Assembly (NCBI GenBank): GCA_963823335.1 | Contig: CAWGLD010000001.1 | Coordinates: 556,548-588,547 of the forward strand | Length of the DNA stretch: 32,000 bases | DNA from: an uncultured delta proteobacterium | GTDB taxonomy: Bacteria; Desulfobacterota; Desulfobacteria; Desulfobacterales; B30-G6 | Reading direction: 5' to 3' | In this document: in pieces, positions 1 to 32,000 of the stretch | Numbering within the stretch: the first letter of the stretch is position 1 | How the letters are laid out: each line of letters starts with the position of its first letter | Translations under genes and position numbers: made by a program | Notes under the pieces: generated by a model | What the model was told of the DNA's origin: nothing | What the model saw: only the letters and a program-made list of their open reading frames with translations | The model's database searches: none

Positions 1-153
1 CCCATGGCCAAGAATGTCATCCGAGCACTCTCTGCCGCTGAAACCCGACCGTTTTTAGATACCGTTCTCATGCAGACCACCGCCGAAGACGTTGAGAAAC
101 TTGTTCGTGAAGCATACGGAGACATCATAACCCAGGCAACATCACCGGAATAG
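1..153 (+). CDS. 3-prime end of an unidentified CDS entering from upstream (last 50 aa, ...GDIITQATSPE*)
   Basis: Frame 1 is open from the window edge to TAG at 151-153. No recognisable motif. The G-rich composite repeat begins at the next base, as at four other gene ends. Confidence 0.35.
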   Translation, partial: PMAKNVIRALSAAETRPFLDTVLMQTTAEDVEKLVREAYGDIITQATSPE

Positions 154-280
154 GGGGAAGGGTATGAAGGGACCGAGGGTCCAGGGTTCGAGGGTGATAC
201 AAGGGTTGGAGAGTGGCTGAGGGCAGTGAGCGAAAGGCACCTAATCGTCTACAGTCTAAACCGCTAAAAGGCTAACCAGG
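154..280 (+). repeat. Composite intergenic repeat, copy A (G-rich GGGTTCGAGGGT-like arm, conserved core 215-242, CTAAA-rich tail)
   Basis: Core GGCTGAGGGCAGTGAGCGAAAGGCACCT and tail TCTACAGTCTAAACCGCTAAAAGGCTAACC are near-identical to 3469-3530. They are clearly alignable with 11729-11785 and 15861-15910. Confidence 0.85.
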
Positions 281-293
281 GAGTTGACCGTCA

Positions 294-755
294 ATGAATC
301 AGGGTCATATAAAAAAGATCGCAGAAAACCGAAAAGCGCGTTACGATTTTCATATCGAAGATACCTATGAGGCCGGAATTGTACTGCTCGGGACTGAAGT
401 TAAATCCCTCCGAACAGGCCGGGCCAACCTGAAAGACTCTTACGCCAAGGTTACCAATGGGGAGGTGTTCGCACACCAGATTCACATCGGCGCTTATCCC
501 TTCGCCTACTACGACAACCACGACCCTTTGAGGGTTAGAAAACTTCTTTTGAAAAATCATGAAATCAAACGGCTCTACGCAAAAGTCAACGAGAAGGGAT
601 ATTCTCTGATACCCTTGAGCCTCTACTTCAAGGACGGCAAGGCCAAGATGACCCTGGCCCTGGCAAAAGGCAAACGCAAGTACGACAAACGGGAATCCAT
701 CAGAAGCCGAGATGAAAAAAGAGATCTGGATCGTCAGAGAAAAGAGTACAAATAA
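294..755 (+). CDS. smpB: SsrA-binding protein SmpB
   Basis: 153 aa. N-terminus IAENRKARYDFHIEDTYEAGIVLLGTEVKSLR and basic C-terminal tail are typical of SmpB. Confidence 0.95.
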   Translation: MNQGHIKKIAENRKARYDFHIEDTYEAGIVLLGTEVKSLRTGRANLKDSYAKVTNGEVFAHQIHIGAYPFAYYDNHDPLRVRKLLLKNHEIKRLYAKVNEKGYSLIPLSLYFKDGKAKMTLALAKGKRKYDKRESIRSRDEKRDLDRQRKEYK

Positions 756-808
756 AATCGCTGTGCGACTTTATTTGCGAATGCGTTCAGAGTAGATGGA
801 GTACTCTC

Positions 809-1186
809 ATGTCACTGAAAAAAACACCGAACACATCCAACAACCGTGACCGGATTGTTGCGGAAGCCCGTCGCGAACAGGCGCGTCGAGAAAAAAGCTA
901 CCGGGAACGGGCGCTCAAGATGTTCCCCTGGATATGTGGTCGTTGCGGTCGTGAATTTTCCGGACAGCGTGTTCGAGAACTGACCGTGCATCACAAGGAT
1001 CACGACCACGACAACAACCCGCCGGATGGGAGCAACTGGGAACTGCTCTGCATCTACTGCCACGACAACGAACACTCACGGGACCAGGTGGCAGAGTGGT
1101 ACCAACAGACCCCTGCGGATGACGAGTCGTCTCCGGTGGTCGGCCACAAGCCCTTTGCCGGTCTTGCCGATCTTTTAAAAAAATAA
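809..1186 (+). CDS. yajD: YajD-type HNH endonuclease family protein
   Basis: 125 aa. YRERALKMFPWICGRCGREF...LTVHHKDHDHDNNPPDGSNWELLCIYCHDNEH matches the YajD HNH signature. Confidence 0.85.
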   Translation: MSLKKTPNTSNNRDRIVAEARREQARREKSYRERALKMFPWICGRCGREFSGQRVRELTVHHKDHDHDNNPPDGSNWELLCIYCHDNEHSRDQVAEWYQQTPADDESSPVVGHKPFAGLADLLKK

Positions 1187-1238
1187 TACCAGTATAAAAT
1201 CGGGTAAGATCCTCTTTTCCCGAACACAAGGACTTGCA

Positions 1239-2447
1239 ATGAACAACCCGCCTGCAGTAGCCGTTGTCGGTACATTTGATTCAAAGGGAGAAGAACATCT
1301 GTTCCTCAAGAACCGTATTGAAGAATTGGGGCTCCAGGTGTTGACCGTAAATGTCGGGACCAGAGAACCCATTCCCTTCGAAGTATCCCATGACCTGTAT
1401 GCGTCCATGAAAAAGGATGCGACACTGGATGACAGTAACCGGGACAAAGCCATTCAGGGAATGATCCATGGAGGCATACAGTTAATAAAACAACTGTATC
1501 GCGATGGTAAAATCCAGGCCATGATATCCGCCGGCGGTGGCAGTGGAACGCACCTCTGTTCCAGTATCATGCGCGAACTCCCTATCGGGGTTCCAAAGGT
1601 GATGGTTTCAACCGTTGCCTCTCGAGACATGAAGCACACTGTCGGCACCAAAGACATCACCATGATGCACAGCGTGGTGGACCTGCTGGGGGTGAACAGC
1701 ATTTCCGGAATTATTCTGGACAAGGCCGCAGCAGCCGTTTGCGGCATGACCATGAGTCAATGGCGGCCTGCTAAAGACAAAAGACGTATTGCACTCTCAT
1801 TTTTCGGCTTCATCACAAAATCGGCCGAAGCAGTTAAAAAGGCCCTGGAGGGCATGGGCTATGAAGTGATTCCCTTTCATGCCAATGGCACCGGCGGTAT
1901 GGCCATGGAGGAGCTGGCCGCAGAAGGATATTTTGACGGCATTCTCGATCTGGCAACCCATGAACTGGCCGATGCGTTGATGGGTGGCTACTGCAGCGGC
2001 ATCGGGCCCGGGCGTTTCGAGCCGTCTGCGGGGAAAAATATTCCCCGGCTGATCACACCGGGAGGTCTTGACTGTGCCGTGCTCGAATTTACTCGCCAGC
2101 ATGTTCCCGAAGAATACAGGAACCGCAAGGTATTTTATTATGACTTCAGATCCGCCATTCGCCTCACCCTCGAAGAGAGCCGGGTACTGGCTGAACAGCT
2201 GTCTGACAGACTGAACAAGGACGTGAAAAATGTTCATGTCCTGGTTCCCACCCAAGGATGGTCCGAAGCAGACCAGCAGGACGGACCGCTGTATGACCCT
2301 GAAACAAATGCATATCTGGTTAAAATTTTCAAAGAAAAACTGGACAAACGCATTCAGCTTCAGGAAATCGACATGCACATCAATGATCCTGGTTTTGCTC
2401 AAATTGCGGCCAATGTAATGGATCAGATGGTCAAAGAGCGCAGCTAA
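1239..2447 (+). CDS. UPF0261 / Tm-1-like ATP-binding domain protein, paralog 1
   Basis: 402 aa, ATG with AAGGA 7 nt upstream. Conserved blocks GGGSGT, PIGVPKVMVSTVASRD and GTKDITMMHSVVDLLGVN are shared with ORFs 3796-5007 and 15977-17188. Confidence 0.8.
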   Translation: MNNPPAVAVVGTFDSKGEEHLFLKNRIEELGLQVLTVNVGTREPIPFEVSHDLYASMKKDATLDDSNRDKAIQGMIHGGIQLIKQLYRDGKIQAMISAGGGSGTHLCSSIMRELPIGVPKVMVSTVASRDMKHTVGTKDITMMHSVVDLLGVNSISGIILDKAAAAVCGMTMSQWRPAKDKRRIALSFFGFITKSAEAVKKALEGMGYEVIPFHANGTGGMAMEELAAEGYFDGILDLATHELADALMGGYCSGIGPGRFEPSAGKNIPRLITPGGLDCAVLEFTRQHVPEEYRNRKVFYYDFRSAIRLTLEESRVLAEQLSDRLNKDVKNVHVLVPTQGWSEADQQDGPLYDPETNAYLVKIFKEKLDKRIQLQEIDMHINDPGFAQIAANVMDQMVKERS

Positions 2448-2487
2448 ATGTCTAACTCCGAATATCAAAAGCGGAGATCTTCCAAAA

Positions 2488-3366
2488 ATGATTATCAAAC
2501 CCGATTGCATCCCCTGTATCTTGAACATGTCTTTGCACTATCTTCGCAAACTGTCCCTTGGCGAGGAACAGGTCAACAAGATCTGTTCAGATATTCTGAC
2601 ATTGCGACCCCTCAGGGGAGAGATATGGGATATCACCAGCCCGGAAATCATCGAGCCGATCATGAAGAAAATCATGTCCGCTGTCGGCAGTCACGATCCC
2701 TTTGCAGTTGAAAGGGTAAAGCAGAACCAGAAGATGCTGACGCTGTATCCACAGCTGCAAAAAATGGTAAAGACAGCTGAGCATCCATTTAAAGCAGCAG
2801 CACACCTCGCCGGTCTTGGAAATGCCATCGATGTCATGCTGGTGGGGGGTGCCACAGATATTCAGAAAATCATCAAAGAACAACTCGCCGATCCTCTGCC
2901 GGAAAATGTATTAGAGATACTTGAAAAACGGATCATGAGCAGTCGCCACATTCTCTACTTTGGCGACAATGCCGGAGAAATCGTTCTGGACAGGCTGTTC
3001 ATCGAAACGATCAAAGAGCACTATGATACAGACATTACCTTTGTGGTCAGAAGTATGCCGACCTTGAACGATGCAACCCTGAAAGATGCAGAACAGACAG
3101 GTATGGCCAATCTGGTGCGTGTCATGGAGAACGGTATCGATGGTCCTGTCCCCGGAACCCTGCTGAATCGATGCTCAGGTGAGTTGCAGCGTCTTTTTCA
3201 GGAGGCGGATCTGATCATATCCAAAGGCGGTGGGAATTTTGACACCCTGGATGAGCTGCCGGAGAAGCGCAAAAGCAAGATATCCTATCTGCTGCTGTCA
3301 AAATGCCGCCCCTACCAAGAGCATTTTGGTGTGGGATTGCAGCGGGCGATACTATTTAACGCTTAG
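2488..3366 (+). CDS. DUF89 (ARMT1-like) metal-dependent phosphatase family protein
   Basis: 292 aa. N-terminal KPDCIPCILN CxxC, GDNAGEIVLD and SKGGGNFDTL blocks are typical of the DUF89 damage-control phosphatase family. Confidence 0.75.
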   Translation: MIIKPDCIPCILNMSLHYLRKLSLGEEQVNKICSDILTLRPLRGEIWDITSPEIIEPIMKKIMSAVGSHDPFAVERVKQNQKMLTLYPQLQKMVKTAEHPFKAAAHLAGLGNAIDVMLVGGATDIQKIIKEQLADPLPENVLEILEKRIMSSRHILYFGDNAGEIVLDRLFIETIKEHYDTDITFVVRSMPTLNDATLKDAEQTGMANLVRVMENGIDGPVPGTLLNRCSGELQRLFQEADLIISKGGGNFDTLDELPEKRKSKISYLLLSKCRPYQEHFGVGLQRAILFNA

Positions 3367-3380
3367 AGAACTTTAAAAAA

Positions 3381-3562
3381 GGGTTTGAGGGTGATACAAG
3401 GGTGGTACAAGGGTTCGAGGGGGATAAAGGGGTTCGAGGGTCAGAGGGGGATACAAGGGTTGGAGGGTGGCTGACAGCAGTTAGCGAAAGGCACCTAATA
3501 GTCTACAGTCTAAACCGCTAAAAGGCTAACCAGGGGTGGAGGGTGGTACAGGGGTTGGAGGG
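3381..3562 (+). repeat. Composite intergenic repeat, copy B (long G-rich arm, core 3469-3496, CTAAA tail, second G-rich arm)
   Basis: Starts 14 nt after the DUF89 stop. Core GGCTGACAGCAGTTAGCGAAAGGCACCT and tail are near-identical to copy A. Confidence 0.85.
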
Positions 3563-3568
3563 AAATAA

Positions 3569-3790
3569 CTGTCATTTGCTTCGCGTAAATGAAAATGTTT
3601 CAGCTGTTAGGTTTTAAGTGTTAGGTAAGTCACGGGCTAAGAGCAACAATAAATTACGCGCGCAGCGCAAATGACAGCCGAAGGCGAAATGTCGCGCGCA
3701 GCGCAAATGTCGTCCGCTAGGACAAATGACGCACGAAGTGCAAATGACATCCGAAGGATAAATGACGCCTGAAAGGCGAATGCACAGGGG
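3569..3790 (+). repeat. AAATGAC 18-nt tandem and inverted repeat element, copy 1
   Basis: Left arm TGTCATTTGCTTCGCG (inverted unit). About seven tandem units AAATGACNNCCGNAGGNN run from 3651 to 3778 with 18-nt phase (units begin 3651, 3669, 3687, 3705, 3724, 3742, 3760). A CAGCTG plus GTTTTAAG/GTTAGG module is nested at 3601-3630. Homologous to 28818-28985. Confidence 0.85.
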
Positions 3791-3795
3791 GGCCC

Positions 3796-5007
3796 ATGCA
3801 GAAACCAAGCGTACTTCTTGTGGCAACAATGGATACCAAGTTCAGGGAAGCCGGCTTCATAGAATCCTGTCTCAAAGAATCCGGCTGTGCGGTCACGGTT
3901 ATGGATGCCGGGATTCGTGGCGATAGCCCCGTACCTGTCACAATTACAAGACACGAAGTCGCCCGGGCCGGCGGAAAAACATTATCGGAAATTCAATCCA
4001 TAGGCCACGAAGGCGAAGCTCTCAACATGATGCTCATGGGCGCCTGCAGGATTGCGGACGAAATGATCGCCAAGGGTGCCGTCATTGGTGTCATAAGTCT
4101 GGGCGGCTCCATGGGAACCACACTCGGTACGGGTGTCATGCGCCGATTTCCCATCGGGGTCCCAAAGGTGATGATCTCCACCATGGCCTCCAGGGATACC
4201 CGCACGTTTGTGGGAACAAAAGACATTCTTATGCTGCACGCCGTCTGTGATCTCTCGGGCCTCAACCGGTTTTCGAGAAAAATACTCCACAACGGCGCCA
4301 TGGCCCTCTACGGCATGGTGTCCCGGAGCCGGAAAGACATTTCATCAGACAAATCCATGATCTTTATTTCCACTCTGGGAACCACCGAGAAATGTGTTCA
4401 GGAGATACGCGCCTCCCTCGAAAAACAGGGTAAGGAAGTCGTGGTCTTTCACACGGTGGGTTCCGGCGGCAGAGCCATGGAAGAACTCATCGCCTCAGAA
4501 CCGGTTGAAGCCCTGGTGGACCTCTCCCTGCATGAAATGGCGGATCATCGTTTCGGAGGGGATTACGATGCAGGACCTGACAGGGGTTCCGTGGCATTGA
4601 AAAAGGGGATTCCGGTCGTCCTGGTACCCGGAAATATCGATTTTCTTGTGTCAGGACCGCTGGAGCAGTCCCTGAAAGATTTTCCCGATCGGCCGTACCA
4701 TGTTCACAATACAGCCATTACGGTTGTACGAACGACCCGTGAAGAGATTGAAAGCATTGCCCGGCATGTAGGGGATTATTGTAATGCCGCCCCTGGACCG
4801 TACACCCTGGTAATTCCCATGAAGGGATTTTCAGCCTTTGACGCCATAGAGGGGCCGCTTCACGACCCCCAGGCACCGACCTGCTTTGTCAAAGCCCTGG
4901 AATCCCAGCTGTCCGACACATCACGGATGCACACCCTGCCATACCACATCAATGATTCCGGCTTTTCTGCAGCTGTGATTGAAAAGCTCCAAGAACTGTT
5001 GCCCTGA
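3796..5007 (+). CDS. UPF0261 / Tm-1-like ATP-binding domain protein, paralog 2
   Basis: 403 aa. Carries GGSMGT, PIGVPKVMISTMASRD and GTKDILMLHAVCDLSGLN, the same block order as paralogs 1 and 3. Confidence 0.8.
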   Translation: MQKPSVLLVATMDTKFREAGFIESCLKESGCAVTVMDAGIRGDSPVPVTITRHEVARAGGKTLSEIQSIGHEGEALNMMLMGACRIADEMIAKGAVIGVISLGGSMGTTLGTGVMRRFPIGVPKVMISTMASRDTRTFVGTKDILMLHAVCDLSGLNRFSRKILHNGAMALYGMVSRSRKDISSDKSMIFISTLGTTEKCVQEIRASLEKQGKEVVVFHTVGSGGRAMEELIASEPVEALVDLSLHEMADHRFGGDYDAGPDRGSVALKKGIPVVLVPGNIDFLVSGPLEQSLKDFPDRPYHVHNTAITVVRTTREEIESIARHVGDYCNAAPGPYTLVIPMKGFSAFDAIEGPLHDPQAPTCFVKALESQLSDTSRMHTLPYHINDSGFSAAVIEKLQELLP

Positions 5008-5013
5008 TCTCTA

Positions 5014-5388
5014 TCAGAAGCCATCAACAACCATCTTCCTGAAAAAAGCTATTGTGTCTTTTGCTTCAGTAATTACTGAATAAATAAGAACGCAAAACTG
5101 AAGACCAAAAATAACGCTTTCTAAAATAAAGAACTGTCTTGGGCTTGCGGTAAAAACAAGAAAAGGAACCAGTATCGCCGATAGCCAGAGAAAAATATAA
5201 CGGAATATAATCTTTTTCTTCCGATTTTTTTCCCTTATCAGAGAAATAATTTTCAACATAACATAAACAATAATAATATCCGAGATGCTCCACAATATCC
5301 CTTGAACTTTTGTGGTCAACAGATAGGCTTCTGTTGAAAAGCTCTTACCTATTTCCCAAAAAAACATATCTGTTAATTCTGAGATCAT
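5014..5388 (-). CDS. Hypothetical small integral membrane protein (AT-rich islet)
   Basis: 124 aa, several hydrophobic helices. Start overlaps the upstream gene stop (ATGA at 5385-5388). Helix ILWSISDIIIVYVMLKIISLIR resembles helices of the 198-aa neighbour. Confidence 0.55.
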   Translation of the reverse strand: MISELTDMFFWEIGKSFSTEAYLLTTKVQGILWSISDIIIVYVMLKIISLIREKNRKKKIIFRYIFLWLSAILVPFLVFTASPRQFFILESVIFGLQFCVLIYSVITEAKDTIAFFRKMVVDGF

Positions 5389-5981
5389 GCTAGCTTCTTT
5401 TTTAATAGGAAGAATATTTTAAGCCCAATCAGACCAACAATCCATTCTATGATAATCCAGAACATCCCGCATATTTTGATGTAAAAAGTAAAAGAATTTT
5501 GTATGTTCCTATGGGTATACCCGTCCATATCGACCAATGAGCCAAGATATGAATGGTAGGCAGCATAAAATGAAAAAAGACCTAGGAAGAATATACCCGG
5601 CCCAAATAAAAGAATCCTATTAAGTATTGGTTTTTTTCTCTCGATAACAATTCTTAACAGATTATAGATTTTGAAAACATAAATAACGATAGCCGCCTCG
5701 ATTGCTACCCAGAGGGTGCAAAAGAAATTCCACAAATAGCTGTAATAGAAATATCCTAATGGTTTGTATTTATTGCTTAAATACTTGTCGATATGTATCT
5801 CCTGGCCGAAGTTCAAACAGACAAGAAGAACAAAAACAGTGATACAAAAATAGATAAATGCTATTTGCCGGGCGTCACCATTTTTAAGAAAAATAAACCC
5901 TTTTCTGATATAAATCATAACCAATCCTTCGGCGAACAGCCAAAAGATTCCCATGATCTTTATAAAGAATGATAAACTCAT
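5385..5981 (-). CDS. Hypothetical integral membrane protein with an internally repeated W-x3-E helix motif (AT-rich islet)
   Basis: 198 aa. Three similar helices: IMGIFWLFAEGLVMIYIRKGFIFLK, CTLWVAIEAAIVIYVFKIYNLLR and ICGMFWIIIEWIVGLIGLKIFFLLK. Confidence 0.55.
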   Translation of the reverse strand: MSLSFFIKIMGIFWLFAEGLVMIYIRKGFIFLKNGDARQIAFIYFCITVFVLLVCLNFGQEIHIDKYLSNKYKPLGYFYYSYLWNFFCTLWVAIEAAIVIYVFKIYNLLRIVIERKKPILNRILLFGPGIFFLGLFSFYAAYHSYLGSLVDMDGYTHRNIQNSFTFYIKICGMFWIIIEWIVGLIGLKIFFLLKKKLA

Positions 5982-6014
5982 GTCTCTTAACCTGGATGAC
6001 GCCTACAACATTTT

Positions 6015-6695
6015 CTAAACGAGCATATCCGTCAAATCCGCGATGCTGTCAATGACGGCATCCGGGTTTTCCCGGCTCAACGCTTTATGGTCGTCAAACC
6101 CGGTGAGCACGCCAACCGTCTTCATCCCGGCTGCCTTACCCGCCTGAATATCTATACGCGCATCCCCCACATACATGCAGTCCCGGGGCAGGACGCCAAG
6201 ACTTTTACAGCCCTTTATCAATGGATCCGGCGCCGGCTTTTTACGGGGTGCATCCTCTGCATGGATGATGAACTCCAGCAGCTTGTCAATGCCTGAGTCC
6301 ACCAGTGTCGGCAGTTTGACCGCCATGCTTTGCCGGGGCGTGGATGTAACAATGCCCATCCTGATCCCTTTTTGCACCATGGCCTGCAGGGCTTTTTTTG
6401 CATCAGGGATCAGTTTTACCTGGTTTCTGAAAAGATTTGGATATATTTCGGCAATGATCTCACGGGTTTTCTTTATCAGGTGGTCTTTTTCTTGGGGTGT
6501 TTTTTTCGGGAACACACTGCCCCATTCAAAATCACCATTTTTTGCTGCCTCCCGAAGTCTGTCCCTGGAAGGCATCGGAAAATCGAGTCGATTGAATACT
6601 ATTTCAATAATCTGGTAGTATATGTGAATGGAGTCCAGAATCGTTCCATCGAGGTCAAACAAAACAGCAGTCACATTAATTTTCTTATTGTTCAC
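6015..6695 (-). CDS. HAD-superfamily hydrolase (subfamily IA, phosphoglycolate phosphatase/PpaX-like)
   Basis: 226 aa. Motif I VLFDLDGTILDS, motif II IVTST, and C-terminal YVGDARIDIQAGKAAGM. Confidence 0.8.
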   Translation of the reverse strand: MNNKKINVTAVLFDLDGTILDSIHIYYQIIEIVFNRLDFPMPSRDRLREAAKNGDFEWGSVFPKKTPQEKDHLIKKTREIIAEIYPNLFRNQVKLIPDAKKALQAMVQKGIRMGIVTSTPRQSMAVKLPTLVDSGIDKLLEFIIHAEDAPRKKPAPDPLIKGCKSLGVLPRDCMYVGDARIDIQAGKAAGMKTVGVLTGFDDHKALSRENPDAVIDSIADLTDMLV

Positions 6696-7277
6696 CTAAT
6701 TATCCTGCGCTTTCTTCTTGTGCATCCAAAAATAGTAAAAGGCCAACAAGGTCATGCCATTGTCGATGCGATTGTCATGAATCTCGGAAGAAACATGGGC
6801 CAGGGGAAGCTTGATGACATCCAGGTCTTCCCCTTCATCCAAGGCGGGTGCCTGCTGAAATTCAGCATCCATGGCCAGGCATACAACACATTTGTTGCTC
6901 AATATGGCCGGCTGGGGAAAACATTCACCAATCACACGAAAATCCCTGGATCCATAGCCGGTCTCCTCCAAAAGCTCTCTCCGGGCGGCTGCAATGGGAG
7001 AAGGATCATCCGGGTCCACCAGCCCGCCAGGCAGCTCCAGGTGTACCTTCTCGGTGCCATGGCGGTACTGGTTGACCATCACGACTTCCTGTTCCGCGGT
7101 AAGCGCCAGCACCACAACCCAGGTGGGGAAGTGAATGGCCATCACATTCATGGTCTTCCCGGTTCTGGGCGAGCGTGCCTCTTTTGATTCTATCTGCATG
7201 AGTTTGAAATCATGCAGGATTTTTCGATTCAATATTTTCCACGGTCGGATCATTCTGACAACTCCTTGATTACGCAA
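6696..7277 (-). CDS. Nudix hydrolase (ADP-ribose pyrophosphatase/NudF-like)
   Basis: 193 aa. QYRHG block and Nudix box GGLVDPDDPSPIAAARRELLEETGY. The stop abuts the HAD start codon. The true start may be the internal Met at 7250. Confidence 0.8.
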   Translation of the reverse strand: MRNQGVVRMIRPWKILNRKILHDFKLMQIESKEARSPRTGKTMNVMAIHFPTWVVVLALTAEQEVVMVNQYRHGTEKVHLELPGGLVDPDDPSPIAAARRELLEETGYGSRDFRVIGECFPQPAILSNKCVVCLAMDAEFQQAPALDEGEDLDVIKLPLAHVSSEIHDNRIDNGMTLLAFYYFWMHKKKAQDN

Positions 7278-7279
7278 TG

Positions 7280-7400
7280 TTTTAGGTGTTAGGTATTAAG
7301 TTTTAGGTTCAGCCACAAGACAGGTGCCCCTTTGCTGTCCGCTAATGGCCGTCACCCTTATACCACCCTCCGACCCTCCAACCCCCTCATCACCCTCACC
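7280..7400 (-). repeat. Composite intergenic repeat, copy E (reverse orientation, diverged core)
   Basis: The reverse complement reads GGTGAGGGTGATGAGGGGGTTGGAGGGTCGGAGGGTGG...GACGGCCATTAGCGGACAGCAAAGGGGCACCT...CCTAAAACTTAATACCTAACACCTAAAAC. Its G-rich arm overlaps the LysR stop codon. Confidence 0.7.
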
Positions 7401-8343
7401 TCTGCTGGGCCAGTATCTTCAACATCAAGGCCCCGATATCCTGTGGTCGCATATCTTCGGAGCGTAATTTTTTCAAGACTTTTTCAAAAGCCCTGGCAGG
7501 CATGGACAAGGGTTGCTTTTTCAGGTAGGCAAAACTGACGTCAAGATAAATCTGTTGTCCTTTGAGGGGAATCGTGGCCAATTTTCCTTCTTCGATTTCC
7601 GCAGCCACACAGGCCTTCACAAGAATGGAAACCCCCTCCCCTTTCTGAACCAGCTGTTTGATAAATTCGTTGTTACTGGTTTCCATGAGAACATTGGGTG
7701 TACAATCATGCTGTTTAAAAAGCATGTTCACGCGCTTTCGGGTTCCTGAACCTGTTTCCTTCATGATCAGCGGCTCTTTAGCCAGGTCCTGGGGGGAGAT
7801 GTCTCCTTCGGCTGTCAGCGGGTGATTTACCGGAACAACAAGAATCAGCTCTTCCTGACTGAAAGGAACAAATGTAACCGCTGGATTCTCTGATGCCTTT
7901 GCAATGACAGCCACTTCATTCTTGAATTCCAGGAGGGTGTTGGTCATGTCCAGTGAGCTGCCCTCATCCAGATGAATTTTGATGCCGGGGTAGTCTTTAT
8001 GAAAGCTGGAGAGCAGCGACGGCATAAAATAGCGCGCATAGGTCTTGGTGGTTCCCAGCCTCAGAACACCCCGTTTCAGCTCCTTCATGTCATCGATGAC
8101 GTTCTCGATTTCTTTTTCATATTGAAAGATTTTCTGGGTGTATTCATACAGTGTCTTGCCTTCTTCCGTCAGATGTATCTGGCGTCCCTTTTTCTTGAAC
8201 AGCTTCAGGTTGCATCCTTCTTCCAGTGCCTTGACCTGGGCCGTTACAGCCGGTTGTGTTACGAAGAGCATGCCTGCCGCAACCGTAAAACTGGCATGCT
8301 TCGCTGCATAATGAAAGGTCCTGAGCTGGTTGAAGTTCAACAT
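7396..8343 (-). CDS. LysR-family transcriptional regulator
   Basis: N-terminal HTH MLNFNQLRTFHYAAKHASFTVAAGMLFVTQPAVTAQVKALEE. Start moved from 8409 to the ATG at 8343, which has an AAGGAAG RBS and gives the canonical LysR N-terminus. Confidence 0.9.
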   Translation of the reverse strand: MLNFNQLRTFHYAAKHASFTVAAGMLFVTQPAVTAQVKALEEGCNLKLFKKKGRQIHLTEEGKTLYEYTQKIFQYEKEIENVIDDMKELKRGVLRLGTTKTYARYFMPSLLSSFHKDYPGIKIHLDEGSSLDMTNTLLEFKNEVAVIAKASENPAVTFVPFSQEELILVVPVNHPLTAEGDISPQDLAKEPLIMKETGSGTRKRVNMLFKQHDCTPNVLMETSNNEFIKQLVQKGEGVSILVKACVAAEIEEGKLATIPLKGQQIYLDVSFAYLKKQPLSMPARAFEKVLKKLRSEDMRPQDIGALMLKILAQQR

Positions 8344-8414
8344 GAACGTCTTCCTTTTTGAAGTATCTCCCAACAAGTCACGGGGCAAGCGCGCGCTGTC
8401 GTGTTTCAAAACTT

Positions 8415-8431
8415 TTATTTATGGAAAATAA
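8415..8431. promoter_or_regulatory. Candidate LysR-type operator (inverted repeat TTATTT-N5-AAATAA)
   Basis: Perfect 6-bp arms containing a T-N11-A, about 72 bp upstream of the LysR start, in the AT-rich divergent region. A second 12-bp palindrome ATAAATATTTAT lies at 8498-8509. Confidence 0.35.
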
Positions 8432-8660
8432 ATCACATAAGAAAATGTTATAATCAACATAAATTTAATTGAATTGACAGAATATTTTAGTTACTCCATA
8501 AATATTTATATTATATCTCCTTCTGCTGCTGAATGTTTTTGCTGATACTTCTTACTGAGACTGGTTTCAGAGCCTCCATTATTCATCGTCCAAGCTTACC
8601 CTGCGGACCTTCAGGGTTCGGCAAAATTCCTATTAACCCCACACAAAAAGGAGGATAAAA

Positions 8661-10517
8661 ATGCCGGACGAAAAAGGAAGATTTCCAGATCCCCACGAGA
8701 TTCAGGTTCCCCCGGAACTTGAGGGATGGGAGGAGATGTATCCATCACATCACCTCTTTTCCAAGGACAGAGCAGACTGGGAAAAAGCGCAATTCTGGTA
8801 TCAGGACAAGATCCATGCACCCGAGCCGGTGCCACCCCTGGATCTCATTTTTCAGGAGGCGTGGCAGATCTCCCTTTCCCAGTACACTACCCGGGTATTT
8901 TGTATTCCACCTGCCCAGGGAATCGCCCAGAGAATGGTGGGCTGTTACCTGTACATCTGTGCCATTGCGCCCCCACCCGACGAAATTATCGGCCAGAAAG
9001 CAGCCCTGTTCGAAAAACGCGTTTTCTATGTATTTGAGCACTATGATGAACTGTGGGAAAAATGGCTCACAAAGTTCAAGGCGCTGGGCCAGGAAATGGA
9101 GGACGTGAAGGTCCCGGCGGAGTTGCCGAAATTTGTTCCGGATGATGAAGTGCTGCCCGCGCCTAAGGGCTACTACGATTCATACACACTCCTCGAATCT
9201 TTCGACAAACTTGTCAACCAGATGTTCAAGGGCTGGCAATATCATTTTGAAATGCTCAATCTGACCTATCTGGCCTACCTCATGTTTGCCGATGTAGCCA
9301 GAAAACTTTTCCCGGGAATCAGTGAAAGCGCCATCGGCAAGATGGTGGCCGGCGCATATGTTTCCATGTTCAAACCGGAGGAGGAATTGTGCCGACTCGC
9401 CAGACTGGCACATTCGACCCAGGCCGTGGCGGATATTTTAAGGAGCGACAACACGGCGGCGGAAAAAATCGCCACGCTTGAAAAAATATCTGAAGGTAAA
9501 AACTGGCTGGCGGAATATGAAAAATCCAAAGACCCCTGGTTCTCTGTGTCCTGCGGCAGCGGCTGGTTTCATCATGAAGGCAGCTGGACAACCAACCTCG
9601 ATATTCCTTTCAGCTATCTCAAGAGTTATGTGGACCGTTTAGCCAATGGAGAAACCATCGAACGTGCCCTGGAGGAGATCGGTAAAGAACGGGACAAAAT
9701 CGTCGAAGAATACAAAAATCTCATCCAGACCGACGAAGACAGACAATCCTTCGACGGTGCCTACAACACCATCCGAACCATCTATCGATATGCCGAGGAT
9801 CATCTCTTCTGGGTGGAACATTGGTTCCATACCATTTGGTACAGAAAAATCCGGAAGATCGGGAAACTGCTTGTCGACAACGGGATGATCGATCAAGTGG
9901 ATGACATTTTCATGTTCAACCGTTACGAAATTCCGCAACTTCTGACCGAAGTTTCAACGGCCTGGGCCCTGGGCGTAGACATACCCATGAGAAGTTCCCA
10001 CTACAAGGCCAAGGTTGTCAAGCGTCGAAGCATTCTGGAGGCCGCCGGAAAATGGAATCCGACACCGGCACTGGGTGTTCCGCCTGCAGAAGTGGCCGAG
10101 CCGTTTACGATCATGCTGTGGGGCATCACCACGGACAGGGTGCAGGAATGGCTCAAGGGCGTCGATGCGGCCCAGGAAGGCGATGTTTCCGAAATCAAAG
10201 GCTTTGCTTCTTCCGCCGGTGTAGCTCAAGGACCCGCAAGGGTACTGAAGTTACTCAAGGACATCCTGGATCTGCAGCCCGGAGAAGTACTGGTTTGTCC
10301 CTCAACCAACCCGTCCTGGGCACCTGTTTTTACCAACATCAAAGCAGCCGTTACCGACATTGGCGGTCTCACAAGTCATGCGGCCATCGTCTGCAGAGAA
10401 TACGGTATTCCGTCCGTCACGGGGACGGGTGTGGCTACGTCTGTTATCAAGACCGGCGATATCGTCAAGGTAGACGGCGATACGGGTTTGGTAGAGGTAA
10501 TCGAACGGGCAGGGTAA
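8661..10517 (+). CDS. Phenylphosphate-synthase alpha-like subunit (PEP-utilising enzyme mobile phospho-His domain, no ATP-grasp domain)
   Basis: 618 aa with strong RBS AAAGGAGGA. C-terminal swivel domain [23 protein letters not shown] holds the phospho-His. N-terminus [16 protein letters not shown] resembles PpsA-type proteins. Confidence 0.8.
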
Positions 10518-10555
10518 TCCGACACCTACGTTGCCCGAACAACCATTTAAGCATG

Positions 10556-10586
10556 TTTGGAGCGGTGTAACCAACGCCGCTCCAAA
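10556..10586 (+). other. Intercistronic stem-loop (10-bp perfect stem, 11-nt loop, no U-tract)
   Basis: TTTGGAGCGG-tgtaaccaacg-CCGCTCCAAA lies between the two synthase subunit genes. Confidence 0.6.
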
Positions 10587-10615
10587 CTTCCTAAAACCCG
10601 TAAACGGGGGTGGAA

Positions 10616-11686
10616 ATGGAGTATGTTCTTACTTTCCTGGAGGTAGACAAAAATTCACTGTCGCTGGTTGGCGGCAAAAACGCCAGTCTGGGAGAATTGA
10701 TAAAGGCGGACATTCGCGTGCCTCCCGGTTTTGCCGTAACCACGGAGAGTTATCATAAATTTATCACCGAAACCGGGATCAGGGACAAGATTTTCCAAAT
10801 ACTATCGGACATGAAGCCGGGAGACATTGCCGCCCTGAATGCCGCCAGCGAAAGTATCCAGACGCTGATACAGGGTTCAGCCCTGTCGGAAGACATCCGA
10901 TCGGCCATCGAAAAAGCATATGCGGAGCTCTGCGCCGACTGCCGGGTAATCGACATGCCGGTGGCGGTTCGTTCAAGCGCTACGGCCGAAGACCTGCCCA
11001 CGGCCAGCTTCGCCGGTCAACAGGACACCTATCTCTGGATTCAGGGTCACAAAGATGTCGCGGAAAAGGTTCAGCGCTGCTGGGCCAGCCTGTTTACACC
11101 CCGGGCCATCGATTATCGTGTAAAAAATAAGTTTGCACATGAGAAAGTTCTGATCAGCGTAGGGGTTCAGAAAATGGTGAACTCCAGAGCTGCCGGGGTT
11201 ATGTTTACATTGAACCCGACCGACGGCGACCTGTCCAAGGTCGTTATCGAAGGCAGCTGGGGGCTGGGGGAGACTGTCGTTTCCGGCTCCGTCAATCCGG
11301 ACAAGTTCGTGGTAGACAAGGTGGTCATGGAAACTTCAGACAAGACCATTTCCACCAAACACATCGCCTGCGTATACGACCCGCAGGCAGGTAAGGTCGT
11401 GGATGCGGATGTGGATGAAGACATGCAGTGCAAATGCTGTCTGGAGGATATGGAAGTCAAGGCCCTGGTGAGCATGGGCAAGTTGATCGAACGGCACTAC
11501 AAGCGCCCCATGGACATCGAATGGGCCATCGATAAAGACCTCGATTTCCCCGAGAATATCTTTATCGTGCAGGCGCGGCCGGAGACCGTCTGGAGCCAGC
11601 GTAAGACACGCTCGCTAATCGGCGCTAAAAGCGGCTATCAACTTTTGATGGAACAGGCCATGAAACGGATCAAGATACCCAGTTAA
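10616..11686 (+). CDS. Phenylphosphate-synthase beta-like subunit (PEP/pyruvate-binding ATP-grasp domain of PEP synthase)
   Basis: The ORF track starts at GTG 10610. The ATG at 10616 has ACGGGGG 5 nt upstream. LVGGKNASLGEL, VAVRSSATAEDLPTASFAGQQDTYL and DIEWAID are PPDK_N/PpsA N-domain hallmarks. Confidence 0.85.
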   Translation: MEYVLTFLEVDKNSLSLVGGKNASLGELIKADIRVPPGFAVTTESYHKFITETGIRDKIFQILSDMKPGDIAALNAASESIQTLIQGSALSEDIRSAIEKAYAELCADCRVIDMPVAVRSSATAEDLPTASFAGQQDTYLWIQGHKDVAEKVQRCWASLFTPRAIDYRVKNKFAHEKVLISVGVQKMVNSRAAGVMFTLNPTDGDLSKVVIEGSWGLGETVVSGSVNPDKFVVDKVVMETSDKTISTKHIACVYDPQAGKVVDADVDEDMQCKCCLEDMEVKALVSMGKLIERHYKRPMDIEWAIDKDLDFPENIFIVQARPETVWSQRKTRSLIGAKSGYQLLMEQAMKRIKIPS

Positions 11687-11691
11687 AAAAT

Positions 11692-11835
11692 AGGGTTCGA
11701 GGGTCCGAGGGTCCGAGTGGCGAAGGGTGGCTGACGGCAGTGAGCGAAAGGCACCTGCAGCCTATCGTCTAAACGCCTAAAAGAAGTGCTTGGTTCTCAG
11801 CTGAAATTAACACTAAAACCTAAAACCTAAAACGA
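11692..11835 (+). repeat. Composite intergenic repeat, copy C (G-rich arm, core 11729-11756, CAGCTG plus CTAAAAC x3 tail)
   Basis: Starts 6 nt after the PpsB-like stop. Core GGCTGACGGCAGTGAGCGAAAGGCACCT is identical to copy D. Confidence 0.85.
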
Positions 11836-11944
11836 AAATACTGCACTAACGTCTATACCGCAAAAAAAATCGTTTGGTAAAAATCATATGGGTTTTGTTT
11901 GCATGTTTGTTCAATTCTAACCAATAAAGGAGGACTGTTGCTCT

Positions 11945-13351
11945 ATGAAGAACATGAGAGATTTTATCACAGAAGGTGAGAAAAAGGGCCTGTGTAAACG
12001 AATTTCAGCTGAAGTCGATTGGAATCTGGAGTTGTCGCATATCGCCAAACTCAATGAAGAGCAAAAGGGTCCGGCGCTGCTGTTTGAAAATGTGAAGGAC
12101 TATGACACACCGGTGATTACCAGTGTCTGTACCACCCCTGAAAGACTGGCATTTATCCTTGGTCAACCATTGGATTCCACGCTTGTAGATCTCTACGCGC
12201 ACTGGGCCAAGCTGGGGGACAACCTGTTGGAGCCCAAGTATGTGGAAAAAGCGGATGCGCCATGCAAAGAGAATATCATCACCGGGGACGACATTGACCT
12301 TTTCAAATTCCCCGTGCCGCAGTGGTATCCTCTGGACGGGGGCCGTTATATCGGGACCGCTCATTTCTTCATCAGCAAGGATCCCGAAACCGGCTGGGTA
12401 AACCTGGGAACCTACAGGGCTCAGCTATTGGGAAAAGACAAGATTGGCACCCAGTTTATCAAGGGCAAACATGCCGACATCATGCTGAAGAAATATCAAG
12501 CCATGGGGAAACCCATGCCGGTGGCTTCAGTAATCGGGTGTGATCCTCTGCTTTTTATCCTCGGTGCAGCACGCGTTTCAGCTTTTACTTCAGAATACGA
12601 TGTGGCAGGCGCCCTGCGCGGTGAGCCTGTAGAAGTCGTTAAAGGAGAAATCGTCGATCTGCCCATTCCGGCACATGCCGAGATCGTGCTCGAAGGAGAA
12701 GTGGATGCCGACAAATTTATGGAAGAAGGACCGTTCGGTGAATATACCGGGTATTATTCCGGCGTTGGTACGGATCCACGCAATTTCATGGATGTCCAAT
12801 GTGTCACCCATCGTAACAATCCGATTCTCTGGGGAACCACCGTCGGCCGGGCCGTTACAGACACGCACATGACCATGGCACTGTCATATGGGGCCACCCT
12901 TTGGCAACAATTGTTGGCCATGAAGATTCCAGGCTTGAAAGCGGTTTACTGCCCGCCGGAAGGCTCCGGACGGTTTTTGGCCATCATCTCCATGAAGCAG
13001 ATGTATCCCGGGCATGCAGACCAGGTGCTCACGGCTGCCATTTCAACGGAAATGGGTGCCTATGGTCTGAAAACCGTCATCGTCGTGGATGAGGATATCG
13101 ACCCCTGGGATATTCCCCGGGTCCTGTATGCCTTGAGTTTCAGATTCCAGCCCAACCGCAGTCAGGTCATCAAGAGAGGGCGGTCCACACCACTGGATCC
13201 GTCTCTGCCCATCAATGCGCGGGAAATTACCGGTAGACTTTTGTTGGATGCCACCATACCCTATGACTGGAAACACAAACCGATTCCCATTGAACTGGAC
13301 GCGGAAATGGTGAAAAGAGTCAAGTCGCGATGGTCTGAGTTGGGGTTATAA
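11945..13351 (+). CDS. UbiD-family (de)carboxylase, phenylphosphate-carboxylase alpha/beta-like
   Basis: 468 aa. VDWNLELSHIAKLNEEQKGPALLFE, EGPFGEYTGYY and KRGRSTPLDP blocks are typical of UbiD/Ppc-type carboxylases. AGGAGG lies 11 nt upstream. Confidence 0.85.
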   Translation: MKNMRDFITEGEKKGLCKRISAEVDWNLELSHIAKLNEEQKGPALLFENVKDYDTPVITSVCTTPERLAFILGQPLDSTLVDLYAHWAKLGDNLLEPKYVEKADAPCKENIITGDDIDLFKFPVPQWYPLDGGRYIGTAHFFISKDPETGWVNLGTYRAQLLGKDKIGTQFIKGKHADIMLKKYQAMGKPMPVASVIGCDPLLFILGAARVSAFTSEYDVAGALRGEPVEVVKGEIVDLPIPAHAEIVLEGEVDADKFMEEGPFGEYTGYYSGVGTDPRNFMDVQCVTHRNNPILWGTTVGRAVTDTHMTMALSYGATLWQQLLAMKIPGLKAVYCPPEGSGRFLAIISMKQMYPGHADQVLTAAISTEMGAYGLKTVIVVDEDIDPWDIPRVLYALSFRFQPNRSQVIKRGRSTPLDPSLPINAREITGRLLLDATIPYDWKHKPIPIELDAEMVKRVKSRWSELGL

Positions 13352-13385
13352 AAATAAAAACGCTCAATTTAGGAGGAGTTAGGTA

Positions 13386-13901
13386 ATGTCCGATACCGAC
13401 ATGATAGAAGACAAAAAGGTTCTGGTGGTTGATGATGAACAGGACATTCTGGAGGTTTTGGAAGAACTGCTGGATATGTGCCATGTGACAACAGCGTCGA
13501 CCTTTGATCAGGCTAAAACCCTGTTGGAAACCCAGGCCTTTGACATCGCGATTCTCGATATCATGGGGGTTGACGGATATCGCCTGTTGGAAATTGCCAA
13601 CAAGAAAAAGATACCCGCAATTATGCTTACAGCGCATGCATTCTCTGCCGGCAACCTGGTAAAGACCATCAAAGAGGGTGCCTATGCCTATGTTCCCAAA
13701 GAAGAAATCGGCCGGATCGCCGAGTTTCTTTCAGATGCCTTGAACGCCAAAAAACAAGGCAAAAATCCCTGGCGCGTCTGGGAGGAAAGACTGCCGTCAT
13801 CCTATTTTGAAAAAAGATGGGGGGCGGCCTGGAAGAATTCGGACCGGGACTTCTGGAACAAATTCAGGGAAAGCATCAAAACGCGGGATGGGAAAAAATA
13901 A
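13386..13901 (+). CDS. Stand-alone response-regulator receiver domain protein with a Trp-rich C-terminal extension
   Basis: 171 aa with AGGAGG RBS. VLVVDDE, phospho-acceptor AILDIMG, MLTAH and YVPKEE give the full receiver residue set. No DNA-binding domain. Confidence 0.8.
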   Translation: MSDTDMIEDKKVLVVDDEQDILEVLEELLDMCHVTTASTFDQAKTLLETQAFDIAILDIMGVDGYRLLEIANKKKIPAIMLTAHAFSAGNLVKTIKEGAYAYVPKEEIGRIAEFLSDALNAKKQGKNPWRVWEERLPSSYFEKRWGAAWKNSDRDFWNKFRESIKTRDGKK

Positions 13902-13912
13902 CGCAGTTATCC

Positions 13913-13934
13913 CCAACCAGGATAAACCGGTTGG
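13913..13934 (+). other. Stem-loop after the receiver gene (CCAACCAGG-ATAAA-CCGGTTGG, one bulge, no U-tract)
   Basis: Read directly from the sequence, 12 nt after the stop codon. Confidence 0.3.
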
Positions 13935-13980
13935 AGTGAAGCGAAAACCCTGGCTTGCCGGGGAAAAGATAAGACCTTTT

Positions 13981-14060
13981 ATCACGAAAGCACGAAAGTA
14001 CGAAAACACGAAAATTTTCATGGTCTTTTTCGTGTTTTTCAGATTTCGTGTTTTCGTGAT
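13981..14060. repeat. CACGAAA short-unit palindromic repeat (about 35-nt imperfect arms)
   Basis: ATCACGAAAGCACGAAAGTACGAAAACACGAAAA-ttttcatgg-...TTTTCGTGTTTTTCAGATTTCGTGTTTTCGTGAT. The left arm holds four CACGAAA-like units and the right arm their complements. Confidence 0.85.
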
Positions 14061-14158
14061 TGCTTATATTTTTTTGCCACATAATTTACAAATTTTACAG
14101 TGCTCTGTGTCATTTGGACTTTATAGATAAGCATGAAAAAGAAAGAAGGAGGTTTGAA

Positions 14159-15814
14159 TTGAAACCGATTCGTTACCAGAAAGATATGATCGATGAATTT
14201 GTGACCGATGGTTACTGGACCGAAGAGCTTTTCTATGACTTCTGGGATAGAAATGCCCGGGAAATCGGTAACCGGGAAGCGCTGGTAGACTCGAAATATC
14301 GCCTGACATGGTCTGAAGCCAAAAAACTGGTGGACGCCATGGCCATTTCCTGGGTGGAAATGGGAATTCCCAAACATTCCCGGGTCATCATTCAATCGCC
14401 CAACAGTGTCTACGGGTTTCTCGCCCGAATCGCCTGTGAGAGGGCCGGACTCATTTCTCTTACGGTCTATCCATACCTTCGTCAGAGGGAATTGGAGTAC
14501 ATGCTGGAGAAAACAGAGGCCAAGGCAGTCGTTATTCTGAACATCTACAACAAATTCAATTATCTAAAAATGTACACGGAGCTCCAGAAACAGTTTCCCC
14601 ATCTAAAATATTTTTTTCTTTTCGACGATGACGTTCCGGACGATGCGCCTGCGGGTACCTATTCGCTGCCCCGGATGACCCAGCTCCGGGCAGAAAAACC
14701 AGTGGACGCATCCGTGCTGGCAGAACGCAGGTTGGACCCGTTCTGGAACATCTCCCTGCTCACGACCACATCCGGCACCACCGGTATCCCCAAGCTGGTG
14801 GAGTGGCCCACCGCGCCCCGCGTCTGCACATCCAAAGGCAGATGCGCCATCTGGAACCTCAACCGTGACGACACCACCATGGCCATCGCCCCTCATGCCG
14901 GCGGAGCGGCTGGAACACTGACGTATTTCGCCGCCCCCATTGCCGGTGCCAAAACCGTGATGTTGGAGGAGTTTTCCGGCGAAGGCGCGCTGGCGCTCAT
15001 CGAAAAAGAGAAAGCTACGGCCATCGGTGTGGTTCCCACCCACCTTATACGGATGCTGGAGGCCGACGTCTCCAAATACGATCTGAGTTCTCTGCGGTTT
15101 ATCCGCTCGGCCGGCGGGTATTTATCACCCCAGGTGGCCGAAGAAGCTGAAAACGCATTTAAGGCAAGCATTACCAGCGACCTTGGGACCCAGGACAAGG
15201 GATCGGTGTCCGGGTGCAGCGTAGAGGATTCAAAGGATCTTCGCCGCAGAACCGTCGGCCGCATGCTTCCGGGCAACAAGGTGAGATTGCTGGACAAGGA
15301 CACCGGCAAAGAAGTGCCCGAGGGCGAACCCGGAGTTCTCTGGCTCAGGGGCCCCCACGCCCCGGCAGGATACTTCCGGGACGAGGAATTGACCGCCACG
15401 GTGTTCGACAAGGACGGATGGACCACCACGGAGGATATCGTCAAATTCGATCAGGGCTGTCTGTGGATTCTGGGCCGGGCCAAGGACATGATCATCCGGG
15501 GAGGACAGAACATCTATCCTGCAGAGATCGAGGGCCTGCTCAATGATCATCCCGGGGTATCGTCTGTAGCGGTTGTGGGGTATCCGGACCGGGAGATGGG
15601 TGAACGGTGCTGTGCCTACGTCATCCCCAAGCCTGGTGTGGATTTTTCCTTTGACGAAATGGTTTCTTTTCTCAAGGGGAAAAATATTGCCATGTTCAAA
15701 CTTCCGGAACGGCTCGAAATTGTGTCTGAGTTTCCCCTGGTGGGAGATTCGGGCAAGGTCAACAAGGAAACCTTGAAGGAACAGATCAAGGCATTGGTTG
15801 AGAAGGGGAGCTAA
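14159..15814 (+). CDS. AMP-forming aryl-carboxylate-CoA ligase (ANL superfamily, EntE/4-hydroxybenzoate-CoA ligase-like)
   Basis: TTG start at 14159 with AGGAGG 6 nt upstream; the ORF-track start at 14060 lies inside the palindromic repeat. Motifs TTTSGTTGIPKLVE, GRAKDMIIRGGQNIYPAEIE and C-terminal SGKVNK. Confidence 0.85.
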   Translation: MKPIRYQKDMIDEFVTDGYWTEELFYDFWDRNAREIGNREALVDSKYRLTWSEAKKLVDAMAISWVEMGIPKHSRVIIQSPNSVYGFLARIACERAGLISLTVYPYLRQRELEYMLEKTEAKAVVILNIYNKFNYLKMYTELQKQFPHLKYFFLFDDDVPDDAPAGTYSLPRMTQLRAEKPVDASVLAERRLDPFWNISLLTTTSGTTGIPKLVEWPTAPRVCTSKGRCAIWNLNRDDTTMAIAPHAGGAAGTLTYFAAPIAGAKTVMLEEFSGEGALALIEKEKATAIGVVPTHLIRMLEADVSKYDLSSLRFIRSAGGYLSPQVAEEAENAFKASITSDLGTQDKGSVSGCSVEDSKDLRRRTVGRMLPGNKVRLLDKDTGKEVPEGEPGVLWLRGPHAPAGYFRDEELTATVFDKDGWTTTEDIVKFDQGCLWILGRAKDMIIRGGQNIYPAEIEGLLNDHPGVSSVAVVGYPDREMGERCCAYVIPKPGVDFSFDEMVSFLKGKNIAMFKLPERLEIVSEFPLVGDSGKVNKETLKEQIKALVEKGS

Positions 15815-15817
15815 AAC

Positions 15818-15913
15818 AGGGTCCAGGGGTGATACAAGGGTGGTAAGAGGGTTCGAGGGTGGCTGACGGCAGTGAGCGAAAGGCACCTAAAAGCCTACAG
15901 TCTAAAGCCCTAA
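15818..15913 (+). repeat. Composite intergenic repeat, copy D (G-rich arm, core 15861-15888, CTAAA tail)
   Basis: Starts 4 nt after the CoA-ligase stop. The core is identical to copy C. Confidence 0.85.
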
Positions 15914-15976
15914 TTTTCTGAACTAGGTTCATCGGCTTTTCGCTAGTGTCCGTCCAAAAATAGAGATTTTCGCGTT

Positions 15977-17188
15977 ATGCCAAAGCAGATCCTGATCATA
16001 TCCACCCTGGACACCAAAGGGGTGGAAACACGTTACTTGAAGCAGAAAATCGAGGCGCTGGGTCTTTCCGCCATCCTCATGGATCTGTCCATGCGCGCTG
16101 ACGTTAAACTGCCGGCTGAAATAACCAATGCCCAGGTGGCTGAAGCAGGCGGCAGCAGCATCGAAGAAATCGGGCAATCCCGTGAACGAAGCAAGATCAC
16201 GAAAATCATGACGTCCGGGGCTTCCAAGCTGGCAAGGCAGTATTATGGCGAGGGCAGAATCGACGGTGTAATTGCAATGGGCGGATCCACCGGCACCCTG
16301 ATGGCATCCGATGTGATGCGGTCCCTCCCTTTTGGTGTTCCCAAGACAGTTATATCTTCTACGGCAGCACTTCCCGGTCTTTCCACCAGGTATATCGGAA
16401 CAGGGGATATTACGCTGTTTCATTCGGTAATCGAAATTTCCGGTCTTTCCAATTTGTTAAAAAACGTGATGGACAGGGCAGCACACGCCATCACCGCCAT
16501 GGTTCATGAGACAGTCACACCCCTGGTTACGGGCGAGGGAAAAGCCATCGCCCTGACCATGCTGGGTCCCTGTGAAAAATGTGCCAGCTTTGTCCGTATT
16601 GCCCTTGAAAAAGAAGGCTATCAGGTCATCGGCTTCTCCGCAGCCGGTGTGGGTGATCGGGCCATGGAACAGATGATCGCCGAAGGGTTTTTTCAGGGTG
16701 TCATCGACCTGGCGCCGGGTGGGGTCGGGGAGCATCTTTTCGGTTTTATGAGAGATGCAGGCCCGAATCGACTGGAAAATGCAGGCAGGATGGGAATTCC
16801 AATGATTGTTTCCACCTGCAGCGTCAATCACATGACACCCTCAAAGTCCAGATACCAAGCCGAATACCACCAGCGCCGCAAATATGACCTGGATAAATTT
16901 CGCACCTGGATACGATTGTCGCCGGAAGAGCTGCAGAGCGTTGCGCAAGCCTTTGCCGCGAAATTGAACAAAGCCGGCGGCCCGGTAAAATTCCTGATAC
17001 CGCAGAATGGTTGGTCTTCGGTGGACCAGCCCGGCAATCCGACCCACGATCCACAGGAGGACCGCATCTTCGTTGAGGTGCTGCAACAAAACCTGCGCCC
17101 GGACATCGACATCCTGGAAATACAGGCCAATATGGAAGACCCGGTCTTTGCCCAGGCTGTTGTTGAAACGGCATTGCATCTATTTTAA
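15977..17188 (+). CDS. UPF0261 / Tm-1-like ATP-binding domain protein, paralog 3
   Basis: 403 aa. Carries GGSTGT, PFGVPKTVISSTAA and GTGDITLFHSVIEISGLSN, with blocks collinear with paralogs 1 and 2. Confidence 0.8.
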   Translation: MPKQILIISTLDTKGVETRYLKQKIEALGLSAILMDLSMRADVKLPAEITNAQVAEAGGSSIEEIGQSRERSKITKIMTSGASKLARQYYGEGRIDGVIAMGGSTGTLMASDVMRSLPFGVPKTVISSTAALPGLSTRYIGTGDITLFHSVIEISGLSNLLKNVMDRAAHAITAMVHETVTPLVTGEGKAIALTMLGPCEKCASFVRIALEKEGYQVIGFSAAGVGDRAMEQMIAEGFFQGVIDLAPGGVGEHLFGFMRDAGPNRLENAGRMGIPMIVSTCSVNHMTPSKSRYQAEYHQRRKYDLDKFRTWIRLSPEELQSVAQAFAAKLNKAGGPVKFLIPQNGWSSVDQPGNPTHDPQEDRIFVEVLQQNLRPDIDILEIQANMEDPVFAQAVVETALHLF

Positions 17189-17225
17189 TTGACCATATGC
17201 CTCTTGAAAAAGTAGCTCCTCTGGG

Positions 17226-17245
17226 ATAAAGAATCGATTCTTTAT
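17226..17245. promoter_or_regulatory. Perfect 20-bp palindrome ATAAAGAATCGATTCTTTAT (candidate operator)
   Basis: Exact dyad read from the sequence, 117 bp upstream of the ubiX start in a 173-bp gap. Confidence 0.4.
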
Positions 17246-17361
17246 TCTGCTGGGAAGCGAGGATGCTTGGAGACTGGGATGCTGCTGTCCGTTTTTATCT
17301 CTCAGCCACCCTCGAATCCTTGGCCTCTGGAACCCTTTTTCCTAAAAAAAGCGAGGTACCC

Positions 17362-17967
17362 ATGTCCAAACGAATTGTCATAGGAATATCCGGTGCAAGC
17401 GGTGTGACGTACGGTGTGCGCCTGCTCAGCCTGCTGAAAGACAGTGATTATGAAACGCACCTGATCTTGTCCGAATCCGGCAAACTCAATATCAAGATCG
17501 AGACAGCCTACACACCCGAGGAAGTCCAGGCCATGGCCAGTCATGTGTATGACCACAAAGACATGGCCGCCGCTCTGTCATCCGGTTCTTTCCTGACCCA
17601 GGGCATGGTGGTGGTCCCGTGTACCATAAAGACCTTGTCCGGGATTGCCAACTCATATAACGAGAACCTTCTTGTGCGGGCCGCCGATGTCACATTAAAG
17701 GAAAAACGCAAACTGGTTCTGGTGGTGAGAGAAACGCCCCTGCACCTCGGTCACCTGCGCCTCATGACACTGGCGGCGGAAATGGGAGCCCTTATTGTAC
17801 CGCCGGTGCCCTCCTTTTATCATCAACCCGAAACCCTCCAGGACATCATCGATCAAACCATCGGCAAGGTATTCGATTACCTCGGTATCGAACACGCGCT
17901 TTTTAATCGCTGGGGTGAGAACAAAAGAATGCCCAGGACACCCGATGCCTCATTAAAAGCACTTTAA
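17362..17967 (+). CDS. ubiX: Flavin prenyltransferase UbiX (prFMN synthase)
   Basis: Start set at ATG 17362 (GCGAGG RBS), giving MSKRIVIGISGASGVTYGVRLL, the canonical UbiX N-terminus. Also VVVPCTIKTLSGIA and LVVRETPL. Confidence 0.9.
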   Translation: MSKRIVIGISGASGVTYGVRLLSLLKDSDYETHLILSESGKLNIKIETAYTPEEVQAMASHVYDHKDMAAALSSGSFLTQGMVVVPCTIKTLSGIANSYNENLLVRAADVTLKEKRKLVLVVRETPLHLGHLRLMTLAAEMGALIVPPVPSFYHQPETLQDIIDQTIGKVFDYLGIEHALFNRWGENKRMPRTPDASLKAL

Positions 17968-17971
17968 AGGT

Positions 17972-18006
17972 GAGAATCTCTTTCCTCGGGGTGAGCTTTG
18001 ATTCTC
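17972..18006. terminator. Weak candidate bidirectional terminator between convergent ubiX and the MTHFR_C-like gene
   Basis: GAGAATC...GATTCTC 7-bp stem with a 21-nt loop, followed by TGTTTT. The loop is long for an intrinsic terminator. Confidence 0.25.
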
Positions 18007-18010
18007 TGTT

Positions 18011-18712
18011 TTAGGCGCCCTCATCTCCCCCGGGAAACCCGGGGCTTCCGGCAATACCTGTTCGTTTGCGGGAGCGCGGGCCCGCGGCGCCTTCAGATCG
18101 CCAGTCCTGTGGTTTCCGCACCTCATGGATCAAGTGAAGTTTATTCTGTCGCTGAAGCCTTTCATAGATCTGCCCCCATGCACAGGGAACCTCCGGGTTG
18201 ATTTCACAGCTGACGCCGTTGCTTCCCCCGCAAGGGCCGTTCAACAGGCTCTTTGCACATCGGGCGATCGGACAAATACCGCCGGTATAGGTCAGCAGGC
18301 AGTCGCCACATCCCCGGCACATTTCCTGCCATAGGCCCGGTTCAAAAGAGGCACCAAGAAAGGTTGTGTTCAATGCCGGAATCACAGGCAGGGGATCAAA
18401 AGCATCGGCCAGGGTCTGTACACCGGCCCCGCAGGCCAGAGAGATAACGGCATCGGTCCCTTGGGGAAGCTCGTGATAGGATTGGACGAGATCCAGCTCG
18501 CATTGCCTTAATATAACATCGACGGTTATGGGTGACGGCTCGGCCCCGTGGTACACTTTGCGGTTGAGCTCTTGGGCGAGCATCTGCACCTCGCGGTCTC
18601 CGCCGGAAAGACACACGGAAACACAGCTTCCACAACCGACGATGGAAATTTTTTCATAACCGGAAATAGATCGAATGATCTCCTCGATGGGTTTGATATC
18701 ACCGACAATCAT
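18011..18712 (-). CDS. Methylene-tetrahydrofolate reductase C-terminal-domain-like Cys-rich protein
   Basis: 233 aa. CRGCGDCLLTYTGGICPIARCAKSLLNGPCGGS is the NGPCGG-type motif of the MTHFR_C family. An additional CGSCVSVC lies at the N-terminus. Confidence 0.65.
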   Translation of the reverse strand: MIVGDIKPIEEIIRSISGYEKISIVGCGSCVSVCLSGGDREVQMLAQELNRKVYHGAEPSPITVDVILRQCELDLVQSYHELPQGTDAVISLACGAGVQTLADAFDPLPVIPALNTTFLGASFEPGLWQEMCRGCGDCLLTYTGGICPIARCAKSLLNGPCGGSNGVSCEINPEVPCAWGQIYERLQRQNKLHLIHEVRKPQDWRSEGAAGPRSRKRTGIAGSPGFPGGDEGA

Positions 18713-18721
18713 GACATAGCC

Positions 18722-19102
18722 TCATTTTTTTTCCATAAAGTGGGCCTTGACTTTGAGCGTCAGGGCCGGCTTGTGGCGTTCGCAAACAGGCGCTTCAAGT
18801 TTGCCCAGCTTTTCAGCAAGTGTTTCTCCAAAAGCGGCGGTATAAATCGGCTCGCCACACACACGGCAGTGCTCCAGATCGAGGGAGATGACCTCATCCC
18901 AGCGGTTTTGGAGCATATATTGAAATTCGACGGCATCCTGAGGGCACACACGCCAGCAATTCCCGCAGCGGGCGCATTTTGCCATATTGTGGCGAAGTTT
19001 TCTCTTTTTAGCATCATCCTGAACATCGATGGCATTGGCAGGACAATTCTGTAAACAGGCCAGACACCCGTTACATTTGCTGTTGACCTGGAAAAAGTTC
19101 AT
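18722..19102 (-). CDS. 2x[4Fe-4S] ferredoxin-domain protein with a Cys-containing C-terminal extension
   Basis: 126 aa. CNGCLACLQNCP and CARCGNCWRVCP motifs. Confidence 0.75.
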   Translation of the reverse strand: MNFFQVNSKCNGCLACLQNCPANAIDVQDDAKKRKLRHNMAKCARCGNCWRVCPQDAVEFQYMLQNRWDEVISLDLEHCRVCGEPIYTAAFGETLAEKLGKLEAPVCERHKPALTLKVKAHFMEKK

Positions 19103-19103
19103 C

Positions 19104-19694
19104 TCAGTACTTCCTCCTTAAACAGGCGGATTTGCGGATATTGGCCGTTTGAAGCATGTCGGCATCGTCCCATCGCAATGCACCGGGTTCGCAAAAATGA
19201 ACACACTGCGGGTTTCCATTACACACATCGCACTTGAAAATCACCTGTCGGATTTCGTCGAAACCGATGGCCGCATAGGGACAGGCAGCCATACACGCTC
19301 GACAGGATACACATCGGTCATAATCCACCATGACCCTTCCCCAATCGTCATTCCAGACCATGGCCTCTTTGGGGCAGACAGCCATGCAAGGCGCATCCGC
19401 ACACTGCTGACAACAATTCGGTAAAAAGACATCACCCGTGTGCCATGCAATTACACGAATTCGAGATCGGGAAGTATCGATGTCGCCCAGATGGAAAAGA
19501 GAACAGGCAATTTCGCAGAGCCTGCACCCATTGCACTTTTGTGGATGAATTGTAATGACTTTCTGTGAGACGTGCGCTTCTTCCGGCCGTGGGGCCAGCA
19601 CGTTAAAGTCACCGTTTTTCAGTCGCTCCACGATATCTTCCGGGAGGCTGCTTTTTGTCTCCTGGCCAGCTTTGCAGAAACGCGTGTCGATCAT
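19104..19694 (-). CDS. Polyferredoxin with four [4Fe-4S] motifs (AorA/DmsB-like electron-transfer subunit), paralog of 22300-22797
   Basis: 196 aa. CNGCRLCEIAC, CCQQCADAPCMAVCP, CVSCRACMAACP and CDVCNGNPQCVHFC. AGGTGA RBS. Confidence 0.8.
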   Translation of the reverse strand: MIDTRFCKAGQETKSSLPEDIVERLKNGDFNVLAPRPEEAHVSQKVITIHPQKCNGCRLCEIACSLFHLGDIDTSRSRIRVIAWHTGDVFLPNCCQQCADAPCMAVCPKEAMVWNDDWGRVMVDYDRCVSCRACMAACPYAAIGFDEIRQVIFKCDVCNGNPQCVHFCEPGALRWDDADMLQTANIRKSACLRRKY

Positions 19695-19728
19695 GTTGGA
19701 TCACCTATTTCGTCACAACTTATTGTTC

Positions 19729-19734
19729 ATTATA
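19729..19734 (-). promoter_or_regulatory. Candidate -10 box (TATAAT on the minus strand) for the polyferredoxin operon
   Basis: Perfect TATAAT hexamer 35 nt upstream of the ATG at 19694, with no convincing -35. An alternative TTGACA(19783-19778)-18-TAAAGT also exists. Confidence 0.3.
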
Positions 19735-19930
19735 TTGAACGCAATATGACAGTACTTTATCGACTAAAATGAATCCTTGTCAACTATAAAATGATAGATT
19801 ACAGCTCTTGTCATACGTATGTTCCGTTTGGCCTATTTGCAAAACAAGCGTTTGTTTGAAGTTGTTTGCCGAAGCAGCTTCGGAACGTTGTTCTGACAAA
19901 CTGTCTACAGGGATTATGTGTATTTTGCCC

Positions 19931-19960
19931 TTGACACCGGGGCCTGTTTTCAACTATAAC
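19931..19960 (+). promoter_or_regulatory. Candidate sigma-70 promoter for the Zn-ribbon/AOR operon
   Basis: TTGACA (19931-19936), an 18-nt spacer, then TATAAC (19955-19960), about 65 nt upstream of the ATG at 20027. Confidence 0.4.
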
Positions 19961-20026
19961 CACACCATAATAATTCATCCTAATGAACAAACCCTTTTTG
20001 TGAAACAAACAGATGAGGAGCATGCC

Positions 20027-20332
20027 ATGGCCATCGACTCAAAAAATCTATCATCAGCCGAATCGTTACAGAAAGCCCGCACCTTCGGCAAAATCAGATG
20101 CCACAACCCCAGCTGCATGGAAAGGATGGAGCCGTCTCCCGGCGACGATCACGTCAAATGCGCAACCTGTGGCATGGAGTTTCGGCTCTTCTGGGTGCGC
20201 CCGGACCTGCCGCGAATCCGCGGACCGGTCTGGGATGTCAATCGTAAAATTGCGGAGCAGAAGTTGGCCGAGAAATTAAAAAAAGCCAGCCCGGTCTCAA
20301 AGAAAAAAATCAAAAAAGAGGGGGTATCCTAA
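20027..20332 (+). CDS. Small zinc-ribbon protein with a Lys-rich tail, translationally coupled to AOR
   Basis: Start set at ATG 20027 (GAGGAG 6 nt upstream). 101 aa. CHNPSC...CATCG forms two CxxC-type pairs. The stop lies 1 nt before the AOR ATG. Confidence 0.6.
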   Translation: MAIDSKNLSSAESLQKARTFGKIRCHNPSCMERMEPSPGDDHVKCATCGMEFRLFWVRPDLPRIRGPVWDVNRKIAEQKLAEKLKKASPVSKKKIKKEGVS

Positions 20333-20333
20333 G

Positions 20334-22274
20334 ATGGCATTAGATCGAAAAATTGCATACATCGATCTTTCCGAAGGCAAGATTGAATCCAAGCCGATCC
20401 CGATTGAAATTCGAAAAAAATACCTGGGTGGCCGGGGGCTCGATGCATACCTGCTGTACAACCATGCGCCCAAAGGGTGTGATCCTCTGGGTCCTGAAAA
20501 CCCATTATTGATCAGCGGCGGCATTCTTACGGCAACATGCGCCTCAGCCACGGCCCGGACACACATCATGGCCAAATCACCCCTGACCGGTCTTTTGGGA
20601 AGTGCCAACATGGGCGGATTCTTTGCCCCTGAACTGGCATGGGCCGGCTATCATCACCTGGTCATCACAGGTAAGGCAAAAAAGCCTGTATATATCTGGA
20701 TTCACAACGGCACCATCGAAATTCGTGACGCCGCGCATCTGTGGGGCAAAACGACCACGGAAACCCAATGGGCCATCCGTGAGGAACTGAATGACGATGA
20801 AATCAAGAGCGCCGTTATTGGTCAGGCCGGTGAAAACCTGGTGCGCTATGCCAATGTAATGACCGGCGTCAAAAATGCCGCCGGCCGGACAGGCATGGGC
20901 TGCGTCATGGGATCGAAAAACCTGAAGGCCGTGGCCGTACGCGGAACCATGGACATCAAAATCGCCCACCCCATCGAAGCCCTGGACCACAATAAACGCT
21001 TCATCGATCAGATCACCAGCGCCAAGGTAAACAAAACCCAGGGCACATTGGGCACGCCTTTTATATGGGGGGCTACCAACAGCTGGGGTGGTGTGCGCAA
21101 CCGCAATTTTCAATACAACCAGCTTGAAAACGCCGACGACATCGAGCCCGAAAGAATCGACGAGATCGCCACGGAAACCATGGGGCCCTACCACATGGCG
21201 GGATGTTTTGGCTGCCAGGTCCATTGCCGGGCCCAGTACAAGATTCCATCGGGACCCTATGCCGGAAAGTACGATGAGGGTCCGGAATACACATCCCAGG
21301 GAGCCTTCGGGGCTGAACCGGACTGCACAAAAGCGGAAACGGTTCTGACAGGCAATCACCTGGTCGATCAGTACGGTGTGGACAACCTGGAGATCGGCAG
21401 CCTCATCTCCTGGGCCATGGAGCTTTTTGAACTTGGCATCATCACCACCAAAGAAACCGATGGGCTGGACCTTCGATTCGGCAATGACGAGGCCCTGCTG
21501 GAAATGATTCACCGCATCTGCCAGCGCAAGGGCTGGCTGGGAGACGCCCTGGCCGACGGCGGCATACCGGCATCCCAGAAGATCGGTAAAAAATCCTTTG
21601 ATTATCTGATCCAGGTCAAAGGGATGAGCAATCTGCACTCCGACGAACGCGGTACACCTGCCCTGGCCCTCAATATTGCCACGGCTTCCCGCGGCTCCGA
21701 TCATCTGCGCAGCCGACCGGCCATCGATCTCTATCATCTTCCCGAAAAAGTGCTTCGCAAGATATATGGCAGCCCGATTCCCTATGAAGGCCCCCTGAGT
21801 TCGGAGCACACCGAATACATCGGTAAACCCTGGCAGGTTTTCTGGCAGCAGAACTGTTATATGGCCGTCGACTGCCTGGGAATCTGTAAATACCACACGG
21901 TGTTTTTAGGCGCGACCCTGCCCAACTTCGAAGACTGGCCCAAGGTGATCTACTACAACACGGGTCTTGAATTTACACCCCGGGAGTTATGGGAAATTGC
22001 CGAACGCTGTAACAATATCGAGAGGTTGTACAACCTGAGAGAAGGACTTGAACGGGATGATCCTGTCAAAGGCGACACGCTCAATCACCGCTATTTCGAT
22101 GAGCCCTTACGAAGAGGGGCTCCTGACATTGTCGGACTGACAATCGATCGAAAAAAGTTCAAAAAAATGGTGGATGAATTTTATACCCATAACGGTTGGG
22201 ACAAAAAAGGTGTCCCAACACCCGAAACCTTGCGTCGGCTTGGTCTGGACCAGGAACCAGCCCACCTACTATAG
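20334..22274 (+). CDS. aor: Tungsten-type aldehyde:ferredoxin oxidoreductase (AOR family catalytic subunit)
   Basis: 646 aa. N-terminus YLGGRGL, the [4Fe-4S] motif CFGCQVHC plus distal DCLGICKY, and EGPEYTSQGAFG (GPEYET-like). Confidence 0.9.
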   Translation: MALDRKIAYIDLSEGKIESKPIPIEIRKKYLGGRGLDAYLLYNHAPKGCDPLGPENPLLISGGILTATCASATARTHIMAKSPLTGLLGSANMGGFFAPELAWAGYHHLVITGKAKKPVYIWIHNGTIEIRDAAHLWGKTTTETQWAIREELNDDEIKSAVIGQAGENLVRYANVMTGVKNAAGRTGMGCVMGSKNLKAVAVRGTMDIKIAHPIEALDHNKRFIDQITSAKVNKTQGTLGTPFIWGATNSWGGVRNRNFQYNQLENADDIEPERIDEIATETMGPYHMAGCFGCQVHCRAQYKIPSGPYAGKYDEGPEYTSQGAFGAEPDCTKAETVLTGNHLVDQYGVDNLEIGSLISWAMELFELGIITTKETDGLDLRFGNDEALLEMIHRICQRKGWLGDALADGGIPASQKIGKKSFDYLIQVKGMSNLHSDERGTPALALNIATASRGSDHLRSRPAIDLYHLPEKVLRKIYGSPIPYEGPLSSEHTEYIGKPWQVFWQQNCYMAVDCLGICKYHTVFLGATLPNFEDWPKVIYYNTGLEFTPRELWEIAERCNNIERLYNLREGLERDDPVKGDTLNHRYFDEPLRRGAPDIVGLTIDRKKFKKMVDEFYTHNGWDKKGVPTPETLRRLGLDQEPAHLL

Positions 22275-22299
22275 ATTATGGAATGGAGAGGAAAAGACA

Positions 22300-22797
22300 A
22301 TGGAGAAAGTTCTATCTGTCGATTTTCAGAAGTGTACCGGTTGCCGTTTGTGCGAAATCATATGTTCGGTGATGCATGACGGTGTTTCCAATCCCGCCAG
22401 AAGCAGAATCAGGATCGTGAAATGGGAAGATGAAGGCCAATATATTCCCATGATCTGCCAGCAATGTGAGGATGCGCCCTGTCTGAATGTCTGCCCGGTG
22501 GGGGCCATATCCAGAGATGCGGATTACGGCTTTTTATCTGTCGACTACAATACCTGTATCGGTTGCCGTTCATGTGTGAGCGTCTGCCCTTTCGGGGCCA
22601 TGAACTATACCAGAATCGACAAAAAGATATTCAAATGCGACCTGTGCGGAGGGGATCCGCAGTGCGTGCGATTCTGCGAGATGAAGGCTGTGGATTATAT
22701 TCCATCTGATCGTATGGGTGCCGAAAAGAAAAGAGATGCGGCCACGCGTTTTTATGCCGCTCAAAAAAAGGCCACAGCACTCCAGGAGCCCTTTTAA
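22300..22797 (+). CDS. Polyferredoxin with four [4Fe-4S] motifs (AorA-like electron-transfer subunit)
   Basis: Start set at ATG 22300 (GGAGAGG RBS). 165 aa. CTGCRLCEIIC, CQQCEDAPCLNVCP, CIGCRSCVSVCP and CDLCGGDPQCVRFC. Confidence 0.85.
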   Translation: MEKVLSVDFQKCTGCRLCEIICSVMHDGVSNPARSRIRIVKWEDEGQYIPMICQQCEDAPCLNVCPVGAISRDADYGFLSVDYNTCIGCRSCVSVCPFGAMNYTRIDKKIFKCDLCGGDPQCVRFCEMKAVDYIPSDRMGAEKKRDAATRFYAAQKKATALQEPF

Positions 22798-22812
22798 CAC
22801 GGCAAATAAAAA

Positions 22813-24255
22813 ATGGGCATCAACACAATCAAATTACGTTCCGTAGGTATCGATGTCGGCAGCTCGACGTCGCATCTGGTATTCTCGAATCTGGTGTTGG
22901 TGAGGGATGAGATGTCCCCCTCCCGTCGCTTTAAAATCGAGCGCAGAGAGGTGATTTATGAAGGCCGGATCATCGACACACCCCTGCACGACAACGATAC
23001 GATTGACATCGATCGATTGATTGCATTTGTGAGGGATGAGTGCCGGCGGGCCGGTATCGATCCCGAAGAGATCGATACCGGTGCGGTGATCATCACGGGA
23101 GAAACGGCAAAAAAGCGCAATGCGCGCGAGATCGTGGAATCGTTGTCCAAAGATACGGGAAAATTTGTCGCAGCAACCGCCGGACCCAACTTCGAAAGCC
23201 TGCTGGCCGCCATGGGATCCGGTGCAACGACCCGTTCAAAGGACATGCAGAAAACCATCCTGTCCTGCGACATCGGCGGTGGAACCGCCAACATGGCCAT
23301 CTCCGTCAATGGGGAGGTTGTCTCCACAAGCTGTATTTCTGTGGGTGGAAGATTGCTGGCCATAAATTCCGACGGTACTATCCGCAAACTGGACAGACCT
23401 GCAAGAAAGATCATGCAGCATATCGGGCTGACCTACGACGTGGGGGATCGGATCCCCAAAGCGGATATGGGCAAAATCGCGTCATGCATGGCCGACGTGC
23501 TGATGGAGGTGCTCACCGGTCCTGCTGTCACGCTACTGGCCAAACAGTTGATGACGTCGCCCTCCCTGGATTTCCAGCATGAAATCGATGAATACTCTTT
23601 TTCAGGGGGTGTGGCCGAATTGATCTATGGGCCACCGTCCGATTACGGCGACGTGGGTGGCATGCTTGCAGAAAAACTGATGGCCCTGTTCCCCGATCTG
23701 AAGGCACCGGTGGTCGAACCGGTGAACAAGATCCGGGCCACCGTCATCGGTGCGGGAGCCTATTCATTGTCTATCTCGGGCTGCTCCGGATTTATGGATG
23801 AAAAACTGACCTTCCCCTTAAAAAACATTCCTGTGCTCAGGGTCGATGTAGAGCGCTCAAAACTGTCCGTCGAGCATGTCGTCTCCCAGGTAAATCTGGC
23901 CTATAAACGATTCGACTTACACGAAGGTGAAGAGACCGTGGCCCTGTACTTCAAAGATCCGGTTCAGGCATCCTATCCACGTCTGGAGCTGTTTGCAAAA
24001 TCGATCGAAGCCGCCCTGGTCAATTCCATTCAAAAAAAGATACCGATCATTCTCATTTTTGAAAAAGACGTCGCCTGCAGTGTCGGAAATGTCATTCAGC
24101 GGGAAACCGGTTTGAAAACAAACCTGCTCTCTTTGGACGAGTTGCTTTTAGAAGATGGAGAATGGATCGATATCGGCGCGCCTTTGGTTCATCGCCAGGT
24201 GTTTCCCGTAACCGTGAAATCCCTTGTGTTCCATTCCGACCCTTCAACGTGCTGA
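22813..24255 (+). CDS. EutA-like ASKHA ATPase (ethanolamine ammonia-lyase reactivase family) in a non-eut context
   Basis: 480 aa. SVGIDVGSSTSHLVFS, DTGAVIITGETAKKRNA, CDIGGGTANMA, ATVIGAGAYSLSISG and C-terminal PVTVKSLVF are collinear with E. coli EutA. Confidence 0.8.
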   Translation: MGINTIKLRSVGIDVGSSTSHLVFSNLVLVRDEMSPSRRFKIERREVIYEGRIIDTPLHDNDTIDIDRLIAFVRDECRRAGIDPEEIDTGAVIITGETAKKRNAREIVESLSKDTGKFVAATAGPNFESLLAAMGSGATTRSKDMQKTILSCDIGGGTANMAISVNGEVVSTSCISVGGRLLAINSDGTIRKLDRPARKIMQHIGLTYDVGDRIPKADMGKIASCMADVLMEVLTGPAVTLLAKQLMTSPSLDFQHEIDEYSFSGGVAELIYGPPSDYGDVGGMLAEKLMALFPDLKAPVVEPVNKIRATVIGAGAYSLSISGCSGFMDEKLTFPLKNIPVLRVDVERSKLSVEHVVSQVNLAYKRFDLHEGEETVALYFKDPVQASYPRLELFAKSIEAALVNSIQKKIPIILIFEKDVACSVGNVIQRETGLKTNLLSLDELLLEDGEWIDIGAPLVHRQVFPVTVKSLVFHSDPSTC

Positions 24256-24270
24256 CAGGATTTTTCCCTG

Positions 24271-24543
24271 TTACCCCCCTGCCAGCATAAGGGTGATCTG
24301 GATTTCATCACCATCCCCTACAGGTTTCCTGAGTTCGTCAGGGTAGGTGCTTTCCAGATTGAGGTAGATTTCGATCAGCTTGTGCAAGGTTCCGTCAGCA
24401 TTATACAGAACCTTTTTCATATCGGGAAAACGGCCGACCAGATCGTTGAGACACTCTCCGATGGTCCGGCCGGCGACCTCGATGGTTTTCTGGTTATCGG
24501 TGTACCGACGATGGCTTGAATGTATGTTGACTTTGACGCTCAT
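24271..24543 (-). CDS. MoaD/ThiS-family ubiquitin-fold sulfur-carrier-like protein
   Basis: Start set at ATG 24543 (MSVKVNIHSS...). 90 aa ending ...GDEIQITLMLAGG, with the diagnostic C-terminal Gly-Gly. Confidence 0.7.
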   Translation of the reverse strand: MSVKVNIHSSHRRYTDNQKTIEVAGRTIGECLNDLVGRFPDMKKVLYNADGTLHKLIEIYLNLESTYPDELRKPVGDGDEIQITLMLAGG

Positions 24544-24661
24544 GTTGCAATCCTGAATCGCTGAAATTGATTTGAAACCGTTATAACTGAACCCTGTAAC
24601 ATGCAATATAATAAACAATTCAGATTTTTTCCATCTCTATTGTCAAAAAAGGATCGTTTTA

Positions 24662-25450
24662 ATGTCCACCCTCGAACCGGTCACAAAACAACCGGGTTAT
24701 CAAGCTCCGGCCGTTCATAAGGCTTTCCAGCTGCTTCGCACCGTCGCTGCCTCCCATAAACCTTTGGGACTCACCGAACTGGCCCAGCAGCTCGGGTACA
24801 GCAAAAGCACCACCCACGGACTGGTCCATGCGCTTTTACGGGAAGGCGCCTTGGTCCAGGAAGCCAATGGACGCGGTCTTTTCTTGGGCCCGGTGGTTTC
24901 CGACCTGACCTTTGACAGCTGGAACTACCTCAAAGTGAATGAGTTGAGCCAGCCGATTATCAATGCCATTCGCGATGCAGCCGGTGAAACGGTATTTTTC
25001 GGTGTTTTGATCAACAAACGAGTGATCATCCTGACCATCGCGGAGGCTGCCGTACCACTGAAGATTTCCGGATCGACCGGCACCAGCATTTCACTTTTTG
25101 CCGGCGCTGTCGGTAAAGTCTTTCTGGCCGATGCAAACATTAGCGACGTAAAACTGTTGCTGCGGAAAAATAAACTTCCACGCTACACACCGCTTTCCAT
25201 CTGGAAAGAGAAAGACTACCTGCAGGAACTGGAACACGTGCGCAAGCTTGGTTATGCCGTTGACAACGAAGAATATCTGACCGGAGTGAAGGCGGTGGCC
25301 GTGGCTCTCCACAACCAGAAGGGCCCTCCCATGGCGGTCTGGGTCGTTGGATTGTCCAGTTCCATGACCAGGGCAAAAATGGACTGGATAATCGACAGTC
25401 TTGTTGTAAAAGCTGACATGCTCCGTCAAACATTGGCCGAAAACATGTGA
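24662..25450 (+). CDS. IclR-family transcriptional regulator
   Basis: 262 aa. N-terminal wHTH KAFQLLRTVAASHKPLGLTELAQQLGYSKSTTHGLVHAL and a C-terminal effector domain with YAVDNEEYLTGVKAVAVAL. Confidence 0.85.
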   Translation: MSTLEPVTKQPGYQAPAVHKAFQLLRTVAASHKPLGLTELAQQLGYSKSTTHGLVHALLREGALVQEANGRGLFLGPVVSDLTFDSWNYLKVNELSQPIINAIRDAAGETVFFGVLINKRVIILTIAEAAVPLKISGSTGTSISLFAGAVGKVFLADANISDVKLLLRKNKLPRYTPLSIWKEKDYLQELEHVRKLGYAVDNEEYLTGVKAVAVALHNQKGPPMAVWVVGLSSSMTRAKMDWIIDSLVVKADMLRQTLAENM

Positions 25451-25451
25451 C

Positions 25452-26048
25452 ATGGAATGGAAGCGATTCATACAGGAACTTTATCTGCGGGCCGAGCCTT
25501 ATCTGATAACGAGGAATGATTCCGTTCACACCCGGGTTGCCCATGGCTATGCACTGCTTCTGCTCCAAAAGGAGGGCGGTGACCGCAACATCGTCGAACC
25601 GGCCATCATCCTTCACGATGTCGGGTGGTCGGCACTCAAACCGGAGGACATCGAGACTGCCTATGGGATTCGGGCCACGGGTGCAAAAGCGCGCGAGCTG
25701 AATCGTGTCCACGAAATCCAGGGCGCCGGAATTGCCGCAGAGATCCTCGCCGACCTGGGTTGTGACACCATAAGCATCGACAGTATCGTAAAGATCATCG
25801 ACCGCCACGATTCCGGAACGAGCCCCGATACATTGGAAGAGAAGCTGGTGAAAGATGCGGACAAACTTTGGCGTTTTTCAATAATCGGGTACTCTTACGA
25901 GTTGCAAAGGCAGGCCAGCACCCACACGGCAAGACACGCTTTTCTGTCCCAAAAGGTCGACAGCTGGTTTTTTACCCCAACCGCAAAAGCGCTGGCAGAC
26001 AAAGAACTTCGGGCGCGCGACAAAGAAAACTACAAGGGTTCGATCTGA
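25452..26048 (+). CDS. HD-domain metal-dependent phosphohydrolase
   Basis: 198 aa. H...HD pattern IILHDVGW, RHDSG and KDADKLW. Confidence 0.7.
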   Translation: MEWKRFIQELYLRAEPYLITRNDSVHTRVAHGYALLLLQKEGGDRNIVEPAIILHDVGWSALKPEDIETAYGIRATGAKARELNRVHEIQGAGIAAEILADLGCDTISIDSIVKIIDRHDSGTSPDTLEEKLVKDADKLWRFSIIGYSYELQRQASTHTARHAFLSQKVDSWFFTPTAKALADKELRARDKENYKGSI

Positions 26049-26866
26049 CATGTGGGGCAGATGTGACTGCTGCGCTGGCCCACCAGGATGCGTTGAATGG
26101 CGGAACCACAGCGCGGGCACGCCTGCCCGCCCCGGCGGAATACCTTGAGTTGATCGGCATTGCGGCCCTGGCGACCGGCCACCGAGTAGAAATTTCCCGC
26201 GCCACCACCCAGGGTCGTACCCATGTTTCGCAGCCCGGTACGCAGCACATACGGTATGGCCCGGTGCAGGTCAGTGATTTCTTTTTTCGAAAGTGAACAG
26301 CTGATACGCAAGGGGTGAATTATAGCCTTCCAGAGCGCTTCGTCCACGTAGATGTTGCCCAGACCGGCAATAAATCGCTGGTCCAGCAGCAGGGGCTTGA
26401 TCTGGCGTCTGCAGGCCTCGAGCATCTTGCCAAAACGGGCCGCAGTGAAGTCATCCGCCAGAGGTTCGGGCCCCAGTTTTCCCAGGACCGTCCCGGGGTC
26501 TTTGGTGAGGAGAATGCGGCCGAACTTGCGTGTATCCTGAAAGCGCAGCTCCCTCTTTTCCCCCAGATCCAGGATCACATGTTCGTGTCTGTTACGTTCC
26601 TTGCCCTTGAGCTCCCAGTTCAGATGCCCGGTCATACGCAGATGGATCAGCAGGGTCAGGCCCTGGGACAGCTCCATGACAATATATTTACCCCGACGCG
26701 TGATCTGCTGGATCGTGTGCCCCTCGATGCTTTTACAGAAGACAGCGGGCGTCATTTCGGCAATGGTCCTGGGCCAGTACACCCTGGCACCGGCAATACA
26801 ACACCCGGCGATCTTGAGCCCGTTCAGGTTGTCCACCACCGTCTGTACTTCAGGCAACTCGGGCAT
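26030..26866 (-). CDS. mutM: Formamidopyrimidine-DNA glycosylase (Fpg/MutM)
   Basis: 278 aa. N-terminal MPELPEVQTV and a C-terminal zinc finger CPRCGSAI...CPTCQ. Confidence 0.9.
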   Translation of the reverse strand: MPELPEVQTVVDNLNGLKIAGCCIAGARVYWPRTIAEMTPAVFCKSIEGHTIQQITRRGKYIVMELSQGLTLLIHLRMTGHLNWELKGKERNRHEHVILDLGEKRELRFQDTRKFGRILLTKDPGTVLGKLGPEPLADDFTAARFGKMLEACRRQIKPLLLDQRFIAGLGNIYVDEALWKAIIHPLRISCSLSKKEITDLHRAIPYVLRTGLRNMGTTLGGGAGNFYSVAGRQGRNADQLKVFRRGGQACPRCGSAIQRILVGQRSSHICPTCQIEPL

Positions 26867-26878
26867 GATGACGTTCCT

Positions 26879-27721
26879 TTACCTGCCCAACCGTTGCAGC
26901 TCCACCTCCACGGCAGCTGAAAAACTCTCCAGGCTGCGTTGCCGCTGCAGACGCCCGTTGATGTATACCGCGGGCGTACCCCTGACATCGGCTTCTCTGG
27001 CCCATTGCACGTCCTTTAAAATCTGATCCGTCACCTGGGCTGCCTTGCGCTGGGTGTCGAAAGCGCTCTTGTCCAGATCGAGACTGACGCGGATCTCTTC
27101 CACCTTGGCCTCATTCAGGCTGTTGTAACTGGCAAAAAGAGCATCGTGAAATTCCCAGAAACGACCCTGGGCATGGGCCGCCAGGGCGGCAGCGGCGGCT
27201 TGACGCGCAAATTTGTGACTGCGCAAAGGAAAATTTTTGAAGACGAGCTTGACCTGTTGGGGATATTTCTCGAGCAACTGCTCGAGTACCGGCGCGAGCC
27301 GGGCGCAGTAAGGTCATTGAAAATCGGTAAAAACCACCACCGCCACGGCTGCGTCCAGAGCTCCCTTGGTGGGGGAACCGTCAACGGGAATATCCACGAT
27401 GAACGTCAGGATGAGCTCCTGGATACGATTGCCGGCGGAGTTGACCAGATAGAGACGATCCTCTGCCGGACCCGCTTGAATGCCGTCCACTCCGGGATCC
27501 ACCGTCAGGGTGTCGTACAGTTCGCCGGTGCTCTTGAAAATCTGCAGTTTGGCATCTGCCGTGAGCACATAGATATAGCGCCCGTTACCCGGAACGACCA
27601 GGTCAACAGGTGTTGCCTTGAGCTGGAAGGTACGTACCACCTGGGCCTCCACTTCGGCCTGAGCCGGGGAAACCACTGCCAGTAATAAAATTAGCGATAT
27701 CAGCCAATGGTGTGCTTTCAT
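26879..27721 (-). CDS. Secreted DsbA-like thioredoxin-fold protein with in-frame TGA (candidate selenocysteine) in the UxxC redox motif
   Basis: ORFs 27314-27721 and 26879-27277 are in the same frame, separated only by TGA at 27316-27314. The joined sequence reads VVVFTDFQ-TGA-PYCARLAPVLEQL, the DFQCPYC DsbA motif with the first Cys codon as TGA. N-terminal signal peptide MKAHHWLISLILLLAVVSPAQA. Confidence 0.7.
27268..27302 (-). other. Candidate bacterial SECIS hairpins downstream of the in-frame UGA
   Basis: On the mRNA, CCGGC-UCGC-GCCGG occupies nt 12-25 after UGA and CUCGAGC-AGUU-GCUCGAG occupies nt 29-46. Both lie in the distance range expected for bacterial SECIS apical loops. Confidence 0.4.
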
Positions 27722-27875
27722 AAAAACATCCTTGATCCATTACAGGTAACGCGGGTTGCTTCACCCCACAGGTTCGGCTCATCCAGGAACGCATTGTTCC
27801 CATGTAGACATAACGCAATCGACATCAACGTCTATCATATTGTCGAAGCAAATAAAAGCCCTACCCACCTGCCGA

Positions 27876-27904
27876 TTGACAACAACACCCACAGCAGGTA
27901 TTCT
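27876..27904 (+). promoter_or_regulatory. Candidate sigma-70 promoter upstream of lutA
   Basis: TTGACA, a 17-nt spacer, then TATTCT, about 150 nt upstream of the lutA ATG. Confidence 0.3.
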
Positions 27905-27968
27905 CACAACAAACACCACGCAAAGAGAAGGACGAAGGGCTTAGGAATGAGGACTGAGTTGCTGGAAA

Positions 27969-28043
27969 GCGACTGTCAGCCATCAGCTGTTAGCCGACTT
28001 AAAACCTAACACCTAAAACTTAAAACCGTCTTAAACTTAAAAC
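27969..28043 (+). repeat. CAGCTG plus CTTAAAAC/CCTAACAC A/C-rich repeat module
   Basis: GCGACTGTCAGCC-AT-CAGCTGTTAGC followed by CTTAAAACCTAACACCTAAAACTTAAAACC...CTTAAACTTAAAACC. Related modules occur at 3601-3630 (inverted), 7281-7310 (inverted) and 11798-11834. Confidence 0.75.
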
Positions 28044-28053
28044 CAGAATTAAT

Positions 28054-28785
28054 ATGGATTCAGTTAAAAATATCACCCTCTTCGTCCAGTGCCTGGTGGA
28101 TGGTCTCTATCCAGAGGTGGGAGAGGCCATGCTGACGATCTTCAAGCGTCTCGGCATCCAGGTGGACTGCCCCATGGACCAGACCTGCTGCGGCCAGCCC
28201 GCCTTCAACGCCGGTCATCGAAAGGCCGCCAGGGTAGCCGCCAGGAGGTTCATTGAAATTTTCGAACACGCGGAGTGGATTGTCTGCCCTTCGGGATCCT
28301 GCGTCAACATGGTAAAAAACCATTATCCGGACCTTTTCGAAGATGATGCTGTGTGGGCCGAGCGGGCAAAGCAGGTGGGACAGCGAACCTATGAACTGAG
28401 TCAGTTTCTGGTGGACATTCTGAGCGTCGAGGACCTGGGTGCCGCCCATCACGGCAAAATAACCTACCATGACTCCTGCCACCTGCTCAGAGGTCTGGGT
28501 GTCGGGGAACAGCCACGGCGTCTGATACGGCATGTAAAACAGGCTGAATTTGTCGAGATGAAAGATTCGGACCGCTGTTGCGGGTTCGGGGGAACCTTTT
28601 CGGTCAAATACCCGGACATCTCAACGGCCATGGTGGACGACAAGATCCGCAACATTCTCGCAACCGGGGCCGATACCGTTACCGGTTGCGACATCAGCTG
28701 TCTCATGAACATCCAGGGCAGACTCAGCCGCATAGGGTCATCTATCAAGGTGTTGCATATTGCGCAATTGTTGGCAGATAAATAG
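28054..28785 (+). CDS. lutA: Lactate utilisation protein A (CCG-domain Fe-S oxidoreductase)
   Basis: 243 aa. ITLFVQCLVDGLYPEVGEA...CCGQPAFNAG...VCPSGSCVNM is collinear with B. subtilis LutA. Confidence 0.85.
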   Translation: MDSVKNITLFVQCLVDGLYPEVGEAMLTIFKRLGIQVDCPMDQTCCGQPAFNAGHRKAARVAARRFIEIFEHAEWIVCPSGSCVNMVKNHYPDLFEDDAVWAERAKQVGQRTYELSQFLVDILSVEDLGAAHHGKITYHDSCHLLRGLGVGEQPRRLIRHVKQAEFVEMKDSDRCCGFGGTFSVKYPDISTAMVDDKIRNILATGADTVTGCDISCLMNIQGRLSRIGSSIKVLHIAQLLADK

Positions 28786-28817
28786 CTGTTATAGAGGCCA
28801 AGGATCGAGAAAAGAAA

Positions 28818-28985
28818 TTGTCATTTGCTTCGCGATATTTATGGTCATTTACTTCGTGTCATTTATTGTAGCTATCAGCTATGAGCAACAATAAATGACG
28901 CCCGCAGGGCAAATGTCGCGCGCAGCGCAAATGACATCCGAAGGATTAATGACGCCCGCAGGGCAAACGGCGTCCGAAGGAAATA
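28818..28985 (+). repeat. AAATGAC 18-nt tandem and inverted repeat element, copy 2 (between lutA and lutB)
   Basis: The left arm holds three inverted GTCATTT units (28820-28866). Five 18-nt units begin at 28893, 28911, 28929, 28947 and 28965, and the last ends at the lutB ATG. Confidence 0.85.
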
Positions 28986-30398
28986 ATGAAACCATCGAGC
29001 TACACGCGTCTGTCCCAATCGGCCATAAAAGATCCTGTGCTCCACACCGCCCTGGCAAACCTCCAGGAACGGTTCGGCAAGGGCGCGGCCCTGGGGTACC
29101 GGAAATTTCCGGAGGGACCGGGGCTGCGTCTCAAGGCCCATGATATCCGCATGAATGCCATCGAAAATCTCGACATCCTGCTGGAAACCCTCGCCCGAAA
29201 CATCCGCGGAAACGGAGGCCATGTTCATTTTGCCCGGGATGCCCAGACGGCTGTGGACTGCTGTCTCGACATCGCCCGTAAGCATGACGTGAGCATGGCG
29301 GTCAAGGGCAAATCCATGCTCAGTGAAGAAATCGGGCTCAACAAGGCCCTTCAAGAGGCCGGTATCGAAGCCGTGGAGACCGATCTGGGGGAATACATCA
29401 TCCAGCTGGCCGGCGAAACACCGTCCCACATCATCGCACCCGCCGTTCACAAAACCCGGCAGCAGGTGGGCCGTCTCTTTCAGAAAAAGCTGGGTATCCC
29501 CTATTCCGAGGATCCGCCCACCCTGACCCTGGCTGCCAGAAAAGCCCTGCGGGAAAAATTTTTGAAAGCCGAAATGGGCATCTCGGGCTGCAACCTGGCC
29601 TGTGCTGAAACCGGTCACATCACCACCGTGTCCAACGAGGGCAATATCCGCATGTCCACCACCCTGCCCCGGGTGCACGTGGCCTTCATGGGCATGGAAC
29701 GGGTTGTGGCCGATCTCAAGGACCACGAAATTTTTTTCCGTCTGCTTTCCATGGGCGGTGCCGCCCAGAACATGGCTGGCTATGTCAGCTACCGCGGCGG
29801 CCTGGGAGACAAAGGCCTCCTGGGCGGACCGGGTGAGTTTCATCTGATCGTCATCGACAACGGTCGCAGCCGGATCCTCGCCGATCCCGACTTCAAGGAG
29901 ATGCTCTGCTGCATCCGTTGCGGGGGCTGTCTCAACATCTGCCCGGTATACGGGGAAATCGGCGGACATGCTTACAATTCCCCTTATTCCGGACCGGTGG
30001 GGGCTGTTGTCACGCCCCTGTTACAAGGGATCAACCGCCATGCCGACCTCTGCCAGGGAGAGTCTCTGTGCGGGGCCTGCATGGATGCCTGCCCCGTCAA
30101 CATCGACATCCCCCGCATGCTGCTTCGGCTGCGCCAGAAACTGGCCGAGGGAGACCCCTCCTGGAATGTCACGATCAAGAGTCGCCTGGATCAGGCCGTT
30201 TTTGCCGCCTGGTCACTCCTGATCCGCAATCCGCGTCTTTACGATTTGTTTCTAAAATCCGCTGTTGTGGGTCAGAAATTTCTGCCCGGAAAAGAACAGA
30301 TGATCTCCAGGCTCCCTTTTTCCGGCAAAGGCTGGACCGACAGCCGGGATCTCAAGAAATTCGCCCAAAAGCGCTTTTTGGATCGTGGAAGATCATGA
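28986..30398 (+). CDS. lutB: Lactate utilisation protein B (4Fe-4S, LUD domain)
   Basis: 470 aa. Ferredoxin motifs CIRCGGCLNICP and CGACMDACP, with an N-terminal LUD-type domain. Confidence 0.85.
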   Translation: MKPSSYTRLSQSAIKDPVLHTALANLQERFGKGAALGYRKFPEGPGLRLKAHDIRMNAIENLDILLETLARNIRGNGGHVHFARDAQTAVDCCLDIARKHDVSMAVKGKSMLSEEIGLNKALQEAGIEAVETDLGEYIIQLAGETPSHIIAPAVHKTRQQVGRLFQKKLGIPYSEDPPTLTLAARKALREKFLKAEMGISGCNLACAETGHITTVSNEGNIRMSTTLPRVHVAFMGMERVVADLKDHEIFFRLLSMGGAAQNMAGYVSYRGGLGDKGLLGGPGEFHLIVIDNGRSRILADPDFKEMLCCIRCGGCLNICPVYGEIGGHAYNSPYSGPVGAVVTPLLQGINRHADLCQGESLCGACMDACPVNIDIPRMLLRLRQKLAEGDPSWNVTIKSRLDQAVFAAWSLLIRNPRLYDLFLKSAVVGQKFLPGKEQMISRLPFSGKGWTDSRDLKKFAQKRFLDRGRS

Positions 30399-31195
30399 AA
30401 CCAATCAAACCAGTAAATGGCCAATCCCCGATCCCCGTCGATCAAACCCGATTCATCGCTAACATCAAAAAAGCCCTGGGACGGTCCGATTTCGAGCATC
30501 GCCGAATGGAAGACCTCATTCAAACCAGCCCCGATAGCAACGATCTTGCCTTGATGCAAACCATCCAGAGCCGTGACCGAAAAATGCGACTCACCCTCCT
30601 GGACAGGATGATGGAGGTTGCCAAAACCATCAACACGAAAGTCGCGGCGGCAGAAACCAAAACCCAGATCGCGGCGGCCATTGCTAAAATCGCCATTGAT
30701 TCAAATGCGGAATGGGGCGACGGAAAATCCATCGTGGCCTGGGATCATCCCCTGGTGAATGGCCTGGATCTGCCCGCAGCCATGCAACCCCTGGGTGTTC
30801 CGGTCTATTTTCCGGAAAACGACGCCTGCAGTGCCGGAGCAAAGACTTTCCGCAAACAGTCCGAGACCGCCTTGATGGGCATAACCTCGGCTGATTTCGG
30901 TCTGGCGGAAACCGCTACCCTGACCATGAAAACCCGCCCCGGACAACCCCTGCACGTCTCCCTTCTACCCTCCATCCACATCGCCGTGATCCGGCTGGAA
31001 CAAATCCTGTCCAATCTCAAGGAGTTTTACGCCCTGCTCAAATGGGACCCCGCACAACAGGCTGAGGGTCTCACCCACAGCATGTCCTTTATCACCGGCC
31101 CCAGCAAAACCGCCGATATCGAAGCCACCCTGGTCCACGGCGCCCATGGCCCCAGGGAGCTGGTTATCTTCGTTTTGAAAAATGAAACGAGCTGA
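30395..31195 (+). CDS. lutC: Lactate utilisation protein C (LUD domain)
   Basis: Start set at ATG 30395, overlapping the lutB stop (ATGA). GITSADFGLAETATL, SLLPSIHIAV and ITGPSKTADIEATLVHGAHGP are LutC hallmarks. Confidence 0.8.
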   Translation: MKPIKPVNGQSPIPVDQTRFIANIKKALGRSDFEHRRMEDLIQTSPDSNDLALMQTIQSRDRKMRLTLLDRMMEVAKTINTKVAAAETKTQIAAAIAKIAIDSNAEWGDGKSIVAWDHPLVNGLDLPAAMQPLGVPVYFPENDACSAGAKTFRKQSETALMGITSADFGLAETATLTMKTRPGQPLHVSLLPSIHIAVIRLEQILSNLKEFYALLKWDPAQQAEGLTHSMSFITGPSKTADIEATLVHGAHGPRELVIFVLKNETS

Positions 31196-31250
31196 AACCA
31201 GCAATTACGTCTAACATCTCACATTTTGCGTCTCCCTCCCTGAAACTATG

Positions 31251-31814
31251 TCATTTCCGATTTAATCGCCAGCGCTGGCTGGTCAGCATAAAATTGGGCA
31301 AATGCCCCTTGCTGCTCACGTCCCGCGCCATCTCGGTCATGTAAAAAGCATCGGGATCTTCTTTCCGGACAGCGGCCAGTATGCGCTGCAAATCGCGTCG
31401 GCGACAGGCAATGCATAGTTCGTCCACGGGCCCACGCATACCCTCACCCCTGAAAACGGTCACCGGCTGTCCCATGGCTCGAATGCAACTCGCCAATGTT
31501 TTTCCGGCAGTTCTCGTGATCACCCGCAGAATAATGAAACCCAGTGCCAGTCTACGTTCAAGATTGATACCGACCACGTTGCCGGTCGCATACCCAAAGG
31601 CATAAAAAAGAGCCAGTATGGGTTGCTCGTTGATCTTGTGAATCACCGTACTCACCACCGTTATCCAGATCAGGAGTTCAAATATACCCAGGAAAAATGC
31701 GATGACTCTACGGCCCTGAACCGTTACGATGATCCTGACCGTCCCGAGGGATACGTCGACAATACGCATTACAAAAATGAGCAAACCCGTAGATAAAACA
31801 TTTAAATCAATCAT
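31251..31814 (-). CDS. UPF0316 family membrane protein (DUF2179-containing)
   Basis: 187 aa. N-terminal TM helices with VMRIVDVSLGTVRIIVTVQGRR and a C-terminal soluble DUF2179-like domain (VTVFRGEGMRGP). Confidence 0.65.
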   Translation of the reverse strand: MIDLNVLSTGLLIFVMRIVDVSLGTVRIIVTVQGRRVIAFFLGIFELLIWITVVSTVIHKINEQPILALFYAFGYATGNVVGINLERRLALGFIILRVITRTAGKTLASCIRAMGQPVTVFRGEGMRGPVDELCIACRRRDLQRILAAVRKEDPDAFYMTEMARDVSSKGHLPNFMLTSQRWRLNRK

Positions 31815-32000
31815 TTCAACATCCTGTCAATTGAGAATCTGTGAAAAAAGGCAAACGTCGATGGGCTCACGTCCCGCAAAAGGTTTGATAGGGTTGCGCC
31901 GAAGGGGGCGGGGGCTGGTGATAGCCGGTCTGTTCCGGTGGATCTTGGTAGGGTTGAGACAGAGCACCCAGCAGTTTTTCCATGACCGTAAAATCCGACC

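Follow-up and report, generated by a model that had tools for sequence, protein, structure and literature searches.

Why should one short repeat begin at the stop codon of gene after gene? The DNA considered here is a 32,000-nucleotide stretch from an uncultured delta proteobacterium, which we call the window. A first-pass annotation reported five copies of a composite repeat in it, each said to begin at the stop codon of a co-oriented gene, and offered either a function in the 3' UTR or a mobile element as the explanation. What that reading overlooked is a foldback element of which the G-rich arm forms the left half, and which has complete versions that look like terminators. We believe the copies belong to a lineage-specific family of mosaic, foldback repeats that acts, if it acts at all, as a module at the 3' ends of mRNAs, and we put the probability of this reading at roughly 0.4.

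Copies and modules in the window

The repeat is non-coding and modular, and there are six copies in the window rather than the five counted earlier. Those five match the positions first given for them, exactly or to within a few bases. A search with the core pattern finds four near-identical 28-nt cores (215-242, 3469-3496, 11729-11756 and 15861-15888) where none is expected by chance and none occurs in any of 100 shuffles of the window, which bears out the claim of a conserved 28-nt core. The reported architecture of a G-rich arm, a core and a C/A-rich, G-poor tail holds on composition. It is well supported that the modules follow the order A-run, G-arm, exchangeable core and an A-rich tail with more C than G, and that complete copies add an inverted C-arm and a T-run.

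In the arm, units of 8 nt (GGGTYSRA) and 11 nt (GGGTGATACAA), each built around A-GGG-T, stand in tandem. Among 120 arm units there are 69 8-mers and 34 11-mers; an A stands before 133 of 138 G-runs and a T after 120 of 139. The arm is about 0.50 G and 0.07-0.17 C, while the tail is 0.12-0.21 G and 0.24-0.28 C, rich in A and made of 7-9-nt units such as CTAAAAC, AGTCTTC and AGTCTAAAC. Single-copy tails are 25-79 nt long (25-45 nt in four of the five window copies originally reported). The core comes in several types and contains a short, weak, switchable hairpin.

Copy c1 (154..282, plus strand; arm 154-214, core 215-242, tail 243-282) fills the spacer between ptsI, with its stop TAG at 151-153, and smpB, with its ATG at 294. 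Copy c2 (3375..3562, plus) lies behind an ARMT1-like gene (stop TAG 3364-3366) and consists of an A-run (3375-3380), an arm of 10 G-tracts (3381-3468), the core (3469-3496), a tail (3497-3531) and then a terminal short G-arm (3532-3562). A PPDK_N-type gene (stop TAA 11684-11686) precedes c3 (11687..11835, plus; A-rich run 11687-11692, arm 11693-11728, core 11729-11756, tail 11757-11835), whose tail ends in three CTAAAAC heptads at 11813-11833. Upstream of c4 (15815..15913, plus; AAACA 15815-15818, arm 15819-15860, core 15861-15888, tail 15889-15913) is an AMP-binding gene of the CoA ligase type (stop TAA 15812-15814). The inverted copy, c5 (7279..7395, minus), follows lysR (stop TGA 7396-7398, minus strand); its core (7353-7322) is divergent, but its arm (7395-7354) and its tail (7321-7279), which contains CTAAAAC-type heptads, are of the kind found in the other copies.

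The sixth copy, c6 (17225..17345, minus), reads on the minus strand as A-run, arm, GGTGGCTGAGAG, a "type III" core and tail. It has the arm and GGTGGCTGA junction common to other copies, its core is of another type, and it aligns with units of the relatives L027, L030, L031 and L028. It is antisense to both neighbouring genes and adjoins no stop codon but the start codon of ubiX: on the plus strand it is an inverted C-arm followed by TTTTT, 22 nt (17340-17362) ahead of the ubiX ATG. The only pairing partner for this C-arm is c4, to whose arm/core junction it is 95% complementary, across a UPF0261 gene (15977-17188). Tail modules, reported as part of the composite, do occur there; they are also found detached and in either orientation. 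An array of YTAAAAC heptads (27997..28052, plus), of the module family common to the c3 and c5 tails, lies directly upstream of an ATG at 28054, and heptads in inverse orientation (3597..3627, minus) lie between c2 and a mini-hairpin array. The gene cluster holding the six copies encodes UbiD/UbiX, PEP-utilising and CoA-ligase enzymes.

Stop codons and turnover among relatives

When offsets are measured from the stop to the first GGG, the arms of c1, c2, c3, c4 and c5 start 0, 14, 6, 4 and 0 nt, respectively, past the stops of co-oriented genes. The combined p value for the window alone is 0.0115 against uniform placement within each intergenic space. The claim that the repeat always begins at a co-oriented stop describes the five copies on which it was made and fails with c6. 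The stops behind which the five copies lie are native. The C-termini of PtsI and ARMT1 are kept in relatives, and so is the position of the ptsI stop.

The bias in orientation and position is borne out and extends to other genomes. When the window copies and those of relatives are taken together as 22 independent loci, the arm starts 0-14 nt past a co-oriented stop at 16 of them (median 5), and the upstream gene end is co-oriented, with the G-rich strand as sense, at 19, although several loci were recovered through ORFs called in the forward frame of the element and this may bias the orientation counts. The offsets in relatives are 7 nt in L003, 5 in L021, L026, L031 and L016, 0 and 2 in L023, 5 and 4 in L024, 8 in L030 and 0 in L034. 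The L003 copy lies in a convergent intergenic region and has no co-oriented gene downstream, so the element is tied there to the 3' end of the upstream gene and not to the downstream gene. At the remaining 15 of the 16 loci the downstream gene is co-oriented too, which makes a link to it hard to dismiss. The rule is broken at six of the 22 loci: c6 is antisense, L024 16391 and L027 4209 lie in divergent regions, the L004b arm is inside the 3' end of an ORF whose stop falls within the core, and the offsets are about 45 nt at the LOG locus and 117 nt at L033.

There is good support for placing these elements in one superfamily of modular, non-coding repeats between genes that is specific to a lineage, namely a small clade of uncultured Desulfobacterales. 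When the element was translated and spuriously called ORFs were sought with it, related copies came to light in some ten further metagenome contigs or MAGs; outside the window, the exact core was found in a single Desulfobacterales MAG and a few contigs from metagenomes, and nowhere else. The copies diversify through slippage of units and exchange of modules between copies, a turnover of the sort usual in repeat families. The c2 allele in L015 has an arm 46 nt shorter, with a changed number of units, and c2 is also present in L002, an 85%-identical relative. In L018, a strain 98-99% identical, the c5 core is replaced by a different, longer sequence, and so fast a replacement speaks against a core function that depends on sequence. 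The ptsI junction is conserved while the inner modules differ in three relatives, which argues for remodelling in place rather than repeated insertion. Arrays lie between ruvC, ruvA and ruvB and also in the 140-nt ptsI-smpB spacer, and no promoter is visible after them. Copies also cluster locally: of the 52 kb of this genome that was read, some 27 kb holds seven copies.

The suggestion of a mobile element with a target preference for gene ends found no support. There is no transposase near the copies in the loci read, no target-site duplication or direct repeat at the outer borders of the complete copies in L027 and L031, and no empty site was found. The A-run and T-run of complete copies are mutually inverted, not direct.

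Foldback structure and possible roles

Predicted folds of the window copies are no more stable than those of shuffled sequence (z 0 to +1.4), which opposes the earlier idea of a stable, structured sRNA of 60-100 nt. Rfam gives no match at gathering thresholds across the whole window and none at E<=1 for 100-3900. Canonical terminator-like sites are not enriched and are absent from the gene ends that bear copies. The only palindromic piece of the element is a 5-7-bp core hairpin; pairing in the core hairpins reaches 77% for H1 and 81% for H2, as against 45% or less in slid controls. Covariation, which had been put forward as a check on core structure, is weak overall, with some in H2.

Complete foldback versions occur in relatives, with a middle part between the inverted arms and strong predicted long-range pairing. 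The arms, of about 35-45 bp, lie around 100-300 nt, and in L027 (z = -7.1) and L031 (z = -4.2) they are predicted to form arm-to-arm stems followed by U-runs. Terminal inverted repeats are present in L027, L031, L030 and L023 and in none of the five reported window copies. The smallest complete copy (L023, 15262-15372) starts 2 nt past a stop and ends in U7; it is predicted to form a hairpin of roughly 30 bp (-46.8 kcal/mol, z = -3.3), and as folded in silico it resembles an intrinsic terminator. Arrays in L023 and L024 are closed by C-arms, and promoter-like hexamers come next.

If the repeat is a 3'-end module, it would be transcribed with the upstream gene, as 3' UTR or as intercistronic spacer. 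In a complete copy the G-arm and C-arm would join in a long stem with U residues after it, right behind the stop, and this stem could act like an intrinsic terminator or hold back 3' exonucleases. All six window copies lack the C-arm and are half elements, perhaps partly decayed; they would offer at most a barrier of G-tracts, capable of forming a G-quadruplex, and an unstructured tail with more C than G that Rho could use. It is important to realize that the terminator reading is not directly applicable to the window copies, since they have neither C-arm nor U-run and no excess of folding. Full termination would be harmful at the arrays between the ruv genes and between ptsI and smpB, where no promoter follows. 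Terminator loops of 100-400 nt are atypical, which also counts against a 3'-end module. A bolder version, improbable in our opinion, would make the A-run and the A-GGG-T arm a dedicated end-of-cistron signal, with a repeat family as the material from which the clade builds its terminators or 3' caps. Such an arm would be read as RNA, through a G-quadruplex or a sequence-specific protein, and installed or maintained at stops by a mechanism coupled to gene ends, the core being a swappable cassette.

The repeat could instead be MITE-like selfish foldback DNA with no host function, which we consider rather unlikely. The G-arm and C-arm would be its terminal inverted repeats, insertion or recombination would take it into the A-rich stretch behind stops, the survivors would keep the G-rich strand in the transcript, and the half elements would be decay products. 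The inverted arms of complete copies and their strongly negative fold z-scores are consistent with this, as are the variation in presence, absence and type among close relatives, the tandem arrays and changes in copy number, the local clustering, the lack of structural signal in the window copies, and L004b, where the element lengthens an ORF as a gene-end insertion would. However, no target-site duplication is visible at complete copies, no transposase lies nearby and no empty site was found. Tight adjacency to TAA, TAG and TGA alike would be hard to achieve through a DNA target motif, and the ptsI junction persists through changes of the inner modules. Rho-dependent termination, suggested earlier on the strength of the tail, would have the ribosome leave at the stop and the unstructured, C-rich and G-poor tail load Rho, so that the transcript ends downstream. 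The composition of the tail and its lack of stable structure speak for this, a rho gene is present in L023, arrays would yield long stretches with more C than G, and the 7-9-nt units roughly fit the RNA contacts of each Rho subunit, which binds 5 nt with linkers of 4-5 nt (PMC12360218). Length is the difficulty: the loading optimum is 60-90 nt (PMC12360218), and only the c3 tail and the arrays of relatives fit it, while most single-copy tails, including four of the five originally reported, fall short. Rho would also leave no role for the G-arm, which no other module equals in conservation and positioning; tail modules occur antisense too, and arrays inside ruvCAB argue against efficient termination. 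We give Rho a small chance of being the explanation.

The arm itself invites two further readings. A GGGTTCGAGGGTGATACAAGGGTTGGAGGGT-type arm might form a G-quadruplex cap, in RNA or in non-template DNA, that blocks 3'-to-5' exonucleases or pauses RNA polymerase and so stabilises the upstream cistron. Taking as the criterion at least four G3 tracts with short loops and a G4Hunter score of around 1.2-1.5 or more, the window arms have 4-10 G3+ tracts with loops of 4-8 nt, arm means of 1.03-1.43 and peaks of 0.92-1.96; the G-tracts are kept while the loops vary, and the G-rich strand is the sense strand at 19 of 22 loci. Yet the scores are only near the usual threshold (the lowest peak, 0.92, is that of c3), and for complete copies the prediction is that the arm pairs with the C-arm rather than forming a quadruplex. 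The A and T on either side of each G-tract vary no more than the tract itself, although a quadruplex does not need them to be constant, which points to sequence-specific recognition or simple repeat ancestry. As a full account we find the quadruplex quite improbable. Very improbable, to our minds, is a Shine-Dalgarno-like track that holds the 30S subunit after termination and couples it to the next gene. GGAGG and GGTGAT do occur within arms, all rule-abiding loci but one have a co-oriented downstream gene, and 16-78% of 12-mers in four of five arms (none in c3) bind a generic anti-SD, with the organism's own 16S 3' end assumed rather than read, at -8 kcal/mol or below against a background of 4%. 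But this affinity is no better than that of composition-shuffled arms, which reach a minimum as low or lower for four of the five, what stays invariant in the arms is AGGGT and not GGAGG, and L003 has no co-oriented gene downstream to serve.

A coding function, as a small ORF or as a C-terminal extension by readthrough or frameshifting, is scarcely credible. In all type I copies the frame W-L-T-A-V-S-E-R-H-L stays open across the arm and core and into part of the tail, the core varies at third positions of its codons, and in c1 the frame is in phase with the upstream TAG. The same sites are, however, mismatch or loop positions of the hairpin and also four-fold degenerate on the opposite strand. 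A coding element is contradicted by the want of a start codon, by a frame that varies with respect to the upstream gene (0 in c1, -1 in c2 and c3) by arm units of 8 and 11 nt and by a 46-nt allelic deletion, not a multiple of three, that breaks the frame; the earlier statement that the core has no conserved reading frame was right in substance. The L004b tail is out of frame, and the only database matches are other repeat copies called as hypothetical proteins without Pfam domains. Nor is the element an integron attC site, which would be an imperfect palindrome behind each cassette ORF: it is not self-complementary, its ends do not match the R''/R' consensus (RYYYAAC ... GTTRRRY), and the genes on either side have housekeeping or catabolic functions and lie in conserved synteny. 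The arm unit GGTTCGA looks like a tRNA T-loop. A tRNA origin was also rejected, since ARAGORN finds no tRNA in the window and there is no 3' stem complementary to the arm units.

Comparison with known repeats

The repeat is a new family within a familiar kind of bacterial intergenic repeat. Like the REP elements and BIMEs of Escherichia coli and other enterobacteria, it is a short non-coding repeat that forms mosaics in transcribed intergenic space, at the 3' ends of genes and between cistrons. REP elements have been reported to stabilise upstream mRNA and to take part in Rho-dependent termination, and also to disturb ribosomes at termination when the stop codon is no more than about 15 nt away. 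REP units, however, are imperfect palindromes of 20-40 nt with a conserved 5' tetranucleotide, mobilised by RAYTs, whereas the positioned module here is a tandem, non-palindromic A-GGG-T array, strongly biased in orientation. No RAYT (Y1 transposase) gene was found in the loci read, about 52 kb of this genome. The BOX elements of Streptococcus pneumoniae (boxA-boxB(n)-boxC) are also composite, intergenic and variable in subunit number, and they share with our repeat a modular, non-coding, co-transcribed character. There is no sequence relation. BOX elements fold into stable structures, the window copies have no fold signal, and the variable-number module is here the 5' arm; BOX elements are not known for adjacency to stop codons. 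The STRR heptamers of heterocystous cyanobacteria, of the type CNNCAGT, form intergenic tandem arrays that recall the CTTCAGT, CTACAGT and CTAAAAC of our tails, but they belong to another phylum and are simple arrays with no fixed arm-core-tail composite anchored at stops.

Mycobacterial MIRUs are tandemly repeatable, intercistronic and gene-oriented, with codon-level precision at a gene boundary, as is our element. They are apparently mobile and insert at start codons (PMC12548453). The element here is anchored to the upstream stop and not to the downstream start, and has no usable ORF; an internal ORF of the MIRU type, overlapping the flanking stop and start, was rejected for want of a start codon and because of the variable frame and the 8- and 11-nt units. 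The complete copies share with Correia/NEMIS elements of Neisseria and ERIC elements of enterobacteria their terminal inverted arms, small size, lack of a transposase and long predicted transcript hairpins. Unlike these, our repeat has arms built of tandem micro-repeats whose unit number varies, many of its copies have a single arm, and no target-site duplication was found for it. Intrinsic terminators, including bidirectional ones with an A-tract, stem and U-tract, resemble the complete copies in the A-run, G-rich left arm, C-rich right arm and T-run just past the stop. They differ in that the stems here come from a genome-wide repeat family, with loops of up to 100-400 nt, and the window copies have no right arm or U-tract.

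If the arm does mark the ends of cistrons, it would show how mRNA 3' ends are formed or protected in a poorly studied lineage of uncultured sulfate reducers without evident canonical terminators, and would be a natural example of bacterial transcripts that tolerate arrays of G-tracts. The six copies may shape expression within the UbiD/UbiX, PEP-utilising and CoA-ligase cluster. Even as selfish DNA the repeat would be a useful marker for strain typing, since strains that are 98-99% identical can be told apart by unit number and core type. Spurious gene calls arise from it as well: public protein sets already contain ORFs of 37-147 aa that were called across the element (P0001-P0014).

Placement of the copies and their relatives

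The first-pass annotation described five places that have a common layout of G-rich arm, conserved core and C/A-rich tail, and both direct reading and alignment bear this out. Its 28-nt core is present in the four plus-strand copies with 0-1 mismatch (at 215, 3469, 11729 and 15861), and the core pattern has no matches across 100 dinucleotide-preserving shuffles. The copy on the minus strand, c5 (7279-7395), has the arm and tail common to the others but a divergent core. The arm unit GGGTTCGAGGGT has 17 matches with <=2 mismatches where 3.0 are expected, and the CTAAAAC dimer has 9 where 0.13 are expected. An oligo representing the arm is GGGTTCGAGGGTGATACAAGGGTTGGAGGGT.

Each of these five arms follows the stop codon of a co-oriented gene according to ORF and Pfam calls. 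The arm begins 0 nt after the PtsI C-terminus in c1 (154-282), 14 nt after an ARMT1-like/DUF89 gene in c2 (3375-3562), 6 nt after a PPDK_N-type gene in c3 (11687-11835), 4 nt after an AMP-binding gene in c4 (15815-15913) and 0 nt after a LysR gene in c5. The PtsI and ARMT1 stops are native because both proteins end at an identical position in three relatives. For the window on its own, stop adjacency has a combined p = 0.0115 under a null of uniform placement inside each spacer. However, the claim that all copies sit at gene ends (5 of 5) must be reduced to 5/6, since a sixth copy is antisense to both of its neighbours. This copy, c6 (17225-17345), came to light in a repeat search, where 17299-17322 matched the arm/core junction in inverted form. 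Its minus-strand sequence runs through an A-run, an arm and GGTGGCTGAGAG into a core and tail unlike those of the other copies; the core is of a type that can be aligned with units of L027, L030, L031 and L028, which are loci from relatives. Its neighbours are UPF0261 and ubiX, and it lies 22 nt ahead of the ubiX start. Tail-type heptads without the rest of the element occur in both orientations at 3597-3627 and 27997-28052. There is also a perfect small palindrome, GGGATAAAGAATCGATTCTTTATTC, at 17216-17245, between the UPF0261 stop (17188) and c6.

An exact-core scan of the genome collection found the element in one MAG only, Desulfobacterales GMC6.metabat2.208 (L002, L003). The same scan of the metagenome collection found true copies in a few contigs (L004/L016, L013, L014, L015), and we rejected L001, L006-L012 and L017 as chance matches within genes. 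The plasmid collection gave 0 matches, and a literature search for the unit sequences gave unrelated primer matches only. Two loci, L018 and L025, are parts of the 828-kb ENA contig ERZ25039603:contig_3802, which is 98-99% identical to the window, and lengthened the window by 10 kb per side. The 10 kb ahead of the left end holds one more G-arm copy (the LOG locus) and one arm-less remnant; the ~10 kb past the right end holds no further copies. The arm-core frame is open, so its translation could serve, purely to fish for further copies, as a query against the protein collection. This returned 14 "hypothetical proteins" that are gene calls spanning repeat copies, and the contigs carrying them, which belong to several other assemblies, supplied loci L021-L034. 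Automatic G-arm and C-arm scans were too noisy for counts, so the loci were curated by eye, with one entry per non-orthologous spacer (n=22).

Carried beyond the window, the stop-codon placement stands for most loci but not for all of them: 16/22 start 0-14 nt after a co-oriented stop (median 5 nt) and 6/22 do not. The offset is 7 nt in L003, which lies between convergent genes, 5 nt in L016, L021, L026 and L031 (minus strand), 8 nt in L030, 0 nt in L034, 0 and 2 nt in L023, and 5 and 4 nt in L024. All three stop codons are represented among the loci that follow this placement, the gap from stop to arm is usually the A-run, and in nearly all of them the downstream gene is co-oriented too. The exceptions are the antisense c6; L024 16391 and L027 4209, which lie in divergent spacers; the LOG-gene locus, where a small hairpin separates stop and arm (offset ~45 nt); L033, where antisense tail modules do so (117 nt); and L004b, where the ORF runs through the arm and stops within the core. 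At L004 165-320 (minus strand) a 290-aa ORF crosses the A-run and G-arm to a TAA inside the core, with the C-terminus ...ILQIKGSEGTRVRGLAGG, and the gene's 3' end appears to have been replaced or extended by the repeat. A co-oriented gene end lies upstream in 19/22 loci (one-sided binomial against 0.5, p ~4e-4 by arithmetic), and an earlier count with orthologues still included was 20/23 (p = 2.4e-4); both counts may be biased by discovery through forward-frame ORF calls.

Anatomy, foldback form and turnover

The arm is a tandem array. Units of 8 nt make up 69/120, mostly GGGTTCGA, GGGTTGGA or GGGTTCAA, and units of 11 nt make up 34/120, mostly GGGTGATACAA. The G-runs have an A before them in 133/138 cases and a T after them in 120/139. 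TRF periods are 8, 11, 19 and 27, and G4Hunter arm means are 1.0-1.4. The core can form two mutually exclusive hairpins, H1 (GCTGA/TCAGC) and H2 (CTGTCAG/CTGACAG), with pairing at 77% and 81% against at most 45% in slid controls. Some covariation is seen in H2 alone, with values at the observed level in 2 and 7 of 500 shuffles, which is weak for related sequences. We rejected an outer stem, GGTG/CACC, around the core on our reading of alignment A4, as its register would have to change from one subfamily to another and covariation is absent. The tail is built of 7-9-nt units (AGTCTAC, AGTCTAAAC, CGCTAAAAG, CTAAAAC, and AGYCTTC in the JGI genome), with C at 0.24-0.28 and G at 0.12-0.21. Taken whole, the window copies have no folding advantage over shuffles (z 0.04 to 1.40).

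Several relatives have an inverted C-arm and then a T-run at the end of the spacer. The predicted arm-to-arm stems are long, with folding z = -7.1 for L027 and z = -4.2 for L031. The smallest complete copy, L023 15262-15372, begins 2 nt after a stop and ends in U7, and its predicted hairpin is ~30 bp (-46.8 kcal/mol, z = -3.3). By eye, promoter-like hexamers follow the C-arm in L023 and L024, ahead of rpsB and rplM. The complete versions therefore give the general layout: stop, A-run, G-arm, middle modules in either orientation, C-arm, T-run. In the window, c1-c5 each correspond to the left half of this foldback element, and c6 read on the sense strand is a C-arm plus TTTTT ahead of ubiX, at a distance of 1.4 kb from the arm of c4.

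The contents of a spacer change between close relatives. When c5 is compared with a strain 98-99% identical overall, a longer, only partly related core has been swapped in while the arm start and tail are identical, and the core is likewise replaced at the LOG locus between L013 and L018. Three genomes have a fixed stop at the ptsI-smpB junction but different contents behind it: the window has G-arm, type I (28-nt) core and tail, L028 has an A-run, G-arm and another core, and L002 has an AAGC-type core and tail without a G-arm. The JGI genome carries whole units in arrays of 3-6 copies.

An arm-less variant, in which GGTGGCTGAC is joined straight to tail units in both orientations, occurs at L018 7694-7790, L013 632-716 and L002 6007-6116, in the divergent spacer upstream of ptsH, a position kept in three genomes. 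In L021 a 150-nt spacer between tandem G-arm units is present twice (9950-10100 and 10260-10410), contains a long inverted repeat of its own, GAATATCGAATAATGAACAAGGAACCGCAGAAT ... ATTCTGCGGTTC, and appears among the gene calls as P0001.

Function and rival identities

These loci show a modular repeat family that is non-coding, begins with a strong preference just behind co-oriented stops and remodels quickly. That the element has no conserved reading frame is upheld: a start codon is absent, copies differ in their frame with respect to the gene upstream, and the units are 8 or 11 nt. We rejected a coding or readthrough peptide even though W-L-T-A-V-S-E-R-H-L can be read as an open frame in every type I copy, with the variable sites of the core at its third positions. 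This three-base periodicity is accounted for by H1, where those sites form the mismatch pair and the first base of the loop. A 46-nt allelic deletion (L015 versus the window) disrupts the frame, and it is shifted in the L004b tail. Other identities were also rejected. A hammerhead-like reading (CTGAnG...GAAA), like any Rfam family, has no match even at E<=1; a tRNA-derived element has no ARAGORN match; and an attC-like site would have palindromy and consensus ends, both absent here. The idea of a Shine-Dalgarno array fails the composition control, the arm being not above composition-matched shuffles.

We infer that the element would be co-transcribed with the upstream gene and would serve as a module at the mRNA 3' end. 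In complete copies this would be a terminator with a long stem or a barrier to exonucleases, and half copies would act at most through the G-tract arm and a Rho-accessible tail. Placement and orientation, the convergent L003 and the terminator-like complete copies all point this way, and we count in its favour that these gene ends have no ordinary terminator-like sites. Against it we count the missing second arm in the window copies, the arrays inside ruvCAB and the ptsI-smpB spacer, and the six exceptions. The main rival is selfish foldback DNA filtered by selection. As for Rho-dependent termination through the tail, the composition fits, but the tails are mostly short compared with the 60-90 nt optimum (PMC12360218).

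Among known kinds, mosaic intergenic repeats come closest: REP/BIME, BOX, MIRU (placed at codon level; PMC12548453), foldback MITEs, STRR heptamers and intrinsic terminators. The window copies lack the defining features of REP, MITE (target duplication), attC, MIRU (internal ORF) and Rfam families. What is distinctive about the element is its tandem A-GGG-T arm, stop-codon anchoring and exchangeable core.

Neighbouring repeats and genes

A second repeat family consists of arrays of ~18-nt units in which a mini-hairpin precedes AAATGAC or AAATGTC (TRF periods 18 and 36). The arrays lie at 3640-3795 and 28893-28989 in the window, and at L002 3690-3830 (minus strand), L021 10500-10690, L026 about 330-420, L028 560-735 and 4180-4340, and inverted inside L027 4440-4520. 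The hairpin stem is 3-4 bp long and the loop is GNA/GAA(A), and stems vary by unit with complementarity kept (GCGC/GCGC, GCC/GGC, TCC/GGA, GCAC/GTGC, CCC/GGG). These arrays have no Rfam match. They often lie 3' of the G-arm element within one spacer and reach the start codon of a downstream co-oriented gene, where a ribosome-binding site is often not obvious. The motif CTGTCATTTGCTTCGCG is upstream of both window arrays, at 3569-3592 and 28819-28866; it is tandem with a 24-nt period at 28820-28866, and L002 and L015 also keep it at their c2 locus. Elsewhere, at 13981-14060, CACGAAAG octamers form two inverted arrays of four, whose 34-nt arms are 82% complementary and separated by 12 nt. They finish at the CoA-ligase ORF start (14060) and may be a further foldback module or an operator.

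The window has three UPF0261 paralogues (1239-2447, 3796-5007, 15977-17188), and among them are PEP-utiliser/PPDK_N, UbiD, AMP-binding and UbiX (flavoprotein) genes (8661-11686, 11945-13351, 14060-15814, 17362-17964). By inference, this group resembles a phenylphosphate-synthase/carboxylase-type aromatic degradation cluster. All six element copies are within or at the edge of it, and the remaining 16 kb of the window and the next 10 kb have none. A small stand-alone HNH endonuclease gene (809-1186) lies directly 3' of smpB, a position kept in L002, L018, L019/L020 and L028.

Follow-up and report, generated by a model that had tools for sequence, protein, structure and literature searches.

Three UPF0261 paralogues of the MarK/Tm-1 family as candidate accessories of anaerobic phenol activation in a Desulfobacterales genome

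Here, we propose that three UPF0261 genes of an uncultured delta proteobacterium (Desulfobacterales, B30-G6) are ancient MarK/Tm-1 paralogues that may have been recruited as dedicated accessories of a "type II" anaerobic phenol-type activation, a reading that we favour while judging the case for it to be about evenly balanced. Such a system would comprise a LysR regulator, a PpsA-PpsB dikinase, one UbiD, a receiver (REC) protein, an aryl-CoA ligase and UbiX, and within it the UPF0261 proteins appear, on comparison of sequence and gene content, to replace the small helper subunits of the textbook phenylphosphate carboxylase. Thauera-type clusters carry extra UbiD paralogues together with PpcC (gamma) and PpcD (delta), and the Thauera delta subunit handles the aryl-phosphate to phenolate step; the UPF0261 genes would stand where these subunits are otherwise encoded.

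Strict anaerobes such as Geobacter and Desulfatiglans reportedly possess a PpcB homologue only, with no recognisable alpha, gamma or delta subunit, as Schleinitz and co-workers are said to have described in 2009. How such organisms carboxylate phenylphosphate has been a question ever since, and a MarK-family phosphotransferase is a specific candidate for the missing component, one that is widespread but has been overlooked so far. It is induced on phenol and, with two exceptions among the sampled genomes (G275 and G084), is mutually exclusive with gamma/delta-type subunits. The work also widens the scope of the MarK family beyond the aerobic catabolism of lignin monomers to the anaerobic breakdown of phenol and aniline, and defines a His219-less UPF0261 clade coupled to aryl-CoA ligases, with relevance to bioremediation and to enzymatic CO2 fixation onto aromatics.

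The three UPF0261 genes and their surroundings

The window (the whole 32,000-nucleotide stretch analysed) contains three intact UPF0261 open reading frames on the forward strand: copy 1 (1239..2447), copy 2 (3796..5007) and copy 3 (15977..17188). Each has full-length matches to PF06792 (E 3e-52 to 7e-56, 178-189 bits) and to PF23189 (E 2e-63 to 4e-68, 214-229 bits), the cut-off being 27 bits, and also matches NCBIfam NF002674 at 374-488 bits (cut-off 335). All three thus have the two-domain UPF0261 architecture, and both the family membership given in the initial annotation and its motifs, GGxxGT, P(I/F)GVPK..S(T/S) and GT(K/G)DI..H(S/A)V, are borne out by the profile searches and the alignment. 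A search of the whole genome (4.37 Mb, 93.9% complete) found exactly three UPF0261 genes, all in the window, and no match to PF09370 (PEP_hydrolase), so the lack of a PEP-hydrolase partner already remarked on for the window holds for the entire genome. The idea of a local triplication does not survive: the copies are only 31-34% identical in pairwise comparison and fall in three separate, deep and well-supported clades, each with its own widespread orthologues, namely clade C (copy 1; n=22, tree support 0.99), clade D (copy 2; n=15) and clade B (copy 3; n=42, tree support 0.99).

The earlier statement that this family has no assigned biochemical function is likewise outdated, since MarK, a UPF0261 protein, is an ADP-forming kinase that phosphorylates phenolics from ATP (PMC12624787; PDB 9MPY, 2025). 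This is the closest solved structure to all three copies (E 1e-99 and 336 bits for copy 2 in a residue-by-residue alignment, 3e-54 for copy 3 and 6e-46 for copy 1), and the Tm-1 structures 3WRW and 3WRY are matched at E 1e-46 to 3e-61. Among MarK homologues, D14/T15/K16, G195, H219 and H304 show more than 90% conservation, and in MarK itself His219 bonds the phenolic oxygen (PMC12624787). Copy 2 is MarK-like, retaining all the conserved residues of the ATP site and the aromatic pocket: it shares D-T-K, G195-T196, H219, F283 and H304, with H348 replaced by F. Copy 1 reads D-S-K / G-F / H219 / C-V / Y304 / A348 in MarK numbering; it thus keeps G195 and H219, with C at 283 and Y at 304. Copy 3, aligned to 9MPY, retains D-T-K and, of G195, H219 and H304, G195 only, the changes being H219 to S, F283 to H, I285 to T, H304 to L and H348 to V. 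The ketone-binding H348 of MarK is therefore missing from all three copies.

As the initial annotation had it, copy 1 precedes (by 40 bp) a DUF89/ARMT1-like metal-dependent phosphatase gene (2488..3366, forward strand; PF01937 E 2e-49), copy 2 stands behind a 429-bp gap containing tandem repeats, and copy 3 lies between an AMP-forming ligase and UbiX. The DUF89 pairing recurs at one other locus (L007), making two of 22 copy-1-type genes, the window included, with DUF89 directly 3'. On the reverse strand, a HAD hydrolase (6015-6695) and a NUDIX hydrolase (6696-7277), both assigned by Pfam, are co-oriented with a LysR-type regulator (7396..8409; Pfam) that is divergent from the Pps operon; the regulator is kept in nearly all related loci, where NUDIX plus HAD or HD genes are recurrent upstream of it.

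The operon itself, all on the forward strand, opens with a split phenylphosphate-synthase-type dikinase, PpsA-like (8661-10517; PF00391, NF006153 at 847 bits) and PpsB-like (10610-11686; PF01326 E 3e-120), divided as in PpsAB into a PEP-utiliser mobile domain and a PPDK_N ATP domain. It continues with a UbiD-family carboxylase of the phenylphosphate carboxylase beta type (11945..13351; TIGR02724 at 507.7 bits, cut-off 468.95), a receiver-only protein (13386..13901; PF00072), which sits between UbiD and ligase in most copy-3-type loci, an aryl/alicyclic-acid AMP-forming CoA ligase (14060..15814; PF00501 and PF13193), copy 3, and the UbiX flavin prenyltransferase (17263..17967; PF02441, NF004685 at 262 bits), for which the ATG at 17362 is a likelier start than 17263 and which is single-copy in the genome by tblastn. 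The genome's only other UbiD, on another contig, is 33% identical to the clustered one. Measured against a PpcABCD arrangement (alpha and beta UbiD, gamma and delta clustered), only the beta type is clustered here: gamma (TIGR02725/PpcC) was not found in the genome, and the best delta (TIGR02726) match, on another contig, reaches only 89 bits (cut-off 282).

Conserved arrangement, complementarity and expression

Clade B genes sit within operons of the order LysR|PpsA-PpsB-UbiD-(REC)-ligase-UPF0261-(LpdD)-UbiX, which is kept from PpsA to UbiX in more than 20 independent contigs, and the synteny with PpsAB, UbiD, ligase and UbiX spans at least 14 GTDB families. At all 39 clade-B loci with flanking sequence, the gene directly 5' of UPF0261 encodes an aryl-CoA ligase, and at about half of these loci the gap is at most 20 bp; the downstream neighbour is variable. 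Copy 3 has orthologues in many MAGs at about 70% identity, compared with about 65% for copy 1 and 63% for copy 2, and most related genomes within the genus have the same trio, with its spacing unchanged. At other loci, clade C genes lie upstream of UbiX, of DUF89 or of the LysR regulator in Pps clusters, or else follow a flavin reductase gene.

Among 250 genomes of the phylum, 54 of 96 UPF0261 genes (56%, with related genomes counting as non-independent data points) have UbiD, UbiX or Pps genes within 9 kb, compared with about 2% expected given that the window's own genome has three loci of this kind. The PEP-hydrolase partner, named as the usual neighbour in the initial annotation, adjoins just nine of the 96 in this phylum (9%), and 33 have none of these neighbours. 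UPF0261 genes with a PF09370 partner form their own clade in the tree (clade F), found in genomes without PpsA-like genes, and no such partnering occurs in the window's three clades.

Of the 44 genomes in which a PpsA-like gene occurs, 37 also have UPF0261. Five PpsA-positive genomes without UPF0261 were tested: in four, a PpcC-like gene and PpcD-like genes in tandem adjoin PpsA, and in the fifth (G193) they lie on a different contig from PpsA. The canonical loci (five with PpsA and a sixth on a contig separate from PpsA) hold three UbiD paralogues each, and ligase, REC and UPF0261 genes are absent from all six; they do contain UbiX, mostly also a CTP-riboflavin-kinase-like gene, and in some cases NUDIX, HD or flavin reductase genes. 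Clusters with a copy-3-type or related UbiD-adjacent UPF0261 gene have one UbiD and no PpcC, whereas those without have three UbiDs plus PpcC and PpcD. PpcC was detected in none of 18 clade-B and none of eight clade-A genomes, with a gamma model of only 84 positions, which might overlook divergent homologues. Both architectures occur inside one genus (G051 versus G161), and the exceptions, G275 and G084, each combine gamma/delta with UPF0261 in the same cluster. Because the two kinds of cluster are complementary, we suggest that the UPF0261 proteins are alternative phosphotransfer accessories in the carboxylation pathway and not suppliers of prenylated FMN (prFMN).

Expression data come from Desulfatiglans anilini, in which H567DRAFT_02057 is the syntenic counterpart of copy 3. 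In the published proteome this protein is induced about 50-fold on phenol (PMC7500099), with an area of 2.5e9 compared with 0 to 5e7 on other substrates (PMC7500099, Table_1), and its abundance is about 65 times that of UbiX. A second UPF0261 paralogue (03869), in an aniline cluster without UbiX, was detected only on aniline and 4-aminobenzoate (PMC7500099), and a phenol-induced 175-aa receiver-domain protein of the phe cluster (H567DRAFT_02050) is a candidate counterpart of the window's REC protein. Together with the synteny, the phenol induction supports the earlier suggestion of a specialised, ATP-linked role tied to the aromatic-activation neighbours. Recombinant synthase and carboxylase of D. 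anilini formed 4-aminobenzoate from aniline in the absence of the UPF0261 protein (PMC7500099), and hence this protein is not strictly essential in vitro.

Possible roles of the three copies

In what capacity might three such proteins serve a cluster of this kind? Reading catalytic roles from residue patterns, we infer that the N-terminal domain would bind ATP or ADP and the C-terminal pocket the phenolic ring or its phosphate ester, so that a phosphoryl group could be shuttled between nucleotide and aryl oxygen. Copy 2 would most likely be an ADP-forming phenol or phenolic kinase, supplying UbiD with aryl phosphate for half the ATP that PpsAB would spend. Copy 1, with its ATP site and His219 kept and a different pocket, might be a kinase for another phenolic or a heterodimer partner. 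Copy 3 would be the core member. It retains the ATP site but neither His219 nor His304, its gene is firmly linked to that of the CoA ligase, and its most likely task would be the step from aryl phosphate to phenolate, at the stage of carboxylase and ligase. Since it lacks His219, a MarK-like catalytic cycle is doubtful for this copy.

A more specific version, which we consider speculative and improbable, is that a "type II" phenylphosphate carboxylase with a single UbiD has copy-3-type proteins as subunits, acting as aryl-phosphate:ADP phosphotransferases. The phosphate would be stripped from phenylphosphate, or from a phosphorylated carboxylation product, and returned to ADP, with phenolate delivered to UbiD or the ligase. 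If true, energy-starved sulfate reducers would activate phenol anaerobically for roughly half the ATP, and the failure of nucleotide-free carboxylase assays would be accounted for: phenylphosphate carboxylase activity could not be shown in D. anilini extracts, and the part of the assay recipe covered here lists no nucleotide (PMC6114531).

One alternative is that the copies are simply additional forward kinases of the MarK type, with no role at the carboxylase, either widening the range of phenolics fed into one UbiD (cresols, catechol, hydroquinone, anilines or hydroxybenzaldehyde being candidate substrates) or providing a cheaper ATP-to-ADP route in parallel with PpsAB. The chemistry is known for MarK, copy 2 has the full MarK residue set, separate D. 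anilini paralogues are induced by separate substrates, and UbiD-UPF0261 pairs exist without Pps (clade G). We nonetheless regard it as rather unlikely, as it leaves unexplained the mutual exclusion of clades A/B with gamma/delta and extra UbiDs, the welding of clade B to the ligase, and the loss of His219 and His304 in that clade.

The initial annotation had also raised a link to UbiX and prFMN supply, which would make these proteins kinases producing dimethylallyl phosphate or FMN for UbiX, or else an ATP-dependent factor that loads or matures prFMN for UbiD under anoxic conditions. LpdD, UbiX, NUDIX, HAD or HD genes often adjoin UPF0261, and orthologues of copies 1 and 2 often lie beside flavin genes (a PhdC-like flavin reductase and a CTP-riboflavin-kinase-like gene), neighbours that fit a cofactor role equally well. 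The evidence on clade B makes this proposal improbable, however: its invariant neighbour is the ligase and not UbiX, and it stays 3' of the ligase even at the four loci where UbiX fronts the operon (L034, L035, L041 and L069). In addition, gamma/delta clusters have UbiX, and most have the CTP-riboflavin-kinase-like gene, without UPF0261; the D. anilini ani cluster has the reverse, UPF0261 without UbiX; the abundance of 02057 relative to UbiX resembles that of a pathway enzyme and not of a cofactor-synthesis enzyme; and DMAP can already be made from DMAPP by way of NUDIX.

Could copy 3 instead be a non-catalytic, ATP-sensing or scaffolding pseudo-kinase, acting as a heterodimer partner or as a regulator or chaperone of the CoA ligase? 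Its nucleotide motif is kept while His219 and His304 are lost, MarK and Tm-1 are dimeric, and clusters commonly hold two UPF0261 genes of different clades. In one sampled family, though, the Pps-cluster clade B gene is the sole UPF0261 in four of six genomes, which leaves it no partner there, and its roughly 70% identity over distant lineages argues for a demanding function; we thus find this idea distinctly improbable. That the clustering is incidental and the proteins belong to unrelated metabolism is hardly credible, despite the 33 genes with no such neighbour, being largely refuted by the observed adjacency, the arrangement kept over at least 14 families and the substrate-specific induction in D. 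anilini.

Relation to known systems

The accessory role that we favour is best set against four known systems. MarK (Saro_1862 of Novosphingobium aromaticivorans), a multiple aromatic kinase, has the same two-domain UPF0261 architecture, also lacks a PEP-hydrolase partner and belongs to an aromatic-catabolic operon that encodes a carboxylase and a phosphatase as well. Its context is the aerobic acetovanillone pathway with a biotin carboxylase, in contrast to the window's strictly anaerobic PpsAB/UbiD/UbiX system, in which a dikinase is already present. Tomato Tm-1 and the bacterial UPF0261 and PF09370 pairs share the N- and C-terminal UPF0261 domains, but their TIM-barrel partner is nowhere in the window's genome.

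The PpsABC/PpcABCD system of Thauera aromatica shares with the window PpsA, PpsB, a PpcB-type UbiD, UbiX and a divergent regulator. The window differs in having one clustered UbiD, no PpcC and no clustered PpcD, the places of the missing subunits being taken by the REC protein, the CoA ligase and the UPF0261 genes. The phe cluster of D. anilini (H567DRAFT_02049-02059) has the same succession of UbiD, ligase, UPF0261 and UbiX and also carries 4-hydroxybenzoyl-CoA reductase genes that the window does not. The D. anilini papers draw the UPF0261 genes of phe and ani (03867-03872) as uncharacterised and assign them no role. The UPF0261 proteins of both clusters were detected and show substrate-specific induction.

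Three divergent UPF0261 genes and their setting

The three UPF0261 genes, all on the plus strand (copy 1, 1239-2447; copy 2, 3796-5007; copy 3, 15977-17188), are present as the initial annotation described them, each encoding a complete two-domain protein that matches PF06792 and PF23189 end to end and NCBIfam NF002674 above its cut-off. All of the collinear motifs reported there were found in an alignment of the three copies, and a whole-genome search (4.37 Mb in 11 contigs, 93.9% complete) found exactly these three UPF0261 genes. A recent local triplication, as had been suggested, is rejected because pairwise identity among the copies is only 31-34% and each falls in its own deep clade with its own orthologues. 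In a tree of 144 full-length proteins (with the Desulfatiglans anilini and Geobacter sequences outside it), copy 1 belongs to clade C (n=22, support 0.99), copy 2 to clade D (n=15), and copy 3 to clade B (n=42, support 0.99). Metagenomes hold large sets of orthologues of copies 1, 2, and 3, at about 65%, 63%, and 70% identity respectively, and the trio was found in 7 of 9 genus relatives; where the assembly permits, the three genes lie on a single contig, spaced as in the window.

The window opens with SmpB, HNH, copy 1, a DUF89 gene, copy 2, and a low-GC insert, which is separated from a PpsA-like gene by HAD, NUDIX, and LysR genes on the minus strand. The PpsA-like gene is followed by a PpsB-like gene, a UbiD that exceeds the cut-off of TIGR02724 (phenylphosphate carboxylase, beta type), a receiver-only (REC) protein, an AMP-ligase, copy 3, and UbiX, and then by Fe-S genes, an AOR, and an EutA-like gene. 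The genome has no second UbiX, and its sole other UbiD, 33% identical, lies on a different contig. The UbiX ORF as annotated carries a 35-residue N-terminal extension beyond the Flavoprotein domain (17263-17400); translation more likely begins at the ATG at 17362, which follows a purine-rich stretch. The low-GC segment (5014-5981; GC 0.34) has two minus-strand ORFs without a Pfam match, metatranscriptome and metagenome contig depth falls to near zero at 5313-5976, and the segment looks like a strain-specific insertion. The same GGGT-rich repeat units begin directly after the DUF89 and ligase stop codons (3388-3468 and 15817-15860), and an 18/36-nt tandem array lies 5' of copy 2 (3651-3780). 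The idea that the acetovanillone pathway uses a phosphatase of the DUF89 type was rejected, as HpeD is a NagD-like phosphatase (HAD superfamily) and not a DUF89 protein.

Neighbourhoods across the phylum

UPF0261 is carried by 52 of 250 genomes drawn evenly from the phylum, a sample of relatives whose counts are non-independent. Of the 96 full-length genes, 54 (56%; 33 genomes) have a homologue of UbiD, UbiX, or PpsA/B no more than 9 kb away, where chance adjacency, estimated from three such loci in the window's genome, is about 2%; 39 (25 genomes) lie beside at least two of these. The supposedly usual PEP-hydrolase partner is a minority arrangement in the phylum, adjoining 9 of the 96 genes (8 genomes), which form a clade of their own (clade F) in genomes without PpsA. 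Its reported absence from the window extends to the whole genome, where the search for PF09370 was empty and no hidden partner turned up. Of the 250 genomes, 44 have PpsA-like genes, and 37 of these 44 also have UPF0261; in at least 22 the two lie within about 10 kb on one contig, across 13 GTDB families in addition to that of the window.

More than 20 independent contigs, 62-91% identical, share the order LysR (minus strand), PpsA, PpsB, UbiD, (REC), ligase, UPF0261, (LpdD), UbiX. Directly upstream of the clade B gene is the ligase in all 39 loci with an upstream flank, with a gap of 20 bp or less in about half, while the downstream neighbour varies (LpdD 11, UbiX 8, AOR 5, and others). Even where UbiX stands at the operon head (L034, L035, L041, L069), the UPF0261 gene still follows the ligase; hence clade B is tied to the ligase and not to UbiX.

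This invariant neighbour weakens the earlier proposal that UPF0261 proteins supply prFMN or a substrate of UbiX. Canonical clusters encoding the phenylphosphate carboxylase gamma and delta subunits have UbiX, and often other flavin-supply genes, without UPF0261; the D. anilini aniline cluster has a UPF0261 gene without UbiX; and the D. anilini UPF0261 protein is far more abundant than UbiX. Copies 1 and 2 may still have such a role: their orthologues often neighbour a flavin reductase of the PhdC type and a gene resembling CTP-riboflavin kinase. Two other links were rejected: the published genes of the ORM2 "Magic" benzene cluster are unrelated, and UbiB-dependent decarboxylation is no analogy, its activity being independent of UbiD.

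Several other genes recur in these clusters. A CTP-dependent riboflavin-kinase-like gene (PF01982) lies directly beside UbiX in several canonical clusters (L124 14338-15401, L126 2976-3931, L128 3861-4812), where it may serve specifically to provide FMN for prFMN, and near copy 1 or 2 orthologues elsewhere (L026 2814-3227); tblastn found none in the window's genome. In many relatives an LpdD-type prFMNH2 chaperone gene stands between the copy 3 orthologue and UbiX (e.g. L006 11265-11657), and tblastn found none in the window or the rest of its genome. A NUDIX gene with a HAD or HD hydrolase (window 6015-7277) recurs just 5' of LysR and, in some loci, between UPF0261 and UbiX; the NUDIX protein is a plausible candidate for the DMAPP to DMAP step that serves UbiX. 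A tungsten-type AOR with a polyferredoxin (window 20334-24255; L075-L087, L015, L020, L023) likewise recurs beside these clusters, in one family directly after the copy 3 orthologue, a hint that 4-hydroxybenzaldehyde could be an intermediate in the pathway or an alternative substrate.

Two accessory sets for Pps-UbiD systems

No PpcC (gamma) gene was found in the window's genome, and the one PpcD-like (delta) match is sub-threshold and on another contig. Of the 7 PpsA-positive genomes without UPF0261, 5 were tested, and all 5 carry a PpcC-like gene together with PpcD-like genes in tandem; in 4 these adjoin PpsA, and in G193 they sit on a contig other than that of PpsA. Six gamma/delta loci were fetched (L123-L128), comprising four of the clusters just described, the canonical one of G253, and that of G119, whose PpsA is on a different contig. 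Each has three UbiD paralogues and UbiX, five have the CTP-riboflavin-kinase-like gene, and none has the ligase, REC, or UPF0261. Gamma was also found in 8 of 39 further PpsA-positive genomes: in 6 (G041, G082, G119, G185, G253, G212) UPF0261 is unlinked to the Pps cluster or gamma/delta is on a contig apart, and in 2 (G275, G084) the arrangement is mixed. With a gamma model that is short, gamma was detected in 0 of 18 clade B genomes and 0 of 8 genomes with clade A, whose genes directly follow UbiD in ligase-less clusters.

From this complementary distribution, we conclude that two alternative accessory sets exist for Pps-UbiD systems. Type I has extra UbiD paralogues with gamma and delta, and no ligase, REC, or UPF0261 (L123-L128); type II has one UbiD with UPF0261 genes, usually accompanied by REC and ligase (window 8661-17967). 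Since single families, and in one case a single genus (G051 vs G161), contain both types, the pattern is not simple phylogenetic inertia. The Asp-phosphate chemistry of receiver domains resembles that of HAD phosphatases, and so the REC protein (13386-13901) could, by analogy, be a phosphoryl acceptor comparable to PpcD. The gene is kept between UbiD and the ligase in most copy 3-type loci, and in D. anilini a 175-aa receiver-domain protein (H567DRAFT_02050) is abundant and phenol-induced (PMC7500099).

Expression and comparison with MarK

The phe cluster of D. anilini DSM 4660 has the order UbiD (H567DRAFT_02059), ligase (02058), UPF0261 (02057), UbiX (02056), while in its UbiX-less aniline cluster the UPF0261 gene (03869) lies between a PpsB-like gene and a ligase. 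Published label-free proteome areas on 4-aminobenzoate, aniline, benzoate, and phenol are 0, 5.0e7, 5.3e7, and 2.5e9 for 02057; 5.4e9, 6.5e8, 0, and 0 for 03869; and 0, 0, 0, and 3.9e7 for UbiX (PMC7500099 Table_1). Both UPF0261 genes were drawn as uncharacterised and given no role by the authors (PMC7500099). In another study, phenylphosphate carboxylase activity was not demonstrable in D. anilini extracts, and the assay recipe, as far as its text was available, lists no nucleotide (PMC6114531). For the window itself, metatranscriptome contigs place close relatives in estuarine and sediment samples; as they cover the whole region almost evenly, genes of both strands included, we do not take them as evidence of operon structure or induction. 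One RNA contig bridges copy 3 and UbiX, consistent with co-transcription though no proof of it.

The UPF0261 family, initially described as having no assigned biochemical function, includes the phenolic kinase MarK (Saro_1862 of Novosphingobium aromaticivorans, PDB 9MPY), a homodimer that uses ATP, with release of ADP, to phosphorylate acetovanillone and similar para-carbonyl phenols at the phenolic hydroxyl (PMC12624787). The nucleotide is bound at D14-T15-K16, the phenol by G195, T196, H219, F283, I285, and H304, and the ketone by H348 (PMC12624787). A separate MarK-like clade that keeps G-T, H219, and H304 forms UbiD-UPF0261 pairs (L066, L054, L089, L071); no PpsAB gene was found in the DNA fetched around them, and the kinase may replace the dikinase there.

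Compared residue by residue with 9MPY, copy 2 matches MarK, whereas copy 3 departs from it at the substrate site. Copy 2 (E 1e-99) keeps the nucleotide- and phenol-site residues except for I285 to V, with H348 replaced by F, and its sequence predicts a true phenolic kinase that forms ADP. Copy 1 (E 6e-46) keeps D-S-K, G195, and H219, with C at 283 and Y at 304; it would be either a kinase whose pocket differs or a partner in a dimer, and clade C genes typically stand in tandem with one from clade A or D. Copy 3 (E 3e-54) keeps D-T-K and G195, with H219 to S, F283 to H, I285 to T, H304 to L, and H348 to V. It would be the core, ligase-coupled member of the system, and its altered pocket suggests that it may handle the aryl phosphate to phenolate step and not phenol phosphorylation. 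Overall, the reading that best fits is that the trio are putative pathway-dedicated MarK-family phosphotransferases, which in type II systems would replace the gamma, delta, and extra UbiD accessories of the canonical phenylphosphate carboxylase.

Follow-up and report, generated by a model that had tools for sequence, protein, structure and literature searches.

A probable 'phe'-type operon for anaerobic phenol activation, conserved in Desulfobacterota-type genomes

Gene content of the locus

The window analysed here is the whole 32,000-nucleotide stretch of DNA. ORF and domain searches identified seven co-oriented plus-strand genes in it, flanked by a divergently transcribed LysR-type regulator, together with two further UPF0261 genes. 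A sequence-only reading of this DNA had listed the same seven genes with the same domains, and all of them are present where it placed them.

1239..2447, plus strand, second UPF0261 paralog, 'UPFa' (56% identical to Desulfatiglans anilini 02061, the UPF0261 beside LysR)
3796..5007, plus strand, third UPF0261 paralog, 'UPFb', the most MarK-like of the three (42% identical to MarK)
7396..8409, minus strand, LysR-type regulator, divergently transcribed (HTH_1 and LysR_substrate)
8661..10517, plus strand, PpsA-like subunit of a two-component phenol dikinase, 618 aa (PF00391; NF006153 above cutoff)
10610..11686, plus strand, PpsB-like ATP-grasp subunit of the dikinase (PPDK_N, E 2.8e-120)
11945..13351, plus strand, PpcB-type UbiD (de)carboxylase, 468 aa, the sole UbiD of the window (UbiD_N, UbiD, UbiD_C; TIGR02724)
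13386..13901, plus strand, stand-alone receiver protein, 171 aa (Response_reg only, without an output domain)
14159..15814, plus strand, ANL-family aryl acid-CoA ligase, 551 aa (AMP-binding and AMP-binding_C)
15977..17188, plus strand, in-cluster UPF0261 (MarK/Tm-1 family) ATP-binding protein of a divergent subfamily, 403 aa (PF06792 and PF23189)
17362..17967, plus strand, UbiX flavin prenyltransferase (prFMN for UbiD), 201 aa (NF004685 and TIGR00421 above cutoff)

Two of these starts are corrected ones. The ligase most likely begins at TTG 14159 behind the ribosome-binding site GAAGGAGG, because ortholog conservation begins exactly there and the site lies upstream, which gives 551 aa; UbiX most likely begins at ATG 17362, giving 201 aa. 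The PpsB-like protein has 358 aa when read from a GTG and 356 aa from the ATG at 10616. The LysR ORF is drawn from a TTG, but translation probably begins near 8343, at MLNFNQLRTF.

The kinase pair

The 618-aa protein matches the PEP-utilizers swivel domain with an E value of 3e-25 and model NF006153 with 847 bits (cutoff 578). It is predicted to supply the dikinase with both its phospho-histidine swivel domain and the part that binds the substrate. Its catalytic histidine lies in a T/SxxGGxxxH-type motif (GGLTSH) in which a serine precedes the histidine, as reported for PpsA and CreH. The PpsB-like gene starts 92 bp downstream of the PpsA-like gene. The swivel subunit with its catalytic histidine and the separate ATP-grasp subunit, both hallmarks of the PpsAB, CreHI and HpeHI dikinases, are thus found side by side.

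A single PpcB-type UbiD without Thauera-type partner subunits

The UbiD protein passes the phenylphosphate carboxylase beta model TIGR02724 (507.7 bits, cutoff 468.95) and fails the alpha model TIGR02723, where it scores just 227 bits against a cutoff of 564.6. The neighbouring UbiX scores 262.3 bits with NF004685 (cutoff 188) and 240.2 bits with TIGR00421 (cutoff 108.9).

In Thauera aromatica, phenol is activated by the phenylphosphate synthase PpsABC and the four-subunit phenylphosphate carboxylase PpcABCD. The two-component dikinase with a phospho-histidine swivel, the UbiD-family beta subunit, a UbiX-like gene and the overall chemistry are common to that system and the locus described here. 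The window, however, holds one UbiD instead of two and lacks the gamma subunit, the HAD-type delta phosphatase and the CBS-type PpsC; UPF0261, the ANL ligase and the receiver are present instead. The D. anilini ortholog of the window UbiD shares just 49% identity with T. aromatica PpcB (PMC6114531). The earlier claims of a single UbiD and of missing PpcC-, PpcD- and PpsC-like genes hold up within the cluster. No second, PpcA-type alpha UbiD occurs anywhere in the 32-kb window, nor within about 10 kb in any of 81 related loci. The intergenic gaps of the cluster contain no unassigned plus-strand ORF of at least 30 aa, no CBS-domain protein was found among the window ORFs scanned with Pfam, and tblastn of the whole window with CBS (PpsC-like) and LpdD-like small-protein probes gave no match. 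Neither the small gamma subunit nor the HAD-type delta phosphatase of the Thauera type was found in the window. Its lone HAD hydrolase, upstream at 6015-6695 on the minus strand, was considered as a PpcD-like delta subunit and rejected: it is of the HAD-IA phosphoglycolate-phosphatase type, and the phenylphosphate carboxylase delta model is absent among the best 25 of its 41 NCBIfam matches.

Putative anaerobic benzene carboxylase clusters have the order abcD-abcA-bzlA-ubiX and share with the window a UbiD-family carboxylase, an aryl-CoA ligase and UbiX. The above-cutoff PpcB score and the linked phenol dikinase set the window apart and argue against AbcDA membership. A closer match in composition is the Geobacter metallireducens operon Gmet_2100-2102, which consists of ppsA, ppsB and ppcB alone, without ppcC (PMC1924859); PpsA, PpsB, a single PpcB-type gene and the lack of ppcC are common to both.

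Ligase and receiver

ANL enzymes usually carry YGxTE at the position where the present ligase reads LGTQD. In some loci without an ANL gene, a PaaK-type ligase takes its place (after UbiX in two of five such loci, and also in locus L084), which supports a CoA-ligase role. We infer that the substrate is 4-hydroxybenzoate, as for a 4-hydroxybenzoate-CoA ligase. For D. anilini, a different gene (02049) was named as the 4-hydroxybenzoate-CoA ligase, and the ANL ortholog was left without an assigned function (PMC6114531).

The receiver protein retains D16/D17, D58, T82 and K104, and its tryptophan-rich C-terminal tail, W..W...LP.SYFE.RWGAAW, is at least 90% conserved across 44 orthologs. Three independent orthologs all lie directly after UbiD in Pps-UbiD clusters. 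The receiver is an optional member of the operon and probably acts as a phosphorylation-controlled modulator.

Conservation across related loci

The comparison took in 81 loci, nearly all of which belong to uncultured Desulfobacterota-type genomes; dozens of species-level genomes are represented. Every one of the 81 has exactly one UbiD. PpsB lies directly upstream of it in 71 of 72 loci and PpsA lies upstream in 57 of 58. The ANL ligase is present in 46/51 loci and LysR in 35 of the 37 that are fully visible. UPF0261 was found downstream in all 51 assessable loci and the receiver in 41 of 76, so that the two genes, which had been described as unexpected inserts, are conserved members of the operon. 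Genes for 4-hydroxybenzoyl-CoA reductase (HcrABC) had no match in the window; they are adjacent in some close relatives (L004-L006).

These frequencies bear on the possibility that UbiD and UbiX act as a decarboxylase, converting 4-hydroxybenzoate to phenol, with the kinase genes as mere neighbours. UbiD enzymes are reversible, and the VdcC-type hydroxyarylic acid decarboxylase models give 317 bits with this protein, although the cutoff is 650. On the other hand, both kinase genes are linked to UbiD almost without exception, the PpcB equivalog is above its cutoff, a CoA ligase is co-encoded and the D. anilini orthologs are induced by phenol. We consider this alternative very unlikely.

Relation to the Desulfatiglans anilini 'phe' cluster

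Apart from the receiver, the gene set of the operon, including the divergent LysR, has already been published as the 'phe' cluster of D. anilini DSM 4660, H567DRAFT_02049-02059 (Xie & Muller 2018, PMC6114531; Xie et al. 2020, PMC7500099). The two loci have in common the block of a minus-strand LysR followed by UbiD, ANL ligase, UPF0261 and UbiX; PpsAB belongs to the locus in both cases, and identities are 59-83%. The UbiD is 83% identical to PpcB2 (02059), the ANL ligase 77% to the phenol-induced 02058, UbiX 75% to 02056, the in-cluster UPF0261 67% to 02057, the PpsA-like protein 62% to the phenol-induced PpsA 02052, and LysR 59% to the LysR in the matching position beside PpcB2. An extra UPF0261 beside LysR and the absence of ppcC, ppcD and ppsC from the cluster are also shared. 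The differences are of arrangement and accessory content. PpsAB is directly upstream of UbiD in the window but downstream of HcrBCA in D. anilini; in the window the receiver separates UbiD from the ligase, the upstream region adds an ARMT1-like phosphatase and a third UPF0261 paralog, and the Hcr genes and the PaaK-type ligase (02049) are missing. Judged by sequence and gene order, the locus is an ortholog of the 'phe' cluster (genes 02051-02059), of a known and well conserved type. As a conserved copy of a known phenol-activating cluster it is ordinary.

Orthology, gene order, motifs and conservation come from the present analysis; for the D. anilini ortholog, others established that phenol induces the cluster and that extracts phosphorylate phenol at the expense of ATP. 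Proteins 02049-02059 were higher on phenol than on benzoate, and crude extracts of phenol-grown cells converted phenol and ATP to phenylphosphate (PMC6114531). Proteome areas for the 'phe' cluster are given for replicate 1 (PMC7500099 Table S1), with cells on 4-aminobenzoate first, then aniline, benzoate and phenol. They were 1.5e9 / 8.8e8 / 8.8e8 / 1.8e10 for PpcB2 and 8.5e8 / 8.0e8 / 6.6e8 / 1.26e10 for the ANL ligase, while UbiX was detected on phenol only.

The proposal that the cluster is a new, uncharacterised ATP-dependent aromatic carboxylation system, with novel subunits and two foreign inserts, drew on the absence from the window of PpcA, PpcC, PpcD and PpsC of the Thauera textbook system, and UPF0261 and the receiver are indeed without an assigned biochemical role. 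A cluster of this composition has, however, been published and in part characterised from D. anilini, it recurs in dozens of species-level genomes, and the supposed inserts are conserved. The authors of the D. anilini study noted that ppcC was missing and that candidates for ppsC, ppcA and ppcD were unlinked (PMC6114531). The sequence-only reading had itself named what would tell against its claim of a non-canonical subunit composition: placement of the proteins in a characterised phenol clade, with the absent subunits co-induced from genes at other sites. The orthologous D. anilini system presents just this. The proposal is extremely improbable, and we regard it as refuted by the orthology and synteny with the 'phe' cluster and by the 81-locus comparison.

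A further question is whether the same chemistry serves another substrate, such as aniline (via phenylphosphoamidate), a cresol or a dihydroxybenzene. The 'ani' cluster of D. anilini, whose substrate is aniline, comprises PasB 03868, UPF0261 03869, acyl-CoA synthetase 03870, PasA 03871 and PpcB 03872; like the window, it combines a UbiD with a pair of kinase genes, a CoA ligase and a UPF0261 of its own. PpcB2 has also been recruited for aniline carboxylation, the aniline kinase PasAB takes both aniline and phenol in vitro, and the window holds three UPF0261 paralogs of a family whose MarK-type kinases are promiscuous towards phenolics. However, proteins of the 'phe' and 'ani' clusters are at most 36% identical (52% for the two UbiDs), so the identity of the PpsA-like protein to PpsA 02052 marks the window kinase as 'phe'-type, and the whole block is syntenic with 'phe' and not with 'ani'. 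A substrate other than phenol therefore seems quite unlikely. The sequence by itself does not reveal the substrate.

A proposed pathway

Taken together, we believe that the locus is probably a 'phe'-type (Desulfobacterota-type) operon for anaerobic phenol activation under a divergent LysR regulator. The order of reactions suggested earlier, phosphorylation of a phenolic substrate followed by UbiD carboxylation and thioesterification, finds support in the orthology between this locus and a cluster that has been studied experimentally. PpsA and PpsB would form a two-component dikinase in which PpsB presents ATP and the GGLTSH histidine of PpsA is phosphorylated. The phospho-histidine would pass its phosphate to phenol, with phenylphosphate, AMP and phosphate as products. 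The single PpcB-type UbiD, carrying prenylated FMN from the co-encoded UbiX, would then carboxylate the ring para to the oxygen to yield 4-hydroxybenzoate. The ANL ligase would convert this to the CoA thioester, pulling the unfavourable carboxylation forward, and reductive dehydroxylation by Hcr would be encoded outside the window.

Both the carboxylation step and phenol as the actual substrate in the organism of the window are points that we infer. Phenylphosphate carboxylase activity was undetectable in D. anilini extracts. In vitro, PpcB2 is active when paired with another UbiD: the recombinant PpcB and PpcB2 proteins together turned over phenylphosphoamidate, though not phenylphosphate. 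Carboxylation of phenylphosphate may thus depend on a second UbiD encoded away from the cluster (D. anilini 03563) or on further factors.

The UPF0261 paralogs

MarK of Novosphingobium aromaticivorans (Saro_1862, PDB 9MPY) was described in 2025 as a UPF0261-family ATP-dependent kinase of phenolic compounds (PMC12624787). The in-cluster UPF0261 aligns over its full length with the 9MPY structure (E 3e-54) and shares its two-domain fold, but is only 30% identical to MarK. Like MarK, it natively has the DTK lysine of the ATP site (MarK K16 / Tm-1 K20), and G195 is kept. The phenol-contacting histidines, on the other hand, are replaced, H219 by Ser and H304 by Leu, while each is conserved in >90% of MarK homologs (PMC12624787). 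Across 53 in-cluster orthologs, Ser is commonest at position 219, and just 4 of the sequences tallied there retain His. Some 50 sites with at least 90% conservation in this clade differ from MarK and from both window paralogs, for example K142G, D282N and H384N. The in-cluster copy is therefore most likely no strict MarK-type aromatic kinase: fold and lysine agree, but the pocket G195/H219/H304 reads G, S, L.

For the D. anilini 'phe' UPF0261, areas in replicate 1 for the same four substrates were 0 / 5.0e7 / 5.3e7 / 2.5e9 (PMC7500099), about 50-fold phenol induction in the published proteomes. The paralog in the 'ani' cluster, with proteome areas of 5.4e9 / 6.5e8 / 0 / 0, is specific to aniline and 4-aminobenzoate. 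The in-cluster protein most likely either assists the carboxylation step as an ATP-dependent partner or is itself a phosphoryl-transfer enzyme, a putative role distinct from that of a strict MarK-like phenol kinase. A bolder idea, which we hold only tentatively and think unlikely, is that it supplies what the single-UbiD phenylphosphate carboxylase of strict anaerobes otherwise lacks. As a diverged member of the MarK family it would bind the aryl phosphate and carry out the phosphoryl transfer of the Thauera HAD-type delta subunit; the acceptor could be ADP. If true, this would explain why phenylphosphate carboxylase has never been reconstituted from these organisms, and how energy-limited sulfate reducers and syntrophs afford phenol activation.

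In a weaker version, one of the three UPF0261 paralogs may be an ATP-to-ADP phenol kinase, which would cost less than the AMP-forming PpsAB. Foremost among the candidates is 'UPFb' at 3796-5007, which keeps the MarK pocket G195/T196/H219/F283/(I285V)/H304, with only the ketone-binding H348 changed, to Phe. The 'UPFa' ortholog 02061 was not phenol-induced in the published D. anilini proteome; genes of the 'UPFa' type recur near LysR in many loci.

Gene content of the operon

Seven co-oriented genes lie on the + strand between 8661 and 17967 of the window. A sequence-only reading had assigned domains to all seven, and Pfam and NCBIfam searches bore out each assignment.

Genes of the operon, in order.
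PpsA-like protein, +, 618 aa: C-terminal PEP-utilizers swivel domain; NF006153, 847 bits against a cutoff of 578; swivel motif with the GGLTSH histidine
PpsB-like protein, +, 358 aa: PPDK_N ATP-grasp domain
UbiD, +, 468 aa: TIGR02724, 507.7 bits against a cutoff of 468.95
13386-13901, +, receiver protein, 171 aa: receiver domain only
14159-15814, +, ANL ligase: Pfam/NCBIfam domain match
In-cluster UPF0261 protein, +, 403 aa: UPF0261 domains
UbiX, +, start at ATG 17362: Pfam/NCBIfam family match

The UbiD protein clears the curated cutoff for phenylphosphate carboxylase beta (equivalog TIGR02724) and falls short of that of the alpha model (227 against 564.6 bits). Two starts were corrected: that of UbiX, to the position listed, and that of the ligase, to a TTG at 14159, which has the ribosome-binding site GAAGGAGG ahead of it and coincides with the point where ortholog conservation begins.

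The same reading had pointed to a single UbiD gene and to the absence of PpsC-like, small-subunit-like and PpcD-like genes, and this holds inside the cluster. The intergenic gaps of the operon contain no further + strand ORF of at least 30 aa, and no CBS protein, LpdD-like small protein or second UbiD was found in the 32 kb. An upstream HAD protein (6015-6695, -) was considered as the missing PpcD and rejected, since it is a HAD-IA protein of the phosphoglycolate-phosphatase type. Promoter and terminator counts in 8300-18300 did not exceed the shuffle expectation and have no bearing on operon structure. Neither Rfam nor tRNA scanning of the window gave a match, and no HpeH-like structure was among the PDB matches of PpsA.

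Orthology to the phenol cluster of Desulfatiglans anilini

The window genes are orthologous to the phenol ("phe") cluster of D. anilini. Identities are 83% for UbiD, whose counterpart is annotated as phenylphosphate carboxylase beta, 77% for the ANL ligase, 75% for UbiX, 67% for the in-cluster UPF0261 protein, 62% for PpsA and 59% for the LysR protein, a likely transcriptional regulator; the upstream UPF0261 protein at 1239-2447 is 56% identical to its D. anilini match. The D. anilini order (H567DRAFT_ locus numbers) is LysR (-), PpcB2 (02059), ANL ligase (02058), UPF0261 (02057), UbiX (02056), HcrBCA, PpsA (02052) and PpsB (02051), with another UPF0261 gene adjoining LysR.

Phenol induces this cluster, and extracts of phenol-grown cells convert phenol and ATP to phenylphosphate (Xie and Muller, PMC6114531). 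In the same study the genome lacked ppcC, the best candidates for ppsC, ppcA and ppcD were found away from the phe cluster, phenylphosphate carboxylase activity was not detectable, and a parallel was drawn with Geobacter metallireducens (PMC6114531), which has a ppsA-ppsB-ppcB operon (PMC1924859). In vitro, PpcB2 carboxylated phenylphosphoamidate when combined with another UbiD, one from the aniline cluster (Xie et al. 2020, PMC7500099).

The pathway proposed from the sequence (phosphorylation, carboxylation, thioesterification) is therefore supported by its phenol-induced ortholog. The subunit composition had been taken as unrecognised and uncharacterised; the orthology and the published D. 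anilini work instead make it a described, partly characterised type, the orthologous system belonging to a characterised phenol clade with the missing subunits located elsewhere and induced alongside. The locus is another instance of a phenol-activation operon common in uncultured Desulfobacterota and by itself adds little. Its residual interest is the universally conserved UPF0261 component, which published work has left unassigned.

Judging from motifs and orthology, PpsB would present ATP, and the GGLTSH histidine of PpsA would be pyrophosphorylated, then monophosphorylated, before its phosphate passes to phenol; a pyrophospho-/monophospho-histidine mechanism of this kind is established for PpsAB and HpeHI (PMC12167813). 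The PpcB-type UbiD, with prFMN from UbiX, may then convert phenylphosphate to 4-hydroxybenzoate, a step that is putative for this operon type, and the ANL ligase would make the CoA thioester.

A conserved core across 81 loci

Scanning one genome per species gave 259 UbiD relatives, of which the best 80 were kept. All 80 come from uncultured-genome bins; nearly all are labelled deltaproteobacterial or Desulfobacterota (Desulfobacterales, Desulfomonilaceae, Syntrophales, Ca. Desulfacyla); the labels of a few are broader, for instance Pseudomonadota or Gammaproteobacteria. The window and D. anilini proteins were mapped onto 81 loci, each denominator being the loci that can be assessed.

Occurrence of operon genes among the 81 loci.
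Exactly one UbiD: 81/81 loci
PpsB upstream: 71/72 assessable loci
PpsA upstream: 57/58 assessable loci
UPF0261 downstream: 51/51 assessable loci
ANL ligase: 46/51 assessable loci
Receiver protein: 41/76 assessable loci
UbiX: 34/37 fully visible loci

The invariant core consists of PpsA, PpsB, one UbiD and UPF0261, and the textbook gamma and delta subunits fall outside it. This comparative result matters more than the cluster itself. With these frequencies neither the UPF0261 gene nor the receiver gene is an insert, as the sequence-only reading had considered both to be.

Other genes are lineage-specific accessories. An LpdD-type prFMNH2 chaperone gene (PF21758), found by ORF clustering, separates UPF0261 from UbiX in 22 of the 81 loci, among them that of the closest relative with full synteny (examples are 15213-15584 in locus L026 and 9039-9428 in L084); in the window, tblastn found no trace of it, and the gap there is 173 bp (17189-17361). 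In 17 Desulfomonilaceae-type loci UPF0261 is followed by a CBS-pair, PpsC-like protein; a PNPOx-like protein occurs in 15 loci and a flavin-reductase-like protein in 8, all three being absent from the window. An HD-domain phosphohydrolase family is represented in 21 loci. The window copy (25452-26048, +) shares 33% identity with the family representative and is located outside the operon; in the 20 other genomes the gene is within it, between UPF0261 and UbiX or adjoining LysR (for example L086 7199-7801 and L073 14907-15503). This protein may be a phosphatase that corresponds to Thauera PpcD.

Divergence from the window is uneven in the Desulfomonilaceae-type loci, where UbiD is 88-92% and the ANL ligase 80-85% identical, as against about 42% for PpsA, 50% for PpsB and 54% for UPF0261. 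UbiD and the ligase are thus an unusually conserved pair, and the identities suggest that the histories of the kinase and carboxylase/ligase modules may differ. In L010, L012, L014 and other loci of this type the operon has a variant order, LysR (-), UbiX, PNPOx-like, PpsA, PpsB, UbiD, ANL, UPF0261, CBS (PpsC-like) and HD.

One locus (L001, ENA metagenome contig ERZ25039603 contig_3802, 828 kb) is 98-99% identical to window 1876-23345. It shows 76 gap positions relative to the window, and indel frameshifts break up its PpsA, PpsB, HAD, ligase and UPF0261 genes, all intact in the window copy. The splits resemble long-read indel errors, not a biological feature.

Role of the UPF0261 protein

The UPF0261 family was linked to phosphorylation of phenolic compounds only in 2025, when its first catalytic function was described. 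MarK of Novosphingobium phosphorylates phenolic ketones and aldehydes, converting ATP to ADP, and substitutes in its pathway for the PpsAB-like dikinases AcvAB and HpeHI (PMC12624787). The in-cluster UPF0261 protein gives a full-length alignment with the MarK structure (PDB 9MPY; E 3e-54) and natively has the D-T-K lysine of the ATP site, as MarK does. However, of the substrate-site residues G195, H219 and H304 (MarK numbering), which are >90% conserved among MarK homologs (PMC12624787), it keeps G195 alone, H219 being replaced by Ser and H304 by Leu. These two replacements weaken its assignment as a plain MarK-type phenol kinase. About 50 clade-specific replacements fall at positions that MarK otherwise has in common with the two window paralogs. 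The upstream paralog at 3796-5007 shares 42% identity with MarK and retains the pocket, except that the ketone-binding H348 is Phe.

Published D. anilini proteomes already contain substrate-specific induction of two UPF0261 copies, a pattern left uninterpreted by their authors (replicate 1 areas, PMC7500099).

Proteome areas of D. anilini UPF0261 proteins (4-aminobenzoate / aniline / benzoate / phenol).
02057, in-cluster UPF0261: 0 / 5.0e7 / 5.3e7 / 2.5e9
03869, separate UPF0261 in the aniline cluster: 5.4e9 / 6.5e8 / 0 / 0
02061, ortholog of the upstream paralog at 1239-2447: no induction

The areas correspond to a roughly 50-fold induction of 02057 by phenol. On the MarK comparison and the proteome areas, we regard the in-cluster protein as a core, stoichiometric, ATP-binding component from a diverged MarK subfamily. 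Our first-ranked candidate role is that of a carboxylation or phosphoryl-transfer partner replacing the Thauera gamma and delta subunits, followed by that of a second phenolic kinase. A cofactor-supply or maturation factor, acting for instance in low-level prFMN maturation, would fit the HD, LpdD-like and UbiX genes that UPF0261 adjoins in other genomes, but the abundance of 02057 is enzyme-like, its 2.5e9 on phenol being near that of PpsB (4.0e9) and far over that of UbiX (3.9e7), and we consider this third role less likely. The core set, MarK and the proteomes make two questions directly testable, the carboxylation step and the cost of phenol activation.

Receiver protein and ligase

The phospho-acceptor residues of the receiver protein (D16/D17, D58, T82, K104) are intact; the window yielded no gene for a histidine kinase. 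The C-terminal tail of the receiver protein (residues 126-160) is strongly conserved and tryptophan-rich (W..W...LP.SYFE.RWGAAW...D..FW..F) and has no Pfam match. The orthologs form a tight family of about 172 aa, and in all three further contexts looked up the gene directly follows UbiD in a Pps-UbiD cluster.

ANL enzymes usually carry a YGxTE core motif. At this site the ligase ORF reads ITSDLGTQD (residues ~373-380), and among 47 orthologs this variant is conserved to at least 90%. Of the five loci that have no ANL gene, two carry a PaaK-type ligase gene after UbiX, as does L084, which supports a CoA-ligase role for the ANL gene. The function of the D. anilini ortholog was listed as unknown (PMC6114531).

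Flanking genes

A NUDIX hydrolase gene (6696-7277, -) and the HAD-IA phosphatase gene adjoin the LysR gene, and in at least 13 other loci a NUDIX homolog likewise neighbours LysR; a role in supplying dimethylallyl phosphate for UbiX is speculative. Further upstream, within 1239-5007 (+), UPF0261 genes at 1239-2447 and 3796-5007 stand on either side of an ARMT1/DUF89 "damage-control phosphatase" gene (2488-3366), and this trio, whole or in part, is found again upstream of LysR in L004, L026 and other close relatives.

Downstream, 18011-24255 holds redox genes for a tungsten-type aldehyde:ferredoxin oxidoreductase (AOR; 20334-22274), a 4Fe-4S subunit and an EutA-like protein (22813-24255), with two ferredoxin-like genes and a DUF5981 protein on the opposite strand. 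In at least 8 loci an AOR adjoins the cluster, and D. anilini has one (02046) nearby. The window AOR is not a BamB-type benzoyl-CoA reductase: classical aldehyde:ferredoxin oxidoreductases are its best structural matches, and the BamB match is limited to the N-terminal two thirds.

A low-GC island at 5001-6000 (34%, against ~50% elsewhere) contains two - strand ORFs without a Pfam, NCBIfam or PADLOC match, one of which encodes a very hydrophobic membrane protein. The sole PADLOC match among the unannotated ORFs of the window is an HNH nuclease similarity at 809-1186.

Follow-up and report, generated by a model that had tools for sequence, protein, structure and literature searches.

A branch of EutA-family ATPases in Desulfobacterales, separate from the EutB-linked EutA proteins, is encoded beside an island built around an enzyme of the aldehyde oxidoreductase (AOR) family, and this neighborhood is far from a chance association because it recurs in 30 of the 35 loci of the clade. 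We propose, tentatively, that the ATPase has departed from the ethanolamine system to become an accessory of the island and that it may assist the AOR, in an optional role, as an ATP-dependent chaperone or reactivase, the likeliest of the readings considered here, if still short of probable.

The locus belongs to an uncultured delta proteobacterium (GTDB Desulfobacterales; B30-G6) with a 4.37-Mb assembly that is 93.9% complete (GCA_963823335.1; contig CAWGLD010000001.1, positions 556,548–588,547). All coordinates are positions within this 32,000-nt stretch, referred to as the window, which contains the following features:

18011–18712, minus strand: MetV-like Cys-rich Fe-S protein (DUF5981/MTHFR C-terminal domain; PF12225, 4.7e-35)
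18722–19102, minus strand: 2x[4Fe-4S] ferredoxin of the divergent operon, 126 aa (Fer4_7, 6.2e-15)
19104–19694, minus strand: AorA-like polyferredoxin paralog, 196 aa (Fer4_11, 2.9e-14)
19725–19740, unstranded: dyad resembling an IclR-type operator (GTTCAT-N4-TTGAAC), within the shared control region
19973–19988, unstranded: second operator-like dyad, 39 nt upstream of the Zn-ribbon start codon
20027–20332, plus strand: small protein with a Zn ribbon (CHNPSC...CATC), 101 aa; 1 nt separates its end from the start of AOR
20334–22274, plus strand: non-canonical tungsto(molybdo)pterin enzyme of the AOR family (AOR1), 646 aa (AFOR_N, 1.2e-78; AFOR_C, 2.5e-102)
22300–22797, plus strand: AorA-like four-cluster ferredoxin, 165 aa, 16 Cys, four 4Fe-4S motifs
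22813–24255, plus strand: EutA-family ASKHA ATPase of the AOR-linked clade, 480 aa (PF06277, 6.6e-137, 457.7 bits, residues 7–474)
24271–24543, minus strand: MoaD-like sulfur-carrier protein, 90 aa, C-terminal GG (TIGR01687 MoaD family, 2.7e-08)
24662–25450, plus strand: IclR-family regulator of the island (HTH_IclR and IclR_C)

The open reading frames and spacings given in a preliminary description of this DNA were reproduced to the base: the Zn-ribbon, AOR, ferredoxin and EutA-family genes follow one another with gaps of 1, 25 and 15 nt, and the convergent MoaD-like gene begins 15 nt further on. The four-cluster polyferredoxin, the GG-terminated MoaD/ThiS-like protein and the collinearity with EutA that had been read from the letters were likewise recovered. 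The Pfam match of the MoaD-like protein to ThiS is weak, and judged by its NCBIfam match the gene is a pterin-cofactor maturation gene. No Pfam or NCBIfam match was obtained for the Zn-ribbon protein. Its residues 1–73 are conserved throughout the orthologous islands, and its orthologs (61–86% identical) lie ahead of AOR at every locus, whether or not the ATPase is present. The divergent electron-transfer operon starts with the 196-aa polyferredoxin, which shares 43–47% identity with the ferredoxin downstream of AOR, and ends with the MetV-like gene; its 126-aa ferredoxin gene is kept beside the island in relatives.

We next consider how closely the ATPase is tied to this island. Conserved synteny of EutA-like and AFOR genes in other genomes, suggested as a check by the preliminary description, was found across many Desulfobacterales families, with three different arrangements in which the ATPase gene follows the ferredoxin, follows the MetV-like Fe-S protein, or is paired with the IclR gene. 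In a 401-genome sample, an ortholog of this AOR was present in 43 of 48 ATPase carriers vs 39 of 353 non-carriers, a figure that overstates the case since related genomes are not independent. The genome holds 14 AFOR_N genes, and the ATPase adjoins only one AOR-family paralog. MoaD is kept beside the island, ThiF/MoeB joins it in some metagenome loci, and metagenome loci also show MoaD and ThiF directly behind the ATPase gene. The ATPase gene switches between two operons across relatives, and it stands apart from the island, with no dyad nearby, in the genus represented by G025, G498 and G547.

The second of these arrangements bears on the identity of the client. The ATPase could instead serve Fe-S electron-transfer proteins encoded in the island, with the MetV-like DUF5981 protein, the polyferredoxins and the 126-aa ferredoxin as candidate clients, in assembly, repair or as a docking gate, given that its gene lies directly downstream of the MetV-like ortholog in G024, G032, G009, G017 and 9 of 24 further loci, sometimes at 5–32 nt, and that the MetV-like protein, not AOR, is the immediate upstream neighbor in about 13 loci. 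However, the ATPase follows the AorA-like ferredoxin in G178, G239 and metagenome loci where no DUF5981 operon is within reach, and the DUF5981 operon is unchanged in ATPase-free genomes (L080–L082, L087). We therefore regard this alternative as unlikely.

Our analysis of the partner enzyme bore out part of its initial assignment as a tungsten-type AOR. Membership of the AOR family is indicated by both AFOR domains and by the CxxCxxxC motif and distal Cys, which align with the cluster cysteines Cys288/291/295/494 of Pf AOR; among solved structures, 1AOR, 9MQX and 8C0Z are the best matches. The canonical active-site shell did not hold up. Relative to 1AOR, the equivalents of Thr243 and His448 are kept, whereas Glu313 is replaced by Thr320 and Tyr427 by Ser436, so that two of the four second-shell residues that define AOR sensu stricto are altered, with the same signature in 23 of 23 orthologs. 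The enzyme was accordingly rejected as a member of AOR sensu stricto, the broad-spectrum aldehyde oxidoreductases. The ferredoxin matches 9mqx_E (1.9e-43) and AorA (8c0z_C, 4.8e-41), and no flavoprotein or pyridine-nucleotide oxidoreductase gene that could represent the FAD subunit AorC was found within 18011–26048. An AorABC-type AOR was rejected on this absence and on the different gene order. The ATPase had been described as standing in for the usual third subunit; it is not such a replacement, because its gene is missing from 39 of the 82 genomes with an orthologous AOR, including loci with a complete island, and its operon switching and the non-AorABC layout also speak against that description. 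This optional presence suggests a helper rather than a subunit.

By its sequence, the 480-aa protein is a full-length EutA-family ATPase with intact nucleotide-binding motifs. In a 76-sequence alignment, the ASKHA residues G12, D14, G16, D153, G155–G157, T158 and G265–G266 are invariant or nearly so, the invariant glycines and aspartates covering the phosphate-1, phosphate-2 and adenosine motifs. The AF2 model (pLDDT 90) superposes on E. coli EutA (P76551) with a TM of 0.89 at 33% identity. A FastTree phylogeny places the AOR-linked ATPases of Desulfobacterales in a monophyletic clade (support 100), nested in a non-eut superclade; a further split of support 100 divides this superclade from the EutA of E. 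coli and the EutB-adjacent genes of G002 and G023. The closest relatives are stand-alone Asgard archaeal genes with no AOR nearby, and other superclade members are paired with unrelated partners, such as cupin proteins. Such partners, the inclusion of carboxylate kinases among ASKHA proteins, and an altered AOR active-site shell whose chemistry may differ would each be compatible with a metabolic role in the same pathway, in which the ATPase might, as a kinase of the ASKHA type or an ATP-dependent activating enzyme, act on the AOR substrate or product, such as a carboxylate. We consider this decidedly unlikely: the whole 480-aa architecture superposes on EutA, whereas acetate or sugar kinases reach a TM of only about 0.3 against the model, and absence from half of the islands would be odd for a pathway step.

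With regard to regulation, the dyad GTTCAT-N4-TTGAAC has one mismatch to GTTCAY-N4-RTGAAC. Genome-wide, IclR-type dyads have a density of 0.009 per kb, yet most related loci carry a pair of them ahead of the AOR operon; where the ATPase is separate from AOR, they precede the EutA-like/IclR operon. An IclR gene is adjacent in nearly all loci. Together, these candidate operators suggest that the island is controlled by IclR and that this control is shared with the ATPase gene. Estuary metatranscriptome contigs (about 99% identity) cover AOR, the ferredoxin and the EutA-like gene and bridge both junctions, including that between ferredoxin and EutA-like, with coverage lost in the promoter gap; as contigs from RNA libraries, they are no proof of a single transcript. 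Synteny, co-occurrence, shared operators and RNA contigs thus bear out the earlier proposal that the EutA-like gene belongs with the AOR locus rather than with an ethanolamine lyase. A signaling or sensing partner of IclR, for instance an ATP-dependent modulator of repression, would explain the two-gene IclR/EutA-like operons found behind the same dyads in L014, L068 and L073, the first of which keeps the pair with no AOR within 8 kb. It is nonetheless very improbable, as IclR regulates the island in many ATPase-free genomes and we know of no EutA-family member in regulation.

The preliminary description had also raised the idea of an ATP-driven electron activator that, in the 'archerase' manner of HgdC/BcrAD, delivers low-potential electrons into the tungsten enzyme. 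The ATPase has its ASKHA superfamily fold in common with HgdC and with class I benzoyl-CoA reductase ATPases, ferredoxins abound in the island, and AOR-family chemistry needs very low potentials. Because the ATPase contains no CxxC or other cluster-binding motif, we judge this role highly improbable. The only conserved cysteines of the clade are C152, C174 and C422, the first two of which flank the phosphate-2 strand at the ATP site; the Pfam search returned no significant BcrAD_BadFG match, and 39 of 82 islands do without the gene, which would not be expected of an obligate energy coupler.

EutA opens ethanolamine ammonia-lyase in an ATP-dependent manner so that the dead cofactor is exchanged, and to our knowledge this reactivase is the only characterized member of its family. 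The lack of eutB and eutC noted for the window extends to the whole genome, where a search found neither EutB nor EutC, including immediately outside the window; the genome has a single EutA-family gene. EutB is also absent from eight of nine related genomes that carry the EutA-like gene, and true eutA adjoins eutB as a distinct paralog, only 27–33% identical to it. The ATPase falls under all four NCBIfam EutA equivalog cut-offs (392 bits vs a cut-off of 598 for one of them), and an identity as EutA sensu stricto was rejected on these cut-offs, on eutBC linkage and on tree grouping. A genome search for diol dehydratase was also run, but its control gave no signal and it carries no weight here. 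Least probable of all, given the EutB, EutC and eutA results and the synteny, co-occurrence and operators pointing to the AOR island, is that the ATPase reactivates an adenosylcobalamin enzyme whose gene lies elsewhere and that the neighborhood is incidental, even though the characterized family member acts on a B12 enzyme and databases name the AOR-linked proteins EutA. The name 'ethanolamine ammonia-lyase reactivating factor EutA' is probably wrong for thousands of the metagenomic proteins that bear it.

Our proposal of a chaperone or reactivase for the AOR can be framed as follows. The island core comprises the non-canonical tungstopterin enzyme of the AOR family, the Zn-ribbon mini-protein before it and the AorA-like four-cluster ferredoxin, with an optional second operon supplying ferredoxins and the MetV-like Fe-S protein, and MoaD-type cofactor genes alongside. 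The ATPase would bind the AOR complex, and ATP binding and hydrolysis would open it or hold it, giving access for insertion, repair or exchange of the pterin cofactor once oxidation or turnover has inactivated the enzyme. We infer both points, binding to the AOR complex and action as a chaperone or reactivase, from the evidence above. Several observations stand against the proposal: about half of the orthologous islands exist without the ATPase, its gene is unlinked in one genus and has the MetV-like gene rather than AOR as its upstream neighbor in about 13 loci, and its closest relatives, in Asgard archaea, stand alone without AOR. Also against it, we know of no dedicated assembly or repair factor, chaperone or reactivase for any AOR-family enzyme. 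A 2025 review of tungsten enzymes mentions no AOR chaperone or reactivase, and our literature search found no paper linking an EutA-type ATPase to AOR. The helper role is therefore a candidate that has not been described previously. That it represents the first dedicated ATP-dependent chaperone or reactivase of a tungsten (pyranopterin) enzyme, opening AOR to load or exchange tungstopterin, is conceivable, and we advance it with more reserve.

There is demand for AOR-family enzymes, which are extremely oxygen-sensitive, in acid-to-aldehyde and alcohol biocatalysis. The ATPase, which is conserved, is expressed and comes from a family known for reactivation, offers a testable helper candidate for one AOR subfamily, which itself has an altered active-site shell and is widespread in marine sediment bacteria. 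If true, such a helper could explain the upkeep of AOR activity in sediment sulfate reducers, could aid heterologous production, and would extend the reactivase principle of B12 enzymes to buried cofactors of a second, unrelated kind.

Among known systems, HgdC and BcrAD, in which a [4Fe-4S] cluster bridges two monomers, share the ASKHA fold, but the ATPase here has no equivalent cysteine pair. The diol and glycerol dehydratase reactivases DdrAB and GdrAB, which are Hsp70-like ATPases, open their cofactor enzyme and let the damaged cofactor leave. Their opening mechanism is the working model we provisionally adopt, although they come from another family, differ in subunit composition and act on B12 enzymes. 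EutA of E. coli and Salmonella (PF06277; P76551) has the same full-length fold and ATPase motifs, and both proteins are probably optional helpers, eutA being dispensable in some eutBC organisms, e.g., Pelobacter carbinolicus (PMC3543383). In contrast, the ATPase here lies in a separate clade under the equivalog cut-offs, without eutBC and next to an AOR island, and its client would carry a pterin rather than cobalamin. Two-subunit AOR/WOR complexes (9MQX; WOR5, 6X1O; Wor1LS, PMC12096430) likewise combine a catalytic subunit with a four-cluster ferredoxin and no AorC-type subunit, but use HydABC-like modules or free ferredoxin and have no ASKHA ATPase or Zn-ribbon partner. Finally, AorABC(DE) of Aromatoleum aromaticum (PDB 8C0Z; PMC6365974, PMC10413684) shares an AorB-like catalytic subunit (1.6e-82), the AorA-like ferredoxin and adjacent MoaD-like genes, of which aorD/aorE are taken as W-cofactor maturation factors (PMC6365974), whereas the island here lacks AorC, places AOR before the ferredoxin, replaces the Glu313 and Tyr427 equivalents, and adds a Zn-ribbon gene and an EutA-family ATPase.

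Re-examination reproduced exactly the open reading frames and the spacings of 1, 25, 15 and 15 nt reported in the preliminary description, and the 480-aa product, said there to be collinear with EutA, matched the EutA family over its full length. The gene layout is as follows:

20027-20332, plus strand: Zn-ribbon gene, ribosome-binding site GAGGAG
20334-22274, plus strand: AOR gene (AOR1), 1 nt past the Zn-ribbon gene; Pfam AFOR_N and AFOR_C
22300-22797, plus strand: ferredoxin of 165 aa, 25 nt past AOR1; 16 Cys, four cluster motifs
22813-24255, plus strand: EutA-like ORF of 480 aa, 15 nt past the ferredoxin gene; EutA PF06277, full length, 457.7 bits
24271-24543, minus strand: convergent GG-terminated 90-aa gene, 15 nt past the EutA-like gene; NCBIfam MoaD family
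24662-25450, plus strand: IclR regulator, next after the MoaD-family gene
25452-26048: HD-domain phosphohydrolase gene, next after the IclR gene and beginning 1 nt beyond its stop

Upstream of the Zn-ribbon gene, a divergent operon encodes an AorA-like polyferredoxin, a 126-aa ferredoxin and a MetV-like DUF5981 protein (Pfam). Further upstream lies a phenol-carboxylation cluster, which we place outside the AOR unit because it is absent from related loci. Conservation of the HD-domain gene is confined to the genus (genomes G001 and G002). The reported absence of eutB and eutC from the window extends to the whole genome (4.37 Mb, 93.9% complete), in which neither EutB nor EutC was found and the window copy is the only EutA-family gene. 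In the search for diol dehydratases, the control genomes were silent. The genome carries 14 AFOR_N genes, two of which (C5:436488 and C5:284602) wholly lack the PEYE motif and may be BamB-like.

An AlphaFold model of the EutA-like protein, built from an alignment of 76 homologs (mean pLDDT 90), superposed on E. coli EutA with a TM of 0.89 at 33% identity, and the nucleotide-binding glycines and aspartates were all invariant in that alignment. The protein did not reach the cut-off of any of the four NCBIfam EutA equivalog models; a sequence search found no matching solved structure, and a fold search against solved structures matched generic ASKHA proteins only. In a FastTree phylogeny of the EutA family (101 rows, local supports, no bootstrap), the AOR-linked ATPases formed a single clade (support 100), followed by an Asgard archaeal sister clade, then by a small number of archaeal and unknown sequences and by a large cupin-adjacent clade. 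This non-eut superclade was split with support of 100 from E. coli EutA, PduL-fused EutA and the eutB-adjacent EutA of two compared genomes (G002 and G023); in Desulfobacterales, the true eutA is accordingly a separate paralog at 27-33% identity, and it sits beside eutB. The window ATPase is thus a real EutA-family protein and not a true EutA. Its close homologs all come from metagenomes or MAGs of uncultured bacteria, with no cultured carrier among them as a source of proteome data.

The Asgard members (Lokiarchaeota, Hermodarchaeota and Promethearchaeota; proteins P0121-P0129, loci L089 7001-9040 and L090 7001-9496) bear an N-terminal, Zn-finger-like extension of ~200 aa with a CxxC...HH motif, and their genes have a conserved 119-aa gene upstream, in divergent orientation. 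Neither AOR nor eutBC was found in these neighbourhoods. We ruled out a Rosetta-stone fusion in which the extension is a homolog of the island's Zn-ribbon protein (hhalign probability 0.9%), and BLAST of the extension against the MetV-like protein gave no match. Members of the cupin-linked clade are 34-41% identical to the window protein, occur in 3-4 copies per genome and have a 360-410-aa Cupin_2 neighbour in four of five inspected loci (L039, L041-L044; genomes G162 and G329), making this clade a second non-eut use of the EutA family. UbiD, MFS and GntR genes lie close by in these four, and further members occur in G622, G652, G677, G698, G718 and G738.

The juxtaposition with AOR recurs elsewhere. 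An AOR ortholog lay within a few kb of the EutA-like gene in 10 of 11 genomes (relatives and phylum samples), and an order-wide sample added 24 loci, with flanks of only 1.5 kb, of which 22 had island genes nearby: the EutA-like gene sat behind the AorA-like ferredoxin in nine, behind the MetV-like gene in nine, and beside IclR, with or without Zn-ribbon/AOR, in four. The remaining two, both from the genus of G025, had no island gene in reach; neighbours there (AraC, the AHAS small subunit and a radical SAM protein) are unrelated. Linkage kept through rearrangement is a classical sign of a functional link. Metagenome contigs gave the order IclR, polyferredoxin, small protein, AOR, ferredoxin, EutA-like, MoaD, ThiF; a related-locus search of genome contigs found one close relative only. 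Among 401 genomes of the order, 48 carry a clade ATPase (at least 61% identity), 82 an AOR ortholog (at least 75%) and 43 both (Fisher P ~1e-29, a value that shared ancestry inflates). Five genomes apparently have the ATPase and no AOR ortholog, but since scoring covered only three AOR candidates in each genome, the ortholog may have been missed there. The genomic association of the ATPase with the AOR island is solid.

In the complete genome G779, a truncated AOR ortholog (residues 1-502) lies 3 kb from a 65-residue EutA-like remnant (G779:C1:2764982-2770021), and the two seem to decay together; a second, intact island lies at 5.67 Mb. The divergent operon of several relatives opens with a second, shorter AOR-like gene (L032 3659-5248; L049, L050, L081, L082), 30-50% identical in parts to AOR1; it is absent from the window, and the operon is therefore "headless" here. 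The usual MetV partner is methylene-tetrahydrofolate reductase; at L080, whose genome lacks the ATPase, the gene after the MetV-like one encodes a homocysteine S-methyltransferase domain (13223-14359).

We also searched for a candidate IclR operator, GTTCAY-N4-RTGAAC. One-mismatch copies lie at 19725-19740 and 19973-19988, in the 332-bp divergent control region of the window, against a genome-wide density of 0.009 per kb. Pairs of such sites precede the AOR operon in related loci, and at L073, L068 and L014 they precede the operon holding IclR and the EutA-like gene. Estuary metatranscriptome assemblies contain the AOR/ferredoxin/EutA-like region at ~99% identity, with contigs spanning both junctions (21782-22498 and 22470-23297), and depth was alike across the three genes, dropping to approximately zero in the promoter gap in run X9. 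These data are consistent with co-transcription, short of proof of a single transcript, and some DNA carry-over is possible. The A-rich 15-nt ferredoxin/EutA-like spacer has no clear Shine-Dalgarno sequence, and the X9 strain carries one extra A there, at window position 22807.

The proposal that the ATPase stands in for the usual third AOR subunit was not borne out: 39 of the 82 genomes with an AOR ortholog lack it, and loci from such genomes hold the complete island, second operon included. A constant partner of AOR1 orthologs across loci is the Zn-ribbon protein. In a 2025 tungsten-enzyme review, the conserved second-shell residues of AOR are given as Thr243, Glu313, Tyr427 and His448, and the proposed mechanism draws on Glu313 and Tyr427 (PMC12096430). 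In our alignment, AOR1 has Thr320 in place of Glu313 and Ser436 in place of Tyr427, with Thr and His retained, as do all 23 of 23 orthologs; the Glu is kept in nine of the 13 other AOR paralogs of the genome. AOR1 belongs to the AFOR_N/AFOR_C family, but by its residues it is not an AOR sensu stricto.

Tentatively, we favour an accessory role for the EutA-like ATPase, as a putative chaperone or reactivase acting on the AOR complex: its presence is optional and lineage-specific, its gene adjoins cofactor genes (MoaD, and ThiF), only one of 14 AOR paralogs is accompanied by it, and its ATPase site is intact. Gene position lends some support to action on Fe-S clients, either the MetV-like protein or ferredoxins, yet the gene also occurs where the MetV-like operon was not seen. 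A pathway kinase, a part in IclR-linked signalling or service to an unlinked B12 client are each possible but less likely. An electron activator is disfavoured, as such a coupler should not be dispensable and the protein has only three conserved Cys, two of them flanking the phosphate-2 strand, with no CxxC and no Fe-S site motif.

The tungsten-enzyme review names no chaperone, maturation factor or reactivation (PMC12096430). Our literature search found no paper relevantly joining EutA with AOR or tungsten enzymes and no match for "EutA-like", and the AOR island goes unmentioned in the Desulfatiglans phenol paper. To our knowledge, the sole biochemical precedent in the EutA family is the ATP-dependent opening of an enzyme to swap a dead, tightly bound cofactor; the accessory role favoured here would represent redeployment of a reactivase-family ATPase to a non-canonical tungsten-type enzyme.
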